A stretch of 58,070 bases of DNA, counting the filler, from Sluysia triapertura (Eukaryota), in assembly GCA_046118255.1 (NCBI GenBank). It is 4 parts of 4 records of this genome, joined end to end, with 100 filler letters (N's around TTAATTAATTAA, not from the genome) between each part and the next. Parts side by side here need not be neighbours in the genome. Positions count along the whole stretch, not along the records: positions 1 to 14,143 come from JBJNIA010005333.1; positions 14,244 to 33,997 come from JBJNIA010053219.1; positions 34,098 to 46,733 come from JBJNIA010093009.1; positions 46,834 to 58,070 come from JBJNIA010186958.1. One strand, 5' to 3'. Below are positions 1-58,070 of the stretch, piece after piece. The position numbers and the translations under genes were made by a program. Below the pieces are notes generated by a model. That model ran no database searches. It saw nothing but the letters and a program-made list of their open reading frames with translations, and had not been told where the DNA came from. The first letter of the stretch is position 1. The number at the start of each line of letters is the position of its first letter.

Positions 1-353
1 ATTAAGTCTAAAAATAGATTAATTAATTAAAAATCTTAATTAACTTAATTAAGAAAAAGTAAGTTTTTGTGAATAACATTTGAATGCGGAATGCTATGTT
101 AAATTTGAAACTGTGTATGCATTTGTTTTGAAAAGACCTTTCAATGAAGGCATGGTTTGACCGAGTTCATGCAAGGAAAGCCTTAATATTGGGCAAAGTC
201 AAATTTTAATTAATTTTTGATTGTGGAATGTTGCATTTTTTATACTTAGAGTGATTCAAATGTGATGAATGGAATATGAGATGATTGCTATGAAAAAGGA
301 GAATCTATAAGTTCGAAATGTTTGTAAAATGGTTCGTTTGAGAATAAGAACCT
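1..353 (-). mobile_element. R1 repeat (LTR-like), partial inverted copy
   Basis: The reverse complement aligns by eye to ~56710-57050 and partly to 33660-33840 (e.g. GAATGCGGAATGCTATGTTAAATT and GACCGAGTTCATGC). Confidence 0.8.
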
Positions 354-437
354 GTATCAATGGCGAACTGTCGCGTGCCAAATAAATTAAGCTAACATTT
401 TTCAATAAACATACAAAAAACAAACAGAAATACAATA

Positions 438-575
438 CACCTATCCCCCGATTTACACGTTTTCGTTTTACACGGTTTTCTAAATAAGTTTTTTTTGTTT
501 TTATCGTTTTACCAAATAAGTTTTTTTTACGTTTTTCTCAGGAACGTATCTACCGTGTAAATCGGGGGATAGGTG
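438..575. mobile_element. pogo/Tigger-like (Tc1/mariner) MITE
   Basis: Perfect 22-bp TIR CACCTATCCCCCGATTTACACG, TA on both sides (436-437, 576-577), non-coding. Confidence 0.9.
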
Positions 576-957
576 TACTAGTATTTCATTAAAAAACAGT
601 AATATAAAAATAAATTTTAGCAAAAGCAAAAATTCTATTGAAATAATTTTATTTTAATCTCCGAGAAAGTGAATTTTTATTTTTATGTGCCAATGAAATT
701 TTGTCTGCCATATATTTGTGATCTATGGTCGAACCTAACATAGGCATAGAATGTTTTTTTGCGTCTTTATTTTATTTTATCTGTTATTTCACTACCGAAT
801 AAAACAAAATGAGAAAAGATATTTAAATTATGTATTTACCAAATGCGGTTTTATTGTATATTCGTAAGAAATTCTTTGGTTTTTAACAGAAAATTAAGAG
901 AATGATTTCTCACATAGTTATCAATATTGTAATATCAAAAATGAAATTTCAATTCAG

Positions 958-1740
958 GGTCTTAGTAAATCAGAATTAGAAGAACATATTATCAATATAA
1001 TGACTAGTTTGGTTATTCACACTACAGGTAATCAAAAGACTAGAATTCTGGCTAAATTTCTGGAAAATAATTGTGAAAAAGTTGAACGTCTAGTTGAATT
1101 ACACATGTCTTATTTAAAGAAAATTGATAAACTTGATGTTGAATTAGACAGAAAGAGATCGGTAAGTATTATTGTTTCATTATTTTATATTATCTTTATT
1201 TAAAATGTCTTATAATCCAAATTATTTATGAAAATTTAATACTTTCTAATACAATTATTTGGTAAACACATTAAGCATAGATCTTTTATTGGAAGTTTTA
1301 TCAACGTGAGTTGACGCTTGATATTATAAGTGTAATAAATATTTATAATAGTATAATAATTTTAAAATATTTTTTAAGTTTGCTACAAGATTTCACGTTT
1401 CATATATTTTCAAGGAATTTATATAATCTGTTGTCATATGTATAAGGAAAGTGAGGTCTATTCGATTACAGTATAAAAATCATAAGTATTTTCAATTTAA
1501 TTTAGTTCACTTTTGTTAAGTTGGTAATTTTTTTTAAATTTAATAAGTTTATTTTCACATTTTTAGTTAAAAGATCTTAATAAATATTATGTATTCCAGA
1601 ACAAATCTCTATGGGTCGGTATGTCACCGGAAGACATTGAAGTTCAATTAAATTATTTAAGAATGGATGGCGGTCTTATGGTTTTACAAAATGTTGATAC
1701 TATTATTGCAGATATATGTGTTAATGGAGATAAAGCTGTA

Positions 1741-1791
<51 letters not shown>

Positions 1792-1865
1792 GATCTGCAT
1801 CCGAATTTTAGAACTTTTCAAAATGCACGGTATGTCACCTAGAAGTATCAGTCGTATTATTGAAG
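958..1865 (+). CDS. CTNNBL1: Beta-catenin-like protein 1, 3' exons 958-1161, 1600-1737, 1793-1865 (partial gene)
   Basis: GT-AG splicing gives one frame: ELEEHIINIMTSL..RILAKFLENNCEKVERLVELHMSY / YLRMDGGLMVLQNVDTIIADIC / IRILELFKMHGMSPRSISRIIE. This matches the recalled CTNNBL1 C-terminus (EHEEHVCSILASL..KFTENDSEKVDRLMELHFKY..LDAGLFVLQ..IRQRVHQILNMRG). Earlier exons and the final exon were not located. Confidence 0.9.
1741..1790. repeat. (ATT)n microsatellite filling a CTNNBL1 intron
   Basis: About 16 ATT units between the GT donor (1738) and the AG acceptor (1792). Confidence 0.95.
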
Positions 1866-2179
1866 GTTAGATTAAATTATTTTAAAACTTTATCTTGTTA
1901 TTAGTTGATAGTAGTGATATTTTAATATTTGTTAATCACAAGATTGGTTTTCGAAAGATTTTCCTTTATAAATTGATTGTATTTATTCATAAAATATATA
2001 TAGTTTTTTCATTGCTAACTGTAGCAGGAACAAATAAAATTAACGAGAAGTAAATTTATAAAAATGTAAGATATGAAATGCCTAATTTTCACGTATATAC
2101 ATGCATATTAGAAATGTTTATTGCAATGGTTATTTGGTTATTGTTATCTGGATTAAGTTGAGATTTACTTCACATTTAA

Positions 2180-2451
2180 CCGTTTGAGTCCGGCGCAACG
2201 CGATAGCGCTTTTCTTGTTTTGTATCGATAATGCGATAATACTGTTGTTGGTTAGTATACTTTACACATTTATTGATAGCAGTTGTAGAGATATCAGTAG
2301 CATTTTTTATTTTTTGATCAAAATTACTTGTTGCATAACAATTAGTGTTAATTATAACCATTTTCATTGTCTCCCCCCCAAAAAAAAGAACTATGCATTT
2401 CATCCCGGACTTTTAGCATATGCATAAGAAAATTTTCCCGCACTCAAACGG
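2180..2451. mobile_element. piggyBac-like MITE
   Basis: TTAA on both sides; TIR CCGTTTGAGT(C/G)CGG, 13/14 match. Confidence 0.85.
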
Positions 2452-3249
2452 TTAATCAAGTTAATTGTTTTATTGTTTAATTGTTCACTGTTGTAACTAA
2501 TTTGAAACTAATTATACCCAAAAACATTGGATGAATAAAGACAAAAACTAAAGTTATGCATATTCTAAAATTCATAGACAGTGAGAAGGAATCACATAAA
2601 AGAATTAAATCATTGTCTTACTTCAACCTTTTATAATATTTCTTGTTGCCCTCAATAGTAGAAGTCTCTTAATTCCACTGACCGGATCGGTTGAGTACCT
2701 GTGCCAACCTTACTGATAATTGGATCATTTGATAGGTACAAGGTAGTACATGCGTCGGTGTTATCTCCGTTGAAACTAATAGTTTTATAATCACCGAAAT
2801 TTTTGTAATGTCGTGGTAATTATCTTCCTTGAATGTGTCGTAGTTATCGCAATCTTTGTCTTCATTTGCATGGAAAGCTTCATACTGCCTTTATTTTCGT
2901 TGGACGAGTCTAAAATGTCATTATTAAGCCTCTAACAAAAAAGTTTGGTAGCCATTTCTTTGTATTCATATTAGGTAGCTAGGCGACATTGTACGTTGCC
3001 TTATATTAACAATTTAAAAATTTTAAAGTAATAATAATAATAATTTTATTTTTATAATTGTCAAAATTATAATTTCTAGAAATTGAGTAATTTAATATAT
3101 TCTTTATTTAGTATTATTTAAAACAAAATGTTAATATTTTTGCTGTATTTAAATAATTTTTATTTCGTGGTAGCACAAATAATTTATTCAAATCGATTTT
3201 TTTTATTGTCAATTTGAGATGCATTAAATATTCCTTTTATATCATAGTC

Positions 3250-3720
3250 TTAATATGTTTCACATTGAAATTCCATGTGCTTATTAACTTTAACCGGTTT
3301 ACTTTCGTCATAATTTGAATCGAAATCGGTCGAAGTTTTGTTAACACGTATTGTTCCTGAAATTATGGATTCAGTACTAACTGTCGTATCTATTTCGTTG
3401 TCTAATTCTTGTTTACTTTTAATGAGACCGCATTTCGAACCGATCCAATTAAATTTTTTCATAAATCTCTTCTTGTATTAGTGTTAGGCAAGTAGAAAAT
3501 AGATTAATCCAATTATAATTTTTATTGTGGCAGTATCATATCCAATCGTATTTTTAGCAGGATAATAATCACCAAAACCAATCGTAGGTACTATAATGAA
3601 GGCAAAATAGATACTTCGATAATTGTCTACTTTTCCCAAATACGAAATAAGACACTTCCAATAAACACAGAAAATCAAACAAAAACTGTAGCAACAATTT
3701 TTAGTATATTCACTATTCCT
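3250..3720 (-). pseudogene. Two-pore-domain K+ channel (K2P/TWK) fragment, TM3-P2-TM4
   Basis: FIGSVLFRIWEK*TIIE, then a frameshift, then SIYFAFIIVPTIGFGDYYP..IKIIIGLIYFLL. It has the TIGFGD pore signature, several stops and a frameshift. Confidence 0.8.
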
Positions 3721-3789
3721 TCTTCATTCTTAATGTCTATTATTTTTTTATTTACCTCAGACTTTGTATCTTATTCTTTATGATTAACA

Positions 3790-4150
3790 TAGCTATTAAC
3801 TTAGAAGCTTTACTTTTAAAAGTTTTAGAATGGAGAAAAAAATATTATAGAAAGTTAGAAATTTCATTGTTATTGAAACTATGTTTAATTTTAAGTTTTT
3901 AGAGGTTTTGATGTTGGTGTGCTAAGTTTATATGTGATTATATATGTGTTTAATATACGTGTTGCGGTATTTTGTTTTTGTTTTGAATGAAATTTTAAAT
4001 GATAGGTTTGAACCATATAAGTATTATCTGTAAGCATAGCTTTAGGTTGTCTTTACCAAAATAGCATTTATTCGGCTCAGTGAAGTTTAGTTTAAAGTTG
4101 CTTTTCTAAAACAAAATCACGTAATTTTGTTGGGTTTTTTAATAATGAAT
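3790..4150 (-). repeat. Probable diverged R2 body upstream of the K2P pseudogene
   Basis: TG-rich top strand like the other R2 copies, with short matches to 12930-12960. No terminus found. Confidence 0.35.
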
Positions 4151-5149
4151 GGTGTTAATATACGTCTATTATCTTAAAGTATATACTCTTGTCGAATGTT
4201 AGTTATTTTCTATGAGCTGTTCACTATAAAGACTCCCAATTAGTTTATACTATATTCCTTAATACTTCATACTTTATTCCTTAATTTATTTTCTCGATAT
4301 GAGACTCAAAGAACTTTGGTTGTTGATAATCTGTATGTCTATCAAATATTTATATATGGTATCGTGAGTCTGATACTTGTCTCAGCTGTTCAAGATGGAA
4401 GTGTTTGACAACATTAAATAATAATCAAAACCTTATTGACTCTATCTACTCGCACTCTATCCTCTCAAATTTTATTTCTATGCACTTAGATTTTTTCCAC
4501 ACTTTGCTCTTTAAGATTTCATTGACACTTAGATTTTATTCAAACCTTATTTTATTTATCTAAGTTATATTCTATACAAATCCTATTCATGGTTTATCTC
4601 TTAGTATTCTTTTGAATTTTCTACAAACTCTATTTTTTATTCGAACAATTAAGAATGAAATCGAACAAATAAATTTTATTCAAATAATACAAAATATTTT
4701 ATAGACAGTTATTAAAATTTATATTAATGAATTGAAAATGTTACGAAAAAATTATGAATGAATTTAATAAAAACTTTATCACACACTGAATGTAAATAAC
4801 TACTTGATAGTGTTAATAATCAGGCACTAGATAGTCGATTATGATAAATCCTTCACGCTAATAATCAATGAAATCATTCTTTTATTATCTCTATTTTTTA
4901 GAATTGTTTTTGTTGTAGTTGTAGGTCTTCGTTTCTTTTATTTATATAAGGTTGCACAATAAATATTGTAATCACATATATCTTTGTTTATAATAGCGCT
5001 CCTATTTATATTACTAATGTTATAATTACACAATAATCAATGAAATTGTTTATAATTCACTTTTGGCCTACTATTATTTCAATTATTTTTATATTTATCA
5101 CCGATTAAATAATACGACCATTATTATTCACTATTATTAGTTTAATTTA

Positions 5150-5192
<43 letters not shown>

Positions 5193-6079
5193 CATTTATT
5201 TTAATTTTAAATTATTTCTGATTTTATTTATAATAGTGAAGTATAATGTTTATACACATTGTTTCTATATAATTTCAATTTAAATTAATTTTATTTATAT
5301 TGGAGTTTAATATTTTTAAACTTTATTTCCTATTATTTTATGCAATTGTTAGATTTATAAAATTATATTCAAAACTTAAAATTCAATAAAAATTTCAATA
5401 TGTTTAATAATCAAATATCTTTCTGGATAATTTCTGTGTCAATAAATTAATATACCCTTACAATAAATTAAACAAGTAGACTTTCGATACAAATTCTGTA
5501 AAATATTCCTCAATATCTTTAACTCTTTATCGTAATGCTATTTAATTAATGTTTGCTTACTTTTTCTAGAAGTCTGAGTTAGGATGCTCGTTCCGATGAC
5601 AGGGAATGGAAACGTTTTAATTTAAATAAAGATGACTATCGGTTTAAATCAATAACGGTTAAATAAAATTGAACTTTTTTAGGGTTTCTACTTTAATAAT
5701 AATGTGCACGAACAAATTAATAGCCTAATATAGAAAAATATTTTAACATAATTTAATAAATGTATACTACACAAAAGTTTTATTTAAATTATATAAATAT
5801 TAAAACATCCAAATGTAAAAAACAAGTTAATAATTCCTTACCCTAAACAATATTGGTATAACAATCAGAGTCCTGTGATAAACCGTCGATAATATTTTGT
5901 TTGTTTTTTCGTCTGAATTTCTTCTCTTTATCAATAATGGTATATTAAGTCGCAGTTTTACATGTCTTACTTTTGTCGTTCTTTATTTTTTAGTTCTTTA
6001 TATATATATATGTATATCCAGAATACTGTATGTTCAAATTTATATTCAAATTTCGCTAATAAATGAGAATGTCCAAATA

Positions 6080-6340
6080 ATTCAATTTTATACGATTTCT
6101 ATAGTAGTAGTAATTCAAATAAATTTATATAGTAAGTACATGTCTAATATTAATATTAATAATTCCATCAAATAGATTTATACAGTATACACTAATAAAT
6201 AAATTCTACCAATATAAATTTATACACGTCTAATAATAATAATAATTCTATCAAATAAATTTCAGTATACACTAATAAATTCTAACAATACATTTATGCA
6301 GTAAGTACATGACGATAATAATAATAATAAATATTTTCTA
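6080..6340. repeat. Degenerate tandem repeat
   Basis: Recurring AGTAAGTACATG, CAGTATACACTAATAAAT and AATT(C/T)(C/T)ATCAAATA blocks. Confidence 0.6.
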
Positions 6341-8407
6341 GTATATTAATAATAATAATAATTCTAAAATTATTAACCTTCTATATTTGGATAATTTTTA
6401 TAGTTTTTTCCGATTATCATGCTTTTAAATTTAGTATAACATTCTCTCAATCTTTAATTTAGATTAATTTTATCGAGAATAATGTTATTAATTTTTAATT
6501 GCACAGTAGTTTTATTCAATCTCACTTCAATATAACATAACACTTATGTTCGAATAATCTTTATGTTCTTAAAGTTTAATGTTATATTGTTTTTATAGAA
6601 TCATACTTTAAACTGATTATTTATTTTATTTTACTCTAAGACTAATTGTTATTTGTTTTTAAATTTTGAATTCATACTAACTCTATTAAATCTGATTTTA
6701 AATTGATGAAAAGCATTACAATCTTAATGAGAATGATTTTATTTTAAATTAAATTAGAATTTAATATATATTATGTTACACAATCTCAATTTAAGATGAT
6801 TTAACTATATTAAAAAATTTGAGCACCACACATTCTCAGACATTCCATTTTAGTCAAACGTTACATGTAATTTTATTTACAATATATTTATAGAAAATTT
6901 TTAATAGTTTATGTTAATTGGCAACAATTGGAATTTTCAAACAAATTAATCAAGATTTTACCAAATCTAGATTTTGATTTAATGCTTATTAAATTTTGCT
7001 TCTTTAATACATTACAAGCTATGTCATTCAATGAGAATGACTGTAAAATTGCTTCAACTCCTTTCGACATTCATATGTGTATAATAGGAAAAATTAAAAA
7101 ATACATCTAATGTTAATAAAAATAAAATTGAAATTGATTAAATCATACCTTCAGCAAGAAAGTAAACAAATAACATGCGACAATTTGATAATGTCACCGA
7201 ATAGTGTTTGGAATTATTATTATTATTTGGAATAGTTATTAGGAATTATTTTTTGTTAACTTTCTTAGTATACTATATTGATATTTAATAAAGTGTTTAC
7301 TTGAAAAAAATTTAATATAATGAATTATTTTTAAAACTGATCACTAAGGTATATGTCTTATACAAATTCAATTTTTATATTTTTAATAGATATAACTTAA
7401 TTTTTAGATTACAAAAATTCTTTAACACTGAACAAATCAGACGATAACGTTACTCGTGATTGGTTGGATTCTTTATTGAGAAAATTTGTTCCTCTTATAC
7501 CCTGAATGATGTGTTTTGAATAACAATATATTCATCGTTGAAATAAAACTAATTTATGTGTTTTTGATATTGTTGAACGAAAATAAAAACTTGTGTGCTT
7601 TATTTTTTTCAACGTTTAATAATTATTTGACATTAAAATTTTTTGCAAAATTAACCGATACATCAACTTAGTCATCAAGAAATAGTAGAAAGATGGAAAT
7701 ATAAAAATAAAGTTTCAGTGATGGTTCAGATGACAGTGATTTATTTAAAAAATGGATTAATTTAGCAGTATATGAAAACAGCTTCAACTATTCAGAGTTT
7801 TAATTTCTTGTAATGAAATCTAAATTATATTATAATTTAGAGTTATTTTGCGAAAAGGTTTATTATTAATTTTCCGAATAAAAGGTAAATAAAGAAATAA
7901 TACAAATATCGGAAATGTTGAAAACAAGTACGAAACAAACTTGTGGAAAATTAATTTTGAAAGTTATTTCGTGCTTATTGAAAATTATATTTCATTATGT
8001 GGCCTAAAATAGTGAAATTGTGATGGCTGATTTTGTACCATTTTACTATGTTAACATTACACAGTCATCCTATCACTCAAAATATCTAACAAATCCTTAA
8101 TCAGAATCACATAATGATCAAATATTCCTTTACATTCTTTATGCAAACTATTCAGTTCTAGTATTAAATAATATGCTACAGATTATCATCAGGTTTAAAC
8201 ATTTTATTTTTCACGTCTCATGCATAGCTTTAATATCTTAAATTTAATAGCATTCTATAAATTTAAATTTATAACCACAAAGTACTGCAAAACGCTAGAT
8301 ATAAAATCATTATTAAAAAGAAGCTTGATTAATTCTTAAATTATAATATAAAAATAACAATAATAATAATTATAAGTAGTAATAATAATAATTTCAATTA
8401 ATACTAT

Positions 8408-8720
8408 TGTTGGATTGCCCAACTATGGAATAGGAAATTAATAAGGATGATGTGAAATTGAAAATGTAAGAAAACGTGATATGGAATGATGAGTATAGTA
8501 TAATGAAACAGTTGGGGTGAGAATCGTGAAGATCAAAGCTTTGAAGAATATTTTTGGGTGTTGGTCTTGAAGATGTTTGAAATCGGTTCGAAAAACTTTT
8601 GGAATCATTGAAATATCTATGAACTTGCGAACCTTGAGACAATTTAGGATTTCGTTAACTTTTACTATTCTTTCAGACCCTGATAAGCGTTTAAGACCTT
8701 AGAGTAAATAAAATCATTTC
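8408..8720 (-). mobile_element. R1 distal end, inverted copy
   Basis: The reverse complement resembles ~57300-57400 and 41630-41668. Terminus TGTTGGATTGCCCAACTAT. Confidence 0.6.
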
Positions 8721-9089
8721 TACTAATATTTTTGTCTTTAAAATTATTAGCTATTACGACTCTATTAACTTGGTTAGCTTAAAGGAACCTTAATAATTTA
8801 AATAGTCAGTATATCAAATATATTTTTGCAGTAATCTCCTTTTATAATATTAATAACTATTATCCCAAATTTAAGTTCTTGACAATCAAAATCAAAACTA
8901 AGACAATAATGTACTATTAAACAAAAATTCGTAATATAATTTATTATCAATAAAAATTTTTACTAAATGCTGAGAATCACTAAAACGACAAAAAACAACA
9001 ATACCGTTTATAATAAAATCAAAGACACTACAATCTAATTAAGATAATACAGGAGTGACGCAACAGACACTAACAATATCAATTTCTTT

Positions 9090-9149
9090 ATTTTATGATT
9101 TTATATGTTTCTTACTCATCTCCGAATTTATAGTTGGGCAATCCCAACA
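9090..9149 (+). mobile_element. R1 terminal fragment
   Basis: TTCTTACTCATCT..ATAGTTGGGCAATCCCAACA; inverted match to 8408-8450 and similar to ~57550. Confidence 0.6.
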
Positions 9150-9339
9150 GATCCATTTATCTGCAATATCCGACAACCGTAACACATGTAAAGTTGTAAA
9201 TCGTATTAATACAAAATTGTTTATGTATTATCATTATTAAAAAATTGTTATAAATATTATAAAAAATATTATTATCATTATAATCATTATAAATATTATT
9301 CAAAATAATAAATTAATTAAAAATAAATTAAATATAAAA

Positions 9340-9550
9340 ACACTAATGGATTAATGGAAATACATTGTAATGGAACAGTAAAGTAAAAAGATTAATTTGT
9401 AACATATTAATGGAAAATTATTTTAATGCATTTATTTTTTAATGGAAATAAATATTAATAGAGTTAATGGAAAATTATTTTAGAAACATTAATGGAAATT
9501 ATTTTAATGAATTTATTTTTGAATGGAAATTATTTATATTTAATGGTTAT
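9340..9550. repeat. TTAATGGAAA-based degenerate minisatellite
   Basis: About 8 AATGGA(A) units at irregular spacing of roughly 10-30 nt. Confidence 0.7.
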
Positions 9551-10109
9551 CCTCATTAAATGCAGTAGAATTTTCATTAATAAAATAATAATCTCTAGTT
9601 CATGCAAAACGATTGTTAAAACTTATTTTGTTCCTGCGAAATAATTGTTCATATTCTACACAAAACTTATTTACGTGATCAAGGCAATATGTCGCGTAAT
9701 AGGTTAATAACAACATTTTTTCGATTTTGCAATTCTCTTTACTCAATAACTTTTAACCGAACTTAAAGATACATTTTTTCTATCATGACTATAATTTAAA
9801 ATATTTTATATTATTGTGTATAATTACAATTCCCATATTCAATTTGAGTACTATTAAATGATAAATTCACATCTTTTTATAATGCATGAAACATGAAATT
9901 GTATCATGTGAATCTCTGTACGTTCAGATTTTGTAACTTTTAACTCAACAAGTAATAAAGTAATTATTTTCACATGGTTGTATTTTAAATTTTATATTTC
10001 ATCAATAAGACGTATTTTGTATAAAAACTTGAGGAAGAGGACGATTAAAAATATATAATTCATTTTTTTCATTAAAAATTTGTCATTAAATATATTATTA
10101 CTTATTCCG

Positions 10110-11265
10110 TTTTGGTTGACTAGAGGAAGTTATACCGCGACGAGTAAGTTGTAAGTACTTTTAAATTTTCCAACAAGTGGTAATCCCCTTTTGAATTTTT
10201 TCACAGATTCAACTATTGGTCTTTCCTTAACTAATACATCTTCTGCAGTTCTGCAGCTAGTTTATAATTGTTTACTGACAAAATATGGCAGTTCATCATC
10301 TAATGCTGTTGAATATAAAGTTCTGTAATTTCATAATTCTTATACTTTTAGTAAAGGAATGGTTAAACTTGATTTACTTGCGCATGAAAAAAACATTTAT
10401 TATCCGGAATTATCAGGAATATTAACTTCCATATTGTTTACATGTGATGATAATGATAATAAAAATGAATCGATTTTTTATACTATCATAATTTGAATGT
10501 TCTTCACTATTTCCTAACCAAATTGTTCTCAATAATAATACAGTTTTGTTTCTAACATAAATCAATTCAATTAAATTTAAATACATAAACAGTTTATTTA
10601 AAGCTTTATTGTGTTTTATATACTATTCATTTAGCAAATCTGTTATTACTAAATTCTAAATATACAGATAAATCTTCAATTATATTATGATCATAATGTT
10701 TAATTTTTTGTAACCGTTTTATTATTTCCTAGTTCAACTTTTTGAAAGTATGTCATTTCAGATTTAACGAATTCTGTAACGATTTTATAAAGTAGTTTTA
10801 CAAAATGTTTTTAAAATGATTCATTTAACTATCATCTGTTTATTCAATTTCAAATTCTGCCAAAATCCGAAATCAGTATTAAATTTCTCAGTGGGTAATA
10901 ATTGAATTTTTTTACTTTTCTTTTATTTCCAATGATGTTTATGTACATAATAAACCATGAATTTTAGTATTATTTTATTGTTCTCTGAAGTAATGTGCTT
11001 TATCTATTTTTTGTACAATGCGTGATTTATCAATAAATTTATTATTCTTATAAAAGAAAAAAGTTTCGACACATTAATTTTTTACTAAATAATAATCTGT
11101 TTACTGCCTAATTGAAAAGTAAAAATTATAAGTAAATCAAACTAGTCCAGCTTCTCATTTACGAGGTATTATGATAATCCATATGGACTTGCTAACATTA
11201 TTATATGGTTGAATAAGTGGACAGTTGTTGCTTGGTAAAATTAAGTAAAACTTTTTATTATTCAT
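10110..11265 (-). pseudogene. Maverick/Polinton minor-capsid-like ORF plus the following small ORF, decayed
   Basis: Starts MNNKKFYLILPSNN..*EAGLV*FTY (recalled Maverick FYLTLPSNS..WEVGL motif). Later LLLRTI..MEVNIPDNSG (IEI.I.D..G). The next ORF has LPYFV..TAEDVL..ES. Many stops. Confidence 0.6.
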
Positions 11266-11289
11266 TTGATAAATAAATAAATACATTAA

Positions 11290-12260
11290 TTAAGTTGATA
11301 TGTATCCATTGAGATTCAAGTCTACATTCCGGTTTTTTATATCTAACCCATTTAACAAGTAAGGTTTTGGTTTCTAAGGTTGATTCAATATGATGAATTA
11401 TCGTTATTAAAGGTAATTGCAGGATTTCATTTTACACATATTTCACGAAAATTTCAATGATTAGAAAATTTTTTATATGTTAAGTGGTTTAAATATTGAT
11501 ATTCATGCCTAGTCATTGTTTACTTTTGATTTGTTTTAAGTTACATTTCCGCCACATTTCCAAAAAATTAATTTAATTAATATTTGTAAGTTAAGTCCAT
11601 CAAATCCTCGGTGTTTACTGTGATTATGTGCATCAATTAATCCATTCTTTATTACATTTATATTTTTTCAGTCTACTCTTATAATACTATTGAATTATTC
11701 AACTTATGATAATTTATATTGACTAAACATTGAAAAATGATCAATTCCATGTTTTTCTATTACTTTTTCTTATCTTTATTGTAAAACTCTTTTTCTAAAG
11801 CATTTTGAGAAGTTATAGGTTTGTCGTTTTTAATTAATGTCGATACTGCTTCACTCATATCTTTTCCACTCTTTGATTTGATTGATACTGCTCTTACAAA
11901 TCTTGAAAATGTATGAAAACAATTTAACTTTCCGAGTATAAATTTCACTAGTTATTTTTTAGTAATATGTTGCTAGAAAATTGTTTTGAACAAATAAAAT
12001 GTATTAAATAAATCTTTCTAATGAAAAAATTAACTCTGTTATTTATGGGTCCAACAGAAAGTATGTGTAATAATTTTTTGGTTGACGGAAGGTTAAGATA
12101 TAATTGTATTATTATTAATTTTTGAATATAGAATCATTTCCATTAAATCATCTTGGCCTAATTCATTTGGTCTTCCTGCTTTATATTTACGGGTTGGAAA
12201 CATTGTTCTCAGTAATTTTTTAAGTGGGAATGTTTCCTCAACCAATTCGTTTTTATGTTA
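11290..12260 (-). pseudogene. Maverick/Polinton-type retroviral-like (rve) integrase, decayed
   Basis: FPTRKYKAGRPNELGQDDLMEMILYSKIN..KFILGKLNCFHTFSRFVRAVSIKSKSGKDMSEA..EKEFYNKD..EKHGIDHFS..VE*FNS. This follows Polinton integrase motifs (WQADL, FSKFAWAVPLKSK, GKEFYN, HGINHYS, VERFNR). Confidence 0.8.
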
Positions 12261-12447
12261 GCATTTCTATTCATATTTCCATGACAAGTTTAGACTCGTA
12301 GTTATTGCTTCACTAGGACCATATCACATTGATTGCATGCTGTGTTTATACATACGATGTTGTGTGAAGATTATAATTTACTGCACTTATCAGGGATTCC
12401 TTTATTTCAGTATTGATATTCTGAATATCACAAAATTAACTAAAGTG

Positions 12448-13625
12448 TGTAGTGGCCAACACTCATAATTAAAATCTATCAAAATATCATATTCAACATT
12501 CACAAATTAAATTTCACCAAAATTCAAATTTTAAAACAATCACATTTTTTAATATCAAACTACACCAACACAAACACTATAAACAATACTCCATATTTAC
12601 AACATTCCATCAATCTACACATATCAACAATTCAACAAATACTTTTAATCATCCATAGCTCAACAAACTCCAACATTTAATTTCGAACAAATTCACAACA
12701 TTTACTCATAAGATATTTGATCAAACAAATCACAATCAAAATATAAAATACACAAATCATAAACATAACAACATTATTCAACAACGCTAACAAATACCTC
12801 AGAAACATAAATCATTTACATCTAAACCCTTAATCAACTACACCAACCTAAATCCATTTCATTTGCACATAATCATCATTAACAATTACTCGTAATGACA
12901 TTGTAATATACTAAGACTTATTTTGTAATCGTCGTTTAAAATTAAAATAACTTCAACCTTTCATTAAGCATTTTAAACCATTATATCCAAGGCATAGATC
13001 TTATTTTAAATTGCAAATTTTCAATAAATTTTAATAATTTATGCTAAAATTCTTCGTTTCAATTATAACTCAAACCATTTCTCTTATCTTTAGAAATAAA
13101 CATAATTAAGCCTTAAACAATTCATTATCTGACCGTGAAGCAACAACGATAACCGACACTTACTATACCTTATTACCGTTGCTCCCTCATAGTTTATTAT
13201 TTGTTTTTGTTCCTCTTTTATTTTTATCAATTTTATGTGAGAAGGGTAAAGAATATACAGAAAAGATTATGTAACATTTTGAAGATTCATGCGTTTTTAA
13301 GTTTTTACAAAAATAACAATAACAGTAATTTTATCATTATTATTATTATTACTATTATTATTATTATCATTGTTATTATTGTTATTAATTTTATTAAATA
13401 ATTAAAAATATAAGAACCATGATGCGATGACAAAACTAGTTGCTGCTTCACCAACGATAACAGCCTATGTACATTTTTCATTAGACTGTCAGCGTTGATG
13501 ACGGTCAGTAATCAGTCATCATTCGTTGTTTGTTTCCATTAATTCATCTACTAAATGTCACCCAATCAGAGTACAGTATTACAAAATACTAATTAATTAC
13601 TTTTCAATGCTCTGATTGAGTAGAC
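12448..13625 (+). mobile_element. R2 repeat copy A (TGTAGTGG terminus, CA-rich body, twin hairpins)
   Basis: Terminus shared with 14420, 28943, 29124 and 54459. Hairpins at 13448-13501 and 13560-13621. Confidence 0.7.
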
Positions 13626-13719
13626 AACGAAAATAGTATCAACCAAAAATAGACACAATTAAAAATCACAATAAAAATTTGCCAAAATCACATAAATTTT
13701 TAGCACAAATGTAGAACTA

Positions 13720-14143
13720 ATGAAAAGGAAATTAGTTAAACAATGTGGTTAAATTAGTTAAATTAGACGTTAAATTAGTTAAATTAGTTAAATTAGACGT
13801 TCTTCAGCTTTTCCAATATGTGTTTCGCATCTTATCAGAGAACGTTCTGATTTTAATCCGAAATGGTATCATTTTTCAAATAATGAACATATCTGTAATA
13901 TTTTTATGAATGAAACGACATCATCCTTCGATTATGGTATACAATGTCAGGAAATAATGAATTGGCAAAAAGAATGGATTACTAAGTTATGTGATAACAG
14001 TTCGGTTAATGATTATATTTCTAATAAACTATTTTCTACTTGGTGTCAATGTGTTCAGTGCAAAATTTGGAGACAAGTTAGTCTGTCTGTTAGAACAATA
14101 TCTATAGAATTAGAAAGCCTCTTATGTTGTCGTATAATGAAAT
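13720..14143 (+). pseudogene. KDM1B: KDM1B/LSD2-like N-terminal zinc finger plus zf-CW, disrupted and cut off by a gap
   Basis: MKRKLVKQCG, then a repeat carrying stops, then SSAFPICVSH..KWYHFSNNEHICNIF..W..W..STWCQCVQCKIWRQV..CRIMK. Compare recalled LSD2: CPVC..RWYHLSCGEHFCNEC..WVQC....CRKWRQL..CGMK. Confidence 0.7.
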
Positions 14144-14243
14144 NNNNNNNNNNNNNNNNNNNNNNNNNNNNNNNNNNNNNNNNNNNNTTAATTAATTAAN
14201 NNNNNNNNNNNNNNNNNNNNNNNNNNNNNNNNNNNNNNNNNNN
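14144..14243. other. Assembly gap spacer
   Basis: N44-TTAATTAATTAA-N44. Identical spacers at 33998-34097 and 46734-46833. Confidence 0.97.
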
Positions 14244-14420
14244 GAATGTTTGAGATATAGATTGTTTTGTTGGTGAATGTAGGTTGGTAAAGTGTTATGA
14301 TTGTGTATTGTTGTTTTATGGGATGAATTGTGTGGTGTTTATAGTTGAAAAGTATGGTTGTGATTACGGTTATTTTAATAAGATTTATTTTGATCTTGCA
14401 TTATAGGATTGACCACTACA
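14244..14420 (-). mobile_element. R2 terminus, inverted relative to copy A
   Basis: TG-rich stretch ending in GATTGACCACTACA. Confidence 0.7.
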
Positions 14421-17400
14421 TCATATTAGGTTTCTGTCTTCTTCGTTGTACCTTAAAGCTAAGTACAAACCAAATTCAATCGTTAATTATTAAGTTTCTT
14501 TAATGTCATTAATATTCAGTTGATACATACAGTCGATTGTTGGATATTCATATTATTCGATACCGGAACATAAATATTTACTTGTAATATATTCTATAAC
14601 GTAAATTCATCATAAATTATAAAATTTAATTTCTGTAAAATAAATGTTCCCTTAAGTATGGAAAGTTTATTTCAGTTGAGTTAATAAATATTTTCATTTG
14701 ATTTTTAGTTTTTCGTCAGAGTTTTGGAATTAAGCTTTCCTATCTTTAACATCACGATAATTAATAATCGCACGTTTAAACAAGTTTATCACGTAAGTCA
14801 TTTTTTATTAGTAACAGAGTAAAAAAACATTTGAGTTTCAAAATTAAACTAATATCCACTTATAGAATAAACACAGACGAGAAAAATACATTAATATCAA
14901 AATTTTATTCCTTAAAATTTATATAGTTTTTATAACGCTGATTTTAATTTATTATAAGAATATATAAATCTTCTTTTGTGAATTTAATCTAAATATCATC
15001 GACATAAAAAATTTAACTTTTATCACATAACTGGAACACATTTGTAATTACGAGTTTTGTCATTTATTTTTTGATAGTCATTGTAATAACTGAATATTGT
15101 TAAAGATCTTGAAAGAATGTGCCCACGAATAACGCTAGAAAGAAGTCCAAATTTTAGTAAATTATATGAAGATTATGTATGTTTCATGGTAATACAATTG
15201 AAATATTTTATCAATTGTATATGATTGTGCTTATGGGATTCTTTATATCCTACAAGGCTTTTTCGAGATAATAAACTTTTTAAATTTCAGATCATGTTAA
15301 TAGATTTTGTAAAAGTAAATAGTCTTGAGTGTTATTCATATTTTAATTTTTAAGTGCCTTAAGCACTATTGTATACAAAATTTAAATAGTGAGATTAACA
15401 GCAGAAATAAATATATTACGAATTATGATTATAAGCAACTACTTAAAACACGACTAGGGCCAAAAACATCTTACTCACTTCTCGACTAAGACTTAAAAAA
15501 GGATATGCCATGTCTTTCGTGACTCTTAGGCCAAATATCTCAGCAACAGCAAACTACAATTGTCTAATCTTTGTTTTATGGTATCACATAGTCATCTTAC
15601 TATTCCCTTTGCTTAGAACTAGTTTATACACAACTAGGACACCAATGACATTTCATCAGGTGAAATGCTAAACTTCCTACCAATCAAAAAAACGTAACCT
15701 CTTCTATTTTCGTCCTTTTGAAGAAGTACTGAGGATAATGTTTTTAGTATATTTAATAATATCCGCAGTTGCAGTTATGATACAACCAATTAATTTTGAT
15801 GTTCCAGTAATGCTGTAACCTAATTAAAGTTTCGCATTTCATCATTAAAAAGTTTATATGCTCTTTGAAGGATTTAGATAATACATCAAATAATAGTATA
15901 GAACGATTTTTTTAAAGAATTCATTCCTTCTTATCGAGTTACGGATACAACTTTCTCCTCAGTATTTACGAACAATTTTTCAGTCATCACCACCTTGTTT
16001 TTAATAAACGATTACATTATATTCATGTTTTATGTTATTTTTATTCATTATTAATAAATGTATTTAATTTAAATAAAATACTATTAAATAAAATAAAATG
16101 TATAAATAACTCAAACTTTATTGTAAATAATAGACTAAACAATGAATTAAATTCTTTTAAATGGCCTCAGATAGGCTTTCTTTTAATTTCACATAAAAAT
16201 AAACTACCGAAATATGTAATTGAAATGGATCACTAACCAAAATGGTGTCAGGAGAAAAGTCTCACATTTATATTTAGATTAACTTATATTTTTATTTTTG
16301 GTCTTTATGTTAGTAATAATAAGGACGATAAAAAAAATAAAAATAATCATAAAAATGTAAAATTTAATTGTAAAACTCAAGAAATAATAATATTAACCTT
16401 CTTAAAATAAAACTAAATAGAACCTTACAACATGAGCCAAATTATAACGACAAAGATAATAATCGACGAAATATTAAAAATTACAATAGTGATATTAAAA
16501 TTGTAACCCTTCTAAAGTGTGATAACATAATATCAAATAAACCTCAAAAAGGCAAATCCTTTCTGAAAACAATAAAATACAAAGTAACACATACAATGCA
16601 TATAAAAACAGTACAAACTCCTCAACCTATACCAAATTTAAAAAAATACTTCATCGCAAACTTAACCCAGATCATCCACCGCATCTAACATCGCAAAAGT
16701 ACTGCCATTCACAAACTATTTTCATAATTTCAATATTTATTTGATAGTTCCTACTTGATTATAGTACTTAAAGAAAAGGAACTGCACTATTTAAATTGAA
16801 GTGTAATAAGTTGCATATTTATTAATCGATAATGACACTTTGTAAAAAAATATCTGTAGCCTAATGAACTAATTGAATTATTATGGAAAATTTTTCGTAA
16901 CAATTCTGATTTTTGTTAATATATTTAGATAATTATGATGCACCAGATTTAGATAATATTACAATTGCCAATAATTTATTTGAATTGGCTAAATTACGTG
17001 TAACAAATTTGGTTTTATCCCAAATACAGATGCCATTTGATTTGTGAGATACTAATTCAATTTAGTTGAGATTATGTGGACTTGTAAGATCCTTGGATAC
17101 ATTCTAAAATTTAAATTGGCATCAGAAAAGTCCCATTAATTGCCAAAAAGAATTATATAATTGGTTGTTATCACACCAAACTATAAAATGACAATAATAA
17201 TAATTCAATAACGAAAATAATTAAGTAAAAAATAATAGGCGTGACACCTATACAACAAAATCAATTATTTTTAATGATAGACGAAATGCCTTTAGAGAAA
17301 ATTAATTATTTTTAAAATAATATGCGTAGAAAAGATAGGCATGATACTGATATAGAAGAGGAAACAAGACTGCAGTCATACAAATTTCATAAAATTTAAC

Positions 17401-19557
17401 GAGTCGGAGAAAATGGTAAAGTATTGTCACGAATAATTTTATAAATTTTGCATAAAATTTGTACATTAATTGGCAAGTGTAGGTATACGGTTCATTGCGG
17501 GCGAGTAAAATTGTGGATCACCACTTGTCTGCCACATCCGATTAGTAGCAGTTTCCATCGATTATTCCAAATTTCTTTTACCGACATAGGAATTTCAAAC
17601 AAGAATAAGTCGTAAGTTATTTTTATATAAGTGTCAAAATCAACTGAAAATCCCAATTTTTCATTTTGTCGCTCGAATAAATCTAGCCTTAAAATCATTT
17701 TAAAAATCCGATCACTTAATTAAGCTGTAAAACTTTAATTATTAAATTCAGTATTATTTACTATAATTAATAGCTGTATTATTTTTATCATCGATTATTA
17801 GAATTCTTTTTTTAATTGTTAAGTTCTACGACGTTCACTTTTGTAATATATTCACATACTTGTTTGTTTTTCTCACATTAAAGGAGTGAAATTATATTAT
17901 ATTGACGTCATATTATATTGACATCATAACAGTTATAACCCGGAATTATTTAACATTTTCGGAAAACAATTTAACGTTAATACATAAAAAGGCCAATTGC
18001 CTTATTGACCAAAAGCTAAAGATTCTCGACGTTCAAAGATTAATGAAGACCCTTAAAGTAATAAAAACTCTTTCACTGTGCCTTTCCATACTGTCGAATC
18101 CATAAAAATAAATTCATATTTGCTAACTTATTTTTAAGAAAAACACTAGCAAATATTTGGTACCCGAACTGGGTGAACATTAAGCCAGTTTAAAGTTATA
18201 AAATTAAGCGAAGTTTTCGTTATAAAGGAAAGAAAACTCTAGAAAATTTTATTTTAATTATTCAAGCAAAAGTCTGAATATTATAAGTACTTGTGGGAGA
18301 GATAAATAATAAATAATTTTAATAAAAATCCAAATCAGTTCATGAATTGTTACGCGAATGATTTAATACTTTCGAAAGTTTTAAATTGTTGTTTTATGAA
18401 GAAATGAGAATAAAGTAGAACTAAGAAAAATATATTTTATGCTAAGTAAAAAAAATATGAATATTTATTATTTAAAAGCTTTAAAAGCATAATAAAACAA
18501 CCAATGCAGTAATCCCAAATAAACTACCACTAATTATACTCTTCTTCAACATTGGTAATGGTCTCTATTAAGAATTTCTTGATATCATACAAAAATATGA
18601 TTAATATTTTGGAGGGCTTTAATCTCTTTAACTTTAAGAACAAATTAAAACCAAAGTTATTTATACGGATTAAACCATTATTATTACAATGGAAATTATG
18701 ATAACAATAACTGTAACTCATGATAACTGTAAATTATGATTGTGTGTGTTTTGTCTAAGTCAAATAATTCGTTTAGTGTTTTGCTTATTTATGAAATCTT
18801 AATTTGTGATGGTTGTGTATGTGTGGAGTTCACTGCAAATATGAATTTCATTCGTTTGTATTTTTCTTTGATCGATCATTACATTGAAAAATTGAAATTA
18901 AAATTTAAAATATCGCGTTTAATCAAGAATTTTATCGGAAATTATGTTAAGCTATGTTAAGTTATAGAAATATTTGCGATTAAAATAGGATCGGCAACAA
19001 GAATTGGAATAAGTTCCTGGAACTTCGGCTATCTGGTATTGTGGTTGAAAGAAACCTCAGCTATTCTACTGAACCATTAAAATATAAAATATATGCCGAT
19101 GAAATATCACTCGGATTATGATTCTGAAATAGTTCAGTTTATAAGTGATTATAAAAAGACTTCTGAGGTTAAGTTCAAATAAAACTATCAAATGAGTGTC
19201 ACTAAGAATTCTAACTTGTACCAATGATATTATCATGTATGTAAGAGGAATATCGAAAATGTTAAAGTTTGTGTAATAACCTATAATAATAATAATAATT
19301 TTACAATCTTTGGAAGTTACATAAATGAGATTGTTTCACATCCAGAAAAAACTTAGTGATCAGCTGCAAACTGTTTCAGGTTATTTCGATTATAGGTTCG
19401 AAATACTCAATTTTCTCTTTAAAATACTTATTTAGGTTGTATATAATAATAGTTTATTAATAAAAATAATGTACCCTTATCATTTTTTCGTGTTGTTTGT
19501 ATTTTATTTTGTAATTATATTTTTATCGTCTATTATGTATATGTCATGTAATTCTAG

Positions 19558-20640
19558 ATGGCACAACCCAATGGCAAAATCTTTATCCAAACCAAGGCTT
19601 TTTATGGAGGCATTGACTGTTTCTCTAAACATAATGTCCCTCCTACTTCATTTTTAAATTCTAAGTCAACCCTTAATCCTCTTAAGTCTGAAATTAATGA
19701 AAACTTTGCCACACATCTTTTTAGTCTATCTTCTACTTGCCCATCAGTTACTATTAATTAATTATTGGGTTTTCCAACAAACCACAGTTTTATCATTTTG
19801 GCAGCCTCGCGAGGTGTTCTCAAGGTTACCTTGACAATTGATTCTTCCCCTCTTCTTTTTCGTCCTTGAGATTTGACAATATTGTCCCTAGGAAGTCGAA
19901 ATGATAACTTAATCCTTTATATGACACCGATGTGAAACATTTCGACGCGTGGCAAGAATAATTAACTTTCGCCCATATTCCGTTCTCACCCATTTTTGAA
20001 AACAAATTAATCTTTGTGGCATTTCATCACGTCTTAGATGTCAAAAATGAACATCAAACTATTCAGTTAGGTTTCATGCCCTACCATAGGAAATTTCATT
20101 CTATTGACATCATAAGACCACGAGTTCGCGTCCAGAATTTTTACAAAGAAATACCTGAACTCAACGACCAAAATCTAACATCGGCTAAGAACATTGAGAA
20201 CATTAGGGGCTTTTGGCTCGCATCTTTGCACGATAAATTTTTTGTTTGTCTTTATCCCGAATTAGTTGTAAAAACATTAAATATTCCTTATGGTTGGTTG
20301 AGAAGAATAGTGAACATCACCAACACCAATCTCGCGTGTTTCTCATCCGCCGATCACATTATAAGAGGAAACCAGGTCCTAAAGTTATTATATCCCTTCT
20401 TACCTAAAATGTCTTTTATGAATCTCACTCAGAATTCGATTTTCTTGTTTGATCATCTTAGGGCTAAGGATCCATCTTTCCTACCGAAATGTCTATCTCC
20501 ATCCCTTTCTTTTTCTTCTTTTACTTCTATTCTATCATCTCCTTCTTAGTCTACTTCTACTTCTGCCTAGCTCCATCGAATCCGAATCCACAAGCCTAAA
20601 ACACCTAAAGAAATTTATTTTCCAAAAAAGAAAATAAAAT
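19558..20640 (+). pseudogene. Orphan intronless coding-like region, broken (includes 177-aa ORF 20016-20549)
   Basis: Higher GC than the flanks; ATG directly after TTCTAG; successive ORFs separated by stops. No family recognised. Confidence 0.4.
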
Positions 20641-20660
20641 TTCTAAAAAAAGAAATTTTG

Positions 20661-20750
20661 CTTCTAGAATGTTCTAGAACATTCCATCGATTTTCATTGG
20701 CTGATAACTAATATATAAACTAGCATCAGTTTAATGAAAATCACCATTTT
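20661..20750 (+). promoter_or_regulatory. Heat-shock promoter: 5-unit HSE, inverted CCAAT box, TATA box
   Basis: TTCtaGAAtgTTCtaGAAcaTTC (20662-20684), ATTGG (20696-20700), TATATAAA (20712-20719), and an Inr-like CCATTTT about 30 nt later. Confidence 0.75.
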
Positions 20751-21873
20751 AAATTTTGCAGCCATTTGTAATTTGTATACAAATTTTCTTTATACAAATC
20801 GGATTGGGCAACGAACAAATTTCTCATCGAAGGATTTTTATGTTCCATGAAAGGGTAACTTATTTTATTGTTAAGGTGATTTTGATTTTATAAGTCAAGA
20901 TCCTAAAATATAGTAAAAATGAATTTTTAGCTTTAATATAGTAAGGACACCGATATATTGAGGGGAAATTTTCTACTCAAATTTTAAAAGTAATTAGATC
21001 GAATATCTTAATAGGATTTAGATCATAAAATAATAATTACGTTTTATTTTGTTTCTTATTCTGTATTATAACCTGTTACACGCATGCATTTAGTTTAATA
21101 TAATTCAAAAGTTAATTGAGTTTTTTCTTTATTGTGCTACTTAAAATTAAGACCATCGTAACAAAGTTGTTAGACGTAATATTTCAAATGATTATAGTAA
21201 AATTCTCAACTTATTAATTACAGAGGTGCCAACTACTAGTTGTAAGACGTTTACTGTAACCGGTCCCTGCTCAATTTTTATTTTGCCGTAAGCTTAGCAT
21301 TAAGAAAACCATAGAAATTCCATGTATTTGCTATTATTATTATTTATTGAAATTTGAAATAAACAAGGAACTTATTTCAGAACTCAGATTGAAGATATCT
21401 AATTTAACGGATGTTGGTGGTTAATTAAATATCAAGAATATTAAAGTAACGTATTGACTAAACGAAAAGAAATTAATTTTTTCGTGAAAATACAAAAAAG
21501 TGATAAATGATTGAACACATTGTGCAAAACTTGTTTTACTTATAATTTTTTAAAAATATTTACAATTTCATTCCTATGTGAAAAATCAATTTCAAACAAT
21601 TCCGGTTTTATGTTCGTACAAATTAATTTATCGAGTTTTATATAATGTTTTATTCATACGAAGAGTAATAAATCAGCTAATCAAAATTATTATCATATTA
21701 TATATAATACAGCGACATTTTTACATAATTCATAACTCTGTTAAATTTACATTTCTTATGAAAAATTCCACATCGTTAATAACATTTTTGTATGCATGTA
21801 TGCATTATCTGGTGTTTAGAACATTTATATTTTTTATAAATATTTAACCAAAGTTTTGTTATTATTAACTAAC

Positions 21874-22048
21874 TTTATATGCGCCTCTTTCACGTAATAG
21901 ATCAGCAGCCGTCACAAACTGGTCCACATCATCAATGATATCGTCCACAATAATAGCAATTTTTCCACTGACATCTCCAACTATAGTCAGGGGAGGTTTC
22001 TCTTTAGGCTGCATCATCGGAAGGAGTTCCATGCCAACATGGAGAGAT
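21874..22048 (-). CDS. PRPSAP: PRPP synthetase-associated protein, internal exon
   Basis: AG/GT-bounded exon [63 protein letters not shown] and DDIIDD are PRPSAP-specific (catalytic PRPS has DDMADT). Confidence 0.92.
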
Positions 22049-23240
22049 CTAAAAGAAAAATACTTTGAAAACAATTTTTTCATTCGAATAAATGCTAAAT
22101 AATTAATTTATGATTAATTTCAGTAAAATTAAAAATAAAAATAGTCACTTGAAAACATTAGATCATTTTGAAATTTCTTTATATTTGCACTTTTTAGCAA
22201 TAAACATAAATCAAATGGTTTTTTCGTCATTTTTTGGAGATTGAAAGTATTTAACTATCACCGTAAGATATTCTACAATTTGATGGTTTCGGAAAACCGA
22301 ATAGCTTCAATTCTTAAAACTTCGTAATTTATTTGAAGTTCAAAAAAAGTTATTATACTCTTAAAATCTGTCAAAATAATTGTATAATTTACTAGAATAA
22401 AAATAAATTATTAACGATAGGTTAATCCATTTTATAAGGTCTAACATTTCACAATTGTGATGCTTCATAAAGAATTTATTTATAAAGATTTATCACCTAT
22501 TCATATTATAACGTAGTTAATAAACTCATCGAATTTTTATAGTTATAAAGCATCAGTTTGATTAAACAGCCGGTGGTCTCGATTTTGAGTCCCGATCAGT
22601 CCATGTTATGAAGTCTAACATTATATCTAACCTATTATCCACCAATGTCCCTTCTTTGGACGCTCTTCCTTGTAATACCCATCTTTTAAATGCAAGTTCT
22701 AAATAAAATATATTAAAGAACATGTGAAAATAAAAATGGTATCGGATAAATGTATTCTTTATTTCATTGTTTATTGACATTCTAATAAATTTAGTGAATT
22801 CTAGGAAATAAACCGTGCGACATTTAAATCAAAGGTCGAAACACAATAATTGTTCTTTCGTGAATAATAATAACTTACATTCTTAATTCTAATTTATTCG
22901 GCTGATCGATTATTTATCTGTAGAACAGAAATAGCGGTTCAAAACAAATAAAAATTCATTTAATTATATTTACTTTTCATAAAAATTAAAGTTACGTATT
23001 AATTAATTTTTCACTTATCTACACCTGAATATTTTATTAAAATTCTAAGATCTGTTGCCTCCAAGACATTAACTTCTCTGCAATGTATGCTATGAGGCCT
23101 ATTTCTACGGACTCTACATGACACCATATATAAGAATTAAATTGCATAGTATTGCTACTTTGCTGAAGTCACGCAAATTTTAGTATATTATGAATCGAAA
23201 ATTATGGCAATTATTAATAATTCTTGCTTTCGACGGCATG

Positions 23241-23560
23241 CAGAGGTTCTCGTGCCTAAGCTAGTTTTATCTTTACGGTTAAATTTAAAAGTTGTTTACA
23301 GTTAAAAATTTTATGAAAAAATGTATAATTTTAATCTCGAATTTTGTCGAATTTTGCCTACTCAGGTTCGTCTTTCTGGTTCACACACAACTTTTTATTT
23401 CAAAATAACGCAAGATATTTTGAATTGTGTATTCAACTTTTGTAAATCGTTCCATATTAGGATTCATTGCTTCTAATTAAAAAAATTCAGTATGAACATC
23501 TGTTTAAGGTAAGTTCTAGCGGGTTGAGGACCAGGATTCCCAAATGCTTTCAAAGTAGTC
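23241..23560 (-). mobile_element. pogo/Tigger transposase C-terminal relic with a possible TIR
   Basis: LEAMNPNMERFTKVEYTIQNILRYFEIK resembles the recalled Tigger C-terminal DPNxERxxKV motif. Pogo-like end CAGAGGTTCTCG at 23241. Confidence 0.45.
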
Positions 23561-25039
23561 GTTAGTCCGAACTGATGTGACATATTCAATAAAATATTAA
23601 AATAAACATATACTTTATACATACCATTTCTTAAGAAATATGCTAATATTTATGATTTTAATCTTGTTTCTGTTTACCTTCTAAGTGTACATTTATAAAA
23701 TTAAATATTAATAACTAGATACAATAAGAAAGTCTAAATTAAGCGGCATATAAAGAATGCATGAAGCATTTAATAAATATATGAATAAAAAAGATCAAAA
23801 CATATTCATATATGGTATGTAATTTTATATTATGTATATGTAGAATCAGCAATTTGTTTTAGTATACAGCTTTACTTTTCTTCAAAACATAATGGAACAC
23901 CAATTGAATAGAGTAACGTTATAAAGTCGAAAAGCAATTTAAAAAATTGAAGATTTTCTGATGTTCTCTATTCTACCTACATTTTAAAGGCCACTTTTGT
24001 TTAAGACCAAATTGATTAAAGAAAGATTCGATTTAGTTATTCCAGAACATAAGTTGATTATCATTTACACGGTTTTATATCTATTGATTTTTTAAAATAT
24101 ATCAATAGTTTTCTATCATTTTTTCTGCATTATTGCAAATTTTTTATTTAACAAATGAATACGGTGTGGAATTCAAATCGTATTTTACCTGTAGAAAATA
24201 AAAATCTATTTTTGTCTCAATTTAATTTACGGAACTTCGTTATTCTTGCTGACGATGGACTAATATTATTTTTCTGTACTAATGATTTGATTTCATAAAA
24301 TGGTGTTAAAAAAACATCGAAAATTAAAACAAAGAAACTTTATTCAATGTGACAAAACAATAATAACTAACATAAATATTTTTCATTTCATAACCAGACT
24401 ACATTGTAAATATGGGACTCAAATGAAATTATTCATGCAGGGTTAGTTATAAAGAACAGCTATTTAATTTGTACACATTTTTTCGTGATAATCAATATTT
24501 TTCAAGTTTCCATCATATTTTTATAAAATTAAAACGTGTCTATTTATTATTAAAAGCAAAAGCTGAATTTTATATGCGGATTTTATAAGCTGCTTTGTTA
24601 ACAAGCAAAAAAACAAAAGTAAATAATTACAATTTACGATTTAATGACCTGCATTCCATTGGAGAGTAAAGGCTAAAAATTAGAATAGATTCGGGAGTTG
24701 ATTTTACTGATAAATAATTTAAATTATTAATAAACCAAAAGTAAACATGATTATTTATTACTTAGTGCAAATAAAAAAGCAAAACAAGACTAGGTTGGCC
24801 CAAAAGTACTTTGTTCGCGTTCTAAATAATCTTGTAACGACGAGGTAACAACTTAATAAAATTTAAATACCAGTTTTGCTGCTAGACACGATTTAAGACA
24901 AGTTCTGAAGTAATCTGAAGGAGCAATGTCTCGAATATGATATTAAATCAAATCCATCAAGATCATCTAATATCTCTTCTGTCTTTTTCAATGCATGAAG
25001 TTAAGAAGTATCTTGCTTAAGTAACACTTTATTTCTGTT

Positions 25040-25320
25040 AAATAAATCTAGTTATCAATCAATAATAATAGCACCAACTATTTTTATCTGATATACCAAC
25101 TATCAAACACAAATATCCTTTTTTTAGTCAATCTCGCCCAAACCTAACCATTCATTTTCACATTCTTGATTACAATGCTGAAGTATTGCATTAAATTTCT
25201 GCTAATTTGTAATCTTAATTTGTAAACTTAAAAATTTGAAACTTAGAACACAAATCTTTATGGCCTCTAAAACGGTGATACTTAGAGACAGCATGGTCAA
25301 TTCTTATTTTTAAACTTTCT
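25040..25320 (+). repeat. R2 internal fragment (same orientation as copy A)
   Basis: CCAAACCTAACCATTCATTTTCACAT resembles 12842 CCAACCTAAATCCATTTCATTTGCACAT. Confidence 0.5.
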
Positions 25321-25930
25321 ATGTCATTGTTGTAACAGCTTTACATTTTATACCAGAGCTGTCTACTTTGCATATCATTCTATGTGCATTTGCTGATGTG
25401 ATTTCTTTTCTCCAATAATGCCGGAACAAGCCATATTTTATTGAAATTTAAAATACAATTAAAAGAACAATTGAAGCGTTCAAAAAATATAGAATACCAC
25501 ATTTTAAAAATTGTATTACAAAAATATAAAATACTTATGGGACAACCTGATAATAAATTACATATAATATACAAAAATGTTGTTAGAAGGTAAAGCATTA
25601 AAAAAGAAAATTCATTAAAATGGATACATGTGCAAGATCAGACTATATACAATATTCAAAATCATAATATATTACATTTTAAAAGTATTAAATTTATTAA
25701 AATTAATTTTCATTCAGAAACTGTAAAAACAAAAATAAATCAAATAATTGTTAAATAACATTAGCAGGAAATATTTTATTAAAAAAACCATAAGATAATA
25801 CATGCACTAAATTATTTGATTAAGATGCATAAATTAAAACCAATAACTTCATAAAATAAAATATGGCAGGATATTGTTTTATAAGAAATTAAATGTTTCA
25901 ATTAATGTTTATTTTAGGATTAGTATTTAA

Positions 25931-26083
25931 CACGTTGAATGCCACGGGGATCACCGGTGACCTCAGTGAATTAACTGTTCTGTTGTAAATAATATTTCAT
26001 CAAAATAAATATGCAACACATAGTGAGAAATTCATTTTGGCCAGACGGGCAAGCTATGTAAAATCAGCGTGGCATTCAACGTG
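25931..26083. mobile_element. piggyBac-like MITE
   Basis: TTAA TSD; perfect 16-bp TIR CACGTTGAATGCCACG; subterminal palindrome TCACCGGTGA. Confidence 0.9.
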
Positions 26084-26102
26084 TTAAAACTGAAAATTGT
26101 CT

Positions 26103-27725
26103 TTATTGTGATTTTAGTGGTATTGTTTTAATGGCCTGACACCAATTTGGTAATGTTGTTTTAGATTCCAAATTTAGTAAGATTATGTTCAGGTCCTTAC
26201 TCCTATTTGATAAGGTTTTATGACTTGATAAGAGTTTGTTATGATTAAATTGGAAAAGATTGAAGCTTATGATATTATCATTCCGTGGGTATAAATGTAT
26301 CGGTTCATAATTCGTAGGACCTACTCTTACTTGATAAAAAGTACCTTTAAAACTATAAATGTTTCTTATCAAGTCTTTGCTCATAATATTAATATCATAA
26401 TTACCATAAAGGGAACATTTATTAAACACACAAAATGCAACTTTAAGCAAATTACATATAAAATTAGACAAGGAATAAGTACATTTCAAATTTTTATTAA
26501 ACATAAAAACTAAAATTATTATATTTACCGATGCATCCTCTTGTACATCAGTCTGCCTCGCTCTAAAGGTATCGTCTGAATAAAATATAATATTTAACTT
26601 AAAAAATGAACCAAAAAATAAAAATTTACGATACATGTCGTGCCAGCATAGCGATAATCGTCTGCACTCTGAATCAAATTAGTACTCTTCGACCTGCGTC
26701 TTGTGATACGAAGTATAACTGACTGATTCAATTTAACTGGAACAAGACAATATATTTCATGTTTAACGACTAATCGTAAAATAACGGGATCATAGGTAAG
26801 ATTGTCCAGGTAAGTATTTACAATAGATATTAGAGTACAATTAGCTAATCGATCTGAGATAATTTCATTAGTTGTATTGATTCGAACATCAACTTTACAG
26901 ATGAATTTATTTTGTCGAATTATTTTACTCAAATTAAGAGGATAAATCAAGTAATATAAACTACTACAAATGATGATAAATCTAGAAAGTATTCTTTAAA
27001 ATTCATAAAGATTTATCACACATTTTATTTTTACAGGACATACTATTGAATGACTTAATGATCTTAGATTAATTGCAAATATAAATTTAATTTCATTTGG
27101 TATCTTTAAATATCTGGAACAATACATCAAAACTAAATCGTATAACTTTAAACTTAAAACAGATATATAACATTTACAAAATCTTGAATTAATACTTGAT
27201 AATGAACATGATGAATTAACGATAGTGTTTTTGTAAATAATTCTGAGGTATTTCCAATATTCATTTGATAATAAAAACTCAATCATAATATCATCACTTT
27301 TACTGGGATGGAATGTTACTACTAACTTTACGATTTTATTATGTTTCGAAAAGTCATTCAAAGAGAAAACTGTGATAGGACTAACAAATTGAAATTGATC
27401 ATGAAGGAATTTTCTAAATTTATGAATTAATTTTAAATCAAAAACACCAATGATTCGGCCTGACTCATTTTCTCTATTATTAAGTGTTATCTGCGTCTCC
27501 GAAATTGTCATAACTAGATCGACATGGAAAATGAATACCACTGTTTGATGACAAACATGTTTGTGTTTGTTTATAAGCTATTCTTATTTCTGCTATCTTT
27601 TTAATTGAAGAATCATTATTTTCGACTTGTTTCAGTTCTTCGGCTAAGGCTTTACTTGAATCTATCATTTGTTCGATATTAAGATAATTATCTGTGGTCA
27701 ATTTTGAATTTTTGTACTTTGCCAA
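26103..27725 (-). pseudogene. Unknown gene, frameshifted or stopped, retaining an intron
   Basis: Four adjacent ORFs (81, 181, 118, 177 aa) with an in-frame TAA at 26996 and a frameshift near 27540. The GT-AG intron 26576-26634 joins frames correctly. Confidence 0.55.
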
Positions 27726-27824
27726 ATTTTTCGAATATAAGAAATATTATCGTCCGCTCTTTTTTTGATTTTGCTTTTAATTATTTATTACTATATTTTA
27801 TTTTTAAAAATTTATTTTTTTTAG

Positions 27825-28943
27825 ATGGTGACCAGTGATTGGTCATCCAACCAGAATTCTCTATGTGCAAATGAATGAAATCAATTCTGGTCGGATGCCA
27901 GTTACAAGAACAGAAATTTAGTAAAATGGTAATGACGAATTATTGGCCATCATTAGTATTGACACAATAATGATGTTTGTGATTAGCAATGTCAACACTG
28001 GTGATGGTAGTAACAAATTATATTATTTTGTGAAAATTTAATTAATTTAATGAAATTTTATAACAATAATAACAATGTTGTTATTATTATTAATATTATT
28101 TTTCAACAAAAATATTAAAAATTAAGTTTAATATTAAAATATTAAGTTTCTTTTCTTTGAAGCTTAAACATGATCTTACTATCTTTTTCTTAATTCTTAA
28201 CATATGTTAGATCTAGATGAAATGAAAAATGATGAATTTGGATGTAGTAACAATAATAAGATGCACGATATTCTAGTTATTGTTATTGCATTGCATAAAC
28301 TTGAATTCTTTAAAACTGTACACGATCTTCCTTTAATTCTTCTAGATTTCTAACATATTTTGAAAGTAATAATCTTGGAGTACAGATTAATTTGAATGCA
28401 TTTGTATGTGTGATTAACGTCTTAAGTTATAATAGTATTTGTTATGCAGTGCAGTTAAATGTGGAACACTGGAATGAACTTTTAGATAGTGACTTATGTT
28501 TCTGATTAAGGGTGTATTTAAATATTGGAAGATCGTGAATAAAATACCTATTGAGAAGAGTGTAATTTGGTAAATGTAAAAAGGCAACTACAATACAACT
28601 CTTCGTATATTTAAAATATTATTGTGCAATGTTTTGTGTTATTTGTTTATTTAATGTTTTTGAATGGTAATGTATTGTGTTGTTGGTGATTGTGCATAGA
28701 CAAATGGTGAATTTAAGATGTTTTAATTGATTCGAAGGTGTAAAGTAGATAATTTACATGTTTTAGGTAAATTTGTTGGTGTAAGTTGATGGTATTAAAT
28801 GTAACTGTGGTTTATATATTATGAGCTTGTGAAAATGCTTACTTTAGGGAAATGAACTATTTTGTAAATGCGTAAATATTGAGGTGTTGAAGGTTTCATT
28901 AGTTTTTTTGAAATTTTAAGAGTTATGAAGGATGTCCACTACA
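27825..28943 (-). mobile_element. R2 repeat copy B
   Basis: Hairpins at 27844-27897 and 27946-28008; body aligns to 53640-54400; ends GTCCACTACA. Confidence 0.75.
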
Positions 28944-29123
28944 TTATTTTTTCGTGTTTATAATAATTTTATTTCACTTAATTTTGGGGAATCCCCACTA
29001 TTTTAGTTTAAATAATTTTTAATATATTCTCTTAAGTGATATTTTGGGGACGAATTAAATAGCATTCACAGGAGATTCCATTTTCAATTTCGTTTTGTTG
29101 AGTCTCGCTTGGTTTGTTATTCT

Positions 29124-29260
29124 TGTGGTGACCAAACTAATTTATTAAAATTTCATACAATTTATAGCATAACTTTACAATTATTCACCAACCACACAAC
29201 TTTAAATATTAAGATCTTATAATTTTAAAATCCATTCAGCGTAAAATCTACAACAATAAA
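29124..29260 (+). mobile_element. R2 terminus, truncated
   Basis: TGTGGTGACCAAAC followed by CA-rich sequence. Confidence 0.45.
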
Positions 29261-30089
29261 TGTTTTAAGTCTTTCAAAAAAAATGAATGAAATTTCTATG
29301 TAACACTTTCAACTTGCCTCAGTTCTCTACAACTCCTTTCTTACTCTTACTTCTATCTTCTCGTTATAACCTTTAGTTTACAAACAATCGAAGACGCTAA
29401 ACTACCTGTCAACGTATTAAAGCAGTTAAAGATTATAATTCGAAAATTTCATTAATTTCCAAAACTTTTTTCGAAGAATTAAAAGATTCAGATATTCTAA
29501 AAAATCAAGATGTTGTTGAACAATGAAAGAAGAAATTATATATGACTTAAACATATCCGTAAAATATTTTGCAATTAAACAACAATTAAAATATGCCTTT
29601 ATCAAAATAGTTCGAGAATTACAGGAATTTTACGAACATTGTGCTTAATTTTGGTTTTTCTATGGAGTGAAATACAAAATGTATCATAATGTCGTAAAAA
29701 AAATTCACATTAAGATCTACCGATAAAACGTTCATGAATTTTATTTTCTAAACAAAAAAATCACGAATTAATAAATGTATCCTGAATTATCAATAGAAAC
29801 TCATGATTTATACTTAAAACGACGCAAACAAGAAACAGTTGAAATTCGACAAATGAAAGCTGTTAGTATTAGTAAAGGGCAAAGGTAGATATAAAGGTTC
29901 AAGATTCAGGATAACAGAATAAGGTAAACTTTATTGAGGAATTGAGATAGGGATTATGATGAATTGTAATGATAAGTATATGAAATACTCGAATCAAGAT
30001 AAGACAATGAGAAATACGAAGAAATAACATTTTATAAGGTTTTATTGTTGCCTGTACATTTTAATATGTAATTACTACTAAAATTAGTA

Positions 30090-30510
30090 GTACCTCAAAA
30101 TTAATTATGAACGAAGATATTTCGATATATATATATAAAGTTTAACTATATAAAGTTGTTGAGAATAAATATAATATGATTTATGTACATGAAGTTGATT
30201 ATGTAGAATTGATAAATGATAGAATGTATGAAGTAATTATGAACGAAGATAACGCGATTTAAATAAAAGAGACAAAGTGCATAAAGTTGTTACGAATAAA
30301 TATAATATGACTTATTTAGGACAGATCAATGACAAAATGTATAAATTATCCACGAACAAAGATAATATAACATACATAGAAAATATGAACGCTAAAATAT
30401 ATGAAGATGGTATAGAACTAACTAACGATAAGTGCATAAAAACATAATATGACTCACATAGAACAGATGAACGATAATTACGAAGTAATTACGAACGAAG
30501 ATGATATTAT
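30090..30510. repeat. Degenerate tandem repeat
   Basis: Recurring TTA(T/C)GAACGAAGAT, AATAAATATAATATGA and TAAAGTTGTT blocks. Confidence 0.65.
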
Positions 30511-31639
30511 TTTTGTGCAAGAGGTGATGGTGTTTATCTTAAAAAATATTACGCAAGTGAGTCCTTTACAATATTAGTCTTACTCATTTAAGGGCTAAGT
30601 TGTAAGTAGCAAACAAAAGGAAAAAATAATAAATGGAGATTAGTTATAGTTTTAAGTGCTCAACTATTTTTGTAGTGTAAAGTCAATATTTTTCTTTGAA
30701 AATAAAAATAATTAATTGAAGTTTAATAGATGAGAATTTACGTCAGAGTTTACTACCGTATAGAAAAAACGGTGCCTTAAATCGACTTTATTTTAATATT
30801 TTTAGTATATTTTACGTCCGTGTAAAAACGGCGTACATTATGTATAATTGCAAGTAAAAAATATGGAATTTTATACTACAATGTATTAAGTACGACAAAC
30901 AAATAAAAAAATAAAAATTAACAAATAATTAATAATGAATTTATCTGATTATATTATAATCGTGAATATGAGTTTTAATTGAAATTTTTCGACTCCAAAA
31001 TTAAAAGGAGCGATAAAGAAAAGTTAACGATTTTAAGCCTGAATTTACCTCTAATAAAATAGTCAAGCTTACTATAAAAACTAGCCAATAAATTAATTTA
31101 TATACGAGATGTGAGATATCAAAATTATGAATCCGAGAAAGCGATTAATATTATGAATCCAAGAAATCGATTGAACTCCAAATCGAAATGGAAATATCAC
31201 TTGTTTTTAAAATTTTTTTAAGATCGGTGTATGTTTAATGTGAATTTAACATAGATTTAAATATGTTTTAAACAACCTTGATTAGGTTCTTTTAAACAAA
31301 ATATATTATGTTATAAATTATTTTATATTATTTTATAAATTTATTAATATTAGGCTAGCATTATTTAAAAGTATTAACATTTTTATATTTTATTTAGACA
31401 ATATTTAATATTTTATTTAAAAGTATTAAAACATATTAATTTATTAACATATTAATATTGATTTTTCTTTAAATAAATTTTAGAGTGTGTATGTATTTTT
31501 AGAACTAGAAAATTTTCTTTAATATTTATTGATTTTTTTAGACTTTTATTTTCAGTATTTTTAGAAATATAACGTTTGATTTTATTTTTAGATTAGATAG
31601 AATTGGTGTTTTATTTTTAGATTAAATGACTTTTCAAGT

Positions 31640-31925
31640 ATTTTATGCTAAAAATGCTTAAACTCTTATACTTACAAAATACCCGAGGGTCAGTTCACCT
31701 AATATACACGGTTTATACCAATACTGGAGACACGTTGGTTGGATTTTACAAAAGAGCAACGAAAAAAGTCAAGCTTAAACAAAACTATGTTAACACCTCT
31801 AATCATAAGGTAGATTTTAATTTTATCTTGACTTTCTTTAATTTAAGTTATATTTCACTAGCCTTTTTAAGGTCTAGTTTTCAAAAATTTATAAATAATA
31901 ATAACCTTCTTAAGGTCTAGTTCAG
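31640..31925 (+). repeat. R3 interspersed repeat
   Basis: TTCACCTAATATACACGGTTTATA and repeated AAGGTCTAGTT; inverted copy at ~47100-47650. Confidence 0.7.
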
Positions 31926-33566
31926 AAAAAAATTATTTTATAATTCAGTAAAAATTCATTCTATGATAAATTTATATTACTCCAAAAGACACTAAAATAA
32001 AAATTACAGAATTGCAAAGCATAATATAATTTTACATCTACGTTCAAATTATTGACGTATCTAAAATTGATTTTAAATTATGCTAGTCTTATTAAGATCT
32101 AGCATAAATAATCAAAAATTTTTGAGTGATTTTAGACCTCCTATTAAGGTGAAATTTAAAACTTATACATAAAAAATTATTTGGATGACATGGAAAAAAC
32201 TTGATCGGCAAAAATTATCTTCAAAAAAAATTTTTTCTTTTCCAAGTTCTATTAAAATTGTCTTTAGTTGATTTAAATTCCTCTGCTTATATTAAATTTT
32301 ACAAAGCCATCTTAAGATTGATTAATTAAAGCAAAAACTTGCCTATTAATCAATTTAAACAAACTAAATTAAAAATTCAATAAATTTTCAAATCAAAGTA
32401 TATTAAATTAAGGTTTTATATAAATATTTTAAATCAAAATATATCTTAAATTAGAATTTATTTTATACCAAAATTTTGTTTTATTTAAAATTTTATTTTT
32501 TTGAATTTATTATGATAAAACTAATTATTTAATGAAATTAAAAATACACAGAAAATAAATTAAGATTTACAAATTTAAATTAAAAATACATCAAAAATGC
32601 AAAACACAAACTAAATTAAGATTTACAAATTTATACCTTGACAATTTGATTTCGTGGTCTATGGACATAATTAATTTATTTTTAGATTTTACAGATTTAT
32701 AAACTGATCAAAGATAAAGTATTTAAAGTAATAACAAACAGATAAGATGACTTATGCCGAACAAAGGAATGATAAAGTGGTCACGAATATAGACTATGGA
32801 TAGCAGATGACGTATAATGCCATCAGGAATGTAGATCATAAGTTACTCGTTGAAGGAATTATTAATAAATTTAATATAAAGGCGATCGAAACAATGCTTC
32901 ATGCAGCTAAGTGGATTGTTGAAAAACCTGAACAGGATAGCTGTTTCGAAGTAAGATCTTCTCGTATTATTACCTATTTTTTTATTCCATCGAGTTCTTT
33001 CTCCCATATTTCATGTTTATAATAAATTAATTATGGCGTTATACTTTAGTATGTTTCAATTAAAATTATTTATTAAAGCATTTCAATTTATAATATCTTT
33101 TATAATTGCTAATGATAATAAACTTTGTTTCGATAAACTTAATTTAAATAAATGTTCTATTATAATATTTTCTTTAAAACTCTAATTATTTTAATTGAAA
33201 CTTAAGATATTTAACATAAAACTAAATTAACTTCGCTTTTGAGTTATTGTCAGTAATCTATATTATACAAGGTTCACTCCAACAGTAATTTATAGATAAT
33301 GATTATAAAAATACCACATTAAATTCTACAACCTTAATGCTAACAAAATCTAATTTAATATGATTTCGTCACTAGATAGAATCTAACTTAAATTGTACTT
33401 CATTTTAAGTTTATATTTATCTCTTACTTAAGTAAAGAGAAAAGTCTATAATAAAAAACGTAAAAATCAAAATGTAAACAAAATTGAGTTTGAAGGTTAA
33501 AGCAGCGGTGTTCGAAGAATATCTGATGGAATCAAAACAAATATGACTTTGAAATATTTTGATCAT

Positions 33567-33842
33567 TATTGACACATTAAAAATAATGAATTTAATTTTA
33601 GTTTTTAGAATTTAATTGATTTATTGTTTTTCACACCAAATTTCCTTATGGAAAATGTTTAAGGTTCTTATTCTCAAACAAGCTATTCTACAAACACTTC
33701 AAACTCACTTCTAGATTCCACCCTCTCATATTCCATTCATTACATTTGCACAAAGTTCAACATTCCATAATTAAGAATTAATTAAAATGTGACTTTGCAA
33801 AATATTAAGGCTTCCTTTGCATGAACTCGGTCAAACCATACT
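33567..33842 (+). mobile_element. R1 proximal part (empty-site reference for the 56503 insertion)
   Basis: Colinear with 56461-56910 except that the 157-bp insert is absent. Confidence 0.8.
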
Positions 33843-34097
33843 TTTGTTCGGTTTTAATACGACCTGAACAATTATGAAAAAATATTAAATTTATACTTTG
33901 GGTCCGCCTACGTCAAACGATTTACCTATAATGGACGTCTGCGTAGGATTTTAAAGCTGTGAAAAATACTAGTGCAAGAATACTACGATTTTTATCTNNN
34001 NNNNNNNNNNNNNNNNNNNNNNNNNNNNNNNNNNNNNNNNNTTAATTAATTAANNNNNNNNNNNNNNNNNNNNNNNNNNNNNNNNNNNNNNNNNNNN

Positions 34098-34170
<73 letters not shown>

Positions 34171-34336
34171 AAACTAAAATCAGTTATTCCCGAAAGTAAA
34201 TATAAGCAAATATCATCTAGAAGTAGCAGTGATACAGTGACCGGTACATCCACTTTAACTAAACCTCATTCTCTTATGTCTAGTGAATCCAGTACCACAC
34301 AGAAACCAAAAGATACAAAGAAAACTGTCATAAAAA
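34171..34336 (+). CDS. Probable S/T/K-rich exon of an unknown gene
   Basis: (ATT)n-CAG acceptor, open frame KLKSVIPESKYKQISSRSSSDTVTG..., possible GTAAAA donor. Confidence 0.4.
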
Positions 34337-34436
34337 GTAAAATATTATTCATGAATAATAACCAATTGAAAATATTCTACAAATAGTGTAAAGACTTTTG
34401 TCTTCAATATTTTTAGTCATTCTAAAAACAGACTTA

Positions 34437-35200
34437 CAAACCAGGTCTTCAAATAATGGTACACATGCTGTTCGTAAATTCACTGCATAATATAACAATA
34501 GGATCAGTCATTCGAAAATTCAGGTTTTGTAGTTAAAGGTTTTTATACTGCTAGTGATAATTGATATTTGAATATTATCTGGACCACATAAATCAATGTC
34601 TAGCTTTTTCTTGAATTAAACGTACGAAAAATATAGTATTTAATTTAGTATTGTATATTTTTCTTTAACATTATTTAACATATTGGAACATATTTTAAAC
34701 TATTCTTTCTCATTTTCCTAGTTTTCAGTACAGAAATTCTATTTTGTACCAGATCTTTGAATATCTTTTGGTACCATTAAATAACTGTTTTCGAATACAT
34801 TATTCCACTTATTTTGAAAGTACAAAAATTAACTTAATTTCTACTTTTATTAATGTATACTAAGGTTACCTACAGTACCAGTCAATAATAATAAAACAAA
34901 ATTGATACTAAAACTTAACCTTGCGCTTCTACCAATTGATGGAATTGCCTTTAAAACATTTCCTTTAACATTTGCATCTCTAATTACTGTAGATCTATAT
35001 ATCTATGGATCTCTAGTTTAGATCTATATAAATATTTTATTCTTAGTAACTGCTACTATAACGTAACAGTAATATCGGTTACAAAAAATTTTCACTCCGA
35101 TTTAAACTTACTTAGACTTATTCGCTTATTAACACTAAACGTACCAAGGTTTGATGTATACATGATCATCATCACCGGTCATTTGACCAGTATCTATGTA
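34437..35200 (-). CDS. Cluster of small candidate exons, unknown gene
   Basis: AG..GT-bounded blocks, e.g. TGQMTGDDHVYIKP (donor GTACGT) and IRDANVKGNVLKAIPSIGRSAR (donor GTTAAG). The full model is unresolved. Confidence 0.35.
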
Positions 35201-35586
35201 AAATAGTAAAATAGTAAAAAACAATACAATTTCATAGCGGTCTTTATACCGGTCGTGATATGTTTAGTGAATATTTATTGTCATTTCAATTATTTATTTT
35301 AAACTTAATTAATTATGCATTTTCTTTATTTACTTTAAATTGAATATTAATTAAATTCATGCAAAACTTACTTTGATTATTTTATTTTCAACATAACTTT
35401 AGATTTCCTGTAATTTCTTTAAAACATTGTTCATAATTAATATTACATTTTGTAAAGTTGATTTATTTTTAATTAACTAATCTCTTTTTAATAGTTTAGT
35501 CACAATGTTTTCCTTTTAAATGTTTGAATAAGTAAATATTACTTGAGCTGAGATCAGAACTGTATTATGATAATTTATCACATTAA

Positions 35587-35715
35587 CCCATTAGTGCACA
35601 TAGGCAATTTAATTGAAACAGATTATTTATTAAACAACATGCAGCTAAATTAGTTACGATATTTCGAATTTTGTGCTTTCAAAATTTGAAAAAGAATCAT
35701 TTATGCCTTAATGGG
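35587..35715. mobile_element. Degenerate piggyBac-like MITE
   Basis: TTAA-CCCATTAGTGCA ... TGCCTTAATGGG-TTCA. Confidence 0.5.
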
Positions 35716-37320
35716 TTCATTAGTTAACTCATCTACACTAAATCTTAAAATTTATGCCTAATTTAACAACAGCTATCATTTAAAATGAAAATCATAATGA
35801 TCCAAGATTATATTGGATAGTGTCCTTGGGAAATACATTGCTTCTGTAGATTTACTTCTAAACCAATCATCCAATGAATTATTGAGTACTTGGCAGTAAA
35901 ATTGTGAAAATCTTTCTGATTATTTGTTTACCGATTTGAATTTAAGTTCTATTCTCCGTTTGCTATTGCTTAAGAAAGTTAATTGTTACATAGCATAAAT
36001 TAAATCTTTGAAGCACATTTGTCCAATCAAATTTAATTAGGATTTTAACGTAGAACCAATTTGTTATTTTAATTGTGTTACTTTTGAAATAATGAAACTG
36101 TATTATAGAAAAACATTCGAAAACTGAATCTGAAGCCAGTGAAATTGAAGAGATTATTGTTGATGAATTGTCTTCTGTAAAAGAACAAGGAACAATTAAT
36201 ATTAACTCAGAAATACCGGAAGTATTATCAATTCAAAGGTTATTCTTTTTTAAGTTTTACTATTAAGTTTTTATAGTAAACAAATATAGGAAAAATTGTT
36301 TTTTTGGAAATGGCTTTATATTTTAGTATTGGTTAAATAAGCAGCATGCTTTATTGTACAGCAGATCTCAGAGATAATCGACACAACTGATTAGTACTGA
36401 CAGGTTTTTGGGATAAAAAGGAACAGCGTTTAACTTACCAATAAAATAATTGAGTTCACTCACGATCCTAGTCTTACGCAATAAATGTCTGGTCTGTAGG
36501 ATTTAAGATTTTAAATATAACTTACGGAGATCGTCTAAACCTAATATAGGAATTGTGATATAGTTAATAGAAACTAGTTCTAATGTTGTGGAAGATGCTT
36601 AAGCTAACTTGTAAACCTTAGCAAATGGTTAGTTTATATCAGATTCCAATTAAAAATCTATGAAATAAATGATTTTACGACTGAATTCTATAATCGGCTC
36701 TTGGAGTTGATTTTAGGGAATTATAACAACTTAAATTAACGAATAATAAATTAATCATTGATTAAAATTCCTCTATGTAAGCAAGGTTAATTGTTAGAGT
36801 TTGCATTTGAACCTTATTAATATTGATCAATGAAAAAGGCATTTTACTACTGATATAAAACAGGTTGTTTAATAAAAATGTGGATTTTAAAATTTTTTGA
36901 AATTATATAAATTAATGTCTATTTTTTTCACAAAATGTGTATATAATAAACGACGGATTAGCTCAATTAATTTTATTTTTAACTCAACGATTACTTAAAA
37001 TAAGTATAATACATAAATAAGGTAAAACCAAAATATAAAAATGAAGTTATAGATAGTTTACCTGATTTATTGTATTTAATAATGGAATTGATTAAGTTTT
37101 AAAATATATTTTAAATCCGACTACATTAAAAATTCGTACAAATGGCTAAAAAGATTTTAAGTATAAAAATGAATTTGTTTAAAACATGTAAACAATTTAC
37201 AAAAATAACTAAGGATTAATACTTTAAACCTAAAGAAAAATAAACAATACATATCGGTAAATCAATAGGAAATCAATAAAATTAAAATAATAATAGCAAA
37301 AATGTATTATTCATTAAATG

Positions 37321-38330
37321 TTAAAACCTTCGCCCGGAGGCAGTGTAAATAAACGATTTTAAAAACCAAATGTATGTCTTTTGATTGCCGTTCAGAAGGA
37401 TTGCCAGAGTTGAATTTGCAGGAATAACTGGAATATGGGCTGGAGCAGGAACTGTGTCAGCTGGCAGAGCAATTGCTAGTTGAGAGATTTCTGGGTACCG
37501 GGACAAGATATAATTCATATAAATTCGATAAGACATCTTCAGCATTCCAATAGATATGTAAACCAGCAATTTGTTTATTACCGATTTATTGAATTTAATA
37601 GTTTTAAGCCAATAACCAGAAAAATTAAAGTGAAGATTTTGACCTTACACCGGACGATTTTGCTAAGATGTTGGGAGAATGGTGAATATTTAAGAAAGTT
37701 TTCCTTATGAATACCTGAATAAGTCTGGATTTTAACATCAATTATTGTACGAAAGAGTAAGTCAGGCCGTTGACATTTGATGTGATCAGGAACATTGGAC
37801 TGGTTAGAAAAGAGGGAGCATTGAGCATCACAGTTAACATCAATACCATTATATCTGAAGAGAGTAACAAGTCCAGGTGCTAAGTTGTGTCGCAAGGTGA
37901 TAAGCTGGAGTTGAAATGGCAGTGGTTAAGAACTTGAGGTGCAGATTTGCACTTATAAGAACATCGCCGAAAGTTTGTGGGAAGATTTGCTTTCAAATTT
38001 CTCGCAGTGGAATTTAGAGGTAAAGTATTTGTTTTGGCTTTGAGTAGGAAGAAAGTGTTATCAGGGATTTCGAAGCTCATGAGCATTCTATTTGTAAGTC
38101 GACACTGTGCAAGAGAAGAAGTCAGGAGATTGGCATTTCAAGGACTGTCATCTTACAGTTTTCCAGCTGCTTTCATTTGTATTTGTGATGTTGCGTCAAC
38201 TAGAATCACAAAATTCAATTTGTGTATTACAATTTGACGTAATACAAGATTATTATAACCCATACAATTATCAGTTAGATGAATAATAAGTTATGATAAT
38301 GTTGCATCAAGCAACATCTAGGTCATTTAA
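37321..38330 (-). mobile_element. 5'-truncated RLE-type non-LTR retrotransposon (R2/NeSL/R4-like group), decayed
   Basis: FLLKAKTNTLP..RRCSY..PQVLNHC (degenerate CCHC knuckle), RHN, RPDLL..IIDVKI (PD..D nuclease). Frameshifted; no RT domain present. Confidence 0.85.
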
Positions 38331-38836
38331 ATAATTTAGCGCCAGAATATTAAATATCACCATTGTAAACTTATAAAACTAGAAATTTATGATTGATGGA
38401 CATAATTTATGAATTTTAATTATCTGGATGGAATGGTAAAATTGTGTATAATGAAAAAATTCTGCTAACAAAGTTAAACTTGTTACTCACGAGAAAAGCT
38501 ATGTTCCACGAAAGCTCAGAAGAATTCCGTAAATGAATTTTTCTACTTGTATTCATGAGCTATAAATCCATACGAAAAATTACACTGAATCCGTGAAAAC
38601 TCTATCACAATAAGTTATTTAATCCGCAAGTTTTTTCATGAATAGCTCTATATTATCAATGAACTAACTGGTGATACCCAATTATTTTTCATGAGTTTCC
38701 ATAAGAATATTTATTAGAATACGAATAATAAAACACATTTCGTTTTAATATTTCGTTTTAATAATAAAATTATTCACGAAAATAATTTTTGCAAATGTGA
38801 AAAGTTTCGATTTTTATACAATTTAATAAAAGTAAC

Positions 38837-39906
38837 CTCTTTTTATTTCAGCATTAACTAATTCGATTTTTTTACCTAATCCTTGTACTAATTTTCCGAT
38901 ATTTGTCAATTTTTTATTATTACTTTTGATATTTTCCACATTTCCGTAATTACTTTCAAATTCTAAGCAATCATCTGTAATTGGTTGCCAGTTTTTAAAT
39001 CGTTCATCTAATTAAAAACAATTAAATCACATAATAAAAATAACCTTCAGGAAAAGACAGTTCTGATGTTACACTAATATTTTCATCCAGTGATACATTT
39101 TCCATTGTATCAATTTGTTGATGATATTCATTAAATTTCTTTGATGGTTTTTTATTTTTCTTCGTATCAGTATTTGTATTCAATAAAGACAAGCGACAAT
39201 TTGCAGATAGTTTATTTAAATTTTCTTTTACACGTTCTTGATGTTTTATTCGTTCATTTTTTTTATTTTTCTCTAGCAATTTCAATTTATTTTGTTTTTC
39301 ATTTATGTATTTCTTTATTTCGATTTGATTTCGTTCTTTTAATGGTCCTTCTTTTTTACTATTAGCTCTTATTCCTATGAAAATAGTAAATTATAGTTAT
39401 ACATAATGCTACCTTTTTCGTAAAAATTATTTCTAAGTTGAATATTATCTACCCAAAAAGAATTTACAGAAATTGGTAATTTCTGTTCCTTTTTTAATTG
39501 TGGTTTATCTAGATATTCATTAATTTTTTTAATTATTGTTGATCTAGAACGTTTAAATGGTAGAGTACATTCATCATCATTTAAAACTTTTGAAATTTTA
39601 CGGATAATATTCTTTTTAGATTTTATACTCATTTTCTTTGCACTTTCATTATATGTTGATAAATGACCATTAACGTATTCCCTTGCAATAGAAAATCCTT
39701 TATATGATGGTATTTGCGTATTACTACAAATTTTACGAGACTTTTCATTATTAAGTGATTCTATATTCTTCTTAGAAGCATTTTCATAACTTATATATGG
39801 AGAACTATTTAACTTAGTTTTTAACGGAAAGACAAATGCATCATCCTCAACTAAAACATGATAAATCAATAAAGTACATACCTGGAATATCAGTACTACA
39901 TGACAT
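38837..39906 (-). CDS. K/E-rich coiled-coil protein, 5' exons 39882-39906, 39413-39850, 39045-39374, 38837-39007
   Basis: ATG at 39906. GT-AG introns of 31, 38 and 37 nt give one open frame, MSCSTDIPVEDDAF...AEIKR. The 3' exons were not located. Confidence 0.8.
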
Positions 39907-40699
39907 AATTTCCTTTCAAAAGAATTTTATTTTTAAATGTTAATATAAAAATATATATAATATAAAAATTAAAAGTAAATAAACTATAATTTATATAATT
40001 TATATGCATTATTTTACAAAAAATTATGGAAGAAACAATTCTTCATAACAATTAATTTGAATTGTTCTGTTAGTTATAACAATTTTTTAATTCATTTAAA
40101 CACCGTTGCTAACAAAACTACAAAACCGGAAACGAATAACTAAATAAAAAAGCAAATAAATAATATCAATACAATTATCACTTTCTAAAATTTCTAAACA
40201 TATTTATTTATCTTTTATGAATATTACAAGTTAAAATGGTAAAGTGGAATCCCAAAAAATTTGCATGAGTATTAAAATTTCAAACAATAACGGGTATTTC
40301 CTAAAAATGTAGAAGTATTAAAATCTGAACAATAACGTGAATTCAATAAAAATACGTAAAAATTATTTTCACTATATTAATATTTATTTAAAATATAAAA
40401 TAAAATTCAAAATATTACTCGATAATGGATCTTCCTAACATTAATTGTATCTTTTTATTGAGTTAAAAATTTTCTAAGTATTACCTTTTATACTTTGTGT
40501 CATCCAATCGTCGTTAAACTCACAATTATCAGAATGTCTCTTGAAGATTAGACCGACCATAACAATTTTGACAATTACTTGATATAACCTGTCAAACAGA
40601 ACATAAAAATTCAATTAAAATCGACCATTATTTTTTTTCTACTCTAATCGATATATTTTAAATAAATTACTTCTTACATTAAAATAGCATATATTATTA

Positions 40700-41668
40700 T
40701 CATCATACTTAAAATGATGGATTTAACTTTAGTTTTCGGAAATCAATTAATTTTCACTTCCCCAAAGTCAATTTTCTAATGGAAAATATTTAAGAATCTC
40801 GTTCCAAACACACAATCTCACAAGCATTTCAGCCTCATTTTCGAATTTTCCTGTTTAATAGCAACTATTTCACATTCAATTCATCATCTTTTCATCATTC
40901 TAAATATGAAAAATTCAACATTTTTTAATTAAAAATTTATTAAAATTAATTAAATAAGGAGGTTTTCTTCGCACGAACTCGGTCAAACCTAAGCAGAAGA
41001 TCTCTCTAATACGCATATATTCCCAGTTACAATTTTAATATGACATTCTGCATTCAGAAGTTAAAAAATAATTTTTCTTAATTAACATTTTAATTAATTA
41101 ATTAATTATTCTAACTTAATTTTATTTTATGTTTAATGGTTTTACTATGATTATAAAGTTTTTAAGGCTCTCAGAGGGTTCTATATGTTTTCACCTTTAC
41201 CATTCTGATTCATTTTCCTACTTTTTTATGTTAATTATTAATGTATCAAATTTATCTTAAATATCATTAACAATTATTTTAATTCTTGAACATTATAAAG
41301 GTTTCAAACATTTTACAAAATTACTCGAAGGTCCCAAAAGTTTAAAAATGTCTCGAAGGTCCTCAAACGTTCCAAGAGATCAATTAGGTATCAAATGATC
41401 CTAAAGTTCAGAAGTTCCGATGTATCTTCATACTTAAAACATCTTTCCAAATCCTTCTTAAGCCTTCATAAGGTTCTTTGGAACTTAAATTTATTCTTCG
41501 GTTTCAAAATGACTGTAATCATTTTCTTCTTCATCATTCTTGCTCTAGCATTATTTAATTTTGTTTATATTATTATGTTTCATATATTTTCTACCACTTT
41601 TTCTTACATACTTTAAATGATCTAAACTTTTAGCCTATTTTCTATTCACGAACTGGGAAATCCTAATA
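40700..41668 (+). mobile_element. R1 near-full-length diverged copy
   Basis: Colinear with 56470-57550 (GAACTCGGTCAAAC; TGTTTTCACCTT..TCTGATTC); ends GGGAAATCCTAATA. Confidence 0.7.
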
Positions 41669-41669
41669 G

Positions 41670-41790
41670 AATGTTGTATTTTTCTGACTTAGAATGATGA
41701 AAAGACAATAAATTGAATGTGAGATGATTGCTATGAAAGAGGAGAATCTGGGTGTGGTTTGTTTGAGAATCGGAAAATTGGAAATCGGAA
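41670..41790 (-). mobile_element. R1 inverted fragment
   Basis: GAGATGATTGCTATGAAAGAGGAGAATCT..GTTTGAGAAT matches 278-345. Confidence 0.7.
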
Positions 41791-44700
41791 ATGAATTGAA
41801 TTCTAAAAATCAAAATTGAATTTATTATTTTTGCGCATGCTAACAATACTTGTAATTGGAATTTTAATGTGATAAATAATTTAAGTAAATGAAGATTGAG
41901 TAGAATTATGTACCCAATAAAGTTGGACAGGCCGTACCATGAAATTGTCAAAGTTATTATTGTCGGTTTAATTCTCAATGAATGCTATGATGATTTGAGT
42001 AAGATAATGTTTGATTTTAAAACTCAAGAATGATTGAGTGTTGAGAAAGTATAAAATGGATTACTTAAAGGTTTTACATCACAATAAATGACAAGAGAAG
42101 TAGTGGATACAAAGTGATTCTTTGATGACTGAAGATCCATGAATTAGGTAAAATTTTAATTTTATTATTTTAATTTTATTTACTTATGTTTTTAAGTAAT
42201 TTTAATTACGTTCATGCATTACTACCTGAATTTTAAATATTATATATATTAATTAATTCTAGATCCATGCGTCGATGAAAATTTTATTTTATTTTATTAT
42301 TTGAATATTTTTATCCTGAATAATTTTGTTTTCGGGAAAGCATTTTTAGTAAAGGGTAATTTTATTGTTGTTGCGTAACTCTTGGTTCATATTTTAAATT
42401 ATTGTATTGCTAACATTATTTTAAAACTACTTGTTAATTACCAAGTTTTAATTTATATAGATAACAGTACATAAATATTTTAAGTGCTCCGAATATTAGA
42501 CTTTTTATTAAGATTTATTGTAAGGTTAGTTGGATTTTCTTATTTCAATTGTGCAGTTACAATATTTATATTATATTGAGAATAATTAAGTTTGATTTTA
42601 TTCTGATTTGTAAAAATTTTGAATTTAAAGTTAATATAGAAAATTTTAATCAGATTAAAGATTTAAGATTATTAAAGTCGAAACAATAATTCACCCTATC
42701 TTTCATATTCGTAACAATGATGTAATAACAAAATCAAATGAATCCAAAATTTCGATATATTTTCAATAAAATATACAAATTCTCAGTATTCATTAGTTTC
42801 GAATTAATCTTAATTATCTGTTATGTCTTTTACATATTTACTTTAATTTATCAAATTACAACCCAATAACTAAACAAATTCGCAATCTCGATTTATTCTT
42901 TAATAAAAACACAATTATTCAATACACCTCTATTATACAGATAAAACAGATTTTTCTTTAATAACAAAATGTCTTTTATTATCATCTTAAAAATAATAAA
43001 CCTTTTAATATTAAAACATCACTATCAAGTGTGACAGAACACAAATAAGGTAAATGTTGACCTCCGTATTAACTAAATTATAATAAATGAAAAACATGCT
43101 ACTAACCCTTTTTCCTCAATTTCACCGTTTAGGCAGCGTCCCTAAAGCTAAAAGTTTTAAATTTCTTTATTGTATTTTCATACTTTCGTTTTATTATTTT
43201 TTTCTGATTTTGTGCAAAAATATGACTGCTTATGCAGCAGTTTTACGATAATTTTTGGGAAATTGAAAATTGGACAAGACGAAAAATAAAACTGTTCATT
43301 GTTTTAGTCGGCGTTAAGCCGACCAATTTTACTGATTAAATTTCGACAGTAATTTCCTCCTGTATTATTATCTAAAGACAATGGGATTTGTGGTAAACAA
43401 ATATCTTTTCAATATCATTAAATTAACATTTAATATCATTATTAATATCATATTGCTATTGTATCAATAACACAATTTATTAACATAAATTAAGAATAAA
43501 ATTAATCAAGCAATAAATTTATTTTTCATAGAAATCTTTGATATAATATGCTGTATAATAAGTTGCACGTCAAGTTCAATAATATATTTGGATTAGTATC
43601 ATCTTTATAAACATCAATTTAATATATACTTTATTAATGTTTAAACATCGGAACTTATTTAACTTTAGTTTTAAATCATAAAAACTAATTAAAATAACTA
43701 ATTTTACGCCATCTGCGTTGTCGTGCTTCATAAAACTTTATCATTAAAAATACAAATAAAATTAATTATTATACACTAAATCTAATATTATTTTATGATG
43801 ACCAAACATTTTTTATTAAGTTATCAAATTAAACAATTTTTAATTAAAGTAATTAACAACTGTACTTTAATATTTTAATTCATTAAGACTGTTCATTTTT
43901 AAAGAGTATTAATTAACACTAAATTTTATTATTAGAGATTTTGTAAATTTTAATTACTACAAAAATTTATAATAAACTTTTATCGATGTAAATATTAATT
44001 TTAAGGAATTAATATTATTATTTATCATCCATTATTATAAAGAAAAGTCTAATACTACTAATGTTATATTATTTGAATTTTATATTGAAAGTATTTTTTA
44101 CAACGAAAAAATATGGTATATGCATATTTTAACAATTACGTTAAAACATTTGCAATTTCTTGATAAACACATTATTGTATTTTGTAATTTTTGCTTTAAA
44201 CATTTTATACTCAAACTTTAGTAATAATTAATTGGCTATTTAATATATTTTCATTTCATTTGGTATATTTTGAAAAATAACCGAACTATTAATAGCATTT
44301 CTCTTAAAAATTAAATTGTGTTACACTTAGATTATATAAATGAGAAATTGAACAAAGAAATCTTAACGAACTCTTCTTTCTTGCCTAGTTAATCCCAAGA
44401 AAATCAAACAAATAAATCTTAAGAATCGTATTGACAATTTAAATAGATTTAACAAATCTTAAACTATATCACACAATAAATATTTGAATTTCTTTATAAT
44501 GAATTCAAAAATATTATGAACAGATCCTTTTAGATCAGATTCAAATTAAAAAATTTATTTAAACTCGCAATAATTAGCGGAAAGAGAAGCAACAATTATC
44601 TTTCAACTCCAGTACTGGCATTTTTCTTTAAACACTGACATCTGTATATCGGCCCTTAAGTATGTAAGCCGGTATCATAGAGGACTCACACATATAAATA

Positions 44701-45254
44701 CATAAATAAAAATATATTAAAATTTTATGTTCATTTTACAAACCAAAATTCTCACATTATGCTCACATTAAGCACAAAATGTTAGTACCTGTATTAATAT
44801 AACAAAAGTGTAAGTCAAGTAACCTAAATAATACAAAAATCTCACCTACAAAGTTTGGTCAATTGCTAAAGATAAAGTTTCGATCGCAATGTTTACCATG
44901 AGAGCGTTGAAGCAGCAAGCAAAGTTGAATATTTATTCAATTTTTGTTTTTCTCTGAATTCATCCTGTTTTAAATATGCTTCTCAACTTATTTATGATAA
45001 TAAAGTAGCTACTTTATTATTGATTTTCTTAAATTTGTAAAGACTGAATTAAAGTAATTGTAAAAGTAATATGAATTTGAGTTTGATCACAATTTGGAGA
45101 AAAAGATTTTTTTCATTATTAAAGATTTTTTAATTTAAATTATGCTTTTTTAAAAAGTTTTAAAAAATGATTCAGACTGTTTCACAAATTATTTATTTAT
45201 ACTTTATCAAAAGTAAGGTTATTTGACCTTTAATGCTGAATACTACGTTAATGT

Positions 45255-45335
45255 GATTTGTACTTAATAATTATAGATTTGTACTTAATAATTATAGATT
45301 TGTACTTAATAATTATAGATTTGTACTTGATAATA
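45255..45335. repeat. 21-bp tandem repeat
   Basis: GATTTGTACTTAATAATTATA x3 plus a partial copy. Confidence 0.9.
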
Positions 45336-47099
45336 ATAAAATTTTAATAATACTGTAGTAAATTTAATAATTAATAATACAATAATATTAATAATAATAA
45401 TTCTAACAATAATAATAATGATTAAAATACTAATTAAAAACCATTTTTCTTAAAATATTACATTTCATTTTTCTAAAACATATTTTCAAGAAAACATATA
45501 ATTACATTTTTTATACATTAATTACGTAACAGACATTTACAACATAAATAATTAAAATACAAAAAAATGATTTAAAATAATTTATATTGGAAAATCAATT
45601 AAACTAATGATTTTGTAAAAATAAAATACATTCATGGATTTACACAAAATATTTATTTAAACGAAATATTCATTACACTAATGCGTTAATAAAAAGATAT
45701 ATTAGTCGAGTATTGACGATTTTTTGACTCAAAAGATTTTTGATAACACAAATCCCACGACTAATTCAACTCATTAATATTTTTGGTATTTGATATCAAT
45801 AATCATTCCATGCGTTACTTAGTTGTTTTGCTCTGTCATTCCGATTTATCATCCTGATTCCACGCATTGCGCCGTGGAATATTCATAGTCAATTATTATT
45901 AATATTAAGTAGTAAGTTTGTGCTGATTAATATTTACCCTTAAGAAGAGATAAAATCAACGTAAAATATTGTAATTTAAATATTTGCTCTGCGCCAACAA
46001 TAAAAGTCTTGTAAAATCATCCATTTTTAATAAAGCCATTCAATTTTATTGTTTTAATAATACTATTATATTGATTAAAATTTTTTGCTCGAGTAGTCAA
46101 TTTGATAATTAAATTGTGTTTAAATTTTGTAAATTTTAATCGATAATTAATTTTGACTAAATTTCGTATACACGTAAGTAAATTTAATAAGTAAATTTTG
46201 ATTATATAATTCTTTGTTTTCGATTAATTTGTCTATTTAGTTCTTTTGATAAATTTGTTTGTATTATACAACTTGTTATTTAATTCTTTCAATACATTTG
46301 TCTATATTTTACAATTTGTTATTTAATTCTTTTAATAAATTTGTTTTTCGTTACTAAATAAAATGACCGTTATTTTGATACCTAATAGGCACTTATACAT
46401 TCTGTTTTTGGTATAAGTTAATAAGTCATTGATTAAGTTCCTTTAATTTTAAGAAACAAATAAATAAACATTAATAGTATTAGAAACCCACAAAATAAAC
46501 TATTTAAACAAACACAGTCTATTTAAAGGTAAATTTGTCGATAATTTCTCGTTAATAATTTAGTGTAAGATATAAGAGATTTAGCCTCATTGAAATTAAA
46601 CAAATTTTGAATTTATCTTCAGAGTTCTTGCCCCGTAAGACGTAATCTACAAGCGGACCCATTAAAACTAAATTTTGCAAGTTGGTGAGCTTCAAAAATA
46701 GTCAGTGTAAATTGTATTGGTTTTCCTGTTATTNNNNNNNNNNNNNNNNNNNNNNNNNNNNNNNNNNNNNNNNNNNNTTAATTAATTAANNNNNNNNNNN
46801 NNNNNNNNNNNNNNNNNNNNNNNNNNNNNNNNNACATCCTTTCTAATTAATTATTTTTCAATTATTACAATTATTATAATTATTATGATTATTATTTATA
46901 ATTATTACAAGGAATTATTATTTTTCAACAAATTATTAACAACACCTTTTTACAAATTATTATTTACACAAGAAAAAATGAAAACAATATATAATTTTTC
47001 AGTTCTCGGAAAACAGTAATTAAATTCATGCATAAGTAATTTTTCTTGTAATAAGTTTAATAATCTCACGATAATTTCGAATATTTAAAATATACTTAA

Positions 47100-47650
47100 T
47101 TTTTCTAACCTTGTCTAGACCGTAAAAGGCTAAATTAATTTTCATTCAAAATATTAAAAGATACTAACTGATTTAACATCCCTTAAGTATTTTTAAAATA
47201 AATATTTTTATTTATTATTTTGGTTATACAAATGTATATAAGTTTTAATTTACTTTAAGCTTTAAAATAAACCTTACTAGTTATTTGGTGCTTTTTAGAT
47301 TTTATTAGGGAAAATAAAATTATCAGTGTAAACTAGACCGTATCAGTCAAGTTAAACCTTCTCGAAAAACTTAAAATTACTACACCGCAAAAGGCTAGTT
47401 CAACTAAACTTCATACTAGACCTTACAAAGGCTGGTTCAAATGAATCCTAACACTAGATCATAATACGACTAATTAATCTAAAGCAAAATATTTTCATAA
47501 TTTACCATATAAGTGAATCTTGTAAACAGTTTACTTAACCTTTGCTGAGTAATTCTTTTGAAATTCGCTTTAAATCCTAATAACACGTCTTCCACGTTGA
47601 TATAAACCGTGTGTATTAGGTGAATTTGACCTTCAATTTTGTAAGATTAA
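47100..47650 (-). repeat. R3 inverted copy
   Basis: TATAAACCGTGTGTATTAGGTGAA is the reverse complement of the 31690-31720 motif; repeated CTAGACC. Confidence 0.65.
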
Positions 47651-48689
47651 GAATAAGTTGAGCTTCTCTTCATACAAAAATCGTGCAAATGCCTTATTTG
47701 TTAAAATATTAAAGTACATTTATTAATTAATTTAATTAAAAATTGTTTAATTTAATAATTTCGTGAAAAAATGTTTGTAGATGGTAAAATAACATTAGAA
47801 TTAGTATTAGAATTTTATTAATATTCTTAATGATGAAATGTTACGAAGCAGATAACGTAAAAATTAGTTATTTTAATTAGTTTTATAATCTAAAATTAAA
47901 TTTAAATATGTTGTAATATTTAAGTATAATTTAAGTATATATTAAATTTATGCTCATGAAAATATCGACGCGCAACGTAGTCTTGATGCATGTTGCATTA
48001 AATAAAAGATGTTATAGAAAAGAAATTTGTTATTATATTACTGTTAATACGGGCGATAACACTTATCACCCCTGAATTTTTATAGATTTAGTATAAAAGA
48101 CAGTGATTTGAATTTATATATTGAAGGTCTATTGTTATAAAAAAGTAGTTGATAGTTTATTGTGATAATTGAAAAACATATTTAGATTTACTGCTTTAAT
48201 GTATAAGAAAGTGATTTATAATTTTGAATATGTTGTGATTCAATTTAAATGATATATTTAAAGTTTTTGAAAAAAGACGCAACAAATAGAAGACCAAAAA
48301 TCTTCTACAGTTATAACTTATTATCGATATTAAAATTCTTTTTAATATTGTTGTATTGAATATTAATTTGAGTTTTGTTTAAGTCCAGGATATTAGATCC
48401 CTCAGTAAAATACTAAAATCTTAACAGTCATCCATAAGCGCTTGCACTAATAGATAGTTAAAAGATTTGTTTATATTCATCTCATAAATCAATATTAAAA
48501 ACATTAAAGTCGAATAAGGTAGAAATTGCAATAAACGTCAGCGAAAACATCTACAGTTACGTCTCTAAGTTAATAGTATAAATCGCAAACTACAGGCAAA
48601 ACCTTACATTCATTTTGCAAAAGTTAAAGAATATGTAAGACTTGCACTTTCAATTTAGAAATATAATTAATATACATTCATATAATTTA

Positions 48690-48858
48690 CGAGTGTTTCT
48701 TCTTCTTGTCTTTTTCGTCTAAGTCCATCTTTTTCGTCATTATCCTCATCATTTATTCCTATTCTTGAAAATTCATTTATAAATCCATCATGTATAAATA
48801 CTTGCAGTGTTTATTAGAAATTTATTGGGACATATATATCCCAGTAGGATTGAAAGGG
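48690..48858 (-). mobile_element. Single piggyBac-like end
   Basis: TTAA-CCCTTTCAATCC on the minus strand with subterminal near-palindrome TGGGATATATATGTCCCA, then an acidic frame. The partner end was not found. Confidence 0.35.
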
Positions 48859-49120
48859 TTAATACGTAAATATCACACTGCATTTTACATTATTAAATAT
48901 AAATTTGAAAAAAACAATACAAAGTAACAAATTACCATTTATTATTAAATGACAAAAAATTTCCAATGAGCCATAAATTGTATATTGATTTTAGTTTTGT
49001 AAATATGAAAATAACCAATAAAATTATACTGGCATTTAAATTGATCAGGTATGCATGTTGCTACTATATTTGGAGTGGATATTATGTGCATATTGTTAGT
49101 GAAAGTTAGTATTTACTTCT

Positions 49121-49272
49121 TCAATCTCGATCTAAAAGCGTTGTTTTTACAATACGTTCAGTTACTAAATAAGGATCACAGTTTGACGCCGGGCGACGAT
49201 CTTCCAAATATCCACAACCATCTTCACTTACTTGACGAGGAATTCGAATTGAAGCGCCACGGTTTGCCACTC
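49121..49272 (-). CDS. GLUL: Glutamine synthetase (GSII), terminal exon
   Basis: [50 protein letters not shown], with AAG acceptor. It is missing from the ORF track. Confidence 0.95.
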
Positions 49273-50419
49273 CTTTAGATATAAAATAAAATAAAATCAT
49301 ATTACTTTTTTATTTATGAAACAAATTCTGAATTATTTTTAAATGCTATTTATAAATTATAAACAAAGTAAAAACATTGAATATTTGATTTGTCTCAAGA
49401 ATGATCCAATTGAATGTATGGATAATATTTAGTGAAACTAAATGCATGACAGATCCAATAAAATGAATGTCTCCAGTAACATAATACTGCAGTTACGAAT
49501 CAAAGAAAATTTCATAATAATTAGAGAAAATATTCAATGGTAAAAATCTTCTTTTAATTAACTACCAATGGAGATTTAAAAAAACTAAACGTGATTAGAA
49601 GACAAAATTAAATATTATGCTTTTGACATTACATCTTATACCTTCTTCTTCTTCATTCATGATAATCATTAGCAATTCCAATGAGTTTTATTGTTGGAAT
49701 ATAATATAAATTTCCTCATTGGAAATACTTATGATTACAACTTATCTATATAATAATTTTTTCTTTAAATTTTCTTAATATAAACGAATATAATACAATT
49801 TATTACCATTAAAATAATCGATGGTACTATCAAATTTGTTAATTAAAATGTTTCATTCATAATTTACTTAATGTTATTGAAAGACAAAAATGCATTAACA
49901 AAAAAATTAAAATTATATCGAGATTTTAATATATAAAATGCATATTTAAAATTAAACCAAAATTAAAATACAATTTGATCAAAATACAAATCCTGATAAT
50001 TAAAAGTATAAATATAATCATAAACCAAAAGTACTACTAACTACAAGTAGGATGACTACTTTAAGCGAACTGTTTCTGTATTGTGAAGTGAAGTCTGAAC
50101 TTAAGGAGTTAAAAGTACACATTTTAATACTTATCATAAATTGAAGCTTCAAACCTCTATAGCCAAATAATATATCGAGTAATAAAATAAAATTCAGTAC
50201 ACAGTACAATAAAAAGTACCAAGCATAATTTTATAAATTTCATTTTGTTTAATTATTAATTTAGTCATTTAATAATCACATTTATTAATTGTTAAATCCA
50301 AATAAAACGTGTTTAAGTTATTCAAGATAAAACTAAATAATATTCTTCATATTTACAGATAGTACTGTCCGTAATGTTTCAATCAACAATTTACTTGTTT
50401 GTGAATCTGGATACTTTGG

Positions 50420-50750
50420 CAATCTCATAAAATTCATCACACCTCATCACATAAAAACATTTCACATATACACAGATCATTAAATAAACTACTAAACTCA
50501 TTCAAAAAACAAACATAACCATTGCACATAATTGTCATGAACTACAGCTATCGTTATTGCAATTCAAATCGTATTACAATACAAAATAATTATAGTCATT
50601 ATTGTCATAATATGATTATCAAATAATAACTTTTATAATAAATTACATACTAAATTTCATACTAAATTTCATATCAACATCGACAATGCCATTATTAATA
50701 AACATAATAACCACGTTATTGTTATCATTATTATTTCTTTTATCCTTAGT
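50420..50750 (+). repeat. R2 internal fragment (same orientation as copy A)
   Basis: CA-rich; CTAAAC..ATTGCACATAAT shared with 12820-12875. Confidence 0.5.
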
Positions 50751-51964
50751 ATCAATCTTTCACCAAAGAATTTAATATTTTATAACATTCAACGTGAATA
50801 TTTTTTTAAATATAATTTATTAAATGAATGAAATAAGATAATAATATTTAATCTATATTTCAATATTGAATTAATTTTACAGCATAAATTCAAGATTTGG
50901 TTTATACCTGAAAATAGAATTTCATTTTAAAAAAAATTAATATTTTGGTTATATGTTCTCGTATTTATCATTGACTCATATTCATATTTGTCTCATGCTT
51001 ATCATTATAGTATTTCGAAATTTGTATGATTCAATATATGGTAAAATTTTCGCGAATTTTAGTATTTTAAAATTTATTCAATTGAATATTTTATGCTTGA
51101 CATTTTTTGGTACTTATATATCAACAGTTTATATAATAAAATTTGGACGATTAGTGCTGTTATACTCTTATACTGTAAGAACATTTTTACGTTTTATTTC
51201 AGTGTTTTATTGTGTTATAAATAAAGGTTTAAATTTTATCGTTTTTGTTAAATCGTTAATCGAGTTCACGTGATTCAACCATTATCGAATATTTCATTAA
51301 CCCGTTTTTTCTGAGGTTCCATAACTTCTTTAATATCAAATGATCGTAATATTTATGCTAAATAAAAATACAAGAGTTATACCGGATGACTTACAATCTC
51401 AGTCTTGTCAATTTGTAAATTGCTTGCTTAATTGTAAAAATTCCGAAGAACTAATTAACATCGTACTTCAAGATATTGAAAAAGAATTATATAATTATAT
51501 TTTCCAGAATAATAGTGATACAAAAACTTTTTGTAGTTAATCTTATATTAAAGGATAAAGACGCATTAGAGCTATAACACCAAAATTCTAGAGATGTAAC
51601 AAACAATACGTTACGTCATGTAAACGATTTCACATCACACCAAAAAGGAAAAGAATTTAAAAATTTTACATTAATTAAGGGTTCCGTTGATCAAGAAAAT
51701 TTTAAAATAGTTACTGACTCTTTCGAAAATAAAACTAAATTAAAGATAGAAAAAATGCCATGTAAACGTAGTGCAGTTGTACCTAACTATTCACTTCCGA
51801 ATAAACAAATAAATTATGTATTAAGATTTATAGACGAAAATAGAGTAATAAAGAAATAGAAAACGAAACAAAGAATTAAAAGTAAAATTTATGTACTTTA
51901 TGTTATTATTATTGTTGTCACCATCACTATTACGTTAATTTAAAAAAATCAATTTTAATTTCTG

Positions 51965-53450
51965 TCATTTGGTGACATTAATTGTGTGTATGTCATAATG
52001 TGATTTTGGTATTGTTTGATTGTGGGTTATTAGATTTATGGGACTCCAATTTGATAGTTTTATATTCTTTATTGATTTTAATTTTAAGTCAAATAAAACT
52101 TTACTTGAATTATTAAATGTAGAATCTTTTAAATTATTACATGTCTTATCATTAGAAAATTGCAAAACATAATCAAAAACAAGTTTACAATTATACTTTT
52201 ATTAAACATTATTACATAAAAAATTTTTAATTTTTTTGTTCTTATTCCACGAATGTCACGACCCATTTTTGAAAGTTGAGTCTAAAATAAAATGAAAATT
52301 TAGGTTATATACAGAGTGAACAAAAGAAATAATTACATTATGCGGATCCCATGAGAAGTGTAACGTCCAAGCGAATATGTTTCGGTTTTTAAACAGAAAA
52401 TAGTCAGTATATTTAATTTTAATAGAATTAAATCTGGTATTATTTTTGAATACATAAACTTCTAGTAGATACTCAAACATGTTTTTGCGTAAATTCCATA
52501 CGGATATTTTACCATTCATGAGTTGTGATAACATCGTGATAATATCATTAATATAATTAAGATAATGAGCAATTTTACTCGATTTATCTTTTTTGGACTT
52601 GGTATAAACAATGTTTATTTTATGATTCAAAACTTTCGATAAAACTAACAAATTTAAAACGTATATAAAAAACAGATGAATGACTGTAAACATAAGATTA
52701 ATAGTTTTGTTGTAATTGTCAGAATGAATGAGATCACTTACCGCATGATGTACAGAGTTACCACTAACATTTATTTTATTGTTACTATTCAACGCGAAAT
52801 AAAATAAATAACTACGATACGTTATTATTGATTCATTACAAAAAGATGTAAAATGATCGATTAAATATGCCACACTTGGCAAAACATTGTCTTGTGTTAT
52901 ATACTTTACATTATCTTTACCGTAATGCAGATAATATCATTGTCACGACTGTAGCCTTCAGAAAATCAATCCAGATAATCATAAATTCTTCGACGTTATT
53001 CATTTGACTTGATGTAGTAGTACTCCTTTTCTCTTTGGGCATATTCTCTACAAGTAATTGAGAATCGAAAAATATATATCTAACTAGAACGTTCGTTATT
53101 AATAACTGAACTTGCTCTTTAAAAAACAACAAATGATTACTAAATTTATAAATTATATCCAATGATACAAAACTATAAAATTTAAACGATTCTTTTATCA
53201 ATTCTAAAACTGAAACTATATGTCCTGGATTGCGTATGAGAATTGAATAGTGTCGTTGTAACACTCAAAATTGATACATTTAAATCTTTCAAGTACGTCA
53301 ACTACTAGTAAACTAATTAATTCGCTGGTACGAAAGAAAATTCCATTAAGAAATTAGATATTTGGCAAATAGAATATTGTTCTCTAAATAACTTTTTAAT
53401 TTCATTTAATTGTGATTTTTCATCCATGTGGCATTAATTTTTGTAACTTT
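51965..53450 (-). pseudogene. Unknown gene, broken into several ORFs (115, 208, 66 aa)
   Basis: Adjacent minus-strand ORFs separated by stops and a frameshift; no family recognised. Confidence 0.45.
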
Positions 53451-53549
53451 TCTATATTCTCAACAATTACCGTACTTGTAATGATCTGATCAGCTGCAGA
53501 AAAAATTGTGTGACAACTTCAGAATTTCTAAGATGTATATTGTTCTGAT

Positions 53550-54459
53550 TTGCTGTCCAGTCAGGTGTAAAATTTAATAATCAGTACAGCACTGATTGGA
53601 CAGTGAATATTGAAAATAATTAAGATAATCAAGTGATGAGCCACCATCAGTACTGACACAAATCTATTTACAGTAATGAGCAATGTCAGTACTGGTGATG
53701 GTAGATACAATTTTTATGATTGAATAAAATTATAAAATTTAATGTTAATAATAACAATAATGTTGCTGTTATTATTAACACATGAATTCCTTGTATATTC
53801 CACACGAACATTCTTTTTCTTTAATTTCTGACATTTTGAATTCAAACTGAAAATAATTAATTGAGTATAATAACAATAATAATAAGAGGAACGATGCTAT
53901 AATTATTATGGTTATTAAACTACATAAATTCTTAAATTCTTTTAAAACTGAACAGGATCTTGCTCTAAATGCTTTAGATTTGTAAACATATTTGAAACTA
54001 AAAAATCTTTAAGTAAAGGTTGATTAAAGTGAATGTGAAAAAGATAAATTATAGTACAAATTATAGTATATTTGAAAGGTTATTATTCAATGTTGATAAT
54101 ATGATTTGTTCTCTTTCTATTTTTAAGTGATATTGTCTTTTGTGCTGTTAGGGATTGTGTGATAACAAATGATGAATTTAAAATGTTGAAATTGATTCGA
54201 AGGTGTCGGGTGGCTAATTACGGATATGGTTGTAATTTGAGTGTTATGAATGTTGAGTAACATATTTTTGATGGATCTATTGATGTAAATTGATGGTATT
54301 GGATGTAGGTGTGATTTGTATATTAAGAGATTGTGAAAATGACTTGATTTTGGTAGATGAACTGTTTTAGTAGGTGTATAGAAGGTAAGCATGTACATAT
54401 TAGGGTGAAGAGGATTATTTTTAAGAAAATTTCTATAACATTAAAGGTTGACCACCACA
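53550..54459 (-). mobile_element. R2 repeat copy C
   Basis: Hairpins at 53553-53603 and 53641-53701; body aligns with copy B; ends GACCACCACA. Confidence 0.75.
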
Positions 54460-56502
54460 GTGATGCCTCTGGGTCAAATTGAGATAGAGACATCGACAAT
54501 GCTAATTGTTATTTTAATTGTGGCTACTAAAATTAGGATCTGATTTATAACGATAGCTATAATATTTTTACTGAAATATTTTTACACACCACAATTAACC
54601 AGAACAATTTTAGTAAATTTTAAGCACAATTAAAATTACATGCTCCAAAAATTCCCTTACTCTAAAAATTATATAAAAACTCAACTTTATTATTACAAAA
54701 TCTTTGATATTCATGAAGACTCTAAAATAAATTCAAAACGATCAACATGTGTTTTTTCCATTATAGTAACTAAGTTAGTTTATTTTTATAGGAATTGATA
54801 TTATTAAGATATCTGCGTAAAATCTTACATAAAATCATATTTGTAATTATTTTGAATCTTATAATAGATTCACCGTAAAATCTTATTAAAATAATTTTTG
54901 AGCGAAAGAATTTTGGTTAATTCTTAAATTTTAAATAATAAACCTTTGACTTAAATTCTTTAATTTTTTGAATCATATTAACTTCTATTGCTTCAACTAT
55001 AAAATCATTCGTTAGAGTATAATTCTAACAACGTAAACTAATTATTCCAATCCTGTTTAAAAGGATCAGCGAAAAATCATATCTAAAATTCTTGAATAAA
55101 TTTTATAAACTTTTACTATTGAGTTGATAGGTAGATATTACAAATATTTAACATAACTCTAAAATTTAAATTTTATTAACCTCCAATACTCTTACTTTAC
55201 AAATCCAATGGTTGGCCCTCGCTGGTAAGTCCAGCACGTTGGTGAACTCACAGTTTTAATTTAAACTTTTATTCTAACACACACTATTTCTCACAGTTAT
55301 ATTAAATGTCATAACTAATTATTTTAGTCCTAGTGATGAAACTTCATAACTTTTAGATGTTGCGTAGAGAGCAGACTTATCTTATTAAAGTAGTTATGAA
55401 ATTTGTAATAGAACATGAAGTTATTCAGATGTTTAATTCAAGATTATTACAGAAATGTTTAGCGTCTTCTATTAAAATCATAAGAAATGAAACTCTATCT
55501 ATTCTCAACATTAAAATTGTCGATATTGAAGTAGCTATTAAATTTTATAAGAATCCTACTAAGAACGTCAATGATATAACTGACAATACATCTTTATTGA
55601 AGATTTATCATTTATTTTTTAATCATGTTGTTTATGTTATCAATGTATTTAGTAATAAATCAGATAAAAATTAGCAAAAGTTTTAATAATATTGCATTTT
55701 TAATTTATAATACGATTTCATCACCACAATTTCAACAACCTTTTAATGATGAATATTTTGTCATGATACATCCATTAACAAAATGCACGAATGATATTCA
55801 ATATATTTTGTCGACATTTATAAATATAATCGTCTCATGCCATAATGATATTATCATCTAAATTAATTGTTTAATTCGTATTTGGCCACAATTTCCTTCA
55901 TTGTTCACCATGACGGCAGTTGGAATACACTGGTGGGGTCCCGTAATCCAAAAAAATTTCAAGTATAAATTATCAGTAATTTTCTTATTTTGATAATAAT
56001 ATTTATTCAACCCGATGATTAAATTTTTAAATCAAATTAATAACTCAATAATTTAATTACAAAAATCAAATACAAATTGCTATTATAAGTTTCAACTTTA
56101 GCGATAAAAATGACTAAATCACAAAGTTGACAATAATGTTTATAATATTATAGACGCAACAATCTATCCCAAGAAACCAGAGGTGACGCAACAGTAAGAA
56201 AATATTAATTATTATTCACAAATATTCCTTAATAATAATCAAATATAAATTTCCCAAAAACACAAAAACAAATTACTGCAACATTCTTTGAGAATTAATC
56301 CGACAATAATAACTTTGCCAGTTACATGGTATAGAATGTCAAACTTTATTAGATACAAAACACAAAAAATCGATTTACGATTATCTATTATTTTCCTTTC
56401 CTTTTCTCAATCTACTTTTACTTAAATTAATTCTCATATTAATATAACAATCATTATTATTGTTAACACACAAAAAAGAATTTAATTTTAGTTTTCAGAA
56501 TT

Positions 56503-56659
56503 TGTTGGAATATAGGCCTAAGGTGCCATTTGGTATAAATGAATATATTAATCTAGAAATTGTTAGACGGGGCTGATAGCTCAGCGATAAAGCATCGAAC
56601 TGCGCAGCTACGAGGTCCCGGGTTCGATCCCCGGTCAGTCCATTTTATGAAGTCGAACA
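56503..56659 (+). mobile_element. 157-bp TG..CA element with an internal tRNA-like gene (Helenus-like solo LTR)
   Basis: TGTTGGA..TCGAACA termini; AATT duplicated at 56499-56502 and 56660-56663; empty site at ~33605-33620. Confidence 0.85.
56570..56642 (+). tRNA. tRNA-like sequence with a non-canonical anticodon arm
   Basis: Acceptor GGGCTGA/TCAGTCC, A-box TAGCTCAGCGAT, T-arm CCGGG-TTCGATC-CCCGG, followed by TTTT. The anticodon arm does not form a 5+7+5 structure. Confidence 0.7.
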
Positions 56660-58002
56660 AATTTAATTGATTTTTGGTTTTTCACACCCAATTTTCTTTT
56701 GGAAAATGTTTAAGCTTCTTATTCCCAAACAAACAAATATCTCAAACTCACTTCTAGATACTCCTCTTTCATAGAAATCATTTCATATTCAATTCATTAT
56801 GTTTGTATAATTCTAAGTATAAAAAATTCAACATTTCATAATTTAGAATTAATTAAAATTTGACTTTGCTCAGTATTAAGGCTTCCTTGGCATGAACTCG
56901 ATCAAGCGATATCTTCATCGAAACGTTTCAAAACAAATACATACAGTTTCGAATTTAACATAGCATTCCGCATTCAAAAGTTATTCACAAAAACATACTT
57001 TTTCTTAATTAACTTAATTAGGATTTTAATTAATCAATCTATTTTTAGACATAATCTCATTTTATGTTTAAAGGTTTTATTAAAGTTTTGAAGTTATTTA
57101 ATAATTTATAAGGCATTCAGAGGCTCTAGATGTTTTCACCTTCAACACTCTGATTCCTTTTTCTACTTCATGTTAATTATTACCATATATTAAACTTATC
57201 TTTATTATTTTGAATGATTTTATATCTTAAACATTTTAAATACTCTATAAGGTTACTAGAAGATCCAGAATGTCTATCAAGTTTTGAAGAATACCTAAAG
57301 GTTAATAAGTCTTAGATTATCTCAAGATTAAGAAGCTCAAAGATACTCTAATGCCTTCAAGTATTTTCAAGTCCATTTCAAGCTTCCACAAGGTCTCGAC
57401 ATATTATATAGATCTTTGGAGTGCCAAGGTATTCTTTAGCTGTCAACATTATTATAGATAGTTTCATTTTCATGATTCTTATCCAACAATGTTTATAATT
57501 TCAATCTATTACTTTATATCAACTCTTCCTTCATTTTGTGGCTCTACATTTCTCTTACTCATCTTCTAATCCGCAGTTAGTTTCATCTATGAAACTATGA
57601 GCCAAATCAAATAATGCTTGTGGTCACTAGATCGCAATAGAATATACATACATGCATACATACATACATACATATTCTGACTAAGAAATCATTTATTTTC
57701 GAGCATATTTATATTGATTATATATGCTTTAATTTTACGTTAACAATTTTATTGCAATTTAAATCAACTAAAATATAAATAAAAACTAGTTTCTTTATAA
57801 ATTATCATTTTTTTAATTCGGTTCCTTATTTCAATTCTATTCTTATCGCACTTAATGCTAATTTCTTATTTAAGATTTTTGCATACCAAAAGTTTTTCAG
57901 AACACCTTATAAAAATAAAACATTCCTTTTTTCAAATAATTATAAACATATTAACATATTCTCTGCCAATTACGAGTTAATTACTAGAAATCATATAATT
58001 AA

Positions 58003-58070
58003 CCCCTTAACGCGCAAGCCCGAGTGTCACTCGGGCATGCACAATTTTTATATTTCTTAATTTAATGACG
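58003..58070 (+). mobile_element. Probable piggyBac-like MITE left end (runs off the window)
   Basis: TTAA-CCCC start with subterminal palindrome GCCCGAGTG-T-CACTCGGGC. Confidence 0.5.

Follow-up and report, generated by a model that had tools for sequence, protein, structure and literature searches.

The repeat family R2, found in a stretch of 58,070 nucleotides of Sluysia triapertura DNA (the window), combines a terminus and a twin-hairpin module, both conserved, with a different reading frame directly behind each of three copies; one of these frames is host-like (KDM1B). The link between repeat and broken genes is real and nonrandom and is consistent with a mobile element having carried genes; the matched far ends that would prove it are absent. 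The copies and fragments are the following.

12448..13630 (+), R2 long copy A: TGTAGTGG terminus, a C/A-rich, G-poor head of ~450 nt, a (TTA)n tract, and twin hairpins
13447..13626 (+), hairpins H1 and H2 of copy A, with CCAATCA at 13562
14244..14420 (-), R2 terminal fragment B: cut off by a placeholder gap, resembles E more than A
27832..28943 (-), R2 long copy C: twin hairpins, CCAATCA at 27842
29124..29260 (+), R2-like terminus D: 180 nt from C and back to back with it
53545..54459 (-), R2 long copy E: an internal deletion of ~140 nt relative to C, twin hairpins, CCAATCA at 53599

An earlier note on this DNA had claimed TGT(A/G)GTG(G/A)NCA termini at five places, and all five are present, with TGTRGTGR-type words at 12448 (+), 14420 (-), 28943 (-), 29124 (+), and 54459 (-) for A to E, respectively. 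In 200 local shuffles the motif, which was itself derived from the hits, had a mean of 0.165 and a maximum of 2 matches. The 200 nt behind every terminus are rich in C and poor in G (C minus G of 27 to 45). A, C, and E are mutually homologous across 0.9 to 1.2 kb with 59 to 69% identity, and this similarity ends at H2. Against composition-preserving shuffles (12 per pair), the alignment z scores were 12.1 for A-C, 20.6 for C-E, and 4.5 for A-E; BLAST identity was 58.7% for A-C and 67 to 69% for C-E. D has little likeness to R2 past its terminus (z of 4.2 with the terminus and 1.7 without it), and a search behind D for a clear or decayed reading frame gave no support for one.

Beyond what the earlier note had reported, two long hairpins (H1 and H2) and a CCAATCA box lie at the inner end of all three long copies. 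The stems measure 17 to 25 bp, and the folds had z scores of -3.1 to -5.1 in 12 of 12 cases. Compensatory changes altered both sides in 5 of 18 H1 pairs, a count equaled in 1 of 500 shuffles and obtained from only three sequences, from which the structure itself was derived. CCAATCA is not enriched in the window (7 observed versus 5.5 expected), and only its placement in the three copies is notable. All six hairpins folded better on the strand opposite the cargo; the G-poor skew of the element predicts the same, so we give this no weight. A microRNA reading of the hairpins was rejected: the stems are pri-miRNA-like, yet the putative seeds vary from copy to copy. Over R2, Rfam gave nothing above chance-level hits, and the single match in a scan of the window was a tRNA. 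The hammerhead ribozyme core motif, CTGANGA, is absent from both strands of A, C, and E, unlike Penelope-like/Terminon repeats. R2 motifs had no matches in metagenome and viral contigs.

The sequences behind the long copies are these.

13720..14143 (+), KDM1B/LSD2-like N-terminal fragment behind copy A: zinc finger and zf-CW region, ending at the gap
26103..27746 (-), cargo B, behind copy C: broken gene with one frameshift and one stop in 326 codons
26576..26629 (-), probable phase-0 intron of cargo B: 54 nt, GT-AG, with a second predicted donor at 26528
52256..53480 (-), cargo E, behind copy E: broken gene, ~390 codons spread over several frames

A stop-free frame of at least 100 codons begins 167, 258, and 286 nt past the inner ends of A, C, and E, respectively, an adjacency with a probability of 0.047 per random point and ~1e-4 for all three. 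These are three different broken genes, each in the same orientation as its R2 copy and less than 290 nt away. The earlier claim that the inner end of each full copy abuts a different broken gene therefore holds for A, C, and E, and it fails for a K2P channel fragment, which has no R2 upstream. Random orientation of R2 relative to its neighbors, named in the earlier note as a possible refutation, is at odds with the same figure of ~1e-4. The long frames (226, 195, 193, 191, and 183 codons) exceed the shuffled maximum of 163.

What are these genes? The KDM1B-like frame matched PDB entry 4gu0 with an E-value of 2.5e-5; it is damaged by a tandem duplication at 13729-13796 and has lost several aligned cysteines. 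Of the three cargoes that the earlier note took for host gene pieces, this one alone is host-like. The host origin of cargoes B and E is unproven because neither has a detected homologue, and both may instead be fast-evolving ORFs that belong to the elements themselves. A phmmer search with cargo B against 1.84 billion representatives returned no hits, a PDB sequence search found nothing for cargo B or cargo E, and a protein atlas search with both gave weak matches or none. NCBIfam had no matches for the cargo frames, the cargo proteins had none in metagenome and viral contigs, and no protein similarity was seen among the cargoes or with other regions. A word-indexed protein search was blank for the KDM1B-like frame (43 candidates), cargo E (750), and a CTNNBL1 exon (121), blanks that weigh little since two of the three queries have known homologues. 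Single-sequence structure models (pLDDT of 33 and 42) were too poor to inform, and a fold search with them gave no match at an E-value of ≤0.001.

Cargo B had also been said to keep an intron, implying capture at the DNA level. The 54-nt GT-AG intron is plausible: its excision would bypass an in-frame stop, and the GC content along cargo B around the putative introns alternates (46/16/43/15%). The step to DNA-level capture depends on predicted splice sites in a gene without a homologue; taken as predicted, the intron-like gaps favor a DNA route for this cargo. No intron-like gap was found by reading in the frames after A and E or in the first 1.1 kb of cargo B.

How did one repeat come to stand before three different genes? 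Our preferred reading, held tentatively and with less than even confidence, is that R2 forms the left end, promoter included, of an old mobile family with TGT ends, in which passengers differ by copy and the right ends would have been lost or would be unlike the left ones. The family would most likely be a nonautonomous DNA transposon of the DDE/integrase type whose ends are short or asymmetric. Because the inner ends carry no second terminus with a target site duplication (TSD), the reading frame appears to lie inside the element. A, C, and E may be separate subfamilies that diverged while active, because the termini and the base pairing were kept while the remainder drifted by 30 to 45%. We hypothesize that the hairpin/CCAAT module is the promoter or leader of the element and that host sequence replaced the internal region in gap repair after excision, which is the Pack-TIR route. 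This replacement would have placed the passengers under the hairpin/CCAAT promoter, and the copies would have been mobilized by an enzyme supplied in trans and then have decayed.

Should R2 be a gene carrier, it would mean that in an invertebrate long coding regions were captured repeatedly, and in a set orientation, behind a single conserved leader; the animal Pack-TIRs described so far are mostly single-copy relics. Should it only have inserted in front of genes in decay, R2 is just another repeat without annotation. The covarying twin hairpin offers a precise means of locating both the family and its autonomous partner genome-wide. A bolder idea, which we consider quite unlikely, is an undescribed lineage of animal cargo elements with the terminus-to-hairpin cassette under selection and the payload slot repeatedly swapped for whole host genes. 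Its payloads would run from the coding start and include a chromatin regulator, and the lineage would be a natural gene-shuttling vector with asymmetric ends, not a bag of gene scraps.

On the preferred reading of R2 as a left end, a right end was sought inward of A, C, D, and E as ACA plus a TSD of 4 to 9 nt with at most 4 mismatches to the terminus; none was found over a reach of 14.7 kb for C, 7.6 kb for E, and 4.9 kb for D, and decay could mask one. At 7 kb inward of C there is an exon of the host gene PRPSAP. A Pfam scan of 29 + 24 + 114 sequences (part of 477 frames of at least 36 amino acids) contained no transposase or integrase.

Gene-capturing terminal inverted repeat (TIR) elements, or Pack-TIRs, have already been described in animals, including Drosophila Ssk-FB4 with TIRs of ~700 bp and a TSD of 9 to 10 bp; their definition requires TSDs, a known parent copy, and transposable element sequence flanking the cargo on each side (Tan et al. 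2021, PMC8277862). R2 shares with them nonautonomous TIR-type ends beside putatively captured host sequence, but it is one-sided here, has no TSD, and has no parent copy found in the window. It differs further in its 30 to 45% divergence between copies, a different long passenger in each, and the conserved hairpin module. The ends of Ginger and Gypsy elements follow TGTNR (Bao et al. 2010, PMC2836005), and so do 5 of 5 R2 termini, a likeness to Ginger1 and Ginger2/Tdd. According to the same paper, Ginger1 and Ginger2 have paired TIRs of 40 to 270 bp, a 4-bp TSD, and a preference for CCGG/CCGT or RTATAY, and Ginger genes can contain introns and host-like accessory domains. In contrast, R2 has no integrase-like transposase in the frames scanned, no such paired TIRs or 4-bp TSD, and outer flanks without either preference. 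Like the Caenorhabditis msft-1 MULE and the Mavericks that bear cargo (10.1101/2022.07.12.499685), R2 has an apparently exchangeable, sometimes intron-bearing passenger beside a long left end; unlike them, it gave no Pfam match to pPolB, integrase, ATPase, capsid, or MULE transposase inward of its ends and has no near-identical second TIR.

It is unlikely that R2 is instead the 5' long terminal repeat (LTR) and leader of an LTR retrotransposon, with the hairpins as packaging-type signals and the passengers as mRNA copies acquired via template switching. The TGTNR termini, the G-poor, A/C-rich sense strand, and the position of the hairpins directly upstream of an ORF agree with this, as do the uninterrupted frames of 1.1 to 1.2 kb in cargoes B and E compared with ~70 to 270 nt for host exons in the window. 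Such a mechanism has been reported in animals (Tan et al. 2016, PMC5131818), and R2 resembles the LTR-mediated retrocopies in having an element 5' end followed by a long, sense, mostly intron-free host-like frame. However, no TGG able to start a primer-binding site occurs from nt 6 to 1299 of A or at a shared position, there is no conserved purine tract, and no direct-repeat second LTR lies downstream of C or E, where PMC5131818 expects two LTRs. The seemingly intron-bearing cargo B also speaks against an mRNA copy.

That nothing is carried is likewise unlikely: R2 would then be an element complete in itself at ~1.1 kb, akin to a solo LTR or a MITE, or else a promoter module that was duplicated, and it would have landed just 5' of genes, resident or duplicated, that decayed later. 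Strong targeting would be needed to produce a fixed orientation and a distance of <290 nt in 3 of 3 copies, and A, C, and E have no inner ACA-plus-TSD end or inverted terminus, although the end of similarity at H2, the lack of a far end, and the presence of further decayed genes that follow unrelated C/A-rich tracts (K2P, Cys/Met-lyase-like, and after F, see below) all suit this explanation. Solo LTRs with their own TSDs had been listed as another possible refutation; no TG...CA with its own 4- to 6-bp TSD was found for A, D, or E, and C gave AT-rich 4- to 6-mers at nonhomologous places.

The model of the earlier note, a symmetric Pack-MULE- or foldback-like element in which two long TIRs face inward (A-B, G-C, and F-E), is distinctly improbable. 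It involves these further features.

14144..14243, placeholder gap of 100 nt: 44N-TTAATTAATTAA-44N, a palindromic six-frame-stop word; the same at 33998 and 46734
25047..25250 (+), G, the partner of C proposed at 25040: C/A-rich tract that follows a terminus-like word with 3 mismatches
50350..50800 (+), F, the partner of E proposed at 50420: C/A-rich tract that is at best distantly related to R2 and lacks both the terminus and the hairpin module
51250-51860 (+), decayed frame of its own behind F

In favor of the model, A faces B and the two agree at ~17 of their first 22 nt, G opens its tract with the terminus-like word, F shows weak similarity to both E and B (z of 3.2 to 3.7), and G-C and F-E would each span ~4 kb. 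The arms of one element are expected to be each other's closest match. Here, the nonpartners C and E reached z scores of 16 to 21 across separate alignment tests, whereas G proved unrelated to C (-0.8, -1.3, and -1.4 in three tests) and F was marginal against E (1.4, 3.5, and 3.2 in three tests), with z scores of at least 3 also attained by unrelated C/A-rich tracts in 5 of 54 tests. The paired-arm layout is contradicted because C and E match each other best, not their proposed partners, and because G and F have neither terminus nor hairpin module. A and B (z of 1.8, below the 6.0 of B-E) are no more alike than other pairs and straddle a placeholder gap whose fixed length says nothing of the true distance between its sides. 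The outer flanks of A and B do not repeat, and the TSDs that the model places outside the pairs were not found. Moreover, the nematode MULE described with cargo has TIRs that are 870 bp long and 96.7% identical (10.1101/2022.07.12.499685). What survives of the proposed Pack-type gene-duplicating element is the nonrandom link to broken genes, which fits carriage by a mobile element; its two matching inward arms do not. Two candidates were rejected: G as a TIR arm, having no homology to R2, and a hairpin resembling H1 at 51900-51995, which was considered as a partner arm's inner end (fold z of -0.6 and -1.1; alignment z of 0.1 to 1.5).

Least probable is a rolling-circle element (Helitron/Helentron-like) that bypassed its hairpin terminator and transduced the downstream gene: neither TSD nor symmetric ends would be required, and the microsatellite and stem-loops at one end of a noncoding repeat tied to gene duplicates recall the nonautonomous Helentrons DINE-1/HINE (PMC4067079), but R2 has a TGT end and no 12- to 15-bp subterminal inverted repeats (none in A or E, only 2-mismatch candidates in C), the bases preceding TGT at the five termini (G, A, A, T, and C) are not the TT target or A|T, and the stems of 17 to 25 bp are far longer than palindromes of 5 to 10 bp.

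One further decayed gene had been put forward as a possible R2 cargo at 3720.

3253..3760 (-), K2P channel fragment: frameshifted, excluded from the R2 set

The C/A-rich tract upstream of it is not R2 (z of -0.7 to 0.7). Decayed genes behind such unrelated tracts comprise this fragment, a Cys/Met-lyase-like frame, and the frame after F. For the region 24500-31000, no RNA run is listed as containing its words, and one public sequencing run (X1) contains a fraction of 0.61 of them.

R2 is a real, old and structured repeat that is tied to different broken genes, and it behaves as an end of an element carrying genes would. The five termini described in an earlier note were confirmed: TGTRGTGRNCA occurs five times in the window, at exactly the reported positions (copies A, 12448, +; B, 14420, -; C, 28943, -; D, 29124, +; and E, 54459, -), against a mean of 0.165 and a maximum of 2 in 200 shuffles, with a motif that was itself derived from the hits. 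Independent of the choice of motif, a C-rich, G-poor tract follows every one of the five. Because such tracts align through composition alone, homology was scored against locally shuffled sequence. Copies A, C and E are homologous across 0.9 to 1.2 kb with 59 to 69% identity (z values of 12.1 for A-C, 20.6 for C-E and 4.5 for A-E). Copy B is a 177-nt stub, ended by a gap, whose nearest copy is E (z 6.0), and D has little resemblance to the others past its terminus.

Two long hairpins (H1 and H2), unnoticed in the earlier note, terminate all three long copies, and beyond the second the similarity drops to background. Over 3827 scanned 90-nt windows, the hairpin sites of the long copies take second, third and fifth place for stability among the listed groups, and 12 of 12 folds have z values of -3.1 to -5.1 versus dinucleotide shuffles. 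Both sides have changed in 5 of 18 pairs of H1, a count equalled in 1 of 500 shuffles and lower in slid controls; it comes from three sequences only, from which the structure was also derived, and correction of inverted repeats at the DNA level can look like covariation. For the inner module, a covariance model recovered only the three copies used to train it, on both strands (next E-value, 0.046), and Rfam returned no match for the hairpin module. The sense strand carries CCAATCA, presumably an NF-Y box, within or adjoining H2 in A, C and E; the word is not enriched window-wide. The most stable hairpin of the whole window, at 57961-58050, adjoins a TTAACCC word and is possibly a transposon end.

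The earlier note also saw a different broken gene abutting the inner end of the full copies, and for A, C and E this holds. A frame of at least 100 codons begins 167 to 286 nt past each inner end on the same strand, with a chance of 0.047 per random point and about 1e-4 for all three, and these frames exceed the lengths seen in shuffles. The frame behind A (13720) is similar to human KDM1B over the zinc-binding region at its N terminus (E-value of 2.5e-5); it has decayed, since its start is disrupted by a tandem duplication and several aligned cysteines are substituted. Cargo B, the frame behind C (26103-27746, -), is broken by a single frameshift and a single stop. Toward its 3' end it has a plausible intron, a 54-nt GT-AG segment whose excision avoids an in-frame stop; a second donor is present too, and GC content alternates (46/16/43/15%) over this region. 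Cargo E, behind copy E, spans about 390 codons that are spread across several frames, and no intron-like gap interrupts it. No relationship was found between cargoes B and E, and several protein searches detected no homologues of either; the sole strong negative is the blank phmmer result for cargo B, and blanks of the word-indexed search are weak because it also failed on two proteins of known family. Directly beyond the end of cargo B lies a small MITE-like element (25928-26087) with perfect inverted ends and TTAA on both sides. The K2P fragment, suggested as a possible further cargo, is preceded by a tract that is not R2. Because termini and pairing are intact in copies 30 to 45% apart and the adjoining frames have few lesions, the data suggest that A, C and E diverged as active subfamilies and not via decay of a single insertion burst.

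What kind of element would R2 belong to? A search inward of the copies, over 1.7 kb for A, 14.7 kb for C, 4.9 kb for D and 7.6 kb for E, found no terminus-like ACA end with a target site duplication (TSD), and because the inner end lacks a closing terminus, the frame behind R2 seems internal to the element. We tentatively favor a reading in which R2 forms the left end, with the promoter, of a non-autonomous DNA transposon whose ends are short or differ from each other; host sequence would have taken the place of its interior during gap repair, the route proposed for animal Pack-TIRs (PMC8277862); we infer all three of capture, mobilization and promoter activity. TGTNR ends typify the integrase-type elements Ginger and Gypsy (PMC2836005). 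In the 167 sequences scanned with Pfam, which cover a part of the 477 frames of at least 36 amino acids, neither a transposase nor an integrase nor a reverse transcriptase appeared. An LTR plus leader with template-switched retrocopies, of the LTR-mediated type in PMC5131818, fits the long open frames, but neither a primer-binding site nor a second LTR was found, and we consider it unlikely. Rather unlikely, too, is a self-contained element that landed ahead of genes, which would have the far end missing, as it is, but for which there is no inner end.

The symmetric Pack-MULE of the earlier note, with inward-facing R2 pairs bracketing captured genes, is improbable. Two arms of one element should be mutual best matches, and the pairs are not supported: C against its proposed partner G (25040) gives z values of -0.8 to -1.4 and E against F (50420) 1.4 to 3.5, versus 16 to 21 for C against E, while A against B, between which a placeholder lies, gives 1.8 and has no TSD. 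Unrelated C/A-rich tracts also reach values of 3 to 4, in 5 of 54 tests. F, perhaps a remote relative of R2, has no terminus, is followed by its own decayed frame, and at 50404-50576 aligns with a tract on the minus strand at 18682-18817 (66%; BLAST E-value of 3e-11), a match not above z 3 versus local shuffles. A rolling-circle element (compare PMC4067079) is very improbable. The membership tests run place R2 in none of the Pack-TIR, Ginger, LTR and Helentron families.

Animal gene capture by TIR elements is already established, with 370 Pack-TIRs over 100 genomes, few of them multicopy (PMC8277862), and cargo-bearing MULEs and Mavericks are known from nematodes (10.1101/2022.07.12.499685). 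Burro, Terminon and IS481EU, as described in PMC6431247 and PMC10045372, are no closer match to R2. Among the papers listed by a narrow literature search and judged by title and abstract start, none reported a KDM1B-capturing transposon.

The evidence base is the window plus public protein and RNA libraries. GC content per 1-kb bin is 19 to 32% across the window, and its spliced host-type exons, of CTNNBL1 (Pfam E-value of 1e-15) and PRPSAP, mark the source as an AT-rich eukaryote, most probably an invertebrate animal. Between its four pieces stand 100-nt placeholders of one and the same make, with 44 N on each side of a palindromic word that has stops in every frame; their length conveys no distance, and neighbors across them may not adjoin. 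The other features are as follows.

898-1864, +: CTNNBL1 exons, intact-looking (Pfam; exon borders judged by eye)
434-580: MITE-like element with TA flanks, ahead of the CTNNBL1 exons
21875-22056, -: single, well conserved PRPSAP exon (PDB E-value of 7e-22)
1-353, 33546-33844, 40518-41358, 41670-42187 and 56269-57289: second repeat family, C/A-skewed, about 61 to 86% identity
31549-31854, 43535-44027 and 47463-48023: third repeat family, 65 to 79% identity
56570-56642, +: tRNA (Rfam, 44 bits)
55357-55671, +: decayed frame with a weak Cys/Met PLP-dependent lyase match (Pfam E-value of 9e-4, TIGR01328 E-value of 2e-3, both below cut-off)
39022-39926 (-), 19962-20549 (+) and 37321-38137 (-): long open frames with no Pfam match

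One 55-nt CTNNBL1 intron is nearly pure ATT repeat. A rough motif search found no further PRPSAP exons within the window, and the lone exon reflects either very large introns or an orphan exon. The lyase-like frame sits after a C/A-rich tract; the decayed genes at 3253-3760, 51250-51860 and 55357-55671 are each preceded by such a G-poor, non-R2 tract, which hints at additional leader-plus-gene families. The tRNA lies within the last copy of the second repeat family, apparently as an insertion. In the same family, 40518-41358 (+) opposes 41670-42187 (-) about 300 nt apart, an inverted pair better than every R2 pair.

What the first reader, a model, noticed from the sequence alone, without database searches (positions are those of the whole stretch)
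27844..28008. Twin hairpins at the inner end of R2 keep their pairing through compensatory changes
Seen: each of three copies has two stem-loops (stems of roughly 12-20 bp) about 40-60 nt apart. Hairpin 2 left/right arms are: C CCACCATCAGTACTGACA/TGTCAGTACTGGTGATGG; B CCATCATTAGTATTGACA/TGTCAACACTGGTGATGG; A (reverse complement) CCGTCATCAACGCTGACA/TGTTATCGTTGGTGAAGC. The core changes GTA:TAC to ACG:CGT in A and C:G to T:A in B while still pairing, and many residual mismatches are G-U on the same element strand. Hairpin 1 arms carry CCAATCAG-like motifs. Inference: the structure is either selected (small-RNA precursor, promoter, or transposition/replication signal) or regenerated by arm-to-arm conversion.
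Basis: partly seen in the sequence, partly recalled or inferred. Interest (0 to 1): 0.7.

Follow-up and report, generated by a model that had tools for sequence, protein, structure and literature searches.

The report
Conserved twin hairpins inside a transposon
Two 15-19 bp stem-loops sit at the junction between the non-coding module and the orphan gene of a 2.8-kb repeat present in well over a thousand copies. Their pairing has been kept through many two-sided base changes between subfamilies, so the fold itself matters to the repeat, but what it does is still unknown.

Summary

**The hairpins.** Hairpin 1 has arms at 27844-27858 and 27883-27897. Hairpin 2 has arms at 27947-27964 and 27990-28007. 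The stretch folds far better than shuffled sequence.

**The repeat.** The hairpins lie inside a ~2.83-kb interspersed repeat (about 26113-28943) with sharp ends, no TIR, no LTR and no clear TSD. It consists of a 1.1-kb non-coding module ("R2", conserved in sequence but otherwise unstructured) and a ~570-aa orphan ORF on the minus strand. That ORF starts about 90-170 bp from the hairpins.

**Covariation.**
- Across 54 copies, 15 of 35 stem pairs show two-sided changes. None of 500 shuffles reaches that number.
- Hairpin 2 occurs in at least six sequence types, all forming 16-20 bp stems.
- Within individual copies, including the window's copy B, changes are one-sided and strand-neutral. That is plain decay after insertion.

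**Reading.** The fold is maintained only in the propagating lineages, so it is a cis-acting structural signal of a transposable element. It is most likely read as a folded single strand.

**Open points.** Function, strand and element class are unresolved. No RNA data exist and the ORF has no detectable relatives. One reader detail is wrong: copy B has no C:G to T:A swap.

The parts
26113..28943 (-). Whole interspersed repeat unit (unclassified transposable element, about 2.83 kb). The coding orientation is the minus strand.
   Evidence: The right end is sharp and ends ...GTCCACTACA at 28943 in 18 loci with unrelated flanks. The left end is at about 26113 (TTTAGG...) in 10 loci with unrelated flanks, and some copies carry a ~37-nt tandem duplication there. 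The first look found 1130 candidates for the hairpin stretch. No TIR was found, and no clear TSD in 3 full copies.
26103..27725 (-). Decayed orphan ORF of the element. It survives as fragments at 27480-27725, 26996-27541, 26594-26950 and 26103-26636, and runs through the element's end into the flank.
   Evidence: ORF list. The family has 150 scored matches from 416 candidates, with open frames up to 578 aa. L048 has 570 codons with a single internal stop. There is no hit in Pfam, PDB sequences, the word-based search or the atlas, and only one marginal hit in the profile search. Two AlphaFold2 models reach pLDDT of only about 40.
27826..28943 (.). R2: a conserved non-coding module of about 1.1 kb. 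The hairpins lie at its inner end.
   Evidence: It is more conserved than the ORF, and its outer ~450 bp are the most conserved part. The consensus holds no long ORF and shows no 3-base periodicity. Outside the hairpins there is no consensus secondary structure.
27844..27897 (+). Hairpin 1. Arms are at 27844-27858 and 27883-27897 with a 24-nt loop.
   Evidence: The family stem is 16-18 bp and 91.3% of cells pair. One column alternates U:A (28 copies), C:G (15) and U.G (6).
27946..28008 (+). Hairpin 2. Arms are at 27947-27964 and 27990-28007 with a 25-nt loop. The base pair G27946.T28008 extends the stem.
   Evidence: In the family, 94.1% of cells pair and 10 of 19 pairs carry two-sided changes. 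At least six sequence types exist.
27830..27847 (+). Small palindrome (GACCA...TGGTC) overlapping an ATTGG motif. It is not kept as a hairpin in other subfamilies.
   Evidence: Several subfamilies have ATGTTT... in place of its left arm, so only the right half (TTGGTCATCC) is conserved.

Best explanation
The two stem-loops are a cis-acting structural module of a high-copy, unclassified transposable element of about 2.83 kb.

**Position.** They sit where the element's conserved 1.1-kb non-coding module (R2) meets the short variable stretch that precedes its orphan ORF of about 570 aa. In the ORF's orientation they lie about 90-280 bp upstream of it.

**Shown.**
- The fold, rather than the sequence, is what the propagating lineages keep. 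Stem length (16-20 bp), loop length (about 23-27 nt) and position are constant, while the stem letters change on both sides together.
- Once a copy is inserted, the constraint stops. The window's copy B is such a decaying copy.

**Inferred.**
- The module works as a folded single strand. RNA is more likely than single-stranded DNA.
- The folding strand is probably the one antisense to the ORF, that is, the window's plus strand.
- It serves as a shape-specific handle for a protein that the element needs for expression or mobilisation. That protein could be its own ORF product or a host or partner factor.

**My split of the inferred part.**
- Plus-strand transcript that runs from the hairpins into R2: about 0.2-0.25.
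- Leader of the ORF mRNA: about 0.15-0.2.
- Single-stranded DNA signal: about 0.15.
For: **Significance and family size.** The hairpins are real and significant. The 54 sampled copies come from a family with more than 1100 first-look candidates.

**Covariation.** 15 of 35 pairs and 63 cells carry two-sided changes, against 7.3 and 15.7 in shuffles and 6-15 cells in the slid controls.

**Stem types.**
- Four hairpin 2 types occur in the loci held. Between consensus stems there are 5 compensated pairs (I vs III), 4 (I vs II) and 2-3 (I vs IV).
- Left arms pair best with right arms of their own type.
- Two further types are whole subfamilies genome-wide.

**Other supporting points.**
- Loops are not conserved between types.
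- Within types, changes are one-sided and strand-neutral, 17 G.U against 14 A.C in each hairpin. This shows neutral decay after insertion.
- The hairpins are the only part of R2 with a consensus structure, at -18.2 kcal/mol on the plus strand and -10.1 on the minus strand. The rest of R2 is near 0.
- The ORF lies next to the hairpins, on the opposite strand, in almost all loci with room.
- Hairpin 2 is more stable on the plus strand in 47 of 54 copies.
- Hairpin 1 loses both CCAAT boxes together but keeps its pairing.
Against: - There is no transcript evidence at all.
- The strand preference rests on two fixed G.U columns. Without them the counts are 27 G.U against 22 A.C. Type C also carries a fixed C.A, which favours the other strand.
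- The alignment used for the counts was fitted to the structure, and the copies are related, so the shuffle control overstates significance.
- A tree of the neighbouring R2 sequence does not sort the hairpin types. Independent events therefore cannot be counted, and recombination between subfamilies is possible.
- L048, the copy with the longest open ORF, lacks the inner R2 including both hairpins.
- The element class and the ORF function are unknown, so no partner protein can be named.
Confidence: 0.55

Rival explanations
1. Double-stranded promoter reading. The region is the element's RNA polymerase II promoter, perhaps bidirectional. The palindromes would then be paired binding sites for dimeric or repeated transcription factors, such as NF-Y on CCAAT/ATTGG boxes, and no fold ever forms.
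For: - The region lies 90-280 bp upstream of the ORF.
- Up to four CCAAT/ATTGG pentamers occur within about 110 nt, where about 0.2 would be expected at 25% GC. An A/T-rich TATA-like run follows on the ORF strand.
- The minus strand of R2 is not depleted of ATG (12 found, 13 expected). It is therefore unlikely to be a scanned leader, and the ORF's transcription start probably lies downstream of the hairpins.
- NF-Y binding to transposable-element promoters is well documented (PMC12065363, PMC3730095).
Against: - The two CCAAT boxes in the hairpin 1 arms are both lost (CCAAC/GTTGG) in 15 of 54 copies while staying complementary.
- The hairpin 2 stems change wholesale between types (I, II, III) yet always pair over 16-20 bp across a loop of about 25 nt. 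That is not how factor half-sites evolve.
- The fourth ATTGG is absent in types II and III.
Confidence: 0.15
2. No function. The arms are kept alike by a mechanical process, such as arm-to-arm conversion or template switching within the palindrome during copying of the element. The hairpins would then be a self-perpetuating by-product.
For: - Two-sided changes are frequent.
- Type III looks like a new hairpin placed next to a remnant of the type II left arm.
- Hairpin types are scattered on the R2 tree, which fits recombination or conversion.
Against: - Resident genomic copies are not converted: about 7% of cells are unpaired and the changes are one-sided.
- Stem length, loop length and position have stayed constant across subfamilies whose ORFs are only 37-50% identical.
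- Two G.U columns have stayed fixed, although conversion should have erased them.
Confidence: 0.12
3. Small-RNA precursor. The hairpins are processed into miRNA- or siRNA-like RNAs that regulate the element or the host.
For: Two hairpins of about 60 nt lie about 50 nt apart, which resembles a clustered precursor. Many transposon-derived hairpins do yield small RNAs (general knowledge).
Against: - Stems of 16-20 bp with loops of 23-27 nt are shorter than canonical animal Drosha/Dicer substrates.
- The letters of any mature arm are not conserved between types.
- No Rfam family matches.
- No small-RNA data are available.
Confidence: 0.05

Closest known systems
3' stem-loops of stringent-type LINEs and their SINEs, recognised by the reverse transcriptase (e.g. 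PMC3472496, PMC5135761; R2 3'UTR RNA, PMC11194090)
   Same: Both are cis-acting hairpins inside a mobile element, and in both the shape is conserved more than the sequence. Subfamilies carry different stems.
   Different: Here the hairpins are internal, about 940-1100 bp from one end and about 1700 bp from the other, not at the 3' end. No reverse transcriptase lies in or beside the element. There is no poly(A) or microsatellite tail.
Packaging and dimerisation stem-loops between the 5' LTR and gag of retroviruses and LTR retrotransposons (general knowledge)
   Same: Several stem-loops lie just upstream of the first ORF, at the border of a long non-coding 5' module.
   Different: R2 is not an LTR: there is no second copy at the other end and no PBS or PPT. 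The ORF has no Gag, zinc-knuckle or any other recognisable domain. The two fixed wobble pairs favour the strand antisense to the ORF.
Folded single-strand recombination or replication sites (integron attC, IS200/IS605 subterminal hairpins, the Helitron 3' hairpin; general knowledge)
   Same: Imperfect palindromes are recognised by structure. Sequence is variable in the middle and short motifs are conserved at the stem ends. Here those motifs are CCAYCAT...TGACA and TGTCA...TGRTGG.
   Different: The position is internal rather than subterminal. No tyrosine recombinase or HUH/Rep protein is detectable. Helitron ends (5' TC, 3' CTRR, A|T target) are absent.
NF-Y / CCAAT-box promoters carried by transposable elements (PMC12065363, PMC3730095)
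   Same: CCAATCAG/CTGATTGG boxes lie in both orientations within about 110 bp, upstream of the element's ORF.
   Different: The two boxes in the hairpin arms mutate together to CCAAC/GTTGG and stay complementary. Hairpin 2 has no such motif.

Membership tests
Stringent LINE/SINE 3' stem-loop | The hairpin lies in the 3' UTR within tens of nt of the element's 3' end, followed by a short repeat or A-tail. | tested here: not met
   The hairpins are 935-1100 bp from the 28943 end and about 1700 bp from the 26113 end.
Stringent LINE/SINE 3' stem-loop | The element or a partner sharing its tail encodes a reverse transcriptase. | tested here: inconclusive
   There is no RT domain in the element's ORF. 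The 150 best RVT_1 places share no contig with the element. Contigs are short, however, and a partner sharing only the tail was not searched for.
LTR | A second, direct copy of the repeat at the other end, TG...CA ends, and a PBS or PPT next to it. | tested here: not met
   R2 occurs once per unit. The other end, at about 26113, lies inside the ORF. No direct repeat of 40 nt or more exists in the 19.7-kb piece.
TIR DNA transposon | Terminal inverted repeats and a fixed-length target-site duplication. | tested here: not met
   The ends TTTAGGAAG... and ...GTCCACTACA are not inverted copies of each other. No consistent duplication was found in 3 full copies, which is a small sample.
Helitron 3' hairpin | A hairpin 10-20 nt before a CTRR 3' end, a 5' TC, and insertion between A and T. 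| tested here: not met
   See the ends and flanks. The hairpins are internal.
miRNA-like precursor | A stem long enough for Drosha/Dicer processing (about 22 bp plus a basal stem) and a conserved mature arm. | tested here: not met
   Stems are 16-20 bp and loops 23-27 nt. The arm letters differ between types.
miRNA-like precursor | Discrete small-RNA reads from the arms. | not testable with these tools
   No RNA run holds the sequence.
NF-Y/CCAAT promoter | Invariant CCAAT pentamers at the functional boxes. | tested here: not met
   This holds for the two boxes in the hairpin 1 arms. The T:A pair inside CCAAT/ATTGG is C:G in 15 of 54 copies and U.G in 6. The outer ATTGG motifs are only partly conserved.
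Any curated RNA family (Rfam 15) | A covariance-model match. | tested here: not met
   No match at E <= 1 over 14244-33997 on either strand. No tRNA was found.

The most novel reading that the evidence does not exclude
The 2.83-kb unit may be a new kind of mobile element. It has a lineage-specific ~570-aa protein with no detectable relatives, a strongly conserved 1.1-kb non-coding module, and no TIR, LTR or RT. On this reading its mobilisation depends on the twin hairpins as a folded recognition or origin site. For example, they could mark a non-coding R2 transcript or a single-stranded DNA intermediate that the orphan protein binds.
Probability: 0.12. Interest if true: 0.8.

Novelty: new variant of a known kind. 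Interest (0 to 1): 0.45.

Why it matters
Structure-conserved cis signals are how many mobile elements are recognised by the machinery that copies them. This one is unusually clear: at least six alternative stems occupy one position in a family of well over a thousand copies. It also sits in an element that fits no standard class and whose only protein is an orphan.

If the fold's partner were found, it would say how this element moves or is expressed. It would also give a ready-made natural series of compensatory mutants for testing. For the host genome the window's copy is an ordinary decaying insertion with no sign of host function.

Tried and rejected
**Searches on the hairpins and the region that found nothing**
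- Rfam over the whole piece, tRNA search and tandem-repeat search: nothing relevant.

**The ORF**
- Pfam on all fragments and on the best copies, PDB sequences, ESM atlas and the word-based search of 5.8 billion clusters: no relatives.
- Profile search of 1.84 billion representatives: one hit at E = 6.5e-4.
- Two AlphaFold2 runs reached pLDDT of about 40, so no fold search was made.

**Readings of R2 and the element that were rejected**
- R2 as an LTR or a long TIR. The inverted pair in L036 turned out to be two separate insertions flanking a Rab-like host exon.
- R2 as coding: no ORF and no 3-base periodicity.
- R2 as a structured RNA: no consensus structure beyond the hairpins.
- R2 as an AUG-free leader: not depleted of ATG.
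- A reverse transcriptase neighbour: none of the RT places shares a contig with the element.

**Tests that stayed unresolved**
- TSD search: unresolved with only 3 full copies.
- A tree to count independent compensatory events: unresolved or mosaic.

**Limits reached**
- Expression could not be tested. Only one run, not on record as RNA, holds the stretch.

Full report
**What is at the coordinates**

The piece is very AT-rich, about 25% G+C. It comes from a 619-Mb eukaryotic assembly in 263,945 contigs.

- Hairpin 1 has 15-nt arms at 27844-27858 and 27883-27897. They are 93% complementary and enclose a 24-nt loop.
- Hairpin 2 has 18-nt arms at 27947-27964 and 27990-28007 around a 25-nt loop. 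It has 15 Watson-Crick pairs, two T.G pairs and one A.C mismatch.
- 49 nt separate the two hairpins.
- The 197-nt stretch folds at -57.6 kcal/mol on the plus strand (z = -4.4) and -49.5 kcal/mol on the minus strand (z = -3.8). None of 200 dinucleotide shuffles does as well.

**What the hairpins belong to**

The stretch is highly repeated. A genome search gave 1130 first-look candidates, and the 40 that were scored are 79-93% identical to the window. Comparison with the fetched loci defines a unit of about 2.83 kb.

- The right end is sharp...GTCCACTACA at 28943, followed by unrelated sequence in 18 loci.
- The left end is at about 26113 (TTTAGG...), again with unrelated flanks. Some copies carry a ~37-nt tandem duplication there.
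- The ends are not inverted repeats, and R2 occurs only once per unit.
- Three full copies show no consistent target duplication.
- An apparent inverted pair of R2 copies in L036 is two separate insertions around a Rab-like host exon.

The unit has two parts.

*The ORF.* The left 1.6 kb carries an ORF on the minus strand.
- It is broken into four fragments in the window.
- It is open for up to 578 codons elsewhere. L048 has 570 codons with a single internal stop.
- At 25% G+C such open frames cannot arise by chance, so the gene is real.
- It has no detectable relatives: Pfam, PDB sequences, the ESM atlas, the word-indexed search and a profile search of 1.84 billion representatives, which gave one hit at E = 6.5e-4.
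- Two AlphaFold2 models reach a mean pLDDT of only about 40.
- The ORF has no stop codon inside the element. It reads through the terminal repeat into the flank.

*R2.* The right 1.1 kb ("R2", about 27826-28943) is non-coding.
- Its consensus has no long ORF and no three-base periodicity.
- It is nevertheless more conserved than the ORF, especially its outer 450 bp.

In almost every locus with room, the ORF starts 80-170 bp from the hairpin region on the opposite strand. The hairpins therefore sit at the junction of the two parts.

**Covariation**

I built a covariance model from 28 type I copies with the two stems as its structure.

| Measure | Observed | Shuffle control | Slid controls |
|---|---|---|---|
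| Cells forming a standard pair | 92.8% | 89.7 +/- 0.2% | 19-54% |
| Pairs with a two-sided change | 15 of 35 | 7.3 +/- 1.7 (0 of 500 reach 15) | 3-10 |
| Cells with a two-sided change | 63 | 15.7 +/- 3.0 | 6-15 |

Hairpin 2 carries 10 of its 19 pairs with two-sided changes.

The signal comes from distinct subfamily types.

| Type | Left arm | Right arm |
|---|---|---|
| I | CCATCATCAGTGTTGACA | TGTCAACACTGGTGATGG |
| II | CTA(A)CCACTATCAGTAG | CTACTGATAGTGGTAG |
| III | ACCACCATTCATGCTGACAT | ATGTCAGTATGAATGGTGGT |
| IV | CCGCCATCATCATCTTTGACA | TGTCATCGATGGTAATGGCGG |

- Ungapped comparison of the consensus stems gives 5 compensated pairs between I and III, 4 between I and II, and 2-3 between I and IV. 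Left arms pair best with right arms of their own type.
- Loops differ completely between types. Loop length (23-27 nt), stem length (16-20 bp) and position are kept.
Its arms, CCACCATCAGTACTGACA and TGTCAGTACTGGTGATGG, have 23 and 53 exact matches, on the same contigs and 23-25 nt apart.
Its left arm, CCGTCATCAACGCTGACA, has 766 places within two mismatches against 7 for the reversed control. Its usual right arm, TGTCATCGTTGGTGATGG, lies 24 nt downstream.

That makes at least six stem variants.

In hairpin 1 one column alternates U:A (28 copies), C:G (15) and U.G (6). This converts CCAATCAG/CTGATTGG into CCAACCAG/CTGGTTGG in both arms together.

**What happens inside single copies**

Within type I, and within hairpin 1, departures from the consensus are one-sided. 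They show no strand preference: each hairpin has 17 extra G.U against 14 A.C.

The window's copy B is such a case. Its right arm is the consensus, and its left arm carries C-to-T and G-to-A transitions.

Inserted copies simply decay, and the arms are kept matched only along the lineages that produced new copies. This argues for a role in the element's own propagation or expression. It argues against a host function, and against a repair process acting on resident copies.

**Which strand, and RNA or DNA**

- Hairpin 1 is equally stable on both strands.
- Hairpin 2 is more stable on the plus strand in 47 of 54 copies, at -23.6 against -20.2 kcal/mol. This comes from two columns in which G.U is the fixed state. 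Without them the counts are 27 G.U against 22 A.C.
- Type A adds a fixed G.T on the plus strand, whereas type C adds a fixed C.A that favours the other strand.
- RNAalifold across all of R2 finds a consensus structure only at the hairpins, at -18.2 kcal/mol on the plus strand and -10.1 on the minus strand. Elsewhere the value is near zero. R2 is therefore conserved as sequence, not as a fold.
- The minus strand of R2 carries 12 ATG triplets where 13 are expected. It is thus unlikely to be a scanned 5' leader of the ORF. The ORF's start of transcription then probably lies downstream of the hairpins, and the hairpins would lie outside that mRNA.

Taken together this weakly favours the plus strand, as a transcript running into R2 or as single-stranded DNA. 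No RNA run holds the sequence, so this remains an inference.

**Promoter reading**

Most subfamilies carry up to four CCAAT/ATTGG pentamers within about 110 bp, upstream of an A/T-rich TATA-like run and of the ORF. NF-Y-bound promoters in transposable elements are well known (PMC12065363, PMC3730095).

Three points speak against this as the whole explanation:
- The two boxes in the hairpin 1 arms are lost together while staying complementary.
- The fourth box is missing in types II and III.
- Hairpin 2 changes its letters wholesale.

Promoter motifs may well be present, but they do not explain the pairing.

**Comparison with known systems**

The closest functional analogues are the following:
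- the stem-loops recognised by stringent LINE reverse transcriptases (PMC3472496, PMC5135761, PMC11194090);
- the packaging hairpins upstream of gag in retroviruses and LTR retrotransposons;
- folded single-strand sites such as attC, IS200/IS605 ends and the Helitron 3' hairpin.

Membership in each of these fails on tested features. The position is internal. No reverse transcriptase, recombinase or Rep protein was found. There are no LTR, TIR or Helitron ends. No Rfam family or tRNA matches.

**Caveats**

- The alignment was fitted to the structure and the copies are related.
- A tree of the adjoining R2 sequence does not sort the hairpin types, so I cannot count independent events and recombination is possible.
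- L048, the copy with the longest ORF, lacks the inner part of R2 including the hairpins.
- The organism is not known to me.

**Verdict**

The function is unresolved. This is a new variant of a known kind (a structure-conserved cis signal of a mobile element), carried by an element that is itself unclassified.

Noticed in passing
window 25930-26087: A ~158-bp MITE-like element abuts the left end of the repeat. It has ~19-nt terminal inverted repeats (CACGTTGAATGCCAC...) flanked by TTAA on both sides. Many copies exist in the genome at 80-93% identity.
   Followed up: partly
window 26103-26140 and loci L040, L062: The element's ORF has no stop codon inside the element. It reads through the terminal ~37-nt unit and ends at the first stop in the flanking DNA. 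Some copies carry two tandem copies of that unit (L041, L044, L024, L027).
   Followed up: partly
window 28500-28943 (R2 outer part): The non-coding outer ~450 bp of R2 are the most conserved part of the whole element (7-10% variable columns, against about 25% in the ORF). On the plus strand they are G+T-rich. They have no ORF, no periodicity and no consensus structure, and their role is unexplained.
   Followed up: partly
loci L013, L018, L053, L054 and others (hairpin 1 loop and inner edge of R2): On the plus strand, R2 conservation starts right after a pyrimidine run ending in AG, followed by ATG. Several subfamilies also have GTAAGT or GGTAAG inside the hairpin 1 loop. On the minus strand, some subfamilies read GTAAGT/GTAAAT just after the hairpins. 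These motifs look like splice sites, and their meaning is unknown.
   Followed up: no
L048 (G000:C192682) 1158-1310: The copy with the longest open ORF (570 codons, one stop) has lost about 780 bp of the element, matching window 27676-28453. The lost stretch includes both hairpins.
   Followed up: no
window 21865-22083 (-): A host exon encodes part of a phosphoribosyl-pyrophosphate synthetase (Pribosyl_synth, E = 1.5e-24). The repeat lies about 4 kb away from it.
   Followed up: no
window 19244-20743: A local rise in G+C to 0.32-0.35 contains a 177-aa ORF (20016-20549, +) with no Pfam match. It may be another host exon or a different repeat.
   Followed up: no
L036 3487-3735 (+); L035 5544-6177 (-): A Rab32/38-like host exon lies between two separate R2 insertions. 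In another locus, a fragment with a helix-turn-helix that looks like a transposase lies beside a copy of the element.
   Followed up: no
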